The notes under the pieces are model-generated. The model was not told the origin of the DNA. It did not search any database and worked only from the letters and a program-made list of their open reading frames with translations. From Takakia lepidozioides (lineage: Eukaryota; Plantae; Bryophyta): DNA of 64,000 bases. Positions 1-64,000 of the stretch are shown piece by piece (position 1 is the stretch's first letter; every line of letters starts with the position of its first letter). The stretch is taken from the NCBI GenBank assembly GCA_030704615.1, contig CM060732.1:45260001-45324000 (forward strand), given 5' to 3'. The position numbers and the translations under genes were made by a program.

Positions 1-187
1 CCTCCTTTGGGACGGCAAAAGACAAAATCCCATGCAAATTTGTGATGATGTTATTGTCGTGCGAGTATTGGAACGAAGCAGGTCTTGCACGAGAATGCGC
101 AGACTCACAAAAATGAGATATAACATGATGAATATCAAATGAGATGTAACAAGATAAAGAATTTGAATGCAGGAGAAGAAGAAGAAC

Positions 188-451
188 CTGTGGCCCATGA
201 CAAATCAATAACGCGGTTGCTTGATGCGTTGCAAGTAGAACAAGTCTAGATAAAGGCCGGGCTTTTCTCCGAGGCCCCGAGCTCCAAAGAGCGAGTCCGT
301 TAGGCATTCTTAAACAAATGTCGTAGAATCCACATAGTTGTAGAACATGTCGTCCACAACCGGGTCGCACTTCTACTTATCAATGAAACCGCCTCCACCA
401 TGAATCTTGAACTCCTTAACAGAGGAAGGAGTGGAAAGAAGGCACTGCACC
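188..451 (-). pseudogene. Degenerate exon-like segment of unknown origin
   Basis: Bounded on the minus strand by tttgatcag| and |gttctt. One frame reads VQCLLSTPSSVKEFKIHGGGGFIDK*KCDPVVDDMFYNYVDSTTFV*ECLTDSLFGARGLGEKPGLYLDLFYLQRIKQPRY*FVMGH. All three stops (TAG, TAA, TGA) are one C>T change from sense codons. Family not recognised. Confidence 0.25.
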
Positions 452-840
452 CTGATCAAACAAATGGCCTCAAAAAGTCGGGTATGTAGAAAACATAATA
501 CGGCTCAAAGATTAAATCCATGGGAATTCACAAAACTTGAAAGAAAGGATGAGGCAACGCATACTTTGTCAGTTAATTACCATGTAACTTGGATAATCTC
601 CCTTCGTCAAACACAAGTTGTTGACATAATTCTAGGTCTTCATGATCCGCATCCTATAAGCTTTATCAACCCAAGTAGAACAAGTCAAACACCAACAAAA
701 GCAAACTATCACTTACATTAATCACAACCAAGAGTCTGTAGTTGCAAAGAATTCATAAATGAAATCTCATTGCCATACAAAAATGGTGAAAAAGAACAAC
801 AAAATTTTGGCTGCACTATTGAGTTCCATAAAGTAAAGGG

Positions 841-1045
841 TGGTCCGCTTTCGTTTGGCCTTGCCCGACCCCATGGTGAGGCCGATCTCAAGGACGATTG
901 CGTATTGAACTCTAGGCTTTGATACCACGTGTCGCATACCTCACTTGGTAAATTCCCCTTCAAGTCATAGTTACTCGCTTTGATGCGCATGCCTAACTCC
1001 CAAACTGGCCGCCGGGCCAATTCGGAGCTTCGGCTGCTCACCGGG
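841..1045 (-). mobile_element. Short fragment of the same chromovirus family as 30780-44073 and 51306-60170 (3' end of LTR, PBS, gag start)
   Basis: The reverse complement aligns with about 51920-52120. PBS TGGTATCAAAGC at 927-916; LTR terminus ...TGCGACA ends at 930. Confidence 0.85.
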
Positions 1046-1949
1046 GGTGATTGCAGCCTACAGTGTCCATTTTTTGACGTAACTGCGTCATTTTTCCTAG
1101 ACATAGTTTGTTGGCTTTTGTCTACAATCCTAGATTTCTATGAAATTTGTAAAAATGGACTCACAACATTGCACCTCTCTACATGTAGTATCTACTTTCC
1201 AAGACTTGCCGCCAAAAACAGTTATCTCTAGAAGTGATGGACTTTATGAAAGTCCATAAGCTTTTGTTATGGTCCATATAATGGACTCATTATTTTCCAG
1301 ATTTTGTAACATTTATGTAACAATTCCCTTTGCAAATATAATGACTTTCTTAGGGACATTTCCCCTTCACCAGAATATGTTGCCCTGCCCCGGGTAGCTA
1401 TGGACCTCCACCTTGGGCATCTTCGTAATCCAGCATGGGGAGAGAAACTTTTCGGCCGGTTCTTCAACATAGATAGAGAGGTGACGATCAACCAAAGCTA
1501 GCATAAGTAAGGGCCTCTTCCTTCTTGCTCTATAAAATAGAGAGAATTCATACATTTGGACTTTCATGCACCCTTTCCTTTTCTGATAACCGACAAATAT
1601 CCCTTAGTTTTAGTAAGCGTTGAACTACTTGATATCGCAGATCCTCCGATCTAAGATCTTCCTAAGAAACCGGAGAAATCATCAAAGCAAGAACAACGAC
1701 GGTAAATGCTACCAAACAATATGCATAAAAAAAATTGAATCTTTGCAAGCAAACTAACCATCGGTAAACCATGCAAATGACCGTTCTTATTTGCCAATGT
1801 AGACGCAATGGTTTAAAACAAAGGGTCCAACTGGTCCAAGGGAAATAACAGGTGGCAGGTAGCTCCAAACGTGTTTTCAATATAAGAATGGATTAGTCCG
1901 AAGAATAATTATTAACAACAAAAATGAATGGTTATTTAACCTTGGGAGC

Positions 1950-2022
1950 TTCCGATGCCGGGATTTAAACCCGGGTTGCTCGGGTGAGAGCCGAGTATCG
2001 TAACCATCTAGACTACAACGAA
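1950..2022 (-). pseudogene. tRNA-Glu(CTC) degenerate duplicate
   Basis: Copy of 2154-2226 with acceptor-stem mismatches and the B-box changed from GGTTCGAGTCC to GGTTTAAATCC. The 3' flank (aatataagaatggattagtccgaagaata) is duplicated as well; unit about 204 bp. Confidence 0.85.
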
Positions 2023-2153
2023 TGTGATAGTTTTAAATGACGACGCACAAAGTATCCAACTGGTCCAAACATAGCTCTTCAATATAAGAATGGATTAGTC
2101 CGAAGAATACTATAATAAAAATTACCAAAAGATGATGGTTACTTCTCGGGAGC

Positions 2154-2226
2154 TTCCGTTGCCGGGACTCGAACCCGGGTCGCTCGGGTGAGAGCCGAGT
2201 ATCCTAACCATCTAGACTACAACGGA
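2154..2226 (-). tRNA. tRNA-Glu, anticodon CTC
   Basis: Minus strand reads TCCGTTGTAGTCTAGATGGTTAGGATACTCGGCT-CTC-ACCCGAGCGACCCGGGTTCGAGTCCCGGCAACGGAA. Full cloverleaf with intact A and B boxes and a T-run downstream. Confidence 0.97.
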
Positions 2227-2510
2227 TGTGATGATACGTTAGTCTAGTAGAATTTCTATATTTTAGGACAGTAGAGAAGGAAGTGCCCCCATTGCCACAC
2301 AAAGGCTTTACCTTGCCCACACGTTTCATGGTTGTCGGTGAGAAGGTGTGTGGAGGTGGAAAGTGTGCAACCCACAAGGTAGCTTTGCAGAAATGGCATT
2401 CTGCAGATTGCTCTGAGGTTTTGTTTCGGCGGATTGCGAGCAATCCTAGGCATAGTAGCGGAAGGATAGTAAGCACAATCTTGAGCTTGGTTTTTGGTAG
2501 GCAGGAGGAG

Positions 2511-5500
2511 ATGGCGGTGCGGTCATGCTGCCTGACCGTGGATCCTGGGGTGCCGGACTCCACCATGCACACTCAAATCAGGTCTTGTGTCGTCCATTTG
2601 CTTTCTCTTCAACCAGTATTTCCTAGCTCTCACGTTGGAAATTGAAACGGGTCATGGGTTGGTTCTTCATGCAGAGAAGTATGTAAAGCGCTGTTGTGGA
2701 GTTGGGCCGATGTGGATGACAGTAACATTACAATATCCAAGATATCGGGGGGCATCACCAATCTGTGTAAGGCTTTTTTTTCTTCTCTCACTAGTAGGCT
2801 GGTCCAAAGCAGAACTGGGTGTCCCAGCATTCCGTGAACCTCAAAGAATAAACCATAATTTGTGAAGATGGGACTGGTAACAACTGGGTTGATGAATTGC
2901 AACTCCAGTTGGCAGTGCTTCACTCCTGGGTATTCAGTCTTTAACTGTTCATTTGTTATCTCTACCCAGCAGGGGAGAGACTCAGTGCCTGGAATCAATT
3001 TGGTCCCACGTTCCTGGGAGGTTCCCAATATGTTAAATCATGGTTCCCACACGATCCCACATCCCGAGTTGATGACAGTTTGCTACCTGGGGCTTCCATT
3101 GGTGTGGCATTTTGCGCCATGCTTTTTTCTGAGTTGGTATCTTTATGTTGGCAGTAGTGAAGGCAGCAGTGGAGGGTGAAGGACCCAGTGCAATATCCCC
3201 AGTTGCAGTGCGCATATTCGGCCCCAATACAGATGCTGTCATCAACCGCGAACGGGAGTTCCAGGTCCCCTTCGACTGTCTTATCTCGCGGTGATCTATC
3301 GCCAGCATCTTCTTTTCCATTTATTCTATTTTGAGGAATCGCCAAGTTCGTCACGCTGCACCATGCTTGTGAATCCAACCAACCTCTGGCCCAATAAGGC
3401 TGCCCAGGAGTAATGTAAATTCAGTAACACATCCAGCCTACGAGCTACAATTAATCACTTTTATGGACTCAGCCACCACCTCAATTGCTGCTCTTTTCAT
3501 TAAGCAAACAGTTTTCACTGGCAGCCTTCCAAACAAATGAGCCCATGCAAGTGGCGAGTGCTGTTCAGCACCAGGGTATTAGGTTGAGCACAAGGTTGGG
3601 TGCATTAGGCTGGGTTGTGAGTGAGAAGGAGCAGGAGATGATTCACACTTGAGTTATCTCTGGCAAATTCAAATCTTGTGAGTGAGCATTATAATTTGGG
3701 GAGTATGTAAATAGGATATCCAAATTGAAGTCCTACAAGAAAGTGAGTGTGGGATGGTATCTGATTTCCTGTCCTTCTGGGGATCCCCACAGGATATCGA
3801 ACTCAACCAACAATTTTAAGCCAAGTGTCTAGTATTAGATGTGGTTATTTTGCCATCATGGGTCCACTTCATAACTCTCAATGTCATGTCTTGACAGTTC
3901 TCATTGTTTGGCATGCAGGCAGTAACATTCCTTTCATCAGGGGGTTTTGGAGCAAAAGTGTTAGGCATTTTTGCCAATGGCATGGTGCAATCCTTCATAG
4001 CTGCTCGAACACTCACCCCCTCAGGTTTGATCCCTGATATTGGCATATTTATTCTTTCTGAATGACTTCTAGGAAGAGAGCATTAGGAAGTACCGAGCTT
4101 CCATACGAGCCACCCTCTGCAGCTGCATGCCTGCGTATGTTGCAATTCACAGGTTGCCACTGTCCCTAATAATCTACGTACCCTCCTTTACAAAGGCTTG
4201 GAGATATCCTCCAGGTGTGTGAGGCTTACCCATGCCATCACTATGTCTGTTATCACTTGTTGAGAAGTCGACTCATTCACAAGTAGTTATTGGGGATTTG
4301 CACCCATGTTGGGTGGTTTAAACTTCATTACTGAGGGTTGTCTTGGAGGATTCTTGATTCTATGATAATGGGTGGGATGAAGAAGTCACCTGGTTACAAT
4401 TTTGTTAATCACTGCTTTTGTGAGAAGCTTTTCATTGCATAGTCAACATGGTTGACTTCAGCATGGAGCTGCTGTTAAGTTGTAGTATTGCTGATCTCAT
4501 TAATCAGTTCTTTGCTTTGTGTGGGAGGATGGCAGACATAGCTAAGCCAGAATTTGCCGCACGCATTGCTAGAGAAGTTCGAAGACTTCATGACTTGGAG
4601 ATACCTAGCTCCAGTGAACCTCAACTTTGGGCTGACATCTCCAAGTTTATTGATAAAGGTTCTGCTCCTTTTCCTTGGTAGTTGGATATGCAGATGACAC
4701 GTCATTACCAAGTTAAGCTGCCTTTTATATCGGCATTAGGTTAATGTACAATCCATATGGAATGTCTTCACTGTCCTGTGTTTTGGGATACCACCCTTTA
4801 CCAATTAATTTGTCTAGTGTTCCAAATGAAAGCTTCAGCTATTTATGGAAGGCAGTAAATTTTGAATGCTCATAGCACTCTGGTGGTTTGTCTGCAGCAT
4901 GTGCAATATCATTTGAGGATTGTGAAAAGCAGAAGGTGTATGAGAAGATATCTTTTGATGATCTGAGGGCAGAGGTCAAAGCAGTGAAGGTGCTAACACT
5001 GGTGCAACTCATGAATAGCTAAAGCATTATTATTTGTTCTGGGAATAGTTTTATTACGGTAGTCATGTTTCATATTCAGTTGTAGGTTTAGCCGTTGGCA
5101 GTGTTTGGCTGAGATTTTCCAACTCAAATTGCTATCTTTCTGAGCTTTCCATTGGTCTTCAGGATCTGTGATTGGCTCTTTTGTGCATTCTAGAAGCTGA
5201 TATGCTGTATCTCTCCATGAGCTGTTGGATCTTCACCTCTTGGCTTGTTAGTTGGCCTTTAAACTCCATCAAAAGAAGTGGACAAGATCTGAACATCGGC
5301 GAGGTTAAATATATCAGATGTTATGCGTGGTTATTTCTGTTGGTCTAAATGTGATGGGCAAGGGCAAGCCCCTTATTTTTTGGTTGCATCCTGCAGGATA
5401 TTAGTGACACCTTGGCTGCTCCCATTGTGTTTGCGCACAATGACCTTCTTTCTGGAAACTTCATGTACAATGAAGAAACTGGTAAGCCCTCTTAAGATGT

Positions 5501-7160
5501 CAGTAGTATCTGAATACTAGGGCTTTCATGTGTTGGTTCATGTGGGCTGCAACACTCGAAGGGGTGTGGCTAGAGTAAAGCACTTTCAATCATCTGCATG
5601 TGGGAAGAGAACATAGTGAGCTGAAAAAAAAACAAGAAGGAGCAGCTGGTGCTAGTGTTGTGTTGGAGGCCATCTTGTGAGGTCAACCCTGGGTGGGGGT
5701 GTTCCCCGACTTGAGTGGGCACCTGGAAGTATCTTCATACTAAATTAAAGTGTAGATGTGAAGCATAGTGTATTTGCTTTGCTCGTTTATCGCATATAAT
5801 CAGATAAGGTAGAAATGTCTTCTCCACTGTGATTCCTCAAAATGTCATTGTTCCACCGTCACCTAAAAGTAGACTGGCTGCAGGGCAACTGCACCTCATT
5901 GATTTTGAATATGGATCGTACAATTACCGTGGTTACGATATAGGAAATTTCTTCAACGAGCATGCAGGCTATGAGTGCGACTACAGCTTGTACGTCAACT
6001 ACCTTATACTCTCTTTTCTGTTCTCTCGCTCCCTTCTGTAAAAGTGTTAGTGACCATGCCAATCTGAAATTGCAAGTGCCACCCATGCGTTCGGGAGGAT
6101 GTTTTTGTCACATGGCAAGTCGCTGGAGAGTAGCAGTGAACACCCTTGATGCAGAATAGACTGATTAGTGGTTGATAAAAATCTCTATATAGCAAATGCA
6201 TTTATAGGGGATAGGAGGGGATGGTAGGGGATGGGAAATCAAGGGAGGTAGGGGGGCATACATATGTCACTAAAGGCCACTTGTCACAATAAGTGCGACT
6301 CTTCGTATGAGAGCATTTTGATGTGGAGTTAGGAGCTGGCATAGCCAAACTTTATGTCACCTGGTTTGGTTGAAGACTAGAATGAGACATCTAATTTTGA
6401 AAAATCCCTTCCTTAACTCAAATTTTGGGATTGGTGATAGGTATCCAAACAAGGAGGCACAGTATCACTTTTTCAGACACTACTTGTATCCTGACCATCC
6501 TGAGGAGGTGAGGATGTACTGAAGAATTGTTAATTCCCTTCTCATAGGGTCTTATGGCATCGTTTGGGTGATAACCCCTCATCTTTCCGTATATTGGATA
6601 AGAGATCTGGAAAATCTTACAAAGGGTGTTTACAAGTTGAAGTGATCATGGCTATTTCCATCAATAACAGGACAAGAGAGAGCTCTAAAGGGAGCAGTTT
6701 TCCTCACCATAAATTTCTAAAGCAATGGTCACATTGGAGAATGATTTCATGTTCCCACACATGGTTGTTGGCAAGACTAGTTTGTTTTCATGGATAAAGA
6801 GGTAGATCTGGTATATAAATTGTACGTGGAAACATGTAACAGCTGGTCTTCGGATGTGGATGTCCCAGGCATCAGATGTTGAGCTTGAAGTGCTGTATGC
6901 CGAGAGCAACTTCTATGCGCTTGCTTCTCATCTTTACTGGGGCATCTGGGCAATCGTACAGGTAACTTTTTCCCTAGTCAGGAATGTAGTTGCATGGAGA
7001 ATGCCTTGTGGAAGACGTGTGCATCATTCTGAGACAAGCCTGGTGGGTGATGAGTTTGCAGGCCAAGTTTTCGCCCATCGAGTTTGATTACCTGTCGTAC
7101 TTCTTCCTGCGCCTCAATGAATACAAAAGGCAGAAGAAGGAGTTCTTTGAAGCTCCATGA
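2511..7160 (+). CDS. CEK4: Ethanolamine/choline kinase (CEK4/EMB1187-like), 11 exons: 2511-2581, 2675-2766, 3155-3264, 3919-4024, 4536-4658, 4898-4989, 5397-5481, 5884-5989, 6441-6507, 6869-6961, 7062-7160
   Basis: GT-AG splicing gives an uninterrupted frame with ISGGITNLL, VRIFGPNT..INRERE, the Brenner motif FAHNDLLSGNF, the choline-kinase motif LIDFEYGSYNYRGYDIGNFFNEHAG, and SHLYWGIWAIVQ. An in-frame upstream ATG at 2328 could extend the N-terminus. Confidence 0.93.
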
Positions 7161-7997
7161 TGAGCCAGGGAACAGCAGTTACATTCCCAAGTAAATATAA
7201 CATTTCAGGTTGCTATCCTGAGAGGTGAGTGCGTAGTAGGGTTTCTGGATACTTGATTAATTTGAGTCATCAACTCATTGTTTCAGGCAAGAAGGAAGGG
7301 CAGACAAGGTGAGGAAGCCTCTTCAGCTACTTGTACTATGGTGGTCCCTTAATCTTCTCTCTGTCCAAGAGGGTTGTTTCCAGCAAAGGAGAGCACAACT
7401 GCCTGCCTAATCCATATCCAGTCTCCTACTTTCTTTTGCTTTAGGTCCCCCCCCCCCCCCCCAGGTAGTGCAATCAGTTGGTTTTGATCTAACAAGATCA
7501 AGGTCCCACTTACATTTACGTTACTGGTTTTCAGTTGTAGTGAATTTTGACTGAGCTAGTGTATTTTGGGCATCCACTAATGGTTGTGAGACAGGTCTTT
7601 TAACTCCCTCCATCTCCATGCCTCCGTGATCATGATACAACACAACACTTGCTTTCATACCTCTCAGCAAGTTCAAGTCCAACAATGTAGCAAGTTCAAC
7701 ATCAGTTTGACAAGTCAGCAAGTTCAACATCTGCCAGCAGTTAAGATGTTATAACCAGGGCTCTTGGAGATTTCTAGGACGAGCGCACACTCACCCTGTG
7801 GCAGCATCCCCACTTGCTAAATGTGTGTAGAAAAACCCTGTGTAGCATAGGTAAGAAGGACCATGTGTTGGGAAGAACAGTTTTATGTCAATATGAATTG
7901 CACTGTAGATTACTGTGGATACAAGTGGCAACATCTGGTTCTGCCTGCTGAAATCCCAGCAAAGAAGCACAATTCAATGCAAACAAGGGATCAGAGT

Positions 7998-8750
7998 ATC
8001 ATGTACTGCGTGAGCAACCACACCTACGACCCATGCTCACGCTCACGTCCCACTCTACACGCCGCCGTGTTGACATCGTCGTATCTAGAGATGGTTTGCG
8101 TACCCTAGCAGATGTCATTCTCGCCGACCCCACTCAAGCAGATCTGTTACCTCGCGCAGCTACCACACCAGGCACGGCAGCCATTGTAGCAGCTAGCAGC
8201 TCAGGCCAAGGACCCCACCGACACATTTCTTCCACTGGCGATCGAGATATTTGGTTCATTGCACCGGCACTTCGACTCCTGCGGACATGTGCACATCATG
8301 CAGCCAAGAGCGGGTCCAGCATCCCACATGCCGTATTATGGGCAAAAACAATGACTATACCAGTGTTGGGCGGGTATTACTTTTTCTAATACCAGCCGGG
8401 TCCGGGTATTGAAAACCTTGTCGCCTACTATCGACAACATGTTTCAGTTGCTTTGCAGAGCACAAGCCATATCTGTTTTGCATCGGGCTGATGTGGCTAG
8501 CTCCGCGTCATCTCATCTTCCGCCTCTACATGACACTTTGCCTATCTCCTTGCCTGATCTCCTCCAGGTTGTTGGCTGGGAGGGTCGCTCTGCTTGAGTA
8601 GCTTACTATAGCTTCTGTTTCCGTCGCTGGTTGAGTAGCTTACTATAGCTTTTGTTTTTTTCTCTAGCTGAGTAGCTTACTATAGCTTTTGTTTTCTTCT
8701 CTTGTTTCTTGTTCTCTCCCCCCTTTTTGGGAACTTCTTATCATATGCAC
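7998..8750 (+). mobile_element. 5'-truncated non-LTR retrotransposon remnant: C-terminal restriction-like endonuclease (CRE/R2-type) domain plus 3' tail
   Basis: Reads RRVDIVVSRDGLRTLADVILADPT...AAIVAA, then after a frameshift TFLPLAIEIFG, then LVAYYRQHVSV..RAQAISVL. An insert of about 80 bp sits at 8334-8415. The tail has three copies of tgagtagcttactatagctt followed by T-rich sequence. Confidence 0.7.
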
Positions 8751-9093
8751 GTTCACCCATTGTACATGTTGTAAATAAAGTCTTGGGTTTGATCAGAGAT
8801 GGATGGTGACAGATTGCATTTCGTTAACAAACTTCAAAGTTATGTTCTTTCCACCCTCATGTTTCTGCAATGGTTGCTGGTTTCACTAGTAATCCCTTCA
8901 CAACACAAACCCCACTAGGAAATGGGGAATGAGTTTGCCCAAATATGTGCCTCCAATTGGAGTTACGCTTATGTGGGATGAAGGCTTGGTTTCTATCCAT
9001 CACACAAGTGTGGCTCGTGGAAGTACATCTTCCCGTCGACACGAGAGATGAGCAGGCAGCAGAATTGAGAGAGAGAGAAGGAAGGTGTATAGA

Positions 9094-10315
9094 ATGCAGC
9101 GCTCTTGTCTGCGTTCCCTTGGGTCACTGCGCTGTATTGTCTCTCCTGCATCCACAAGCTACGGTGCCTCCTCCCTCCTCCAATCCGTAGGACCTTTCCA
9201 AGTCTATCATCTTGATGAAGCGCCCTTGACGCCCTTACCTTTCCCCACAGCCTTGTGCCCCTCCTCCTCCTTGCCTTGGAGGGGCATTTCCAATCAATCC
9301 GAGGCTGTTATTGGGAACACACAGAGCAGAGAAGATTCCATGTTCAGCGAAAGGCCTGAATTGCAGGGGAGTGAAACGCAGTTTAGTTTTGAGGGTGCTA
9401 GGGTTCCATTGAACAGATGGCAGCAGGCAGCGGTGGCAGTTGGATCGGCAGTGGGAGCATTCATGAATCCCGCGAGAGCAGATTTGGTAGCGGCGCTTGG
9501 TGAGACAACGGGAGCGCCTGCTTTCCAAAACCTTCTGGACCGAATGAAGAGGAACCCGGAAGGCATAGTATGGCTCTCTTCCTCTCTCACTCCCCTCCCT
9601 CACCCACTCTCTTCCTCCCTCACTTGCAACTAGTGAAGAAGGCAAAGAATATTTGGGAGCATGGGGCAATCGCATTGATACTCCCCTTCTTCGTTTGCAC
9701 TACCATGGCAGCAAATTTTGAAGGATCGGCCTCGAGTAATTTCATCAGCAGTGGGGCATGCATGGGACATGCCTGCAAACACGTTTGGAGCAGCTTATGC
9801 CAAATTCATGGGCTCTCGCAACTTCTCACCTGACGACCGCCCGCCAGTCCGCTTCATGGAGAGTGAGGAGCTGGCCTATGTTGCCACACGCGCTCGAGAG
9901 GTAATTTGCACTCAATCAGCACTTGTTCAATTCCCCCATTGACAGATGAGCAAGGAATGGATTGCAGTTTGATGTTCAACCAGGATGGTTTGCGCAGGTG
10001 CACGATTTCTGGCATGTCCTTTTCAATTGTCCAACAAGTGTGGTGGGTGAGCTTGCCCTCAAGATGGTGGAGTTCCAGCAGACACTACTGCCCATGTGCT
10101 TTCTCTCTGTAGCTGGTGCTTCCTGGCGCCTGAAACCAGAGCAGCGAGCTGTGCTTTTCGGCCACTATGGCCCCTGGGCTGTGAAAGCTGGTCGTTCTGC
10201 CAGTGATCTCATTTGCATATACTATGAGAAGTATCTGGACCAGGACCTAGAAGAGGTTCGCAAGAAGTGGGGTATTGTACCTGCCCCTCCAAGGCCCAAG
10301 ACAAAAGTGTTGTAG
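9094..10315 (+). CDS. COQ4: Ubiquinone biosynthesis protein COQ4, mitochondrial; exons 9094-9567, 9712-9900, 9998-10315
   Basis: [66 protein letters not shown], and the metal motif [17 protein letters not shown]. Canonical splice sites and a presequence-like N-terminus. Confidence 0.95.
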
Positions 10316-13300
10316 ATTGCTTGGCTGATCTTCATGCACAAGCAGGTAGCAAGCACGCTACAGGGAGGTCTCCCTGCAATCAGGTTGATCATTGGCTCCC
10401 TTATTGGGACTCCCTCAGCCCCTTCAGAATTGGATATCTTGGCATATAACATTTGCTTCTGGTCACAATCCAGGTGAAGTTGAATCAAGAGCTGTAAAGT
10501 GGTCATGGGGCCCATTGATTGTTGATGGCTGAGTTCCTCCAGTTATACCACGCAGATGTCAAAGCATTGTACAGTTTTGAATATCCAAAGGGGTTTTGAC
10601 CATTGTCAGCAGGAATTTGATAGTGATTTCTCTTGGAGGCTCACAATTGCAGTGGTAGGAACTTGTCAGTGAAAATACCTGTCAAGGGTAGCTATGTGCT
10701 ACGGGGATCTTGATGTCCATTGCAACGGCAGATTATGCACATCGTTTGGCCAAACTGATTGTTCTGTGCAAGATGCAAATGCAGCATGACTGACCTCCCA
10801 CCTCACAACCATTATGTTTTTGAAGTAATGATAAGGATGGTTCATGGGTGACAGATATAGGATTAGCCTTTTGTGTGTTATAACCAGTTCATATACTACA
10901 GGTGCAGCGCCTTACCCTGATGGATTGCAGTCTGTTCCCATTGAAGCTGGCTCACATCATGGCAGGCTGCAGAATCACAACTTCCACAAATGAAGATGAA
11001 AGCAACCCGCAGATCGTATAGGCGACAAGGGTGTTCCAGACGCTCTGCCCTCTCTCCCCCTCAGTGAAAACAACAAGGGTGTTCCAGCTGCTCCCCCCTC
11101 TCTCCACTCTGTAAACTCACTGGGCGTTAAAGAAACTTTATGTCTTTTTATCCACTCACAGTGAAAACAATAGTGCACTGAATAGTTCAGTTGTGCCACA
11201 ACCACCAAACCGAGGATGCCGGTAATTAGATAATCGGTGCTGAGATTAGCGAAGCCAATGTGGAAGGCGATCATCAATGAAGATCAATCCATCAGCTTGC
11301 CGAACCATTGGGGGGTTGGAAACTTCTCTACAGTTCCATTCCCTGATTTGTGAGTAGCTTCAGGCTTCTATTTGGAATGTCAAGACACTTGAGCTATCAA
11401 TCCATATGAAGCCATCCAAGAGTTACATACAAGATAAAAAATCTGAAACACCAAACTGAGAACCTTTAGAGTGATGCGGCATACATATACGACACTAATG
11501 CACATGACTACCCCCATTGAAATCCATACAACCTACGACAGATAAAAAGTAGATAGTTAGGAACATGAGCAGAAGAAGTCTGTAAAGCTGAGAGTACAAT
11601 TTCTGCAAGTTTTCAACAGAACATAGTGACTCCCTCATCTTCAAAAATGAAGAATAAATTCCTGCAAACAGCCATCTTTCAGGCTCATTGGCAGTCATCA
11701 ACCTGCAACTCTCACACAAAGATACTGCATTGGGCAACAATGCATGATCTGGCAAATGCAACCTTGATATGTTTGCTAAAAATGGGATAGAACAGCCACT
11801 GGAACGGACATTGCAAGCAAATGTTCTCAAGCCAGCACATGAATGCAGCTACACCATGTTGACACATGGTAGAGAGAGGACTCCAAAAAAACTTGAGGAA
11901 CATTTTGACCATTTTCACTCAGGGCTCTCATTGATATTGTATGTGATAAACAGGTGACAGAAACCTGACACATTTACATGTATTAATCTAAGAAAGAAGA
12001 ATTCCCAATCCCCAATGTGACCTCACACACCAATGGGGTCATCCAGCTTCATGTGAAGGGGTTTGCTAGACCACGCACCACACAAGCCGTCCTCTGACTG
12101 CCTAAGTTCTGCAGCTTTTCACTTGCAACATCTTGTACCTGTCATTTTGCAAACCAGGGACATGGACAGCTGTGTCATTTTCTTTGCTAGTCCCAAATGT
12201 TTTGATACACTAGATTTGTTCAAAGTTTGGGAGTTTAAATTGGGTGCATGTGGGTGTGTCGATGCCTACATGCAATGATGCTGTCATCTGACTGAGACAG
12301 GAAGAAGTATGCATCTGATCATGTCGAAACTACTATGGTACAGCTGTGGCTGCAAATGCATGCCAGTAATATGAGGGAAGATAGAGCCTCAAACAAAGAG
12401 AGAATTTTACAGCGTTATAAGCACACGGCATGTTGTCTCCCCATTCCTCGTTGCAAGATATTTGTGCGAAACAACTCTGGAAAAAATGATTCCATACCCC
12501 TCCATGCATCATATAGAATAGAAATTCCTTAATTCTGTATGTTTTCGATCACCGCATTGATCTTCGTTCTCTCAAAACCAACCTTGTACTGTAATAGTGC
12601 ATATGTTGAAGAGTCCGGAGCTCGTGATCCTGCGGCCGCACCTGTGACAAGATCGTGAGAATAAACGGCCACCAACCTAAACCTCTTGTCATGCTGCCAC
12701 AGCGCCTCTCGAAGCTCTTGTACACTCCTGCCTAAATTCCTCCCGATCTCCACCTCAGTCTATTTTCCTATTTCTGTTTCTCCCAATCCTTTCATCGGAG
12801 CAAGGTCTCAACTTACTTCTCCATCTGCACCATTCCGGTCACTGACCTCGTCTTTCCGAAAAAAACAATTTGTGCGTTTCTGACAATGAGACGCTTGAGC
12901 CTCCTGTGTTACATGTGGGAATACTTTAGGGCAAGAACCCCTAAAAAACCTACATCTTTCCTAGCTAGTCTGATGAGAAATACAGCTCAGGTTCTGTGCA
13001 CAAGCTCTATCGCTCTGACAAACATACGCTCAATTTCGAAAAAAGTGTAAAAAGCCGTGTAAGGGAGAGGCTGTAAAGCCGGAAGGAGGCAAGTCATAGC
13101 TACACGGTTGAAGTACATGTCCACCCGAGTCCACAGCAACAGCATTCCTAGAAAATCCATGTCGCTCTCTCTCTTCCACCTCCCCCACTCCAACTCATAA
13201 ACCCCACCTTCCCGATCGCAGCTCTCAACTCCACCTCCGCAACATAGCCCACCTCGGCTCCGAGGAAGACGAGGGCTGGATGGATAGACGTCTGTATCAT

Positions 13301-13537
13301 CACTTATCATTCATCCATGGATGACATGTATCGTGAATTGCATGCACGACTTGTGAAAACGATATAAAATTTTTCGCGCCAGCTAGGTGATTCGGGGCTC
13401 CAATCCTGCTACCCGACCGGTGTGGTATTGTGGTATTGTCATCAGTCTGGCTGATAGAGGACTTAGTAGGGGTTGTGGCTATTACATCTTGTAGCTATCT
13501 GGAGTTAGAGGGACCTAACCACCAGCTAGGGGGCGAT

Positions 13538-14063
13538 TGTGGCAGACTACTTTATTGTGTATATATATGTGTGGTGTGGTTTGGACAGCGATGTAGTTGT
13601 GTAGGGATACGTATGCGCACGACAGCTGTCAAGTTAAATAAACACAGTGTGAAACTAACTAGAATAAATCTAGTTATTTGTATTTAATACTTGGAATTAG
13701 TTCAAGTGTTAAGTCAGGTGTCAAGTTTAGCTTGACACCTGAACCATCTTATCTTCACGAGCTCGTCCGTCGTGCGGCTCATCTCTCTCGAGTTGAGCCT
13801 GCACGACCGAGCTCCTTCACTGCTTAGAATCTGAGTGTGCTTATGAAGGGAGAATATGATGTTGTGGGGTGGAGTCCCCATAGCTTGGGGTGCCCCTGGC
13901 TCGACTCTTAGTTTAACGAGTGATGATGTTGCATTTCGTTTTTCGGTGTCGACAGTGTGATTTTAGTTTCGTATCATTGTGACAGACTACTTTATTGTGC
14001 ATATATGTGTGGTGTGGTTTGGACAACGATGTAGTTGTGTAGCGATACGTATGCGCATGACAA
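13538..14063 (+). mobile_element. LTR-like unit (13538-13976, TG...CA) preceded by a PPT-like agggggcgat and followed by the first ~85 bp of a second copy (13978-14063)
   Basis: Direct repeat agactactttattgtg...tacgtatgcgca at about 13544 and 13984. Internal hairpins, e.g. tcaggtgtcaag/cttgacacctga. The second copy is cut off by the LINE. Confidence 0.5.
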
Positions 14064-16915
14064 CCATTTTTCTTCAATCAGCATCTAGTAAGGTGTTGGT
14101 CAATGGATCCATCTCAAGGTCCTTCCCTCTTTTTCGCTCGGTGAGACAGGGGTGCCCGCTATCTCTCTTTCTGTTTATTATTGCTGCAGATGGCCTCAGC
14201 CATCTTCTACACAACAGGCCAGCTGTGGTGGGGCTTGAAATCCAGCACCTATCTATCCCAAATTACAGTATAAAATCCTCGTTATATGCTGATGATACTT
14301 CCTTGTTAATTGATAACAACACTATGACTAATGTGGATCGGGCCCTACTCGCTTTGTCGCAATTTTGTGCTGCTTCGGGTCTAAATATAAACTGGAGTAA
14401 GTTTAAAAGGATTTTATCCAAGATAAAGTACTCCACGGTGGCTGCCCATACAGCCCCCTGGGGGGAAGCCCTCAGTCTTTCTTGGTTGCAGGAATGCCAA
14501 TTGCATGTTCTCTTGGGTCATTTGGTTGGGCATGACCTTTCTGACGCTCTGCGTGCTGAAGGTATCATGGCAAGCCTCAAGAATAAGCTAGCCTATTCGT
14601 GCTCGGTGCACCTCTCTATAGTGGGCAAAGCTATTATTGTTAACCAAGTTGTGTTGGTTTCTAGCTGGTTTGGCTCTTCAGTTTGGTCGCCAGGAGAGGC
14701 ATTTATCAAAAAGATGAAAGCTATGATGCGGAACTTCATTTGGGGGGCCTCCTCTCTTGGCCAGACTCGTAGAGCGCATGTGAGCTAGAAGCAGTTGACC
14801 CAAAAAAAAAGTAATGGTGGTCTTGGTATTATAGACCCTAAATCGCAAATCGCGGCCTTTCTAGCCAAGTGGATCCCAAGGGTGTTCACTCATTCTCTTT
14901 CACCATGGAGTCTCCTGGTTCGACATCATCTCCTCAAGGCTCGTCCAGCTCCTTCCTCAATTTGGCCTCCTTCCCTGAGATGGGTTGTGCAGGGAGGCTC
15001 CTCAAACTCCGTGCCTCTTTCGGGCTCACAAGCTTGGAGATCAATATGGCAGGCTTGGTTCTCTGTGAGGGGTCATCTTACGCAATCCAAACCTACCATT
15101 ACAGAGGAGGTGCTTAGACAACCGTTGTTTGGGAATGGCAATCGAGAGTCAGAGACTTTGCTTAAGTGCTCAGCCAGTTGGGCTGCTTGGGATGCGGCGG
15201 GTATCTCTAGTTTTTTCCATTTATGGGAAAATGGTTCTCTTATCCATGCGGAGGTGGCTGAAGATTCCCTCTCTCGTAGAAGAATCAGGGTTGGTTGGGA
15301 TGTAGTGACTGCTAATCTCCCATCTTCTTGGGTTTCTTTGGCATCCTTCCCGACCAACAGAAGGGGTCTCCCAGCCTGGTTATCCTTTGATAACGGTTCT
15401 TCTAAAGCAGCCTTCTTTGCATTATCCTGTTCAGATTCTAGGCTATCTGGTTGGTGTTTTCGGGTTTTGGACTCTTGTATTCTTCACTCTCCAAGACCTG
15501 CCCTGGTCTCAGAGGATGCTTGCTGGCCACAGGTGTTGCGAATCCTTCCGCTGATAATGGTTGTCATACAAATCCGCTCTTCTTGTGGTTCTTGTAGGCT
15601 CCTTTGGCCTTGTTACAATTTGACCCCGGGGAGTGGAGATGGAATGATAGGCTTAGTTTTTTTTTTTTTTGCTTATACTGTAAAGCTGGGTTACTCTATG
15701 CTAAATCCGATGGTTTCCATGGATCTTAAATGGACAGCGAAGTGGAGACACCTGCAATCCTGCCCATCTACCTGGAAATGTGTTTGGAAAAATGTTTGGC
15801 ATAAAGACCGTGCAGCCAAAGTTTCAGGATTCCTTTGGAAATTAGTGAATCGGATCCTTCCTCTGAAAACTTGCTTTCCTGACTCTTCCCCAGTCTGCGC
15901 CTCTTGTTCGTTGGGAGATATAGAATCCCTGGAGCATTGCTTTGTTTCTTGCCCAAGGGCCAGCCATGCTTGGCATTTTGTGACTACTTTCTATGCTCTT
16001 TGGAGCCCTGTGCCTCGGAATGATATAGCTGTTTTGCTTTTAAATTTTCAGGGAGGTCATTTGTGGTCCAAATGTCCGGTTTGGGCTGCCCTAAGGGCTC
16101 ACACTTTGTGGAACGTGTGGAAGGCTAGATGTGATGTGATTTTGTCAGATAAGCCGTTCTCAGTAAGGTCTGTACTGTTTATGACTCACTCAGACATCAT
16201 GACTGAGGCTCGGAAAGCTTGGGGTGTGTTGGGTTCAGCTCTTTCCAGATGTGGGGAGAGGAGGCGTAAAAACCTCCTCCAAGAGTTTGATCAATCTTGG
16301 GGCAAACGAGGAAAGATCTGCACCAGATTATCAGAATCGAGGTTTCAATGGAATGACAACTTCCCGAAGGAGTGGCTGCTCTCTTAGCTCCATGCGCTCC
16401 CCCTTGGTGGGGATGAGCCTAATGTCAATTGGAGGCACCGTAAGTCTTTTAAGAAGGGCAAATCGAAGGCGCTCTGTTTTGGTAGCCTAAATTAGTCAGC
16501 AGGTCTGCTGAGTGGCTCTTTGTGGATTTCCTCGCTGTTCTCATGGTTTGGCCTGTCGCTACTGCATAGTAGATAGAAGGAGATATTTGGGCCTTGCCCA
16601 GCTGCTCTCCAGTTTTGTAGTGACCGAGGGAGGGCCTCACACTAGGGCTCTTCAAGCATCTTCATGGTTGGGGACACTGCTATTAGGCTCTAGTCTTACT
16701 GGTTTATGGCTCTTGATCTTTGGATTATCCTTGATCTAAGACCTCTCTTCTCCCCCTTCTCTTAAACTTGGTCACGAAGCATTGTCTTCCTAGATCAGCT
16801 GTATGGCACCTTGGTAGAGGTTATTTTTTTCTCTTGTTCTTCTCGGACGTTCTATGTCCTAGCTAAGAGGCCTCCATTCCTCTTTTTGAAAAAAATAAAA
16901 ATAAAAATAAAAATA
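14064..16915 (+). mobile_element. 5'-truncated L1/Tx1-type LINE (RT plus C-terminal zinc finger), defective
   Basis: RT motifs VRQGCPLS, YADD, SGLNINWSK, GGLGI and CASC..ESLEHCFVSC. In-frame stop at 14786-14788 (probably TGG>TAG). A-rich tail at about 16889-16915. Confidence 0.92.
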
Positions 16916-18508
16916 TTGATATATGATATATCTATTATATTATATTAAAAAAAACAAATATAGTTTTATAATTAGATGTATTATCAGTAAAAGAAATGCT
17001 AGAAAAATATAAACGGTCCAGCTTGCGAAGGGTATATCCTGAACAATGCCGATAGGTGTAGCGACCACACACCCGGAAGGATGACAGCATTTAATGTTCC
17101 CATGGTGGGTGCGGTGGATGAGGAACTGGATGACGACAAAAGAAACGGATGAATAAGTTAAGTAACACAATCCTAACTTTGGATGGTTGCAGGTCGACAA
17201 CCGGGGGACCTTGCCACGTGTAGGGCTGCGCGCCGACGAGCGCATGTGAACGTGTAGATAACTCAGTGGCTGCCAAATTTGTAAGGCGAAATGTCAGCTC
17301 CGAGGTTGGGTTGCCGGATTTGAGCACGCGACCCCCTCCCTGCTGGAAGCTGCACGCACGTGCAGGAGCGCTTCATCTCTCTCTCTCTATCTTTGCTCCC
17401 TTCCACAAGTTAAATCTGGTGTGCCTCGGAGTCTGCGAGAATTGGAGGAGTAGTGCGTAAGAAGGTGAGGCTCTTCTGCGTTTTGCTTTGGATGTGTAGG
17501 CTTGATTTGATCGGGCGAAGAACTTGTCTGTATGTATGTATGTATGTTTGGTTGTTTCTTTGTTTGTTTCTTTATTGCACTGCAAGGGTAGCGAGAAGAA
17601 GGTGAGGCTCGCGTGCTTGAAAATTTCGATCTTTTTTGTTCGAGAAGAGTTTTGGTTTGCATGAATTATTTGTGTATGTAAGAAATGTTCAGAACGTGTA
17701 TGGCGTGTTGGTGCTTTCTTCAAGACGCCGCAGTGGCCGTGCATTTTAGTTTACTGTTTGCCAGAACCTGCGTCCAGAATGTCCATTGACTCCTGGTTTC
17801 GTCACATATGTCTCGCCTGTGCGATTGTGGTCTGAGCTCGATCTTGGATGTCTGTTACCCCGTTCTCTATGTAACTGGTGTGTCTTCAGTTGATTAGCTA
17901 TCTCTCTCTCCGCATTGTTTCCTGATTTTGAGGGGATCGAAGCTACTGTTGATCCATAGCAGATGCAAGGACCGTCAGTTTCTCCTGTTCTCTTGCCTAT
18001 TGCTGTCCATCTCTTTTCGCCTATTGGCTGCTGCGCAGTTCCCATCCAGCTCTGTATGTACATCCAAATAGGAGGATTGGTTGAACCGTCGGGGCTTCTT
18101 TTGTGCACCTGCCAAGTGTCCTGTAACGATCAGCAAGGTAGACGAGGGATATGTATGTAAATCGCCAAAATCGATGGGATGATCGATAGCTTCTGATATC
18201 TTGACGCGGGAGGCGTTGGTCTACATTAGGTTAAAAGTTCATGATTGCAGTGCAATTTTGGAACTTGTGAGTCCTCCCGCACCTGTTTTATCCGCACAAT
18301 TCCGGATATGATGCTCCATCATAGGAAGTCTAATGAAGTAAAGTTTTGAACTTGTGTGACTAATCCAGGAGTTTACCATAGGGAAATGAAGCCTATCTTC
18401 TCACTTAAGCAGTCACAAAGACAACAAGTTGCATAACACCAGTTCACTGTGTGTCATTCTCTTATGAAGGCTGAGAGGAGTGAGTGGAGCTAGGCCTCGA
18501 TTTTGATT

Positions 18509-21500
18509 ATGACATCCACAAATGGGTCTTCACCTGCTGCCGCTGTGACGCATGAATCGCCTCATCAGAACAAATATCCACGCATTTCCCATACACCTTT
18601 GAACGACCGCATCCTCGCGTCAATGGATCGGCGCACTGTTGCAGCACATCCATGGCATGACCTTGAAATTGGTAAGTTTCCTTCTAGTATTTTTTTAATT
18701 TGTCTTACTTTCCTGTACTTGTTTTAGTCACTGTCTGCAGTCCTCCCACGACTGCATATGTGTCAGGAGGCTTTTCTTAGTTCCTTTGGCAACCCCCAAC
18801 TATCACTGTTTCATTTCCTTACGTTCAAGAGGACGTTTTGCAGGACCAGAAGCTCCAGCAGTTTTCAACTGTGTGAGTATTTTATCCTGGGCCTCCTTAC
18901 ACCGTTCAAACTACATGTGTATTTAAGGCTGAAATAGCTTACTCCTAATGGGCTGTTTTTAGGGGAGTAGATCATTGTATGGTGGAGGCTCAGTTTTAGA
19001 ACTCACGAGATGATACGTTCTTAATTGTGTGTTGATTTGAGTGAGAGGTCTAATGCAAAGGATGTCAGGTGACAGCTCCCACAGGCCAAACACAACTTAT
19101 GCAAAGGTCTATTTATGCAGGTTGTTGAGATTGGGAAAGGAAGCAAGGTGAAGTATGAGCTTGACAAGAAGAGTGGTCTTATCAAGGTAATGTGCTACTT
19201 TGGCCACCTACCATCACGGATGTTATGCTCTAACTTGGCTCTAATGCTAAGCTGCTCTCTGTTTGGTACCACACTTTTAATCTGGGCGTTTTGTTCTTCA
19301 GGTTGACCGGATTTTGTACTCATCAGTAGTTTATCCTCACAACTATGGCTTCATTCCTCGCACACTTTGTGAAGACAACGACCCCATTGATGTCCTGGTT
19401 ATCATGCAGGTAGCATCTTCTCCAGTTACCCTTTGCTTGATGATGGACCATGGTTCCATTCTTTGTTTTAGACAAGGGGACATATAATTATTAGGCTGAC
19501 TAAGGTGCACAGACAGATTTTTTATGCATTGCATAAATAAGAGGTGGACAAAGTCTGGACCAAGACTGACATAGAGGAACTAGATAGATTGTACTCATAA
19601 GACGTTGTTTGCCGTAGCCTTGTGGCCATTGACCCCGCGCCCAGTTTGAGCGGGAACAAAAGGGACAGAACCTACCTCTGTCAGGGGCTGACGTTGGTAG
19701 TAAGACTTACCTCCATATAAAGAATTAATCCGGATTTTCCAGATATCCTCTAGAAATCCCTTCACACAAGCATCAATCTGCTGTGTGTGATTTGCCCAAA
19801 AACTAGGCCTCAGGAGGGCCTGGGCTTTTGGCTCAGCCTCGAGACTTTCAAAGTTGGTAAACAGGGGTACAGGCACAATTCCCTTAATAGATTTGAAGAG
19901 AGTGTCTCTTTGGTGAGAGAACCCCGGACAGTGTAGGCTTCCTGCCCTGAGTTTAAATTTCAGGGAACTAGATAGAGGAACTAGATAGAGTACGGGTCCT
20001 ACTGCAGATGGGAGTTGTGTCCTACATTTACATGTGCATTGGCTGGCCTTCAGTTCAACAATAATTTCCTGATGTTGTACAAGCCTGATGAGCATTCCTT
20101 TCGTTTGCTCAAGCAGGAACCTGTTCTCCCTGGGTGCTTTCTCCGGGCACGGGCAATCGGACTGATGCCTATGATTGATCAGGTAATCGAATAATTTTGC
20201 TCAATTCTTTTGTCCAACCTGTTCGTGAGTCCATACAGTTTCTATGGATGTGTGCCAGGGCATACCTTGTTTTGTCCAATCATGTGGAGACATCATTGGA
20301 AGGTTCCTTCCAAATGTTAATGACCATATTTGTTGTCTGGACTGAATACGCAGTAAATGACTAGTGTGGGAAGTTGTAGATTGGCACCACGCAATATTCT
20401 CATCCATGGCCTTGCCAGTTGTTCCACAATGTCATAAGAGAAGTGGAGGGATGCTTTCAAGATGAAGATAGTGGCATCTGCGCACTCTTTGTGGCTTTCA
20501 ACTGTGACTACTGAATTTTGACTTGCAATTAGGTGCCATGTGATTTGTACTTCTGGACATCCTTCGAGATGCACTTATTTTGTTTTGTAAGTTATGGTGC
20601 TCGTTCTCTTTGTGCATTTACCGTACTTCTGCCTTCTCTTTGTGGATGACAGGGAGAGAAAGATGACAAAATCATCGCTGTCTGTGCGGATGATCCTGAG
20701 TACCGTCATTACAAGGACATCAAGGAGCTTCCACCTCATAGGCTTGCCGAAATTCGCCGCTTTTTTGAAGACTGTATCCTTTCTTTGTATAAGGAAGTGT
20801 GTAGCCAACTGCATTCTTCATCTCAACAGTCCAAGCTTTTATTCATAGATAAAATAACAAACTTCAACATAAACATGAACACGTCACTCTGGCTCATTAC
20901 ATGTCTCTGAATGACCAGGTTAAGCACAGTGGTCTCTATATTTTACACTTCTGTAGTGGTTGACAAGTAGTTGCTGCTTTGTCTAAGCAGATCAGGCAAC
21001 AGTTCTTTGTCTCAAAATCTTTCTTAGATTTCAGTGCAGTTTCAATCAACTGGAAAGTGAGTTGTTACTGAAGCCAAAGGTAGACAATATTTTATGGTTC
21101 AGATTCTGTAATCTCGGTTCCTTGATTCTTTCTACAGACAAGAAGAATGAGAACAAGGAAGTCGCTGTGAATGATTTCCTTGGCACTGAGAGTGCTGTTG
21201 AAGCCATCAGTCATTCAATGTAGGTTTCTACCAGTCTGGTCTGTTTAATAGTTGTTTTGGGAATGATAGAAGAACACCACTTAGTCAAAAATGTGATACA
21301 GATGTGTACATTTAGCACTTGATGTCCTCAGCCTCATCCTTGAAAAGTTTCAAGTATCCATAACTGCTACTGGTTTGAGGATGAGATGCACGAGGATTAA
21401 TTATGCATCTAAACTTCTAGTATTTAGTAGGGACGATTTCTCCAAATTGCCAGTGCTTGCACCTACTAAGCTCTTGACTGTTGTTTCCAGGGACCTGTAC

Positions 21501-21533
21501 GCCGCATACATTGTGGAGAGCTTGCGACAGTAG
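18509..21533 (+). CDS. Soluble inorganic pyrophosphatase (family I, PPa1-5-like); exons 18509-18671, 18844-18872, 19121-19186, 19302-19409, 20117-20182, 20653-20773, 21138-21219, 21491-21533
   Basis: [96 protein letters not shown]. The 5' UTR probably starts near 17370 and contains introns. Confidence 0.96.
19589..19971 (-). mobile_element. 5'-truncated non-LTR retroelement 3' end inserted in a pyrophosphatase intron
   Basis: Flanked by an 18-bp direct repeat atagaggaactagataga (19571-19588 and 19972-19989). The minus frame [14 protein letters not shown]...[18 protein letters not shown] resembles a LINE ORF2 C-terminus. Confidence 0.55.
20774..21137 (+). other. U12-type (minor spliceosome) GT-AG intron in the pyrophosphatase gene
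   Basis: 5' site GTATCCTTT; branch site TTCCTTGAT about 10 nt before the 3' CAG. It splits the Tyr codon of FFED-Y-KKN. Confidence 0.9.
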
Positions 21534-22996
21534 GGCCTTGCCCCTCATTGAATACGGTCAATACTTGTATTTTAGTGAGGGGAAGTGTTCTTTCAGATAC
21601 TTTGCCTAACAACTCAGGTGGAACTTCTCATTCTTGCCATCCTTGGGCTACTACTAATTGTTAATCCCATTTGTGTATATCTCAATTTATTTTATTTTTC
21701 GCTTTTTCATGTGTGTGTGTTTTTCCATACAGGGGACCAACATAAGAGGAGGCTTAACATTTTAACGATCAAGCAAATAAAGCTGTTTGGGCTGGGTGAA
21801 CGCTAGGTTTTGGAGAGGTGTACTGCATCTTAACATGGTGGTCTGCATCTTTAAAAGTCTCTCCTGGCAGATGGAGGGCTCAGATTTTGGCTGTGTTTCA
21901 GAGTTAAAACTAGAATTATCTCATTTCACCCTCAAGAAGATACATTTGCAGAGAGGAGTACATAATCATGGTCAATAGACCGTTACTGGTGCACTGACAG
22001 GTATGATTCACAGATCTTCCTGCAGAGGTGAGCTATGACCTCAATTCCGAACATTGTTCATTTGAATGAAGAGGTTAATCAACATGTTCTCTTAAGACAA
22101 CCTTTCTCACCTCGTCAATTTACTCCTAAAAAATCATTTATAATCTATCAAATGACATGTTGCAGGCCCAGCAACAACTTGATCTGTTTTAGATGAACAG
22201 TCTGTTCTTCACTGTCCCTTGGGCTGTAGATCCCCCTATATGTTATATATGTCACTTGTTTTGCATGTTATGAATTCACTTTTGTCTACTGTAGTAGCCA
22301 GGGGAGAGGAAACAGACGTACCAGCCATAGTGGGAACTGCCCAGCTTCTCCATTTACAAAGTTATGCAAAAGTGATAAACCAGGATTCAATTAAGCTAAG
22401 CCTACATATATCAGTCTGTAGTCTTTCTAAATGGAAGTAAATGGGGGAAAGAGCGATTGGACGGTGTGTGAACTGTAATCTGTGTAACTGGTGAGGAGCA
22501 TTTGACTTTTATTTTGGCAAAACAAGGGAGACAAAGCAAAATATCTGTGGGCAGAACAATATTTCAATATCCATGCTTTAGGCTTGACAGACTGATTTTC
22601 CCAATTGACTGCAAAATCTGCACTGCTATGTTCCTAACTAACAACATGCTAAGAAAAAAAAAAAAAAAAAAAAAACTTGCTAAGATCTAAAACTTGAAAA
22701 TTTGAATGTAGAGTCAAATTGCTGTAAACATTGGAATCTTATGCCTCTTTTGTGAATGCAAAAATTGTGGAGCAGGAAAAACTGCACAATGTTTATCGAA
22801 AATCTTAAATGACTCAGCCAATACAGTCCAAAATTCCACCAGAACATGCCTCCTGATGCAGCCCCCCCAACCTTTCAGATACCGGTCTGTCTGGGGTCGC
22901 TTCAGCGTTTACGGGCTAAACTCGTCATCTCCTAAGTAGTGCACGTTGTAATGATTTCAAGCTTCCAGGGTCTGCTTTTGGAGACATGCTGCTTTG

Positions 22997-23049
22997 GACT
23001 TTTGAAAATCCATGTAACAATAACAGTGTTACATGGATTTTCAAAAGTC
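22997..23049. repeat. Perfect 23-bp inverted repeat with a 7-nt loop
   Basis: gacttttgaaaatccatgtaaca-ataacag-tgttacatggattttcaaaagtc. Confidence 0.95.
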
Positions 23050-23193
23050 TGATCTCATCCATTACCCTTTTTACTTCTTTAAAAGGGGCATCCTTGAATT
23101 CCAGCAACGGATGCGTTTAAGAATATAACCCATGTTAGGAACAGAAGATTAGTGTCTATAAGACATTTGCTTGTAAATTAATCGTCGTCCCGA

Positions 23194-23402
23194 TGGGACA
23201 CAACTCCTTGGTAAGGGACAGGGTTGCCCGAACTAGGAGGGGCTGGTCTCAAATCCCCACCCTTGTGGGATTTGCCAGGCGGTGCGGCCATGAGGGTGTG
23301 CCCCCTTGGACAAGGGGTGCTGGCCGGAACCAGGGGGGTGATTAGTAGCCTCGAGCTGCCCCGCTCGGCTGATACACCTCCCCTCCAAGAAACAAAAAAA
23401 AA
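23194..23402 (+). mobile_element. Possible tRNA-derived SINE
   Basis: GC-rich island of about 210 bp with an A-box-like caactccttggtaagg, a B-box-like ggtctcaaatccc and an A-rich tail. No TSD seen. Confidence 0.35.
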
Positions 23403-23817
23403 CCCTTCCTTTTTTGGTTTCTCTCACAAATCCACTTCCAACTTTCCCACACACACGTCATCAATTTGGAGCAGAGTACCTCCATGTTTTTGACGACATG
23501 TGCTCCCGAGTAGAAGCGCTTCCTCCACAGACTACTTCGAGCGGTTATCCATCCATTGAATCAAACTATGCCGCCTTCCTTTGGGCTGTCAGTTGTTAAA
23601 TCTGTGCAGGAAGGAACAGATCGAGCACTTCCCTGCTTCTAAATTACAGAGTGATTCCTGACCCCTTCCATACACAGAACAGAGGTCAAGGATGCTAACT
23701 TAGAAGGAAACTCCACATTTGACATGCCATCACAGCAGCAACTTTTCAGACAACAGATGTGAAACTATGTTGGATATTAATCAAATTGACCTACAGATAA
23801 AAGTGATTTGTTGTGGC

Positions 23818-26800
23818 TTAAGGTGAACTAGGTTCAGAAAAAGCAGCTGAGCAAGGAGCTAGACTCTCTCCAAATGCACCCCAAATCTCTGCAATCTCTT
23901 CAGCTGACAATGCCACTGGGAGCAATTGGCTGAGCTGCTTTGGGGTTGATGACCCTGACATTAGTGGAGTTGTGGATAATGAAAGACATGGGGTCAATGG
24001 ATTTGAATGTGGAATTGGCAAGGCCCAAGCTTCAGCTGAATTTGCATCTTCTTCTGGGTATTCACCTGAGGAGTCCCTACAAATATCAATAGGAACTGGT
24101 CGAGCAACTGGTGGACCATAAGCTGAAGCAGCCAACGATTGCAGAGACTGTACATCTGAATTGGTGTCAGGCACAAACGCCTCAGTCTGAACTGTCTCAG
24201 AAGCTGCACATATGGGAGCCTCAACTTGGAGCTTCAGTTCGGTGTGCATTGCTGTGTCTGTTCGAGACTGTGATTGAGCTTGTGATTCCACAAGTAACAA
24301 CTCCTGCAATTGGATTTCAAAAGCCCAGGAATTAGCCAACTCAAATGCAAGTCATAGAGGACTGTTCCCTTTCACAATTCCCTAGGGGATTATGCTGGCT
24401 GAGCATTCCGGCTGTTTCTACCACCCGGCACTTGCATGAAAACTTGCTAAGTGGACAGAAAGAGACACTAGGTTTGAATTTCAGCGAAACCATCAAGTTG
24501 AAAAATAGATGTGAGCAATCATACAAATACATACTGTGAAATGTAGTTGCTTGTGGTTATGAAGTCCCCAACCGCTGGGGTTCTAGCATTTGCACTTGCA
24601 TGCTATCAATGTGCAGAACAAATGTGACAGAGAGAAACTTACCCCTACCGAAGCACGGCCTTCCCCTTCACAGTCTCTAAGGAGTGCAGGGGTTGGCTGT
24701 AACCTATCCCCTTCACTGCTGTCCCCTTGTTGCAGAGTCTCTAAGTCCATCCCTGTAACAACCTCATTGAAAGTTAAGCCTCCTTTACTGATTAGACCAG
24801 ATGCTGAGATGCAAGTGTTCTCTGAGGGAAAATCGGAAGTTGGCACTGTGCTGTCATTTGTGTCTGCACAAATCCATTGAAGATGCACGAGGGGCTCCTC
24901 TATATCTGGGACCTTGAGTTTCTCCGAAGGAATCACAGCAAGAGCCTCGCAAGATTGTTCAGATGGTTTCCCCCAACTTGGCACTTCAGGTGTTGAACTT
25001 GGAAGATAGTAACAAACTGAGGGAGTGTTTGTAGCTGCATGATTACCATCATCTGTTTCGAGCACAGCTTCGGTGCTGGTGCGGACCATGTCCTGTGTAT
25101 TGATCATTTGCACTGATATGGGCAGCAACATCTGCGACCCATCAGATCTGCTACTTCTTTCGATGATCTGAAGTTTTTGAGAACCACCAGTTTCATCCAG
25201 AACGACCTTTGCAGCTTGATGAGACATGAGCTCTACGTCAAGGTTGGAGGACATCTCCTCTGGGAGGATATTATGAAGGGCATGGCCATCAGCTACTGTG
25301 TCTGGCATTGTCAATGAGAATGAATCGGTCTGTATATCTGGATCAGCTGAGTGCTTTTGCTGATTGCTCACGGTGGAGCCTCCCTCTGGTGAAAGGTCAC
25401 TCTTGACGTCAGAGAATGACGAAACTGAATTTTCAATAAAGGGATGAGAGGGCTCCTTGGTTGCCTCCTGCAGATCCGTGTCTGGTACTTCAGCCTGCTT
25501 GTGAGCATCTTTGGATCCCACTGTGACAATTACCTTAGGATCCACATCCACATCCATCTCTACAACCTCATTTTCTCTGATCTCAGATGTCATCAACTGC
25601 CCAACTTCCTTTTGAGCTGTCTCGACCTCATCTGCACATGCTGATAAGCTGCACGATTCTCCTTGCCCCGAAATATTTGTCTCCCCAATCCTGTTCTCCA
25701 CTGGCAAATCTCTTGCAAAGTTTGATGACGCAGTGATATCATCATTGTCCACCGCAGCAAAAGTCTCAGACACGGCTATATCGTCCAGAGGATATTTCTG
25801 GCACCTCACTGTTGGCTTATCACCAGACATATCCCTCGAGCCTTGGGCAGCATTGCAGTTTCCAAGCACCGCCACCATTTGTGGGGCCACGAAACTGAGC
25901 CCCATGATGCTTTCCTCTGCTTCAACATTTCCTGCGAACTTCACTTCGGTTGCCTGTTCCACAACACACGGACAAGAGGTTCCTACATTAGAGGACCAAA
26001 TTTTAGAAAAACAGCTTTCAACTGTCTTTGCACATGCCTCGTCTCCGTGATGCTAAGGCCCCGCAAAGCAGGTAACAAAGAGAGATGGAGGAGGGTTGTA
26101 TTCTTCTAGAGGTTCCTTGCTAATGAAGGATCCTGTACAAGGCCAAGAGAGTTCCTTTGAGCAGCATGTGCAACCTACAAAGCTATGGAAGAGATGCTGT
26201 CAATTGTGGGACTTGTACAACATGGAGGCACTTTGCTTAAGGATTTTGTTATTAAGGGGCTCCTTCTGGCATGGAGTGGAATGACACTCACAGATTTACT
26301 AGCGCCACATGATTAAACAACAGACATCACTTAACAGTCCATTCCCAGGCATCCCTCCTCAGATACTTATATCAAAAGAGCAGCATGGCAGTAGTCTCAG
26401 GGACATCTTGTTGGATGGTGACTGGTCCTTTGCAAACTTCCATGTCAACGGTCTGGACTCAATGGCAAACTCTTACTATAGAGGTGAACTTCAAACCAAC
26501 ATACCACGCACTCAGTAGCATCAGGGTGGCCTCGCACCGGTAAAGAGAGCTCGGATACACGGATTGGAACATCAATGATAGGCTCAAAGAATGAAATCTC
26601 CAGCGATGCCTTCACCAATGAGGTGTTGACGAGCTCCCCCTGGATTGAAGACTTTTCGCTCAGCACCTGGGATTCTGAATTGGGGGAACTAGTCTGAACT
26701 GCATTCTTGCTTGGAGATTGATTGACTGCAGAAGATGGGTCGCTAGAGGTGACATCTGTACTCTGAACCAGTGACAGGTAAGGAGATTCCTCCTCGGACA

Positions 26801-27452
26801 ACGTTTCCTGGCAACGCATGCCAATATTTAACGCAAACGCATTCTCCGGTTCTTCATATCTACTTGATTCACTGACAGATTGTGTGGACTCTGAGGGAAT
26901 GCTTGAGGTGGACTCTTGCATCTCCTTTGAAGTTGTCGCATCGACATGCTCCTGGCTAGCAGATTCCTCCCTTGTCAAACGGTCGTCTATTAGTGACACA
27001 GGCTCAAGCACTTGCGTCGGATCGTCCGAAGAGGATGAGACATCGACAGAGGACACCGTAAGGCCTGAATCTCCGGCTGCCGAAATCTCCTCGGAACCAA
27101 AGTCATCTGTCTGGCTTGGGGACAACACCGCTGGCAGATCACGTGTCGGTGAGTCAGGCACACCTTGTGCATCTGTGCTCAAAGGATCATCTTGGGGCAA
27201 TTGAGGTCCTTGTACAAGATGAATTGCAAATAGCTCGCTGCTGTGAGGAATTACGAGTGGCGATTCATCAAATCCCGGAGGCGTGCCGGGCAAACGCTTG
27301 GCAGGGAAGGAGTAGGTGTCTTGATCGTCGCCCACGAGCAGCTCCTTGCATTTGATGGGCAGTGCCTCCTCCCCATCCACGCTCTTGGCCGGAGAACTCT
27401 TGTGGGACACTGTTGCAGTCTTCGCACGGCTCTTGCTCAAGCACAATCCCAT
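23818..27452 (-). CDS. Large Ser/Glu/Asp/Pro-rich, probably disordered protein with N-myristoylation/palmitoylation motif MGLCLSK; main exons about 27452-26538, 25983-24640 and 24304-23818; internal small exons unresolved
   Basis: Three long co-oriented minus-strand ORFs (375, 459 and 173 aa) with matching composition and splice-like borders. Gly2 and Cys4 at the start. No recognisable domain. Confidence 0.6.
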
Positions 27453-28829
27453 TTTGGAGCCACACTGCGAAATCCTCCCTGCAGACAACCCAACAAAGAC
27501 TGCAGCAAAATCCTCAAGAAAACCAAAGAGACGATGTCTCCATCTCCTGCAGCGACAGAAATTGTTGCTCACATTTGAATTTCTCCCTCCTCACATCGCA
27601 GCCTGCACGATCGATTGCATCAACGTGGCGTCCCTCGATTGTAGACCAGCGGATCGACTCTCTCTCTCTGTCTGTCTGTGCAGAGCCTCATCCGCAGCGC
27701 TTGAATTTGGGCGCCAAGCATTTCGCACATTTGGAAGCGGTCAGCGCTGAATTCTCACAGGGAGTATCCCCACCACCCCCATTAGTGCCACCGCAGTCAA
27801 TGGCGGGCCTATATATCCCATATCGTTTGCACCAACCTTTCACTCATGTGCCCTATATAAACGGCTATGAGCCACGTATCCGAAAGGGGGAATCAGTTAG
27901 GTACCACCATGAAACCGTACTTACATTGCAATTAGTAGTCTAGTCTAGTAGCGAGATTTCATCCCAGCAGGGGAAGTCACCTTGCTTTCCGGACTTGCCA
28001 AAGGATTGGAAAGCTAAGGTGGTCTTCCTTGTTTGATGTAATCTCTCTACTGGTGCCTAGTGCTAGCGCCATTCTGCATAGAACTCACTCTCAAACTTAG
28101 GGCTGCTTTACACTAGGGCCCATGCCCAAGAAATCCTGGGCCCAATTTCTACCACTCTTGGGCCAACTTCAACGGTCACGATCAAGCAGTCATGATTGCA
28201 CAAAAATAGTTTATTTTAATACCAAATCCCTGTCATCTGGGGCTCCGCCCCTGTGGTGCCTCCATGGCTCAGAAAAGGGGGTTTATTGGCTCCCTTGTAG
28301 AGAGAGATTGCAGAGACATGCAAGTCAATGGATAAAATGTGGTTCTCAGGTTATTGAATGTTTTCTTGAATATACTGAAAATTTGAAATACACATACTCG
28401 GGCAATATTCATATTCCCCCATATGAGATGGACAAAAAAAATATATTGATACCCTACTGATATACGTCCACAATTTTATGTTATTGATACCCCTAATATA
28501 CCCTACCCCGGCCCCCTTACCCCAATACCAGGACCATACCACTATTGGGAAATGTGGGCCCTTGTGATACCAGGACCAGTCTGGTATCATATTTTCGTGA
28601 TACCAGTCCAACATAGGTTTATTTACCCCCTCAACCAGTACTTGGGGCTGGTATTTACTTGGAAACAAAACAAAAAATGAACTAAAATAAAAAAACGCTG
28701 ATCCACAGTATACAACGGTTCCACTATTGATCACAACTCCAAGTTTTGTTTTGGGTTTGTTAAGCTTGAGCTGATCACCAGTAGGAGTGGACCCAGGAAG
28801 CTCTTTGACGAGTGACAATGGATAATAAG

Positions 28830-30490
28830 CCTTGGTCCTGGTCTATATGGATGATATACTGATATACTCGAAGATCGAAGAAGAACACGAACAACATCTA
28901 CGTTTGGTCTTAGGCATATTGAGAGATAACCATCTGTTAGCTAAGAGAAGCAAAATTTGTGAGTTCTTTGTAGACCCTGGGGGGTCACTCCCGGTATTTT
29001 CAAAACCACATGAGAACAAATATATAGTGCAATTTATTTTTTGGGGATAAATTTTAGAAAAGTTTTACTTAGAAAACAAGGTAAGGCAATATCCTTTTAC
29101 CCAATTTTTTTAAAACAATGTCACAAAAAATCCAGAGTTTTACTTAAAAAGTTAATGTAATAAAGGGTTTTATCTATAGTATCATGTATCCATCCTTGAG
29201 AAGTTTCTTATATTTCATCCAGCTCCAATCCATCAAGATGAAATCAGGTAGAGGTCACTTGAAGTTCAAATATGATTCGAGTGATATACAGTGGATTGAT
29301 GTTGATACCATAATCTTAACAGTGACTATGGCATTTGAACCATCTCAAAACTTGTACTCTTTTAGATCCAAGTGATGATGCGGCTTTGATTGAGTTCGTG
29401 GCTAATGAAAATTAAACTTTTTCTTCGGTATGACATTTTCTGTTATATGGAATGCACTTGTTTGCGTACATGCTCTGAAATTTTGCAATTATTTAAAAAG
29501 ACAATTTAAAATATGGTCTAACTAATTGTTGCAAAAAAAAAATTATAAATGGGAGTTAGGAAACAAACGGTTTTACAATATTACCTAAAGATAGGGTGGA
29601 AAAAAATGCAAAATTTTAAAAATATAGCCTAGTATAAATATACCTTTGTACGCACGTGATATGAAAAAAATACATATAGTGATCCCCCCGTGTGTACACC
29701 ACATGGATTACTTGGGGTATTGCATCTCCAAAGATGGAATCTCAATTGATCCCAAGAAAATCCATACATTGGATGAATGGCCTAAGCCAAGTGATAAAAC
29801 TAAGGTCAGGAGCTTTATCGGATTTGCTAGCTTCCTCCGGAAGTTTGTAAGTCTTTTTCTCAAATCGCAGTCCATTAACTGACCTGCTTAAGGACTCAAA
29901 TCCTGTAAGCTTGATCAAAGATGTCTAGACAAAAGAATGTGATATCAACTTTGAGAAATTGAGGTTTGCTTTGACACATGCTTCTGCACTGAAGTTTCTC
30001 GACCCGACTAGGGGAGCAATTGTACTCTGTACTGATGCAAGTAATCTTGCTATTGGGGCTGTGTTGATGCAAGATGGGCAAGTGATTGCCTATGAATCTC
30101 GGAAGATTAGTCCAACAAAAAAGAACTATCCAACTCATGAAAATGAATTGTTGGCAATAGTTCATGCTTTGAAAATATGGTGGCATTACTTGCTTCCAGT
30201 TGATTTTGTGATAGAGACTGATCATCAGAGTTTGAAATATTTGACCACGCAACCTCATTTGAGCCAGAGGCAGATTAGGTGGTTAGAATTACTTCAACAA
30301 TTCCATTATGACTTGAAGTATGTTAAAGGAAGAGAAAACCTGATTGCTGATGCACTTTCTAGGAGACCATTACAAGCTAATGTTGTCTCATGTATCAGTA
30401 GCACTATATTTCAGGACATTAAGGGTCAGTATGAGATCGATAGATTTTTCAAAGAACCATTTGAGAATTTGTCTCGTGAGCAGATGACTT
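28830..30490 (+). mobile_element. Degenerate Ty3/gypsy pol fragment (RT-RNase H), a different family from the chromovirus
   Basis: [77 protein letters not shown]. Split by an insertion at 28976-29691. Confidence 0.9.
28976..29691 (+). mobile_element. Non-autonomous TIR DNA transposon, related to the element at 54083-57656
   Basis: Ends cctggggggtcact / agtgatccccccg with a degenerate TSD (ttgtagac/gtgtacac). Removing it restores RT F-V-D-H-M-D-Y-L-G. It shares the subterminal motif cgcacgtgata and carries a protein C-terminus remnant at 29220-29415. Confidence 0.75.
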
Positions 30491-33400
30491 CCATTAAGAA
30501 AAATATCGGCCATTGCAATTGTGGTGTTTATACCGATATTGTTCATACCACATATTTTTCTCATAATTGTATCTTATTATAAACACCATAATTTACTTAC
30601 TTTGGCATGAGTCCATTTGGTGTATTTTTGTAATTGGTTGAACAGTGACCCCTCTTTTAGATAATATTTTCGGCAAGTATCTTTGGACTAGAGCCGTCAC
30701 ATACTCACTACTGCATTTGGGGGGATTGGGTTTTGCGACACCCCAACGACCTCCCCGCGCCGCGATTTGCGACAGACGTTGTCGCGCACCTCACTTCGGT
30801 AAGCTCCCCTTCAAGTCATAGTTACTCGATTTGATGCGCGCGCCTAACTCCCAATCTGACCGCCGGGCCTTCTTGGAGCTTCGGCTGCTCACCGGGACAT
30901 AACGGTCCCCCTTTACTCTTCCAAAAGACCCTCCACCAATTTGGCCCTAGTGGAAATTTCCTTTGATAGATGGCAGTCCGGAATAGCTCCCCACTCCTTG
31001 GTCGCTTTCCGGCTCACTCGCTTACTCACTAGTTTTTGGTCACCAACGGGCTTGCACCGTTCTCGGGGTTATTACTCCCTATATATATTTCTGTGACTGT
31101 CCGCGGGGGTTTCACAAACAACCATGCCATTTTATGGCGAATCACCACGAAGACCCTCGACTCCCGGTGATGAGTCGCGGTGAGTCTTGGCCCACCCACC
31201 ACGGCCCCATTGGACCGTGATGAGTCCCAAGACTCCCCACGACTCCCACCACAAGGTCTCCGCCCCATGGTGAGTCCTATGCCACCCCCACTAAGTCCCA
31301 CTAAGCTACCACCGCCCCTTGTGGAGCCACCCCCACCGCAACCCGGTGTGCGGGGCTCCACCTAGTGAGCGCCTCCGCCTCCTTGAGTGCCTTGGGCACT
31401 CAAGGGTGCTTCAGCCCCCCGTACCTATCGTTGTCACTGCCCCCACCACAAGGGCAGCCCCTCCTGCGTCCCGACCCCCTGCCGTGAAGGCAAAGGGCCG
31501 CGACACACACCCCTACCAACAGGGAGTCGATGTCCTCATCGACTTGTCCATTTTGTAGAAACAAACATCCAAGTTGTGGCGTCCAACATCAAGGAGTTTG
31601 TTTCCGTACCATGGCGTCCCATGGCAAAGAACCAAACCCCACACTTGACTCTACTCTCTATTAGCTAGTTCGGCCGACTACCTCCAAGTCCTGGCCAAGG
31701 GTGGAACCTCTTAAGCCCCACCCAGTGCATTCTTCTTGGCCTACTTCAAGGCCAAGGAACGATCCTCCCGAGGATCGAATCGCCTTACTGCAACAACATT
31801 GCTTGCGTCCGCTCATGATGCCGCTTTTGGCATCACCTTGAGCAAGGGTTCACCTTTTGAACCCTTTTTGACTAGGAAGATAACCTTGAACCAACCGTGC
31901 GCCCCAATCATTACAATTGGGTCCGCCTTGGAATGCTGGCCTGAGGTACGGGAACACGCCGAAGCCGCACTACGACTTCGTCCCGAGGATACACGATTAT
32001 AGTACGTGAACGGAAGCACGTAGCTTCCGCGTTAGCCTGCACTACAAAGCAACCCCCTCAGTAGCGCAGTTATAGTACGCGTACGCGCCAGGTGCGCACT
32101 AGCACGTGAACTCCCAAAGAAGACGCAAGTTTCCTTGCCCCTTGGATGGGAGTCACCCGATTTCGGCACTACGCAAACACACGATTAATCCAATTTACCT
32201 CTCCCACTTTTGTAAGCTAGCATGCTTTCTACACACTAGCCAACCATACCATGCATCACCATTCCAAACAAAATAGGAGGCGCAACATTTGGAAACCATT
32301 TCATTTATAACAAAATTTGTACAACACAAGTTTTTGCAATTGGATTCCTGAGCTAGCTAAGCCGGGCTAAGCATGCATTTCCTCCCCCACGATCCAAGGT
32401 TGATGTCCCCATCAATGCTTCTTCCGCTTTTGAGGTCACCATTCGAAAGCTACAACCGCCTCGGATGCGTTTCCCATTTCTGAGGCACGCACCCAAGATG
32501 TCTCCACATGATGATAGCCCTTCCATTTCACGAGATACTCCGTTTCTCGATTCTTGAACCTCCTCGACTTAAGCACTGCCTCCACCTCGTACTCAGGTTC
32601 ATTTTCATGATCCAACAGCACAGGTGGCGGACGTAACACTTGATGCCGATTCGGACGCGCTTCATCTTTGAAGTAAGGCTTCAAAAAAGAGACGTGGAAT
32701 ACCGGATGCACCTTACTGTTTGCCGGCAGCTCCAATTCATACACATCCTCATTCATAACCTTCCGGATGCGAGGTACAAACTTCGGACTCACTTCCGGAG
32801 GTAGTTGGAAATTCTTGATGTTCAACCAGACCTCCGTGCTTGCCTCAAACTCAACTTCCCTCCGCTTCCAATTCGTCTGCCTTTCATATCGTTTCCTAGC
32901 TTTGGCAATGTTGTACTTTGCGAGCTTCAACAAACGCTCGCGTTCTTCCAGTACCGCCGTTGATGCCGGTTCCTCAACGTCCTGGGCGGCCCAACTTGTC
33001 GGCACTAGAGGTGCTTTTCCATAGACCAATACGAAAGGGGAAACTCCCGTTGCGGAGTGTTTTGTGTTATTATAACAGAACTCCGCCGCATCCAAGTGCT
33101 CCACCCAGTCTGATTGGTCTGCCGACACGTAATTCCGCAAGATCTGCTTTACTGCTTCACTCTTTCCGTTTGGCCGTCCATCGTAGGTCGGAAGGCGGTG
33201 CTCATCTTGAGCCTCGTCCCCATCTTCTTCCAAAGTGCCATCCAAAATTTACTTGTAAACTTTGGATCGCGGTCCAAGACAATATCCTTTGGGAGTCCAT
33301 GATGCTTGAAGACGTGGGCGAAGTAAAGTCATCCCGTCTCCTGCGCCGTTGTCGTCTCCTTGGTGGGGATGAAATGGCTCATTTTACTGAACCTATCCAC

Positions 33401-36400
33401 CACCACCATGATCGCATCGAATCCTTTTGACAGCGGCATAGCAGTCATGAAATCCATCGAGACACTTGCCCAAGACCCCTTTGGAATCGGCAAAGGTTGT
33501 AACAGCCCCGCTTGCTTTTTGTATTCGCTCCGGTTTTGTTGGCATGTGGTGCATGTCTTGACATATTCCTCGGCCTCCTCCCTCAATTGGGGCCAGAATA
33601 CTCTTTCTTCAAGAGTGCCGCGGTGCGCTTGTCTTCGCCATGGCCCGCAAGCGGGCCATCATGGCATTCTCTCAAGAGACTATCTCTGATCCCTCCCTTC
33701 GGCACGTAGAGATGCTTTTGCTTGTGCCGGAGCAGTCCATTTTGCAAGTGGAACTGCGATTTCACCCCCATCCTCAAGTCCCGCATCACGGACTTCGCCA
33801 TCTCATCCTTCTGGTAAGCCTTCCGAATCTTTCTTTGGAGCGCCGTCTCGCCCCTGTACACCAACATGAGCTGTTGCTTTCTACTTAAGGCATCGGCCAC
33901 CACATTGTCCCGTCCCGGTTTATACTGGATATCCACTTCGCCAAAGTGGCCAAATGTCTTGGCCACCGTGACAGTTCACCGGGTTGGAACCAACATAGTG
34001 GCGCCAAAGCTCAAGGTAATGAACCACCGCCTTCATCTATTTCTCGTGTGTCGGCCACCGTCGTTCCACTTCATTCAGTTTCTTACTTTCGTAAGCCACT
34101 GGACGTCCATCTTGCATAAGTACACCCCCGATCGCGAAGTCCGACGCATCTGTATGAATCTCAAACGGACTGTCAAACTCCGGGATTTTCAAGACTGGAG
34201 CTTCCGCCATCCGTTGCTTCAACTCGGCAAAAGTTTGGCCACTGTGTTCCATACCCATACCTTGGATTTACACAGAAGGTCTGACAGCGGCCCTGCGATC
34301 TTGGCGAAATTTCTCACATATTTTCGGTAATAAGAGGCGAGTCCTAGGAAGGAGATCGCACTCCCGGGACCAAAGTCGGAGGCTCCCAATCCAAGATCGC
34401 CCTCACCTTTCTGTCATCCATTTTGATCCCTTCCTGTGTAATCACATGCCCTAGGAACTCCACTTTTGTGACCCCGAATTCGCATTTTGAAGCTTTGGCA
34501 TACAGCTGTCATTCCCGCAATTTCTGGAACACTCTTTTGAGGTGCTCCAGGTGCTCCTCATTTGTTTTCGAGTACACCAAGATGTCGTCGATGTACACGA
34601 TCACAAAGTCATCCAGCCACTCCTGGAAAAGGCTGTTCATCAGCGTGCTAAAGGTCGCGGGTGCGTTGGTAAGCCCAAAAGGCATCACCGAGAACTCATA
34701 TGAACCATACCTTATCATGCACGCGGTCTTCTCCTCATCTCCTTCCGCCACTCGAATTTGATGATAGTCAGAGCGCAAATTGATCCGGCTGAAATACTTC
34801 GCTCCTGCCAACCGATCGAAAAGGTCGTCGATCTTTGGCAAAGGGTACCGGTTTTTGATAGTCACATATTCAACGCCCTGTAATCGACACACATCCGCAG
34901 CGTCCCATCCTTCTTGTCTGCGAATAGCACCGGGGCTCCGTGACTTACTCGGCCGGTTGACATTAGATCCTTGAACTGAGTCTTGAGCTCGACCAAGTCT
35001 CTGTGGCTCAACCCGTAGGGCGCCTTGGCAGGTGGCTCCGATCCCGGTATCACCTCAATCTTGTGGTCAACTCCCCTTCGCGGTGGCAAACCGCTTGGTA
35101 AATCCTCCTGCATCACATCCTGGTATTTCTCCAAGATCCACTTGATCCAATCTGGGCTCGGCTCCCCATCGTCTTCTTCTTTCACTTGTCTTACGTAAAG
35201 CAAAAAAGTGGGGCTCGTGTGGTTCCTCCACGGCTCACTTCCTTGCTGACAAAAGGTTTATTCGCCTTCCCACGGGTTTGGGCGTTTTCGACACTCGTAA
35301 AACTTTGCCACCATTCCCACACGGCAACGTGACTACTCTCTTGCAGCCATCTATGGCCGCTCCGGATTTGCTTAAAAAGGTCATCCCCAAAATGAGATCC
35401 AGTCCATCGATCTCGCAAATGGTGAAGTTCTCATGTCCCTCCCAACTCCCCAGTTGAAGAGGACATCGAACACCAACCTCGTCGCCAATTATGGTTCTCT
35501 TTTGGCAGAACCCACCTCAATAGAGACCCCCACGTCACTTGTCGGGAGCCCCAGCTTTCGCGCCGTTGCCGGTGTCATGAAGGAGTGCGACGCTCTTGTG
35601 TCCATCAACAACGACACGTTAGTTCCGGAAATTATCTCATCCACCAACATTAATTGACTTCCTTTACGCAAGGCGCCAGTTTCCTGATACAACTCACAAG
35701 AGTAGTTGCCTACCTTGCAAGTCTTGGCGACCACTGCCTCCACCAAACGGCTGATTGAATCTTCAGACAGCTCCGTGGCCGCCCGAGTCATGTTCAATTG
35801 TCGGTTGGGTTGCACTTCCTTTGGCCATGTGTCCGGATCCCCGACAATTGAAGCACAATCTATCAAAGGTCGTATTATGTCTGCGTAAGCCACCGCACCT
35901 GCTTTTATTTCGGAGCACCGAGTGCCGCCTTGACGGTGAAGGCCACTCTTCGATTCCACGTGCCATTGTCACCGCGTGGCCTATCCCACTTCTTTTCTGG
36001 TCGAAATGAGTCACCATCCCACCGGGCCTTCTTGTGGTTCAGCTCCGTACGGCCTTGTCTTTCGCGCCTAGGGACATCCGAGAAACATTCAGCCATCTCA
36101 ATTGCCTCGTTTAAAGTCTTAGGTGGCTTCTCCTCCAACTTCCGCCTGGCCAATGGGCTAGTCCCGCCACAAAGTTGACGACCATTTCTGGTTTGCCATG
36201 TCCGCGACTTCGAGCAACAACACATTGAAAGCCTGAACATATCCCCGAATGTCATTCGTTTGTTTCAAATTCCTCATCTTGTCTCGGGCGAACCAGAACA
36301 CGTTGAGAGGCACAAACTGTCTCTTCATAAGTTCATTGAACCCACTCCAGTTCAAGGTTTCCGGATTTGGACCTCGGTCGTGAAGGCGTTTCTGCCACCA

Positions 36401-36789
36401 TTGTTAAGCATAGCCCCTCAAATAGGTGGAAGCCACTTCCACCCGATCCTCGTCACTCAACTTGCACTACAACACACCCTATGTAATTTCGACGATTTAG
36501 TTTGACACTGGCGTTGACTGTTGTCACTTTCGACTGTTCCAACCATTTTGCAGTCAAAATTTATATTAAAATATTCGAGGTGCTAGACAACCGCAAAATT
36601 TTTGACTCTAGTGAGTTGACTACCTAAAATGAGCTGACTGAGACAACCAGTTAAGCAATGGCATGTGTAATCACAATATATAAACTATATATAGCAATAT
36701 ATATGTGGATAATAAGAAGTAGAAATATTTAACTATTTTTCACTGACCCAGGCACATTAATAGTAAACTAATCATGTGCTGGTTAAGGT

Positions 36790-37030
36790 TAGTGAAACAA
36801 AACAACTGAATTATCTGAACGAATGATAAACAAACGCCTTGCTGGCAGCTATTGGATGAACGTATGAAAAGTTAGTGAAACATAACAACTGAATTATCTG
36901 AACGAATGATAAACAAACGTCTTGCTGGCAGCTGTTGGATGAACATATGAAATATAATTTGTGTGCACTGGATGAACGTATGAATGAACGATAAAGCAAA
37001 CGCCTTGCTGGCAACTATTGGATGAACGGA
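36790..37030 (+). repeat. Tandem repeat, about 80-bp unit, 2-3 degenerate copies
   Basis: aactgaattatctgaacgaatgataaacaaacg(c/t)cttgctggcagct(a/g)ttggatgaac recurs. Confidence 0.8.
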
Positions 37031-37214
37031 AAATTAAATGGATGGATGGATAGATTGATGGAAAACCCAAAATCCATCCATCTACGATACATTCATCCAA
37101 ATAATTCAAAATGGATTTAGGGTTGCGGGATTGCGTTCAGCGATGAGTAAGTTATGGGACTTGATCGTTTTGCTGTGTTGGCGTGGGAGGATCTGCAGGA
37201 TATGCAATAGCTTG

Positions 37215-40200
37215 GGTGGACAACCGCAATCGCAAGGAGTGGCTTTTCTTAATGTACGATGTGAAGATGTTTGTCCATCCTGCAAATGTGGGCTCTTAGT
37301 ACCATGATTTGGTATTCTTCCTGATGTTTACAAGGTTCTTGGGAGAGTCGGCTTGGTCTTAGCAGGCCGTGTTTCAATCTCTGCCCGCTCAGCTGCATCG
37401 TGGTGGTTCTCGCAGACCAATCCTCTCGCAGACCAATCCGACATTACCTGACTACAGACACAAGCAGCACACACAAGAGGTGGTCAGTCAATCCTCGATG
37501 GGTCATGACACAAGGTCGAGGACAATATGGTGAGGGCACTTCTTCGACGTCTTTCAGCCTGTTTTGCCCGCTCAGCAGACTCGGCCCTGAATTTGCAGCA
37601 CGGAGCAGAGCAGGCATGAATTTTGTAAATATCCTTCACGATGGTGCGACAACCGCAATCGCAAGGTGTGGCTTTTTCTTAATGTACGAAGAAGTTTGTC
37701 CATCATGTAAATGCGGGCTGTTGGCTCCTGTTAGTACCATGATTTGGTCCTGATGTTTACAAGGTTCTTGGGAGAGAGCTTGGTCTTAGCAGGTCGTGTT
37801 TCAATCTCTGCTCAGCTGCACCGTGGTTTGTGAGAACCGTGGTTGTTCTCACAAACCAATCCGACAGTTCCTGACGATGGACACAAGCAGCACACACAAG
37901 AGGATCTTTGGGTTGATGGTCTGTCAAATCCTCCATGGGTCATGACACAAGGTCAAGGTCGACAATGTGGTGAGGGCACCTTCTTCTTCAACCTATTTCT
38001 GCCTGTTTTACCCTCTCATCAGACTCGGCCCTGAGATGCATATTGAATTCTGTAAGTTAGCTCTTTGGGTGGATCTGTGGTGGTTAGGAGTGACTTTGAC
38101 AAGTTACTGCCGATGTGGCAGCAGGAAAGTATCCAAAAACAGATAACATAGATTAGGAGAAGCTCGTTGGTGGATCTATGGTGGTTTTGGAGTGATTTTG
38201 ACATGTTACTGTAGGTAGGGTTAGGGCTTCAGTGTCAGCTGCTAGCTGCAGCAAGGCAAGGATGTGTGCATGATTTGTGCAGAGGTCTGGATAGCTGAAG
38301 GAGCAGGGATAGAGTGTGGGTCCAGATTCATCCAAGAGGGCCGAATTTCAAGCTCCAGATTACCTATGATTCCCTGTGGAAGGATAGCTACACGAAACCT
38401 GCATGGGTAGATGGTGAACTGGAAGCCACAGCACCAGCGGCTCAATTGATAAATCAAGCACTGCTAATGAAGGTACCTTCTTCAACACATTTCATCACCC
38501 TGTTTTTTCCCTCTTATCAGAATTGGCCCTAAATTTTCATGTTGAATTCTGATACTTTTCTGACCCCAGGCAATGGGGGGACAATCGAGGCAAAAAGGTG
38601 AATGCTTGTTGGATTACAAAGAGTAGCAGATGCAATTGACCATAGGAACCAGTGTGATAAGTTGAGTTAGGTGTTTCCTAGAACAAATCTAGGCTGTCAT
38701 TGTCAGGTGCTAGCAGCAAGGCAAGGATGCAGTATGCATGATTTGTTCAGAGGCATGGATAGCTGAAGGAGCAGGGATAGAGTGTGGGTCCAGGTTCATC
38801 CAAGAGGGCTGGACTTCAAGCTCCAGATTACCTATGATTCCATGTGATCAATAGCTACAAGAAACCTGCATGGGTAGATGGTCAAGTAAAGGTAGCAGCT
38901 GCAGCGGCACAGTTGATAAAATCAAGCACCTCAACCATGACCACAGCTTCTGAAAGAGGATCAAGAGAGGGAGTCCACAATGCCTCTTCTGCTGGGCATG
39001 TGAAGATGCTTTGTGAGGCAGGCAGACTGACAGAGGCTCTACAACTTTAAACTAACAAGGCATTTCAGCAGATTCAGATAGGTCTTCTGTCTCTTGCTTA
39101 AGTGCATCAAGATGAAAGGTCTGGAAGCTGGAAACAGGTGCACACTCATATTATCCAAAGTGATTGACGCCAAATTTTTTTCTACTCAACTACCTTGTCA
39201 ACATGTATGTTAAGTGTGGGAGCATCATGGATGCTCACCAGGTTTTTCCACAGAATGCCTCGACCATCTTTGATCACGTGGAATATAATGTTGGCAGGAT
39301 TTACCAAGCATGGATGTGGTAGGAATGCTTTGGAGACCTATGAAAATGTTGCACATCACATTCGTTTGTGTTTTGCAATTCGTGTGCAAGCCTGGGAGCC
39401 CTGGAAAGGGGAAAGAGGTCCATGATGACATCGTGAAAGCTGGAATTGTACCAGATGTGATTCTGAACAACACCCTCGGGGATATACATGTCAAATGTGG
39501 GCATTGAGGACGTGGAGGGAGTGTTCAACAATATGGCTGAACGAGATTTGGTGTCATGGAACGCCATGCTTGCAGGGTATGCACTACAGGGGGGCGGGAT
39601 GGAGGCCTTGGAGACCTATGAGCAATGATGGTGGAAGGGGGTGAAGCGCAACCACATCGCGTTTGTGTGCGTTTGCAGTGCGTGTGCAAGCCTGGCAGCC
39701 CTGGAAAAGGGCAAAGAGGTGCATGGTTGCATCGCCAAAGCTAGAATTGTACCAGATGTGATTTTGAACCATACCCTCGTGGACATGTATGCCAAATGTG
39801 GGTGCATTGAGCATGCGTAGGGAGTGTGCAACTATTTGAAGGAAATGCAAAAGAATGGCTTGAAGCCGGACAGTCTCACCTTTATATGTGTTCTCTCTGC
39901 ATGCAGCCACACTGGCCTACTGAATGAAGGAAATCAAGATCATGGTGTCACTCCGACAGTAAAGCACTTTGGCTGTATGGTGGACCTTCTTGGACGTGCG
40001 GGACAACTGGATGAGGCAGTGGATCTGATTAATAAGATGCCAATCAATCCAGATCTTGTGGTGTGGAAGGCCGTGCTTGGTGCCTGCAGAATCCATGGCA
40101 ATGTGGAGATGGCTAAACGTGCGGCAACATCTATCCTCAAATGGGATGAACAGGATGCCGTGACTTATGTGTTGGTATCAAACATGTATGCTGCAGCTGG

Positions 40201-41790
40201 CAGGTGGGATGATACTGCAAAGGCGAGAAGAATGATTAAGGTCAGAGGGGTTAGAAAGCAGCCAGGTCGATGCTGCATTGGGGTTGGCAACAGGGTGCAC
40301 ACCTTGCTGTAGATAACAAATTGCAATTAAGGAAATCCATGCTGAGCTGAGAAGATTGTCTCGGCAGATGAAAGGAGGCGGGGTGTGTGTCTGATACACG
40401 CTTTGTATTGCATGATGTGGGGGAGGAGGAAAAGGAATTTTCTCTTTGCCACCACAGTGAGAGGCTGGCCATTGGTTTTGGGCTGATCAGGTTTGTGTGC
40501 GGTTGCAGTGCGTGTCCAAGCCTGGCAGCCCTGGAAAAGGGCAAAGAGGCCCATGGCAACATTGTCAGAGCTGATGTGGTGTCGTAGAACTCGATGCTTG
40601 CAGGGTATGCACAGCAGGGGCACTGGATGGAGGCTTTGGCTCCAGATGTTGTGCTTGGCACACTATGTAAACCCACTATGTAAGACCAGGGAGTAGTTGA
40701 GCAGATCAGTCTCAACCCCTAGTGCCAACAAATGATGTGGATTCACGCCAAAAAGGTCTGGAAACTGGAAAGCAGGTACACACTCACAAGCATCGCAGGG
40801 TATGCAGAGCAGGGCGTGGGATGGTGGATTTGGAGACCTATGATCAAATGATGGGGGAAGGGGTGAAGCCCCAACCACATCACGTTTTTGTGTGATTGCA
40901 ATGCTTATGCAAGCCTGGCAAGCCCTGGAAAAGGTCAAAGAGGTCTATGTTGACATTGTCAAAGCTGGAATTGTACCAGATGTCATTCTGAACTCTGCCC
41001 TGGTGGACATGTTTGCCCAATGTGGGTGCATTGAGGATGCAAAGTAAGGAACTTATGTGTACTCTGTTTATATACTGGGTTGGCAGGGAGGCTTTGGAGA
41101 TTGTGAATGGGTGATGCTTGCAGGGTATGCACAGCAGGGACATGGTATGGAGGCTTTGGAGACCTATGATCAAATATTGATGGGGGAAGGGGTGAAGCCC
41201 AACCACATCACGTTGCAGCATACTGGTACTTCACAGCCATGGCGGCTCTCTTAGCCCCTCCATTTTTTTTTCTTTTGGTTTTTTTGGCGCTGGGAGAGAG
41301 CAGCAGCTCTGCTGTCTCCTTCCCCTTGCTTATGTCGATTGTTAAAGGGGAAATTGTCATTCTGAACTCTGCCTTGGTGGACATGTATGCCAAATGTGGG
41401 TGCAGCAAGCCCATAAGAGCAAATGATGTGGGAAGGGCTGAAGCCAGACCAGGCCGTCATATTCATTTGTTTTTGTAATATGCATATGCGAGCCTAGCAG
41501 CCCTGGGAAGGGGCAAAGAGGTTTATGGTGACATTATCCAAGCTGGAATTGTACCAGATGTCATTCTGAACAATCCCCTGGTGTACATCTACGTCAAATG
41601 TGAGCCTGGCAGCCATCAAAAGGGCACAAAGGTCCATGATGACATCGTCAAAGCTGGAGTTGTCACTCTAAACACTGCCTTGGTGGATATGTATTTCAAG
41701 GCAGCCATGGAAGTGGATGTCACTAAGGGTGACAAGGTAGCTGGCACCACCATTCTCTGGAACTACCTGAATTTATTCTCAAAATGATTT
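37215..41790 (+). pseudogene. Captured, rearranged gene: OSB-type PDF motifs plus PLS-class PPR, E domain and partial DYW
   Basis: PDF motif halves at 37615-37665, 37855-37950, 38553-38597 and 38794-38890. PPR motifs ([35 protein letters not shown]), E region (HFGCMVDLLGRAGQL..WKAVLGACRIHG), a PG box, and DYW start [29 protein letters not shown]. Many frameshifts and shuffled PPR pieces after 40490. Confidence 0.9.
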
Positions 41791-44700
41791 CTAATGTTCT
41801 CTTGACATGTCCACGATAGTGCTGGACCTAGCTGCACAGCAGATTATCCTTACTCAATGACTTCAGTTGGGCAGTGATCTATGGATATGGCAACATGGCC
41901 CTCATGTTGGTCATTTGTAGAATGCGGCCAAAACTTGTTTTGCAAATCACTCTTGATATAAAACCAGTTTTGAGCCATCCAATTTTTTTTTGGTTCCGAC
42001 CTGTATTTGTATTCTATGTTTTGTTGTATTTGTAATATATTTTCAATGCAGTGCAGCGAATCAAAAAATTAAATACAAGATGACAATAGGTTATCATCCA
42101 TGTTTGATTGTCATTGATATGTTGTCTAATAATTTTGATAATGGGATTGATTGATAACCCCCGGGTATGTAAAATCCTAAATAAATCTAGTATTGATCTC
42201 CGACGGGTATGTCCACAACCTCACACCGCCAATACCCGGAATCGGCAAGTATTCACTAATTCACATACGCACAGATATAAACTAAAAGTAAATAAAAAAA
42301 AACGAAATAACAGTAATAAACAAAAAAAAAACCAAATATTAAATAAAAAGCCTCACAATTCATACATATATGTATTATTATATTTATATGTATATATGTA
42401 TATACACCTCCAGAGTGAAACATATTTACTAAAATGTGTCCTCTTTTACTGCTTCACAGTAGAATATTACAATATACAAAGTCAAGCAAACTCACTATCA
42501 CTGATTTACATACTAAACATCATGGAACATAGTCAATATGTTCCACTTCAGTTAAACCACTTTACTACACGTCATGCATCCACGTCACTCTGCCCTTAAG
42601 CCACTCACTACACGTCATGCATCCACCTTATAATTCAGTTAAACCACTTTACTACACGTCATAGCCACGTCATAGCCACGTCGCATCCACGTCATATTGT
42701 GATGCCTACACGTCACCCCCTAGGTTTTACTGTCACATTTCACTGTTAGAACCTGGCATCTAGATTCGACCGCTTGACTAAAACGACTTGACATTTGTCA
42801 TGCATGTTCGACTATGGAGGCTGGGACTAAAAATGTCGCAAATGACTAAAAAATGAATCAAAATACAGAGTCGAAAAGCTCAGCTTGTATTGTAGTGTTG
42901 GCCGCCCGGAAGTATTGCTCTAGTTCCAAGAACCAGGTGTTGAGTGCCTTCCGCTTTCGGACGCCCTCCAAGGTGTCGGGTTCCTTAGGCTTCACCTTAA
43001 ACTTTGCCTTAGTGGAAGTGGCATTAGCCGCCTTCAACACGTCTTTCAACGTCCCGCCAAACTGCGCCAACAACCCTTCCCAAAAGGCTGCTGGCATGGG
43101 AGGCATCTGTTGGTCTGTCGGAGCTCTCAAGAATTCCTCGGGCTCCGACTCCTCAGATTCCTCCCGTTCTTGAGCGGCCTCGTTTTCAAAAGCATGCATC
43201 GCTTCCTCAAATGGCCGCTTCGGTGACACGTCGCCCCCATCGGGCTCACTAGGATCATCATCTTTCGGGCCGTTCCGCTTTTGCTTTGGCTTGCCCGACC
43301 CCATCCCAAGGACGATCGCGTACTGAACTCTAAGCTTTGATACCAAGTGTCGCGCACCTCACTTCGGTAAGCTCCTTTTCAAGTCATAGTTACTCGTTTT
43401 GATGCGCACACCTAACTCCCAATCTGGCCGTCGGGCCTTCTTGGAGCTTCGGCTGCTCACCGGAACATAACGGTCTCCCTTTACTCTTCCAAAAGACCCT
43501 CCACCAATTTGGGCCTAGTGGAAATTCCCTTTGGTAGATGGCAGTCCGGAATAGCTCCCCACTCCTTGGTCGTTTTTCGGCTCGCTTGCTTACTCACTAG
43601 TTTTTGGTCACCAACAGGCTTGCACCGTTCTCGGGGTTACTACTCCCTATATATACTTCTGAGACTGTCCGCGGGGTTTTCACAAACAACCATGTCATTT
43701 TATGACGAACCGCCACAAAGACCCTCAACTCCCGGTGATGAGTCGCGGTGAGTCTTGGCCCACCCACCACGGCCCCATTGGACCGTGATGAGTCCCAAGA
43801 CTCCCCACGACTCCCACCACAAGGTCTCCGCCCCATGGTGAGTCCTATGCCACCCCCACTAAGTCCCACTAAGCTACCACCACCCCTTGTGGAGCCACCC
43901 CCACCGCAACCTGGTGTGCGGGGCTCCACCTAGTGAGCGCCTCCGCCTCCTTGAGTGCCTTGGGCACTCAAGGGTGCTTCAGCCCCCCGTACCTATCGTT
44001 GCCACTGCCCCCACCACAGGGGCAACCCCTCCTACGTCCCGACCCCCTGCCGTCAAGGCAAAGGGCCGCGACAGATGTACTCGACGGCCACTAGAAGAAA
44101 AATGTGGAATAACCACTCTGTTAACCACTCATTTTGAGTGGTAAAAGACACTAAACCACTCTGGCCTCAGAATGATGAAGAACCAGTGCATTAGGACAAG
44201 TGAGTGGTAAAAGATATTACGTGGCACCGGTGGTTAATGACAATGGTTCGAACCTCTCACGTCCGGGTCCATCTGTTAGCTGACGTGTCACAGTGGTAAA
44301 TTAACCACTGTGACATGTCACTGAGGTAAACCAACCACTTATGACGTGTCACAGTGGTAAACTGACGTGTCATAGTGGTAAAGTAACCACTTCCGTTTTG
44401 TAGTGGAGAAGTGTAAGCCGGTGGTCCGTGGATGATATTGGAGATTATGTCGACACGTGGCGACACTCTCAGCATAGACACGTGTCGTGTGTCAGTGCTA
44501 CGAAATGGATGGAGTGAAAAATTCAATGACTTCCAAAACCACTTGTTGAGTGACCACAAAATGACTCATAGAGTCATTCTATGAAAACTGAGAATATACA
44601 ATATCACTCACAGAGTGGTTATGTGAGTGGATGACGTCTCTCAGCAAGGTCATTGGAATGATTACCCTTAGAATGCTGTATAAGCTATTTGAGTCATTCA

Positions 44701-47054
44701 TGGTGTCTCTCTGAGTGGGAACTATGGATTGGAGTCATTACTAACAGAGTGGTGTGTAAGTGATTAGGAATACCACTGGAGGAATTCATACCACTAGTAC
44801 AGTAATATATATGTGACTACTTATACCACTATACAAGTGGTAATGTAGGCAATTGTGTGCATTTGGCTACTCCCACAGTTTTAGATTATACCACTATTAC
44901 AGTGATGTGCAAGTGATTATGAACATGACTAGAGGAACACATACCACTATTGTAGTGAAAGAAGTACCATTGGGGATTCAAGCTCCACAAAATAAAATAA
45001 AATCCCAGAGAGTAAGTGCTGGAACACTGTCAACAAAATCCACCCATGATAAAAGTCTAAGCTTAACTTCTACACGGCGTCTCCGCATGCATGCTAGGAA
45101 CATTGAACTGCTTTCCTGCCTTCTTCTCATTGCCAGCAATGTCTACGCCCGGGCGAACGAAATTGTAAGCCCTCTTCATGTTCTTCTTTGGCCAGGGCTG
45201 CTAGGCTCACATTTGATGTAGATGTACACCAGGGGAATGTTCAGAATGACATCTGGTACAATTTCAGCTTTGATAATGTCACCATGAACCTCTTTGCCCC
45301 TTCCCAGGGCTGCTAGGCTCCCATATGCATATTACAAACACAAATGAACATGACCTGGTCTTGCTTCATCCCATCCCACATCATTTGCTCCTAGGTTTCC
45401 AAAGTCTTAATCCTATACCCATGCTTCACATACCTTGCAATCATGGCACTCCAAAAGACCACATCTCGTTCAGCCACCTCTCTTGATCCACTTTCAGAAG
45501 CTGTGGTCATGGTTGAGGTGCCTGATTTTATCAACTGTGCCGCTACAGCTGCTACCTTTAGTTGACCATCTACCCATGCAGTAGGTTTCTTGTAGCTATT
45601 GATCCACATGGAATCATAGGCAATCTGGAGCTTGAAGTTCGGCCCTCTTGGATGAATCTGGACCCAGACTCTATCCCTGCTCCTTCAGCTATACATGGCG
45701 CTGCACAAATCATGCATACAACCTTGCCTTGTTGCTAGCACTTGACAATGACAGCCTAGATTTGTTCTAGGAAACACCCAACTCAACTTATCACTATGGT
45801 CAATTGCATCTGCTACTCTCTGTAATCCAACAGGCATTCACCTTTTTGCCTCAATTGTCCCACCATTGACTGGGGTCAGAAAAGTATTCATTCCACAGCT
45901 TCTCCTCGTCTCAACTGTTACCTGTTTAGAACTGGATACTTCCCTGTTGTCACATTGGCAGTACCATGTCAAAGTCACTCCAAACTATCAAAAGTTCACT
46001 CAACCAACTAATTTGCAAAATTCAACATGAAAATTTAGGGCCAATTCTGATAAGAGGGAAAAACAGGATGAAAACGTGTTGAAGAAGGTGCCTTCATTAG
46101 CAGTGCCTGATTTTATCAATTGTGCCGCTGCTGTTGCGGCTTCCAGTTGACCATCTACCCATGCAGGTTTCTTGCAACTATTGATCCACAGGGAATTATA
46201 GGTAATCGTGAGCTTGAAGTCCCGCCCTCTTGGATGAATCTGGACCGGCCAGACTCTATCCCTGCTCCCTCAGCTATCCAAGCTCTGCACAAATCATGCA
46301 TACATCCTTCCCTTGCTGCTAGCGGCTGACAATGACAGCCTACAATTGTTCCAGCAAACACCCAACCCTACTTATCACCCATGCAGAATTCAACATGCAT
46401 CTCAGGGCCAAGTCTGATGAGAGGGCAAAACAGGCTGAAACGTGCCCTCACCACATTGTCCTTGACCCATGGAGGATTTGACCGACCATCAACCCAAAAT
46501 GACCTCTTGTGCGTGTTGTTTGTCTGTAGTAAGGTAATGTCGGATTGGTCTATGAGAACCACCACGGCCAGCTGAGCAGGGAGAGATTGAAACACGGCTT
46601 GCTAAGACCTGCAAGCTGACTCTCCCAATAACCTTGTAAACATTAGGAAGAATACCAAATCATGGTACTCACAGGTACAAAGAGGCCACCTTTGCAGGAT
46701 GGACGAACTTCTTCACATCGTACATTAAGAAAAGCCACACCTGGTGATTGCGGTTGTCCCACCATCGTGAAGGATCGGTATAAAACTCATGCAACCTCAC
46801 ATCACAAATGAGCTAATTTGCAGAATTCTACATGAAAATTTAGGGACTACTCTGGTAACAGGGAAAAACAGGGTGAAATGTGTTGAAGAATACACCTTCA
46901 TGCCGCACGTTCAGCCATCTCCACATTGCCATGGATTCTGCAGGCACCAAGCAAGGCCTTCATTTTGCAAACATGTCGACCTCTTTCCCCTTTTCCAGAG
47001 CTGTCAGGTAGTGTTCAGAATGACATTAGGTACAATTCCAGCTTTGAACAAGGC

Positions 47055-47610
47055 ACGGCTTGTTAAGACCAAGCTAACTCTCTCTCTTGCACCAACGAGC
47101 TAACTTACAGATTTCAATATGCATATCAGGCCCGAGTCTGAAAAGAGGGCAAAACAGGCTGAAATAGGTTGAAGAAGAAGGTGCCCTCATGGCCTACTAA
47201 GACCAACCTGACTCTCTCTCTAGCACCAACAAGCTAACTTACAGAATTCAATATGCATATCAGGCCCGAGTCTGATAAGAGGGCAAAACAGGCTGAAATA
47301 GGTTGAAGAAGAAGGTGCCCTCACGGCCTGCTAAGACCAACCTGACTCTCTCTCTTGCACCAATGAGCTAACTTAACAGAATTCAATATGCATATTAGGC
47401 CTGACTTTGATAAGAGGGCAAAACAGGCTGAAATAGGTTGAAGAAGAAGGTGCCCTCACGGCCTGCTAAGACCAAGCTGACTCTCTCTCTTGCACCAATG
47501 ATCTAACTTACAGAATTCAATATGCATATCAGGCCCGAGTCTAATAAGAGGGCAAAACAGGCTGAAATAGGTTGAATCAGGAAATGAATCAGCGGGCTGC
47601 TAAGACCAAG
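47055..47610. repeat. Tandem array, about 134-bp unit x4
   Basis: Units start near 47055, 47189, 47323, 47458 and (partial) 47592: acggcctgctaagaccaagctgactctctc...gaaataggttgaagaagaaggtgccctc. Built from donor-gene intron and linker pieces. Confidence 0.92.
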
Positions 47611-47728
47611 CTGATTCTCCCAAGAACCTTGTAAACATCAGGAAGAATACCGTACTAACAGGAGCCAAAAGCCCACATTTGCAGGATGGACAAACTTCTT
47701 CACATCCTACATTAAGGAAAAGCCACAC

Positions 47729-48882
47729 TGTAGTGTGAAAAAGAAGGGGCATGAAACCCTTCTGGTAAACTATAGTTAATTGTTTCTTGAGCAGTGATCC
47801 ATGGCCCTGTCCTATGACATCAACCTACTTGCTCTTTCTAAAATGACTCAGACCCTACTTAATTCATTCTAAATCTATTTATGACTAGAGACTTTATACC
47901 CTTATCCACACCGCAGCGGAAGAGAAGACATGGACAAGGCTGAGGTTATCTAAATTGTTATTGGGTCTCTTTAGTTAACAGATCATCATATATGCCAGGG
48001 TTATTCTTCCCTACAGATGTCATCATTGGAAAAATCACAGGGTGTACATTCTGATCCTTATACAGATTCAGATCCTATCCACAGTGTAAACATATCAGAG
48101 ATACCCCACTGGCCCATACTTGGACTAGGTAAGTGATGCAGAAATATGTGTGCCACTTACTCTACTGTAAACCAGAATGCAAAGGCCCTAGTTTCTACAC
48201 ATGAACTCTTCTTTTCCTTCTTTATTAATACTACAGCTATCTAAGAAACAGATCCCCTTTGGCATGACATTGCTACCCCTTCATATCATGCCCATGGATT
48301 GTACACTGATGCATGGTGTTTTGACATCATTCACATCTACTTAAATGAAAATGCAAAACCCTAGCTTCTCTATTTCAGATTTCTCTTCTCTTTCCCTTTG
48401 CATGAAGAGGGCATGATATCACAGAGCCCCCACTTTTAACTCCTCCTTAAAACTGCATTTTAACTATTTGAAAGACCCTTATGCCCCACTGATTGTAGAT
48501 CTCAGTCTATGAATGTTCCTAAGCTGATTGATACAAGCAGTAGGGAACAAATGCATGCCACCTGATATCTTCTTTCAGAAAAGCTATAGCCTATCCGTAT
48601 AGTAGGTACATTGCCCTCTTCATATGTCATTGGCATTCTTCCCCACTATCCTTCATTTGTGTCCTCCTTCCAACTAAGTTCAACAGATGGTCAACAATCC
48701 TTTCACCATCTCTTCACACAAGACATCCCCTACTTTAATGATTGTACCGCTGGCATGAGCAACATCTAAAGGCAGTACACCAGCAACACTTCACTAGCAG
48801 AGACACCCATTCCATAGCACTCAAGCACTTTCATGACCTCCTACTGTAATTCAGAATGTTGTTCCTTCTCCCATGAATATCA
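47729..48882. mobile_element. 1.15-kb insertion, possibly a solo LTR
   Basis: Interrupts the cargo motif aagccacac|cttgcgatcgcgg. Starts TG and ends CA; no clean TSD and non-coding. Confidence 0.45.
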
Positions 48883-48884
48883 AA

Positions 48885-49230
48885 CCTCGCGATCGCGGTT
48901 GTCCCACCATCGTGCATGCCTTCATGCCCCAATTCTAGGGGTTGAGTCCCTGTCTGCCCCCTATCCCACCAGCTCCGCTCGTCATTGTACATTGAGAAAA
49001 GCCACACCTTGCGATCGCGGTTGTCCCATCATCGTGCACGCCTTCATGCCCTGATTCTAGGTCTTGAGTCCCTGTCTGCCCCCTATCCCACCAGCTTCGC
49101 TCGTCATTGTACATTGAGAAAAAGCCACACCTTGCGATCGCGGTTGTCCCACCATCGTGCACACCTTTATGCCCCGATTCTAGGTCTTGAGTCCATGTCT
49201 GTCCCTCTCCCACCAGCTCCGCTCGTCGTC
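48885..49230. repeat. Tandem array, about 122-bp unit x3, containing the WWDNRDRK exon end
   Basis: gcgatcgcggttgtccca(c/t)catcgtgca recurs at about 48889, 49011 and 49134. Confidence 0.9.
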
Positions 49231-52200
49231 TCTCATGAACAGACTCGACACTATAAGAAAACAAACATAGCTCTGTCATGTTTGTCTTTCATGATTAAAC
49301 TCGACACAAAGAAAACAAACAGATGCCACAATGACAGGGAAGACAAAAAAAACGCTACGTCCCCTCACTCATGACTGGATGGATGAATGTAGCGATAGAT
49401 GGATGGATTTTGGGTTTTTCATCAACACACAAACCACTAAAGTTTTTCACCACAAAAGTAATACCAATCACTGTGTATGTAATCACTAACGCGTAACCAC
49501 TAGCCGAGTGGTTCCAGTTACTAAATGGTCTGTAACCACTCACTCTACACCACTCTCAAAGTGGTACCAATCAATGGGGGTCTTTAACCACTCCAGATCT
49601 ACGTATACTGTCCATGTCCACGTGGAATAATATAGTTCATAATTAAATATATTTTGAAATGATAAATCTTAAATAAAAATTGAATTATTACACATGGAGT
49701 AGCAAGTGGTTTCAATCACCTCCTATCACTCAGGTGTCTTCAACCACTCACAACCCACCACAAAAGTAGTACCAATCACTCACGTGTATGTAACCACTCA
49801 CAAGTGCGCACTTGAAGAGTGGTTCCAGTTACAAAAGGGTCTTAACCACTCACATTCCACCACTGTGCAAGTGGTACCAATCACTGGGGGGTCTTTAACC
49901 ACTCCAGAACTACGTATACTATCCTCGTCCACGTGGAATAATATATTTTGAAATGATAAAAATCTTAAAAAAAAATTATTACACGTGGAGTAGAAAGTGG
50001 TTTCAACCACTTCCCATCCCTGAGGTGTCTTTAACCACTCATAATTTATCATTGTACCCGTCCATGTCGGATATTATCATTATTAATATAAATATTTGAT
50101 CAAATATCGAATAATAAATATAAAATTAAATATTACACGTGGATTACTCAGTGGTTGAAACCACTTCCAACCACTCCATATGATGCCACCGTGGCATTTC
50201 ATCGGAATTAACCACTGACCAGTGGTTACCATTACTTGGAGTGATTTATAGAGTGATAAAAGACAAGAGTGGTTAAGGGGGCCAGTGGTTATTCCGCGTT
50301 TTTCTTCGAATGGGCGTCCTGGGCGTGCCGAGGGCGTCATGCGACGACCGACATCCCTCCCGGAATGACGCTAATTAGCATCGTGGGGGGTAGTAAACCC
50401 CCCGGGAACCCTGGCCGCGACCTGCGACCATTGACTCCGGTTTTGTCCAATGGCAGTTCATACAATGTTCTACATATATTAGCCAATGCATACTTGAACC
50501 TATGACCTCCACATTGCAACATTTCTAAGACACTACACACTAACCAACACATCTACGATACATCTATGTATCACAAAAGCGGTCTAAGTACATATATACA
50601 TAAAAAGATTTAGTTCTTGGAGACTACTACCACTATCTCAATCCTATTATTGTGTCATCGCAAATGGTGCAGTTTATAAGTACTCTGCAGAAGCTCTCAC
50701 AACTGCACCGAGACTTGTCCCCATAGTTCTTCAAGGACAAATATCTATCAAGGGAATTTTACGAAACTACATTGCAACTTATTGCTGGACAATGGATGTA
50801 GTCTAAGGATTCTAAGCCCATTATGCTCTACAATCTACTCCCAGAACCAATCTGTTGCGACGTCCCCGGGATGATGCGACGCTGGGGGGTCGCAATGGGG
50901 CGTCGCAGCCCAAGTGCGTGGGGTCACAGTGCGGCAGCCCCAGCGACGCCGGAAGGGTCCCACAATTTTTTTTTTTATTTTTTTTTATTCCCGGGCATTG
51001 CGACCCTAGCGTCGCTAGGGCTGCCGCGAGTGCGACACCAGGCGTTGGGACTGTGACGCCCCGTTGCGACCCCCCGGCGTCGCAACAAATTGGTAGTGGC
51101 GGGGGAATGAGGCCAGGCCCTTTTCCGGCGATGGCGTGGCATCGCAAGATACCACATCGTCGCCCAAGCGCCGGCGTTGCGACGCCCTGACGTCGCAAGC
51201 CAGGGCGGAGTCCCAGCGCGACACTAGAGTTGTAGCGGGGCGACACGTCTGGCGCGGGGGTGGCTATGGGCGTTGCTAACCCCCCTAAATGTAGTAGTGA
51301 CACAATGTTGCGGCCCTTTGCCTTGAGGGCATGGGGTCGGGACGCAGAGGGGCTGCCCCTGTGGTGGGGGCGGTGGCAGCAATAGGTACGGGGGGGCTAA
51401 AGCACCCTTGAGTGCCCAAGCACTCAAGGAGGCGGAGGCACTCACTAGGTGGAGCCCCGCACACCGGGTTGCGGTGGGGGTGGCTCCACAAGGGGTGGTG
51501 ATAGCTTTAGTGGGACTTAGTGGGGGTGGCATAGGACTCACCATGGAGTGGAGACCTTGTGGTGGGAGTCGTGGGGAGTCTTGGGACTCACCACGGTCCA
51601 ATGGGGCCGTGGTGGGTGGGCCAAAGACTCACCGCGACTCATCACTGGGAATCGAGGGTCTTTGTGGTGGTTCGCCATAAAAGGATGGTGTTGTTTGTGG
51701 AACCCCCGCGGACACTCACAAAAGTATATATAGGGAGTAGTAACCCCGAGAACAGTGCAAGCCCGTTGGTGACCAAAAACTAGTGAGTAAGCAAGCGAGC
51801 CGGAAAGTGACCAAGGAGTGGAGAGCTATTCCGGATTGCCATCTACCAAAGGGAATTTCCACTAGGCCCAAATCGGTGGAGGGTCTGTTGGGGGGAGAAA
51901 AGGGGACCGTTATGTCCCGGTGAGCAGCCGAAGCTCCGAGTTGGCCCGGTGGCCAGGTTGGGAGTTAGGCGTGCGCATCAAAGCGAGTAACTATGACGTG
52001 AAGGGGAGCTTACCGAAGTGAGGTGCGCGACACTTGGTATCAGAGCTTAGAGTTCAGTACGCGATCGTCCTTGGGATCGGCCTCATCATGGGGTCGGGCA
52101 AGCCAAAGCGAAAGCGGAACGGCCCGAAAGATGATGATCCCGGTGAGCCCGATGGGGGCGACATGTAACCAAAGCGGCCATTTGAGGAAGCGATGCATGC

Positions 52201-54398
52201 TTTTGAAAATGAGGCCTCTCAAGAACGGGAGGAATCTGAGGAGTCGGAGCCCGAGGAATCCCTGAGAGCTCCGACAGACCAACAGATGTCTCCCATGCCA
52301 TGAGCCTTTTGGGAAGGGCTGTTGGCGCAGTTTGGCGGGACGTTGAAAGACGTATTGAAGGCGGCTAATGTCACTTCCACTAAGGCAAAGTTTAAGGTGA
52401 AGCCTAAGGAACCCGGCACCTTCGAGGGCGTCCGAAATCGGGAGGCACTCAACACCTGGTTCTTGGAGCTAGAGCAGTACTTCCGGGCGGCCAAGTTGAG
52501 TGATGAGGATTGGGTGGAAGTGGCTTCCACCTATTTGAGGGGCTATGCTCAACAATGGTGACAGAAACACCTTCACGACCGAGGTCCAAACCCGGAAACC
52601 TTGAACTGGAGTGGGTTCAAGGAACCGATGAAGAGACAGTTTGTGCCCCTCAACGCGTCCTGGCTCGCCCGGGACAAGATGAGGAATCTAAAGCAAACGG
52701 ATGACATTCGGGGATATGTTCAAGCTTTTAATGTGCTGTTGCTCGAAGTCGCGGACATGGCAGAACCAGAAATGGTCTTCAACTTTGTGGCGGGACTGGC
52801 CCCATGGGCCAGGCGGAAGTTGGAGGAGAAGCCACCTACGACTTTGAAGGAGGCAATTGAGAGGGCTGAATGTTTCTCGAATGTCTCTAGGGGCGAAAGA
52901 CAAGGCCGTACGGAGCTGAACCACAAGAAGACCCGGCGGGAGGGTGACTCTTTTCGACCGGAAAATAAGTGGGATAGGCCACGCGGCGACAATGACACGT
53001 GGAAATCAAAGGGAGGGCCTTCACACGCCAAGATGACACCCGGTGCTCCAAAAGAAAAATCAGGTGCGACGCCTTACAGCGGATAAAAGGCGACCTTCGA
53101 TGGAGTGTGCTTCAATTGTGGGGAGCCCGGGCACATGACCAAGAAGTGTACGAATCCCCGACAATTGAACATGACTCGGGCAACCACGGAGTTGTCCAAA
53201 GCTTCCATCAGCCGCTTGGTGGAGGCGGTGGTCGCCAAGACTTGCAAGGTAGGCAACTACTCTTGTGAGTTGTATCAGGAAACTGACGCTTTGCATAAAG
53301 GGAGTCAGTTAATGTTTGTGAGTGGGATAATCTCTGGAACTAACGTGTCGTTGTTGGTGGACACAATAGCATCGCACTCCTTCATGACATCGGCAACGAC
53401 ACGGAAGCTGGGACTCCCGACAAGTGATGTGGGGGTTGTTATTGAGTTGCGTTTTGCTAAAGGAGAACCACAATTGGCGACAAGATTGGCGTTCGATGTT
53501 CCTCTTCAGCTCGGGAGTTGGGAGAGACGTGAGAATTCACCATTTGCGAGATCGATGGAGTGGATCTCATTTTGGGGATGACCTTTTTGAGCAGATCCGG
53601 AGCGGTCATAAATGACTGTAAGAGAGTAGTCACACTACCGTGTGGGAATGGTGGCGAAGTTTTACGAGTGTTGGAAACACCCAACCCCGTGGGAGGGCGA
53701 ATAAACCTTCTGTCAACAAATGAGTGGGCCGTGGAGGAGTCACACGAGCCCCAGTTTTTGCTTTATGTAAGACAAGTGAAGGGGGAAGGCGATGGGGAGC
53801 CGAGCCCAGATTGGATCAAGGGGATTTTGGAGAAATACCAAGATGTGATGCCGGAGGATTTACCAAGCGGCTTGCCATCGCGAAGGGGAGTTGACCACAA
53901 GATTGAGGTGATACCGGGATCGGAGCCGCCTGCCAAGGCGCCCTATCGGTTGAGCCACAGAGAGTTGGTCGAGCTGAAGACTCAGCTCAAGGATCTAATG
54001 TCAAAGGGGTACATCCAACCGAGTAAGTCACATTATGGAGCCCCGGTGCTATTCGCAGACAAGAAGGATGGGACGCTGCGAACCCGGGGGGTGCACTCTT
54101 CATAAAAGGACCATATCACGTGCGTGCATTAGTCAATAAAAAAAACCCATGTATATAGGTTACTTCATGAATTTATCATATGTATACATACATTTTAAAA
54201 TTTATTAAACCCCTTAAAGTATATATATATATTTAATGGATAACAACACCCTGCTGTATGTATTCATGTGTTGATTCAGAATATAATAAACCCTTTATTT
54301 ATGTACAATTTTTAATACAAAATTGTGACAAAATTTTTACATCAGATTTAAAAAATATTTAAAATAACTTGTATAACAAATAAAAATTAGTGTCAAAT

Positions 54399-54655
54399 TT
54401 ATTTTCCATTGATGAAATTGTTAAAAACTGTTTTATCATTTGGATCGAGCTTATACCTATTAGAGGCTGCATCATACTTTAAAAAAGCTAATGCTATGAT
54501 AGACTCTAGATCAACCATCATATTGTCCGTCAAAATCATAGGAGTAAAATCATCCTTTCACTTTTTCGTACCAAGCTAAATCTATTTCTACATTGGAAGG
54601 CCGAATCAACAAATCAATTGGATCCTTATACTCAATTCGTCGATTATTGACTTTT
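54399..54655 (-). pseudogene. Probable transposase C-terminus remnant
   Basis: KVNNRRIEYKDPIDLLIRPSNVEIDLAWYEKV..YD.TDNMMVDLESIIALAFLKYDAASNRYKLDPNDKTVFNNFINGK*. Aligns by eye with KYDSSDIQWIDVDTIILTVTMAFEPSQNLYS.DPSDDAALIEFVANEN* at 29265-29415. Confidence 0.6.
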
Positions 54656-54711
54656 CGACGCATTTTCTGAACCCTACCCAAATACCAAAAACCTTTTGTC
54701 ACCTCATGACA

Positions 54712-54821
54712 CCTCATGTCAGACTGTGTCGTGAGGGGATACTTGAGGACCTCATAATGATGAAGCTTGTTCCTGGCAGGGGGCTGAGGCGAGGATACTT
54801 GGGTGTACGGCCTCTCTTCAC
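54712..54821 (-). pseudogene. RPL23A: Captured fragment of 60S ribosomal protein L23a (uL23)
   Basis: KRGRTPKYPRLS-(1-nt frameshift)-PARNKLHHYEVLKYPLTTQSDMR matches the plant L23a signature PKYPR.SAP.RNKLD.Y.ILKYPLTTESAMK. Confidence 0.85.
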
Positions 54822-54899
54822 CTGTGTATAAACCATGAATACAACCTCAGCCTTGCTACTAGCAGCTGCAGCAGCTGAGACTGACGGCGTGAAGGTCTT

Positions 54900-57320
54900 C
54901 CAGCAAACACCCCAACCCTACCTACAGTAACATATCAAAATCACTACAAAACACCATAGATCGACCAACGAGCTTCTCCTCATCTATGTTATTTGTTTTT
55001 GGATACTTTCATGCTGCCACATCGGTAGTAACTTGTCAAAGTCACTCCTAACCACCACATATCCACCCAACAAGCTAACTTAAAGAATTCAATATGCATC
55101 TCAGGGCCAAGTCTGATGAGAGGGTAAAACAAGACCTCTTGTGTGTGCAGCTTGTGTATGCAGCGTTCAGAATGACATCTGATAATCTGACAGGTGCCAA
55201 CGTTGTCCCACCATTGACTGGGGTCAGAAAAATATTTATACCACAGCTTCTCCTTATCTTTGTTACCTGTTTAATTTGGATACTTTCCTGTTGTCACATA
55301 GGCTGTATCATGTCAAAGTCACTCCAAACTACCAAAGTATCAGCTAACATGCAGAATTCAACATGGAAATTTAGGGCAGATTCTGATAAGAGGGGAAAAC
55401 GGGGTGGAATGTGTAAAAAATGTGCCTTCTCCTCATCCATGTTATCTGTTTTTGGTTACTTTCCTGCTGCCACACTAGCAGTAACTTGTCAAAGTCTCTC
55501 CTAACCACCACAGATCCACACAACAAACTAACTTCCAGAATTCAATATGCATCTCAGGGCCGAGTCTGCAGCATTCAGAATGACATCTGATAATTTGCAG
55601 GCATTCACCTTTTTGCCTCGTTTGTCCCACCATTGGCTGGGGTCAGAAAAGTATTCATCCCACAACTTCTCCTCATATTTGTTTACCTGTTTTGGATACT
55701 TTCATGTGTCACATTGGCAATATCATGTCAAAGTCACTCCAAACTACCATTAAAGGTTCACTCACAACTAACTTGCAAAATTCAACATGGAAAATTAGGG
55801 CAGATTCTGATAAGAGGGGAAAACAAGGTGAAATGTGTTGAAGAAGGTGCCTTCTCCTCATCTATGTTATCTATTATTGGATACTTTCCTGCTGCCACAT
55901 CGGCAGTAACTTGTCAAAGTCACTCCTAACCACCACATATCCACCCAACGAGCTAACTTACATAGTTCAATATGCATCTTAGGGCCGAATCTGATGAGAG
56001 GGTAAAACAGACAGAAATAGGTTGAAGAAAAAGGTGCCCTCACCACATTGTCCTTGACCTTGTGTCATGACCCATGGAGGATTTCACCGAACATCAACCC
56101 TAAAGAACCTCTTGTGTGTGCAGCTTGTGTGTGCAGCCTTCAAAACATCTGGTAATCTGCAGGCATTCACCTTTTTGCATCGTTTGTCCCACAATTGGCT
56201 GGGGTCAGAAAAGTATTCATCCCACAGCTTCTCCTCATCTCTGTTTACCTGTTTTTTGATACTTTCCTGTGTCACATTGGCAGTATCATGTCAAAGTCAC
56301 TCCAAACTACCATTAAAGGTTCACTCAATCAACTAACTTGCAGAATTCAACATGAAAATGTAGGGCAGATTCTGATAAGCGGGGAAAACATGGTGAAATG
56401 TGTTGAAGAAGGTGCTTCTCCTACCCTATGTGATCTGTTTTTGGATACTTTCCTGCTGCCACATCAGCAGTAACTTGTCAAAGTCACTCCTAACCACCAC
56501 GGATCCCCCAGCGAGCTAACTTACAGAGTTCAATACGCATCTCAAGGCCGAGTCTGATGAGAGGGTAAAACATGCAGAAATAGGTTGAAGAAGAAGATGC
56601 ACTCACCACATTGTCCTTGACCTTGTGTCATGACCCATGGAGGATTTTACCGAACATCAACCCTAAAGAATCTCTTATGTGTGCAGCTTGTGCCTGAAGC
56701 CTTAAGAATGATATCTGGTAATCTGTAGGGATTCACCTTTTTGCCTTGTTTGTCCCACCATTGGCTGGGGTCGTTCATCCCACAGCTTCTTCTCATCTCT
56801 GTTTACCTGTTTTTGGATACCTTCCTGTGTCACATTGGCAGTATCATTTCAAAGTCACTCCAAACTACCAAAGGTTCACTCAACCAGCTACCTTGCAGAA
56901 TTCAACATAGAAATGTCGGGCCGATTCTGATAAGAGGGGAAAACAGAGTGAAATGTGTTGAAGAAGGTGCCTTCTCCTCAACTATGTTATCTGTTTTTGG
57001 ATACTTTCCTGCTATCCCATGGCAATAACTTGTCAAAGTCACCACCACAGATCCACCCAACGAGCTAAAGTATAGAATTCATGCATCTCAGGGCCGAGTC
57101 TGATGAGAGGGGAAAACAGGCAGAAATAGGTCAAAGAAGAAGCTGCCCTCACCACGTTGTTCTTGACCTTGTGTCATGACCCATGGAGGATTTGACCGAC
57201 CATCAACCCAAAAGGACCTCTAGTGTGTGTTGCTTGTGTCTGTAGTCAGGTATTGTCGGATTTCTCTGTGAGAACCACCACGGTGCAGCTAGGCAGATAG
57301 AGATTGACACACGGCCTGCC
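54900..57320 (-). repeat. Tandem array of PDF-motif/linker units, about 4.5 copies of a 410-565 bp unit
   Basis: Marker gaatgacatctg(a/g)taat at about 55170, 55578, 56143 and 56706. Each unit encodes a DEEKLWDEYFSDPSQWWDKRGKK-like segment, and the longer units also a HTQE..VDVR.NPPWVMTQG-like segment. Confidence 0.88.
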
Positions 57321-60300
57321 CCAACTTGCGCGCAACAGAAGAAGACAAGGTGAGCGCGTTGCAGAAGAGGACGAGGACGAGGACGATGACGAGGTCTGCG
57401 CGGCGGATAGGGCTTAGTGCTAGGCGGGAAAAAAAAAACATCTCAAAAAGAATTTGAGCACAGGATGCTGCGGCTGGCGAACGAAGACCTTATCAGTACG
57501 CTACACACTAACATCTACAACATTACCTCATATATATATATTTTAGGACTTTTCCAACCCTTTTGTATATACATAGTTTTGTATGTGGGGATATTAATAA
57601 ACCCCATTCTGTTCACGCACGTGATAGGTACATTAAACCTTGGTGCACCCCCCGGGGCTGCGGATGTGTGTCGATTACAGGGCCCTGAATAAGGTGACTA
57701 TCAAGAACCGGTACCCTTTGCTAAGGATCGACGATCTCTTCGATCGGTTGGCAGAAGCGAAGTATTTCAGCCGGATCGATTTTCGCTTCGGGTACCATCA
57801 AATCCGAGTGGCGGAAGGAGATGAGGAGAAAACCGCGTGCAGGTCAAGATATTGTTCGTATGAGTTCTTGGTGATGCTTTTTGGCCTCACCAACGCACCC
57901 GCGACCTTTAGCACGCTAATGAACAACCTTTTCCAGGAGTGGCTGGATGTCTTTGTGATTATGTACATCGACGACATCTTGGTGTACTCGAAAACAAAGG
58001 AAGAGCACCTGGAGCACCTCAAAAGGGTGTTCCAGAAATTGCGGGAAGGGAAGCTGTATGCCAGAGCTTCAAAGTGCAAATTCGGGGTCACAAAAGTGGA
58101 GTTCCTAGGGCATGTGATTACACAGGATGGGATCAAAATGGATGACAGAAAGGTGATGGCAATCTTGGACTGGGAACCTCCGACTTCGGTCCCGGGAGTG
58201 CGATCCTTCCTAGGACTCGTCTCCTATTACCGAAAGTATGTGAGAAATTTTGCCAAGATCGCAGGGCCGCTGTCAGACCTTCTGTGTAAATCCAAGGTAT
58301 GGGTATGGAACACCTTTTGTGGCCAAGCTTTTGCCGAGTTGAAGCAGCGGATGGTGGAAGCTCCAGTCTTGAAAATCCCGGAGTTCGACCGCCCGTTTGA
58401 GATTCATACAGATGCGTCGGACTTCGCGATTGGGGATGTATAATGCAAGATGGACGTCCAGTGGCTTCCGAAAGTAAGAAACTGAATGAAGTGGAGCGAC
58501 GGTGGCCAACGCATGAGAAAGAGATGAAGGTGGTGGTGCATTGCCTTGAGCTTTGGCGCCACTGTATTGGTTCCAATCCGGTGAAGGTATTCACGGACAA
58601 TGTCACGGTGAAGTATTTTGCCACGCAGCCTAAGTTGTCCCCAAAACAAATTAGGTGGCAAGACACTTTGGCACTGTTCGACGTGGATATCCAATACAAA
58701 CCGGGACGGGACAATGTGGTGGCCGATGCTTTAAGTAGAAAACAACAGCTTTTGTTGGTGTACAGGGGCGAGACGACCCTCCAAAGGAAGATCTGGAAGG
58801 CTTACCGGAAGGATGAGATGGCGAAGTCCGTGATGCGGGACTTGAGGATGGGGGTTAAATCGCAGTTCCACTTGCAAAATGGACTGCTCCGGTATAAGCA
58901 AAAACGTCTCTAGGTGCCGAAAGGAGGGATCAGAGATAGTCTCTTGAGAGAATGTCATGATGGCCCGCTTGCGGGCCATGGCGAAGCCAAGCGCACCGCT
59001 GCACTCTTGAAGAAAGAATATTTCTGGCCCAAACTGAGGGAGGAGGCCGAGGAGTATGTCAAGACATGCACCACATGCCAACAAAACCGGAGCGAGTACA
59101 AGAAGCAAGCGGGGCTGTTACAACCCTTGCCGATTCCAGAGGGGTCTTGGGAAAGTGTCTCGATGGATTTCATGACTGCTATGCCGCTGTCAAAAGGATT
59201 CGATGCAATCATGGTGGTGGTGGATAGGTTCAGTAAAATGGGTCATTTCATCCCCACCAAGGAGACGATAACGACACAGGAGACGTGACGACTTTACTTC
59301 GCCCATGTCTTCAAGCATCATGGACTCCCGAAGGATATTGTCTCGGACCGCGATCCAAAGTTTACAAGTAAATTTTGGAGGGCACTTTGGAAGAAGATGG
59401 GGACGAGGCTCAAGATGAGCACCGCCTTCCGACCTACGACGGACGGCCAAACGGAAAGGGTAAATTCCGTGGTGAAGCAAATCTTGCGGAATTACGTGTC
59501 GGCGGACCAATCGGACTGGGTGGAGCACTTGGACGCGATAGAGTTCTGATATAATAACACAAAACACTCCGCAACGGGTGTTTTCCCTTTCGTATTGGTC
59601 TATGAAAAGCACCTCTAGTGCCGACAAATTGGGCTGCTCAAGACGTTGAGGAACCAGCAGCAACAGCGGTGTTGGAGGAACGCGAGCGCTTGTTGAAGCT
59701 CACAAAGTACAACATTGCCAAAGCTAGGAAACGGTATGAATGGCAGACAAATCGGAAGCGGAAGGAAGTCAAGTTTGAGGTAGGCACGGAGGTCTGGTTG
59801 AACATCAAGAATTTTCGACTACCTCCAGAAGTGAATCCGAAGTCGTATCTCCGTATGCGGGGCCCTTTCGCATCCGGAGAGTTATGAATGAGGATGTGTA
59901 TGAATTGGAGCTGCCGGCAAACAGCAAGATGCATCCGGTATTCCACGTCTCTTTTTTGAAGCCTTACTTCAAAGATGAAGCGCGTCCGAATCGGCATCAA
60001 GTGTTTCGTCCACCACCTATGCTGTTGGATCATGAAAATGAATCTGAGTACGAGGTGGAGACAGTGCTTAAGTCGAGGAGGTTCAAGAAACGGAGTATCG
60101 TGAAATGGAAGGGCTATCATCATGTGGAGGCATCTTGGGTGCGTGCCTCAGAAATGGAAAACGCATCCGAGAGAAATTACATTCCCATCACTGCACCATA
60201 CAAGCAAATAACATTGTTGTAAGACCGAAACACCAATACAAAAGCTTAGTCACTCCAACTCAAGGGATTGTTGACTACGGCTGACTAGAAGATCGTTCAA

Positions 60301-60749
60301 AGCTACCCACGAAGCAATTCTCAAAGACAGTGAGAGTGCAACCAGGGTGCCAATTGCTTTCAAACTGATGATCTCACTTTTGGCGACGAGAAGATGCTTG
60401 TGTTGGGAGCGCATGAAGCACTTCTCAGAATCTAGTGAGAGGTAGCCCGCACAATATTCTCCTTCCTCCTTCGAGCACTAGAGCACATTGAGCGTGTGGT
60501 CAAAAGCTCTCGGTGTATGTTTGACTTGACCAATAAGAGTTCTTTCTATGTGGTGTTTCGACACGCTTCACTGTTTGACTGGTTATATTAAGACTGACCA
60601 ATCATGCCTAGAAAAACAATACAATTGTTTAATTAGAAATATTACTGCGGAGAAGGCAAAGAACGAAAGGGGGAGACGTGCCGAGCGCAGATGAGCGAGG
60701 AAGATTGCTGCAGAGGAGGCGGTGAGGAGGAATTGGGGAGGTGCGTGGG

Positions 60750-61805
60750 ATGACGCTGGCTGCATTCGGGTCTCTCGCATCGAGATCCATCTCTCCCGTC
60801 ACGTTTTTCTCGCAATCACAAGTGTTTGGGTCCTCAAATTTGCAGTTAAGGTCAGTGGGTCCTTTCAGTGCTGGGGGGTGTTGGGGGGGGGTTGCCAAGG
60901 GCGGTCGCATCTGCATTCAAGCAGGGTTTGGTGGTGAAATGACATCAATCCCGGCAGAACCGTATGCGTATCCTCTGCACCGGTGTAAGATCATTCATGT
61001 GGTGAGGCACGGGCAGGGGTTCCATAATGTGGCAGGGGAGGAGAACCGGCAGGATTACGAGTCGTGGGATTATTTTGATTCGAGCCTGACTCCTCTTGGA
61101 TGGGAGCAGGTGGATGCGCTGCACGAGCATGTCCGGCGCACACATGCGAGGGACAGTGTTGAGTTAGTGGTTGTCTCTCCGTTGCTGCGGACGATGCAGA
61201 CAGCAGCGGGGGTATTTGGAAGTGGGGATTTGCACGACGGGGAAACGGAGCACTCAGCTTTGATGGTGGCTGGGGTGGGGCAGGTGGCACATGCTCCCAT
61301 CTCCAGTTCTGGTGCTCCCCCCTTCATCGCCGTGGAGTGGTGCAGGGAGCACAACGGGATTCACCCTTGTGACAAACGACAGTCCGTCAGCTTCTACAGG
61401 ACCAAATTCCCCGCTGTTGATTTCTCCGAGGTGGAAACCGACGAAGACACTTGGTGGAAGCCGTATAATAGGGAAACAGATGAGGAGCTGTACACACGAG
61501 CCAGGACGTTCGTGCAATGGCTGTTGAATCGCAAAGAGAAGGAAATCGCAGTTGTGTCTCACAGCAGCTTTATCTATCACATGCTGCATCTTTTCGGAGA
61601 GGATTGCTCCGACGTCGTCAAGCAGGAGATGTATCAAGGGTTTCGCAACTGTGAAATGCGCTCCTTGGTGCTTGCAGATAGACATGCCACTGCACCAGCC
61701 AAGATTGCCAGTACAGATTTTGCCGGAGGCATATTGAATGCTACAAGCAGTGTAGGTGTGAGTCCTGCTCAAGAGAGCGAAATCCAAGCCGAAGCTGAGA
61801 GATGA
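60750..61805 (+). CDS. Histidine phosphatase / phosphoglycerate mutase-like protein, intronless, with a likely plastid transit peptide
   Basis: Single ORF with HVVRHGQGFHN (RHG motif), LTPLGWEQ, VVVSPLLRTMQTA, CREHNGIHPCDKR, IAVVSHSSF and FRNCEMRS. Ser-rich N-terminus; second ATG at 60939. Confidence 0.93.
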   Translation: MTLAAFGSLASRSISPVTFFSQSQVFGSSNLQLRSVGPFSAGGCWGGVAKGGRICIQAGFGGEMTSIPAEPYAYPLHRCKIIHVVRHGQGFHNVAGEENRQDYESWDYFDSSLTPLGWEQVDALHEHVRRTHARDSVELVVVSPLLRTMQTAAGVFGSGDLHDGETEHSALMVAGVGQVAHAPISSSGAPPFIAVEWCREHNGIHPCDKRQSVSFYRTKFPAVDFSEVETDEDTWWKPYNRETDEELYTRARTFVQWLLNRKEKEIAVVSHSSFIYHMLHLFGEDCSDVVKQEMYQGFRNCEMRSLVLADRHATAPAKIASTDFAGGILNATSSVGVSPAQESEIQAEAER

Positions 61806-64000
61806 CTGAGACTAGGTTTTAGGCATTCATCAAAGCAGAGCCCCAAGGTTAGCTATGATTTCGAGAACCTTTCTGCTTGATTATCATCCCTCCAATTGTT
61901 GCGGGGGACATTGAATAATTCTTTATTGGCATCCCTATTTGAAGGGAGAGGAATATATGCATCTGTATGAGATTTCCTTCTTGGCTAGATTGCCTTTCCA
62001 GTTTCTGGTTGTTTCAGAAGGATGGCGCTATTCTTTTGACTCAACCCCAACTTCATTGCCTGCAAAGTATGGGCGTTTCCCCTCTCACATGATTTAAGAG
62101 AGAAATTTTGGATTTAACTACAAACTGTAGGCTATTCAATCACTGTGTCACTCTTTTGCACGCCAACTTGTATACATTGTGTGGCACCTCGGACTAGCAG
62201 CATGTGTGTGTGTGGGGTTGGAAGTACAAAGTGGAAGAAAGTCATTTTGCAGATGGACCACAGATGATGTCAGAAAAGGCCAGGTCCATTGTAGAGAGCC
62301 ACACACAAGTCTGGTAGACCCCTGAATGCCTGTCATCTGCAGATTCTACTTTATCAGCCACAGAGAACGAATGTGCCCATTCAAATTGATATTGTAAGTG
62401 TCAGTAGCTTTATAGCAATGCCAAGGTCATGCCCTGTGAATGCTCTGTCCTTGTCATCTCTGACTACTCAACACTCACTGGACAGAGCCCATATGCTCCA
62501 GTGGTTTGGTTCAATGCATTGGTCAGCCCTATCAACAGCTTGGCAAAGGCCTGCATCTATGCAATATGACAGTCCTTTTGCCAAGTTGTGTGCTTGTTTT
62601 ATGTTCTAATCATCTCTTGTAAGTAATTGCGTATGGAGTAAGCAATAGAAGTGCAGGTTCTGGACTATGAAAGATACAGCCATGCCTAAGCTTGTTGCAG
62701 GAGCTGCTGCTACAAACCAAGATTGTGGTACTTGCTTGTTGCAAGAAATTTGCCACGAGAGACCTGAGCAGGATTGATAGAGACAGCTGTTACGAAGGAG
62801 GACAGCCCTCCCAAACAGCATGTGCAGTCAAATCTGTTAAGACTGAGAACAGCAAACATGAGGATGTATGTTTTAGTGTGCTAATCCTCACACTTGTACT
62901 CAGGTTTGATCACTTGGAGGATGAAGTAATGGACTGTACAGCACCTGCAGTGAACAATCAACAGGAGCTCTCAACTCCCATCAACCAATCTTTGTAGTTA
63001 TTTGCTGAGGTCCACAGTGGCACACAAGAGGGATGCTGCAAAATGGGCCATCAGCAAAAGCGTTTGGCTGAATTAACATTACAATGCGCCATTGGCAGCT
63101 TCAGATTTTACAGCAAGGAACAAGCACATTGCAGCTTGTGGTGAAATAAGTGAAGGTGCAGGTAGGGAGGAGGTAAGAGGCAATCATAAATCTGGGCAAT
63201 GTGGCTATTGCATGGTAATCTTGCAACAAGGGATGGAGAGGAGCACATGGCAAAGGATAAAGACAACTCTTGCATCTTCGATCCTTAGAGTGGGAAGGTC
63301 TTAAAATAGGTAGGGAGGAGTAAGAGAGTCACGAATTTGAGCATGATGGCTACACCATGACATACTATGGTGAGCCTAGGGGCCAACCTATGCATCTTTA
63401 AGGAAGGCCATGCTGAGGTGGGGGGTACATTCCTCTCAAGGTAGAACATTTCAACCAAGTTGTGAAGGGAAACTTTCAAAATTTGGTGATACGTCAAGAC
63501 GTCCGGTTCTGCTCAGTTCTTTAAGTGATACAACTATCCTGTAGCAAAATTGCAGTGTTAGACAGTTAAGAAATCTGGGCCCAACACTACTGATGAGACA
63601 TGAGACCCTCTTTCCCTGTTGCAATGACGTGTCCATCCATCCGGCAAAACTCCTGATAATAGCCACACCTTAATACTCTAAAGCTTTTAGTCCGCATGCC
63701 CACAATCTCTAATTGGGTCTAGTAGTCATCAGCTGGAATGATGGATTGACTGGGGCAACATAGAGCATATGAGTGACTGCATTTAAGCTTATGTAACATC
63801 CCAAAAATCCAATATTTCAGTAAATCAGAACCGCTTACCAATTTTTGCCTCTAAACCGATTGTCTTACTGAAATACAAACCCTTCCAGACCACTATGGCC
63901 TACGTTTTACCATGCAGGTTTTCATGCAAGTGCCCGTTGTAGTGCCACAGTTGCTGGATTGTACCACTGATCAGCCAGAGGTTCCAAATAGGAATTTCAA

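What the first reader, a model, noticed from the sequence alone, without database searches (positions are those of the whole stretch)
36465..57656. Three different DNA-transposon shells within 21 kb carry the same gene cargo
Seen: two CACTA elements with different TIRs (36465-42897, TSD ttg; 44089-50312, TSD ggc) and an 8-bp-TSD element with unrelated TIRs (54083-57656) all contain PDF-PPR donor pieces. The two CACTA cargos share an aberrant junction, aaatgtgagcct(g/a)gcagcc (about 41597 versus the reverse complement at about 45195-45215). They also share the upstream block aaaacccaaaatccatccatcta (about 37062 versus the reverse complement at about 49395-49418). The cargo was therefore rearranged before it was distributed. 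Established: Pack-CACTA, Pack-MULE and Pack-hAT gene capture is known. Inference: the same cargo crossing superfamily boundaries suggests cargo exchange between non-autonomous elements, by template switching during gap repair using a neighbouring element. This could be a route for PPR family expansion and shuffling.
Basis: partly seen in the sequence, partly recalled or inferred. Interest (0 to 1): 0.8.

Follow-up and report, generated by a model that had tools for sequence, protein, structure and literature searches.

The report
Three transposon types sharing one gene cargo
Three dead cut-and-paste transposons with unrelated ends, sitting in a retrotransposon nest of a seedless-plant genome, all carry decayed pieces of one PDF-PPR RNA-editing gene lineage; the sharing is real and two of them clearly jumped with it, but nothing shows that they swapped it with each other at this spot.

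Summary
CACTA1 (36465-42897, TSD TTG) and the 8-bp-TSD element E3 (54083-57656) are each inserted in one of two inverted copies of the same LTR retrotransposon. Each uninterrupted copy shows the other's empty site, so both moved as units with their cargo. CACTA2 (44089-50312, TSD GGC) has unrelated termini.

All three carry PDF-motif modules, the N-terminal module of PPR proteins of Diphasiastrum and Sphagnum. PPR sequence itself is in CACTA1 (about 2.5 kb, with E and partial DYW) and CACTA2 (280 bp plus a 61-bp scrap). E3 has none.

The CACTA1 and CACTA2 cargos are collinear and about 92-94% identical. They share a non-native tandem-duplication junction (YVKC|ASLAAL), so they descend from one rearranged cargo now sitting in two CACTA families. 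For E3 I found no shared derived junction, so a separate capture from the same gene is not excluded.

None of the three copies can be the parent of another. I found no conversion tracts and no nested termini. Exchange with a neighbour by template switching is therefore unsupported.

All cargo is pseudogenic. The scan had already noted the same cargo in other shells elsewhere in this genome (unchecked notes).

The parts
30780..44073 (-). LTR retrotransposon copy A, the host of CACTA1. LTRs at 30780-31505 and 43348-44073; 5-bp TSD GACGT/GATGT. The strand is inferred from copy B, whose reverse-transcriptase ORF is on + and which is inverted relative to A.
   Evidence: (LTR pair 95.3% identical, K2P 0.049).
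36465..42897 (+). CACTA1, a non-autonomous CACTA element with TSD TTG. Shell-only DNA is 36465-37054 and about 41700-42897.
   Evidence: (empty site in copy B); no transposase domain in its ORFs.
37055..37099 (+). Block U, 46 bp, 93% identical to 49425-49380 of CACTA2. It lies at the inner edge of the subterminal repeats in both elements.
37213..39050 (+). CACTA1 cargo, PDF part: at least five decayed PDF-motif modules with intron-like spacers (37591-37668, 37801-37950, 38341-38436, 38553-38606, 38847-39047).
   Evidence: tblastn with N-termini of Diphasiastrum and Sphagnum PPR proteins.
39170..41700 (+). CACTA1 cargo, PPR part: PLS-type PPR repeats, an E motif (39824-40309), a partial DYW (about 40330-40500), then rearranged PPR units. 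Every reading frame of 39170-40500 carries 11 or more stop codons.
   Evidence: Pfam E_motif 2e-15 and PPR.
41417..41614 (+). 198-bp block shared with CACTA2 45390-45196 (92-94%). It holds the non-native junction YVKC|ASLAAL at 41596-41614.
   Evidence: None of 848 MYxKC sites in 200 PPR proteins continues this way. The paralogous native unit at 39356-39499 continues differently.
44089..50312 (-). CACTA2, a second non-autonomous CACTA family with TSD GGC. Its cargo (45192-49425) is collinear with that of CACTA1 but on the opposite strand. It has its own arrays: 134 bp x4.2 at 47054-47619 and 122 bp x2.8 at 48884-49227.
45196..45476 (-). The only PPR stretch of CACTA2. It keeps a native L-motif to the left of the shared block, where CACTA1 has a deletion junction.
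46901..46961 (-). 61-bp E-motif scrap, 96.7% identical to CACTA1 40066-40126, displaced into the PDF part of CACTA2.
51306..60171 (+). LTR retrotransposon copy B, inverted relative to A and the host of E3. LTR at 51306-52032; reverse-transcriptase ORF at 57640-58443.
   Evidence: RVT_1 2.5e-34.
54083..57656 (-). E3, a non-autonomous TIR element with an 8-bp TSD. Shell DNA is 54083-54819 and 57320-57656. The cargo at 54820-57319 consists of PDF modules only, mostly as tandem units of about 565 bp (X-Y-Z).

Best explanation
This is a transposon nest in a seedless land plant. Three non-autonomous Pack-type DNA transposons with unrelated termini carry decayed DNA-level copies, spacers included, of one PDF-PPR-E-DYW editing-factor gene lineage. 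They are two different CACTA families and one 8-bp-TSD element.

Shown: CACTA1 and E3 transposed as whole units with their cargo. The CACTA1 and CACTA2 cargos descend from a single copy that had already been rearranged. After the lineages split, each cargo decayed and amplified on its own.

Inferred: the cargo passed from one CACTA family to the other, or one family's termini were replaced, before these copies landed here. That was a rare chimera-forming event. It could have been abortive gap repair with an ectopic template, or two elements of one family flanking another element's cargo followed by loss of their inner ends. The chimeras then spread by ordinary transposition.

E3 acquired its PDF modules either from such a cargo or directly from the same gene. 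The proximity of the three is most likely a by-product of how common such cargo-bearing elements are in this genome, not the cause of the sharing.
For: Empty sites in the paralogous retrotransposon copies show unit insertion of CACTA1 (3-bp TSD) and E3 (8-bp TSD).

The termini of the three shells are unrelated, and none of the ORFs of 70 aa or more that were submitted to Pfam has a transposase domain.

The cargo is genic. Pfam finds PPR and an E motif, and the translation reads a partial DYW. PDF modules in all three match the N-termini of PPR proteins P0033, P0015, P0053, P0002, P0010 and P0004, with E-values down to 6e-10.

The CACTA1 and CACTA2 cargos are collinear from block U to the PPR junction block. 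Across 732 ungapped sites there are 56 mismatches, spread evenly.

In the B1/B2 module quartet, orthologous modules group across elements: 9 sites support this against 2.

The two cargos share the non-native junction at 41596-41614 and 45196-45214.

Lineage-specific arrays formed after the split: the four CACTA2 134-bp units form one clade (98/100). The E3 X and Y units are distinct from each other, and the Y remnants of CACTA1 and CACTA2 pair together inside the Y clade.

No inverted termini bound the cargo inside any shell.

Earlier unchecked notes of this scan report the same cargo in other CACTA, hAT-like and MULE-like shells elsewhere in the genome.
Against: No other copy of any of the three families could be examined. 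That the chimeras are families which formed elsewhere rests on unchecked notes.

E3 shares no derived junction with the CACTA cargos, so a cargo crossing a superfamily boundary is not demonstrated.

The cargo distances (0.056-0.064 for the best blocks) are statistically indistinguishable from the LTR-LTR distance of 0.049. Timing alone therefore cannot exclude an event at this locus.

The coincident left edge (block U abuts the subterminal repeats in both CACTAs) is not predicted by random template switching or by random flanking insertions.

The module at CACTA2 46463-46792 is much more distant from its CACTA1 counterparts (K2P 0.21, and 85.6% identity to module A1). This may reflect paralogous modules or a mosaic origin.
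Confidence: 0.55

Rival explanations
1. One reading: after the elements had landed next to each other, excision and gap repair of one element switched template to a neighbouring element. This copied the neighbour's cargo into a foreign shell at this locus.
For: Three cargo-bearing elements lie within 21 kb. The cargo distances of the best blocks (0.056-0.064) are close to the LTR-LTR distance of the host retrotransposon (0.049), so the timing does not exclude it. In E3, a 16-nt string at the Z|X unit junctions is identical to PPR codons of the CACTA cargos and could be filler DNA.
Against: No present copy can be the template of another. CACTA1 has a truncated Y segment that CACTA2 and E3 keep whole. 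CACTA2 keeps a native L-motif where CACTA1 has a deletion junction. CACTA2 lacks a full X unit, and E3 lacks all PPR. There is no conversion-like tract: the longest identical run is 55, matched in 1007 of 2000 shuffles. Cargo-bearing elements of these kinds are noted on many other pieces of the genome (unchecked).
Confidence: 0.1
2. Independent captures: each transposon family separately picked up DNA from the same donor locus, or from very recent paralogues in a very large PDF-PPR-DYW gene family. No transposon-to-transposon transfer took place.
For: The PDF-PPR architecture is a real family in Diphasiastrum and Sphagnum, and earlier unchecked notes call it very abundant in this genome. E3 shares no derived junction with the CACTA cargos. 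The CACTA1 X unit has only 3 private differences in 278 sites, while the E3 units have 4-14 each. That would fit a later capture from a slowly evolving gene.
Against: CACTA1 and CACTA2 share a non-native tandem-duplication junction, the same module order and the same left edge. Independent capture would then need a donor that was already a rearranged pseudogene, and near-identical capture limits. The B1/B2 quartet does not show CACTA1 to be generally slow-evolving.
Confidence: 0.25
3. The cargo is a separate mobile element, such as a Helitron or another nested transposon, that inserted into each of the three shells.
For: Elsewhere in this genome a supposed cargo-bearing piggyBac turned out to hold a nested CACTA (note s1-473532).
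Against: The cargo limits differ between shells. E3 spans only what corresponds to CACTA1 37362-38286, plus amplified units. No inverted repeats flank the cargo inside any shell. CACTA-type TIR words inside E3 and CACTA2 are chance matches lying within cargo homology. No Helitron-like ends were seen at the shared edges.
Confidence: 0.04
4. Assembly artefact or chance similarity.
For: None found.
Against: The copies differ by 6-20% and by many indels. The two retrotransposon copies differ by 8-12% and each shows a clean empty site for the other's insertion. BLAST E-values go down to 1e-159.
Confidence: 0.01

Closest known systems
Pack-CACTA elements (Catoni et al. 2018, PMC6379663); soybean Tgm-Express and Ipomoea Tpn1 from my own knowledge
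   Same: Non-autonomous elements with CACTA termini, a 3-bp TSD and no transposase. Their interior is made of host gene fragments captured as DNA, and they move as a unit.
   Different: Here two CACTA families with unrelated TIRs and subterminal repeats hold one and the same rearranged cargo lineage. The cargo is nearly a whole gene (about 4.6 kb in CACTA1) from a PDF-PPR-DYW family, in a seedless plant.
Pack-TYPE elements across all class II superfamilies (Gisby and Catoni 2022, PMC8903248), including Pack-MULE and Pack-hAT
   Same: E3 is a TIR element with a TSD, no transposase and a gene-derived interior.
   Different: The E3 superfamily is not assignable. Its interior is one gene module amplified into a tandem array of about 565 bp. 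In the papers I read I found no report of the same cargo in different superfamilies; that was not an exhaustive search.
Recombination between Mutator elements of divergent clades that uncouples TIRs from internal sequence (PMC10401008; title and abstract only)
   Same: Termini and interior of a DNA transposon have different histories.
   Different: That case concerns transposase-bearing elements within one superfamily. Here it is captured host DNA, and at least across two CACTA families.
Abortive gap repair with filler DNA in Ac/Ds and Mu (my own knowledge, not checked here)
   Same: It would yield elements that keep their termini and gain foreign interior DNA.
   Different: No breakpoint microhomology or donor-recipient pair could be established here.

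Membership tests
CACTA (En/Spm) superfamily: CACTA1 | Termini 5'-CACTA...TAGTG-3' | tested here: met
   CACTACAACACA... and ...TGTATTGTAGTG.
CACTA (En/Spm) superfamily: CACTA1 | 3-bp target site duplication | tested here: met
   TTG/TTG; the paralogous empty site holds a single TTG.
CACTA (En/Spm) superfamily: CACTA2 | CACTA termini, 3-bp TSD, subterminal repeats | tested here: met
   One end reads CACTAG, the other CATTCG (mutated). The 29-nt TIR is 86% complementary. TSD GGC/GGC. TAACCACT motifs occur at both ends. No empty site is available.
Pack-TYPE transposon (all three elements) | No transposase gene | tested here: met
   Pfam scans of 17 ORFs of 70 aa or more lying in or overlapping the three shells gave only PPR and E-motif matches. 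ORFs shorter than 70 aa were not scanned.
Pack-TYPE transposon (all three elements) | Interior derived from host gene(s) | tested here: met
   PPR, E motif and partial DYW. PDF modules matching N-termini of Diphasiastrum and Sphagnum PPR proteins in all three.
Pack-TYPE transposon (all three elements) | Mobilised together with the cargo | tested here: met
   Shown for CACTA1 and E3 by paralogous empty sites. Not testable for CACTA2.
hAT superfamily: E3 | 8-bp TSD | tested here: met
   GCTGCGAA/GCTGCGGA; the empty site holds a single GCTGCGGA.
hAT superfamily: E3 | Short TIR starting YARNG; hAT transposase relatives | tested here: not met
   The TIR starts CCCGGGGGGTGCAC. There is no transposase to test. 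The YARNG consensus is from my own knowledge.
Mutator-like (Pack-MULE): E3 | 9-11 bp TSD and long (100 bp or more) TIRs | tested here: not met
   The TSD is 8 bp. The TIR is perfect for 14 nt, followed only by patches of inverted similarity out to about 150 nt.
Helitron-borne cargo | Constant 5'-TC and 3'-CTRR ends with a hairpin, inserted at A|T | tested here: not met
   Cargo edges differ between shells, and none shows such ends by eye. No dedicated Helitron scan was run.

The most novel reading that the evidence does not exclude
In this genome one captured PDF-PPR-DYW cargo has been handed on repeatedly between unrelated DNA-transposon families: from CACTA to CACTA and on to an 8-bp-TSD element. 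Cargo exchange between transposons would then be a regular process. It would be a main way in which sequences of the huge PPR-DYW editing-factor family get scattered, duplicated and recombined in seedless plants.
Probability: 0.2. Interest if true: 0.65.

Novelty: new variant of a known kind. Interest (0 to 1): 0.4.

Why it matters
Gene capture by DNA transposons is well known. It is usually described as one transposon family taking pieces from host genes. Here two elements with different insertion chemistry (3-bp and 8-bp TSD) demonstrably moved pieces of the same gene lineage. Two CACTA families share a cargo that had already been rearranged, which means that termini and cargo of Pack elements can be re-paired.

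If a genome-wide survey confirms this, it would add a step to models of how Pack elements form. It would also give a DNA-level route for scattering PPR-DYW sequences in lineages where this family is enormous; for seed plants, retroposition is the usual explanation for PPR expansion (my own knowledge).

As it stands, all copies here are dead pseudogene fragments and no function is implied.

Tried and rejected
1. Triticeae-type reading of the CACTAs. I dropped it once earlier notes and the protein hits pointed to a seedless plant.

2. Finding other copies or the donor gene. The best database relatives of the PPR-E ORF are at most 56% identical, and at most 46% identical in tblastn alignments of the representative proteins to the cargo. 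The DNA collections hold no plant genomes. No phylogeny of cargo against genomic paralogues could be made.

3. Nested-element test. Words resembling the CACTA1 TIR inside E3 (54942) and CACTA2 (44395, 44947) are chance matches. No internal TIR pairs bound the cargo.

4. Timing. LTR K2P is 0.049 against cargo 0.056-0.10. This is inconclusive, also because the transition:transversion ratios differ strongly (29:5 against about 1:1).

5. Relative-rate test. The CACTA1 X unit is unusually close to the ancestor of the E3 array, but the B1/B2 quartet shows no general slowness of CACTA1. I draw no conclusion from it.

6. Gene-conversion test on the 732-site CACTA1-CACTA2 block: negative.

7. Exact exon and intron mapping of the PDF modules by eye. 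I abandoned it as unreliable without a native gene from this genome. I built and searched no joined (spliced) model.


Full report
SETTING. The window is plant DNA with about 46% G+C. A self-comparison shows that 30.8-60.2 kb is a transposon nest.

LTR retrotransposon copy A spans 30780-44073. Its 726-bp LTRs are at 30780-31505 and 43348-44073 and are 95.3% identical (K2P 0.049). Its 5-bp TSD is GACGT/GATGT. Copy B of the same family lies inverted at 51306-60171. It is 88-95% identical to A and has an RVT_1 ORF at 57640-58443.

Copy A is interrupted at 36465-42897. Copy B is interrupted at 54083-57656. A third element, 44089-50312, lies 15 bp beyond the end of copy A.

THE THREE SHELLS ARE REAL AND UNRELATED.

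CACTA1 has CACTACAA(C/T)ACA termini and TTG on both sides. The uninterrupted copy B reads CACTCAAC-TTG-GCCGCCCGG once at the corresponding place.

E3 has a perfect 14-nt TIR, CCCGGGGGGTGCAC, a second inverted patch (TATCACGTGCGTG), and GCTGCGAA/GCTGCGGA on its flanks. The uninterrupted copy A reads GGGAC-GCTGCGGA-TGTGTG once.

Each retrotransposon copy therefore serves as the empty site for the other's insertion. This shows that CACTA1 (3-bp TSD) and E3 (8-bp TSD) were inserted as whole units, cargo included.

CACTA2 has a 29-nt TIR that is 86% complementary. One end is mutated from CACTA to CATTC. It has GGC on both flanks and TAACCACT subterminal motifs at both ends. No empty site is available for it.

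With word size 7 the terminal regions of the three elements share nothing. None of the ORFs of 70 aa or more that were submitted to Pfam has a transposase domain.

The superfamily of E3 cannot be settled. The TSD length fits hAT but the TIR does not. The TSD is too short, and the TIR too poorly extended, for a typical MULE.

THE CARGO IS GENE-DERIVED.

In CACTA1, 39170-41700 is PLS-type PPR sequence. Pfam finds an E motif at 2e-15 and PPR motifs in the one long ORF, 39824-40309. Translation shows a partial DYW domain up to about 40500 and then further, rearranged PPR units. Every reading frame of 39170-40500 carries 11 or more stop codons, so this is a pseudogene.

A full-library phmmer search with that ORF returned PPR proteins. 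Several of them also match, through their N-termini, the region upstream of the PPR part in CACTA1, and they match CACTA2 and E3 as well. These N-termini carry the motif ...LWxxFFSDPSQWWDNR..K.N..YPDFKHK.T...LWI.G..NPPWV. This matches the description of the 'PDF motif' of the organellar ssDNA-binding OSB proteins (PMC6963530); the OSB consensus itself is from my recollection. The proteins are from Diphasiastrum complanatum and Sphagnum.

A focused tblastn places decayed PDF modules as follows:
- CACTA1 (+): 37591-37668, 37801-37950, 38341-38436, 38553-38606, 38847-39047.
- CACTA2 (-): 45499-45648, 45827-45925, 46144-46233, 46446-46511, 46750-46788.
- E3 (-): 55205-55264, 55600-55683, 56060-56242 (E = 6e-10), 56623-56775, 57169-57280.

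Here I tested only that the architecture exists in database proteins and that the cargo matches it.

CACTA1 thus holds nearly a whole gene: upstream DNA, several PDF modules with spacers, PPR repeats, an E motif and part of DYW. It was captured as genomic DNA.

WHO SHARES WHAT.

The cargo of CACTA2 (49425 down to 45192, minus strand) is collinear with that of CACTA1 (37055 up to about 41700). The shared parts are:
- Block U, 46 bp at 93%.
- The PDF region.
- A long block, 38225-38970 against 46340-45477. It has 732 ungapped sites and 56 mismatches (92.3%), plus a 128-bp segment that CACTA1 lacks.
- A 198-bp PPR block, 41417-41614 against 45390-45196 (K2P 0.064).

CACTA2 has only 280 bp of PPR sequence, plus a displaced 61-bp E-motif scrap that is 96.7% identical to CACTA1 40066-40126.

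E3 matches only CACTA1 37362-38286, 38468-38617 and, weakly, 38658-38753. All of this is PDF-module sequence. It is arranged as about four and a half tandem units of about 565 bp, which I call X-Y-Z. The best identities to CACTA1 are 93-94% (K2P 0.060-0.076). E3 has no PPR repeats.

THE SHARED JUNCTION.

The string AAATGTGAGCCT(G/A)GCAGCC lies at 41596-41614 and, reverse-complemented, at 45196-45214. It sits inside the 198-bp block. In translation it joins ...VYIYVKC to (A)SLAA... This is the end of one roughly 113-bp PPR sub-unit running straight into the start of the same sub-unit, which makes it a tandem-duplication junction.

The paralogous native unit in CACTA1 (39356-39499) instead continues with the normal G-IEDVEGVF sequence. 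None of 848 MYxKC sites in the 200 PPR proteins I fetched continues into ASLAAL. The junction is therefore derived, and it is shared by CACTA1 and CACTA2.

An earlier follow-up (s1-476383) described 125-129-bp PPR-fragment arrays in other CACTAs of this genome. That is consistent, but I did not check it.

In the quartet of duplicated B modules, 9 sites group orthologous modules across elements and only 2 group modules within an element. The internal duplication therefore also predates the split of the two cargos.

I conclude that CACTA1 and CACTA2 carry descendants of one cargo that had already been rearranged.

WHAT IS NOT SHOWN.

(i) E3. I found no derived junction shared between E3 and the CACTA cargos. 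Its last unit runs from X into the start of B1, in the same order as in both CACTAs, but that order may simply be the gene's own. E3 could have taken its modules from the gene itself.

(ii) Neighbours as templates. Each copy has parts that the others lack:
- CACTA1 has a truncated Y segment (38469-38551) that CACTA2 (45888-46015) and E3 keep.
- To the left of the 198-bp block, CACTA2 keeps a native L-motif (...VKHGYRIKTLE-EQMMW...) where CACTA1 has another deletion junction.
- CACTA2 lacks a complete X unit.
- E3 lacks all PPR sequence.

None of the present copies can therefore be the parent of another, unless deletions occurred later. The 732-site block shows no conversion tract: its longest identical run is 55, and 1007 of 2000 shuffles reach that. 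Cargo distances are not lower than the LTR-LTR distance of the retrotransposon into which CACTA1 inserted. The comparison is weak, though, because the substitution spectra differ.

(iii) Mechanism. Template switching during gap repair is possible. So is the model derived from live Pack-CACTA mobilisation in Arabidopsis, in which two nearby insertions lose their inner ends and mobilise what lies between them (PMC6379663). Two elements of one family flanking another element's cargo would give the same result. Nothing here discriminates between the two.

(iv) Nested carrier. No inverted termini bound the cargo in any shell. Look-alike CACTA words inside E3 and CACTA2 are chance matches. The cargo limits also differ between E3 and the CACTAs. 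A single nested carrier element is therefore unlikely.

AFTER THE SPLIT.

A tree of the X and Y intron-like units shows three things:
- The four 134-bp units of CACTA2 form one clade (98/100).
- The Y clade (98/96) contains the four E3 Y units, with the Y remnants of CACTA1 and CACTA2 paired inside it (87/86).
- The X units form a star.

Each element therefore amplified its own piece of the cargo: a 565-bp unit in E3, and 134-bp and 122-bp units in CACTA2.

UNEXPLAINED POINTS.

The CACTA1 X unit has only 3 private differences in 278 sites against the majority of the five E3 X units. The E3 units carry 4-14 each. The CACTA1 copy thus looks like the ancestor of the E3 array. The B quartet does not show CACTA1 to be generally slow-evolving.

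A 16-nt string at the Z|X junctions of E3 equals the VPDVILN codons of the PPR units, where none is expected by chance. It could be filler DNA or a coincidence of PD codons.

Block U abuts the subterminal repeat arrays of both CACTA shells within about 25 bp, yet unrelated DNA follows it on the inside.

CONTEXT FROM THE SCAN (unchecked notes). The same genome has many notes on:
- Pack-CACTAs with PDF/PPR cargo.
- The same cargo in CACTAs with different TIRs (s1-470265).
- A 3.4-kb 'Pack-hAT' with PDF fragments (s1-462759), of a size similar to E3.
- A MULE-like family with PPR-DYW pseudogenes.
- A supposed cargo-bearing piggyBac that a follow-up resolved as a nested CACTA (s1-473532).

If these hold, cargo-bearing shells are multi-copy families and their co-occurrence here needs no local exchange. 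I could not test this. The DNA collections hold no plant genomes.

VERDICT. Crossing to another superfamily, the role of the neighbours, the mechanism and any role in PPR family expansion all remain open. This is a new variant of the known Pack-transposon theme, of moderate interest. Its value depends on a genome-wide survey that these tools could not run.

Noticed in passing
window 37881-38162 versus 54973-57239: The single X unit of CACTA1 has 3 private differences in 278 sites against the majority of five E3 X units, which carry 4-14 each. It looks like the ancestor of the E3 array. Under a clock this is odd, unless the CACTA1 cargo was captured later from a slowly evolving gene.
   Followed up: partly
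window 55167-55182, 55575-55590 (-); 40976-40991, 41554-41569 (+); 45241-45256 (-): A 16-nt string (CCAGATGTCATTCTGA, one mismatch in E3) lies at the junction between the two halves of the E3 PDF units. It is identical to the VPDVILN codons of the PPR units in both CACTA cargos, with none expected by chance. It may be filler DNA, a short conversion or coincidence.
   Followed up: partly
window 37055-37099 and 49380-49425: The 46-bp block U lies within about 25 bp of the inner edge of the subterminal repeat arrays in both CACTA families. Inside it are 113 and 220 bp of unrelated DNA. A coincident cargo edge is not what random breakpoints would give, so U might be a functional or shell-associated motif.
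   Followed up: partly
window 46901-46961 and 40066-40126: A 61-bp E-motif fragment, 96.7% identical between the two CACTAs, sits displaced among the PDF modules in CACTA2. This is a further rearrangement private to CACTA2.
   Followed up: no
window 30780-44073: A complete LTR retrotransposon: 726-bp LTRs 95.3% identical with a transition:transversion ratio of 29:5, and TSD GACGT/GATGT. The DNA just left of the 5' LTR (...gcgaca-gacgt) resembles the element's own 3' end plus TSD.
   Followed up: no
proteins P0033 (Sphagnum fallax), P0015, P0053, P0002, P0010, P0004 (Diphasiastrum complanatum): PPR proteins of a moss and a lycophyte carry one to two PDF motifs at the N-terminus, in front of the PPR array. 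The N-terminus of P0004 also resembles the intron-like DNA upstream of the second half of the PDF module in CACTA1 (37801-37950). This suggests a conserved intron or a read-through annotation.
   Followed up: partly
window 50313-51305 and 44074-44088: I did not characterise the DNA that hosts CACTA2, which lies between the two inverted retrotransposon copies.
   Followed up: no
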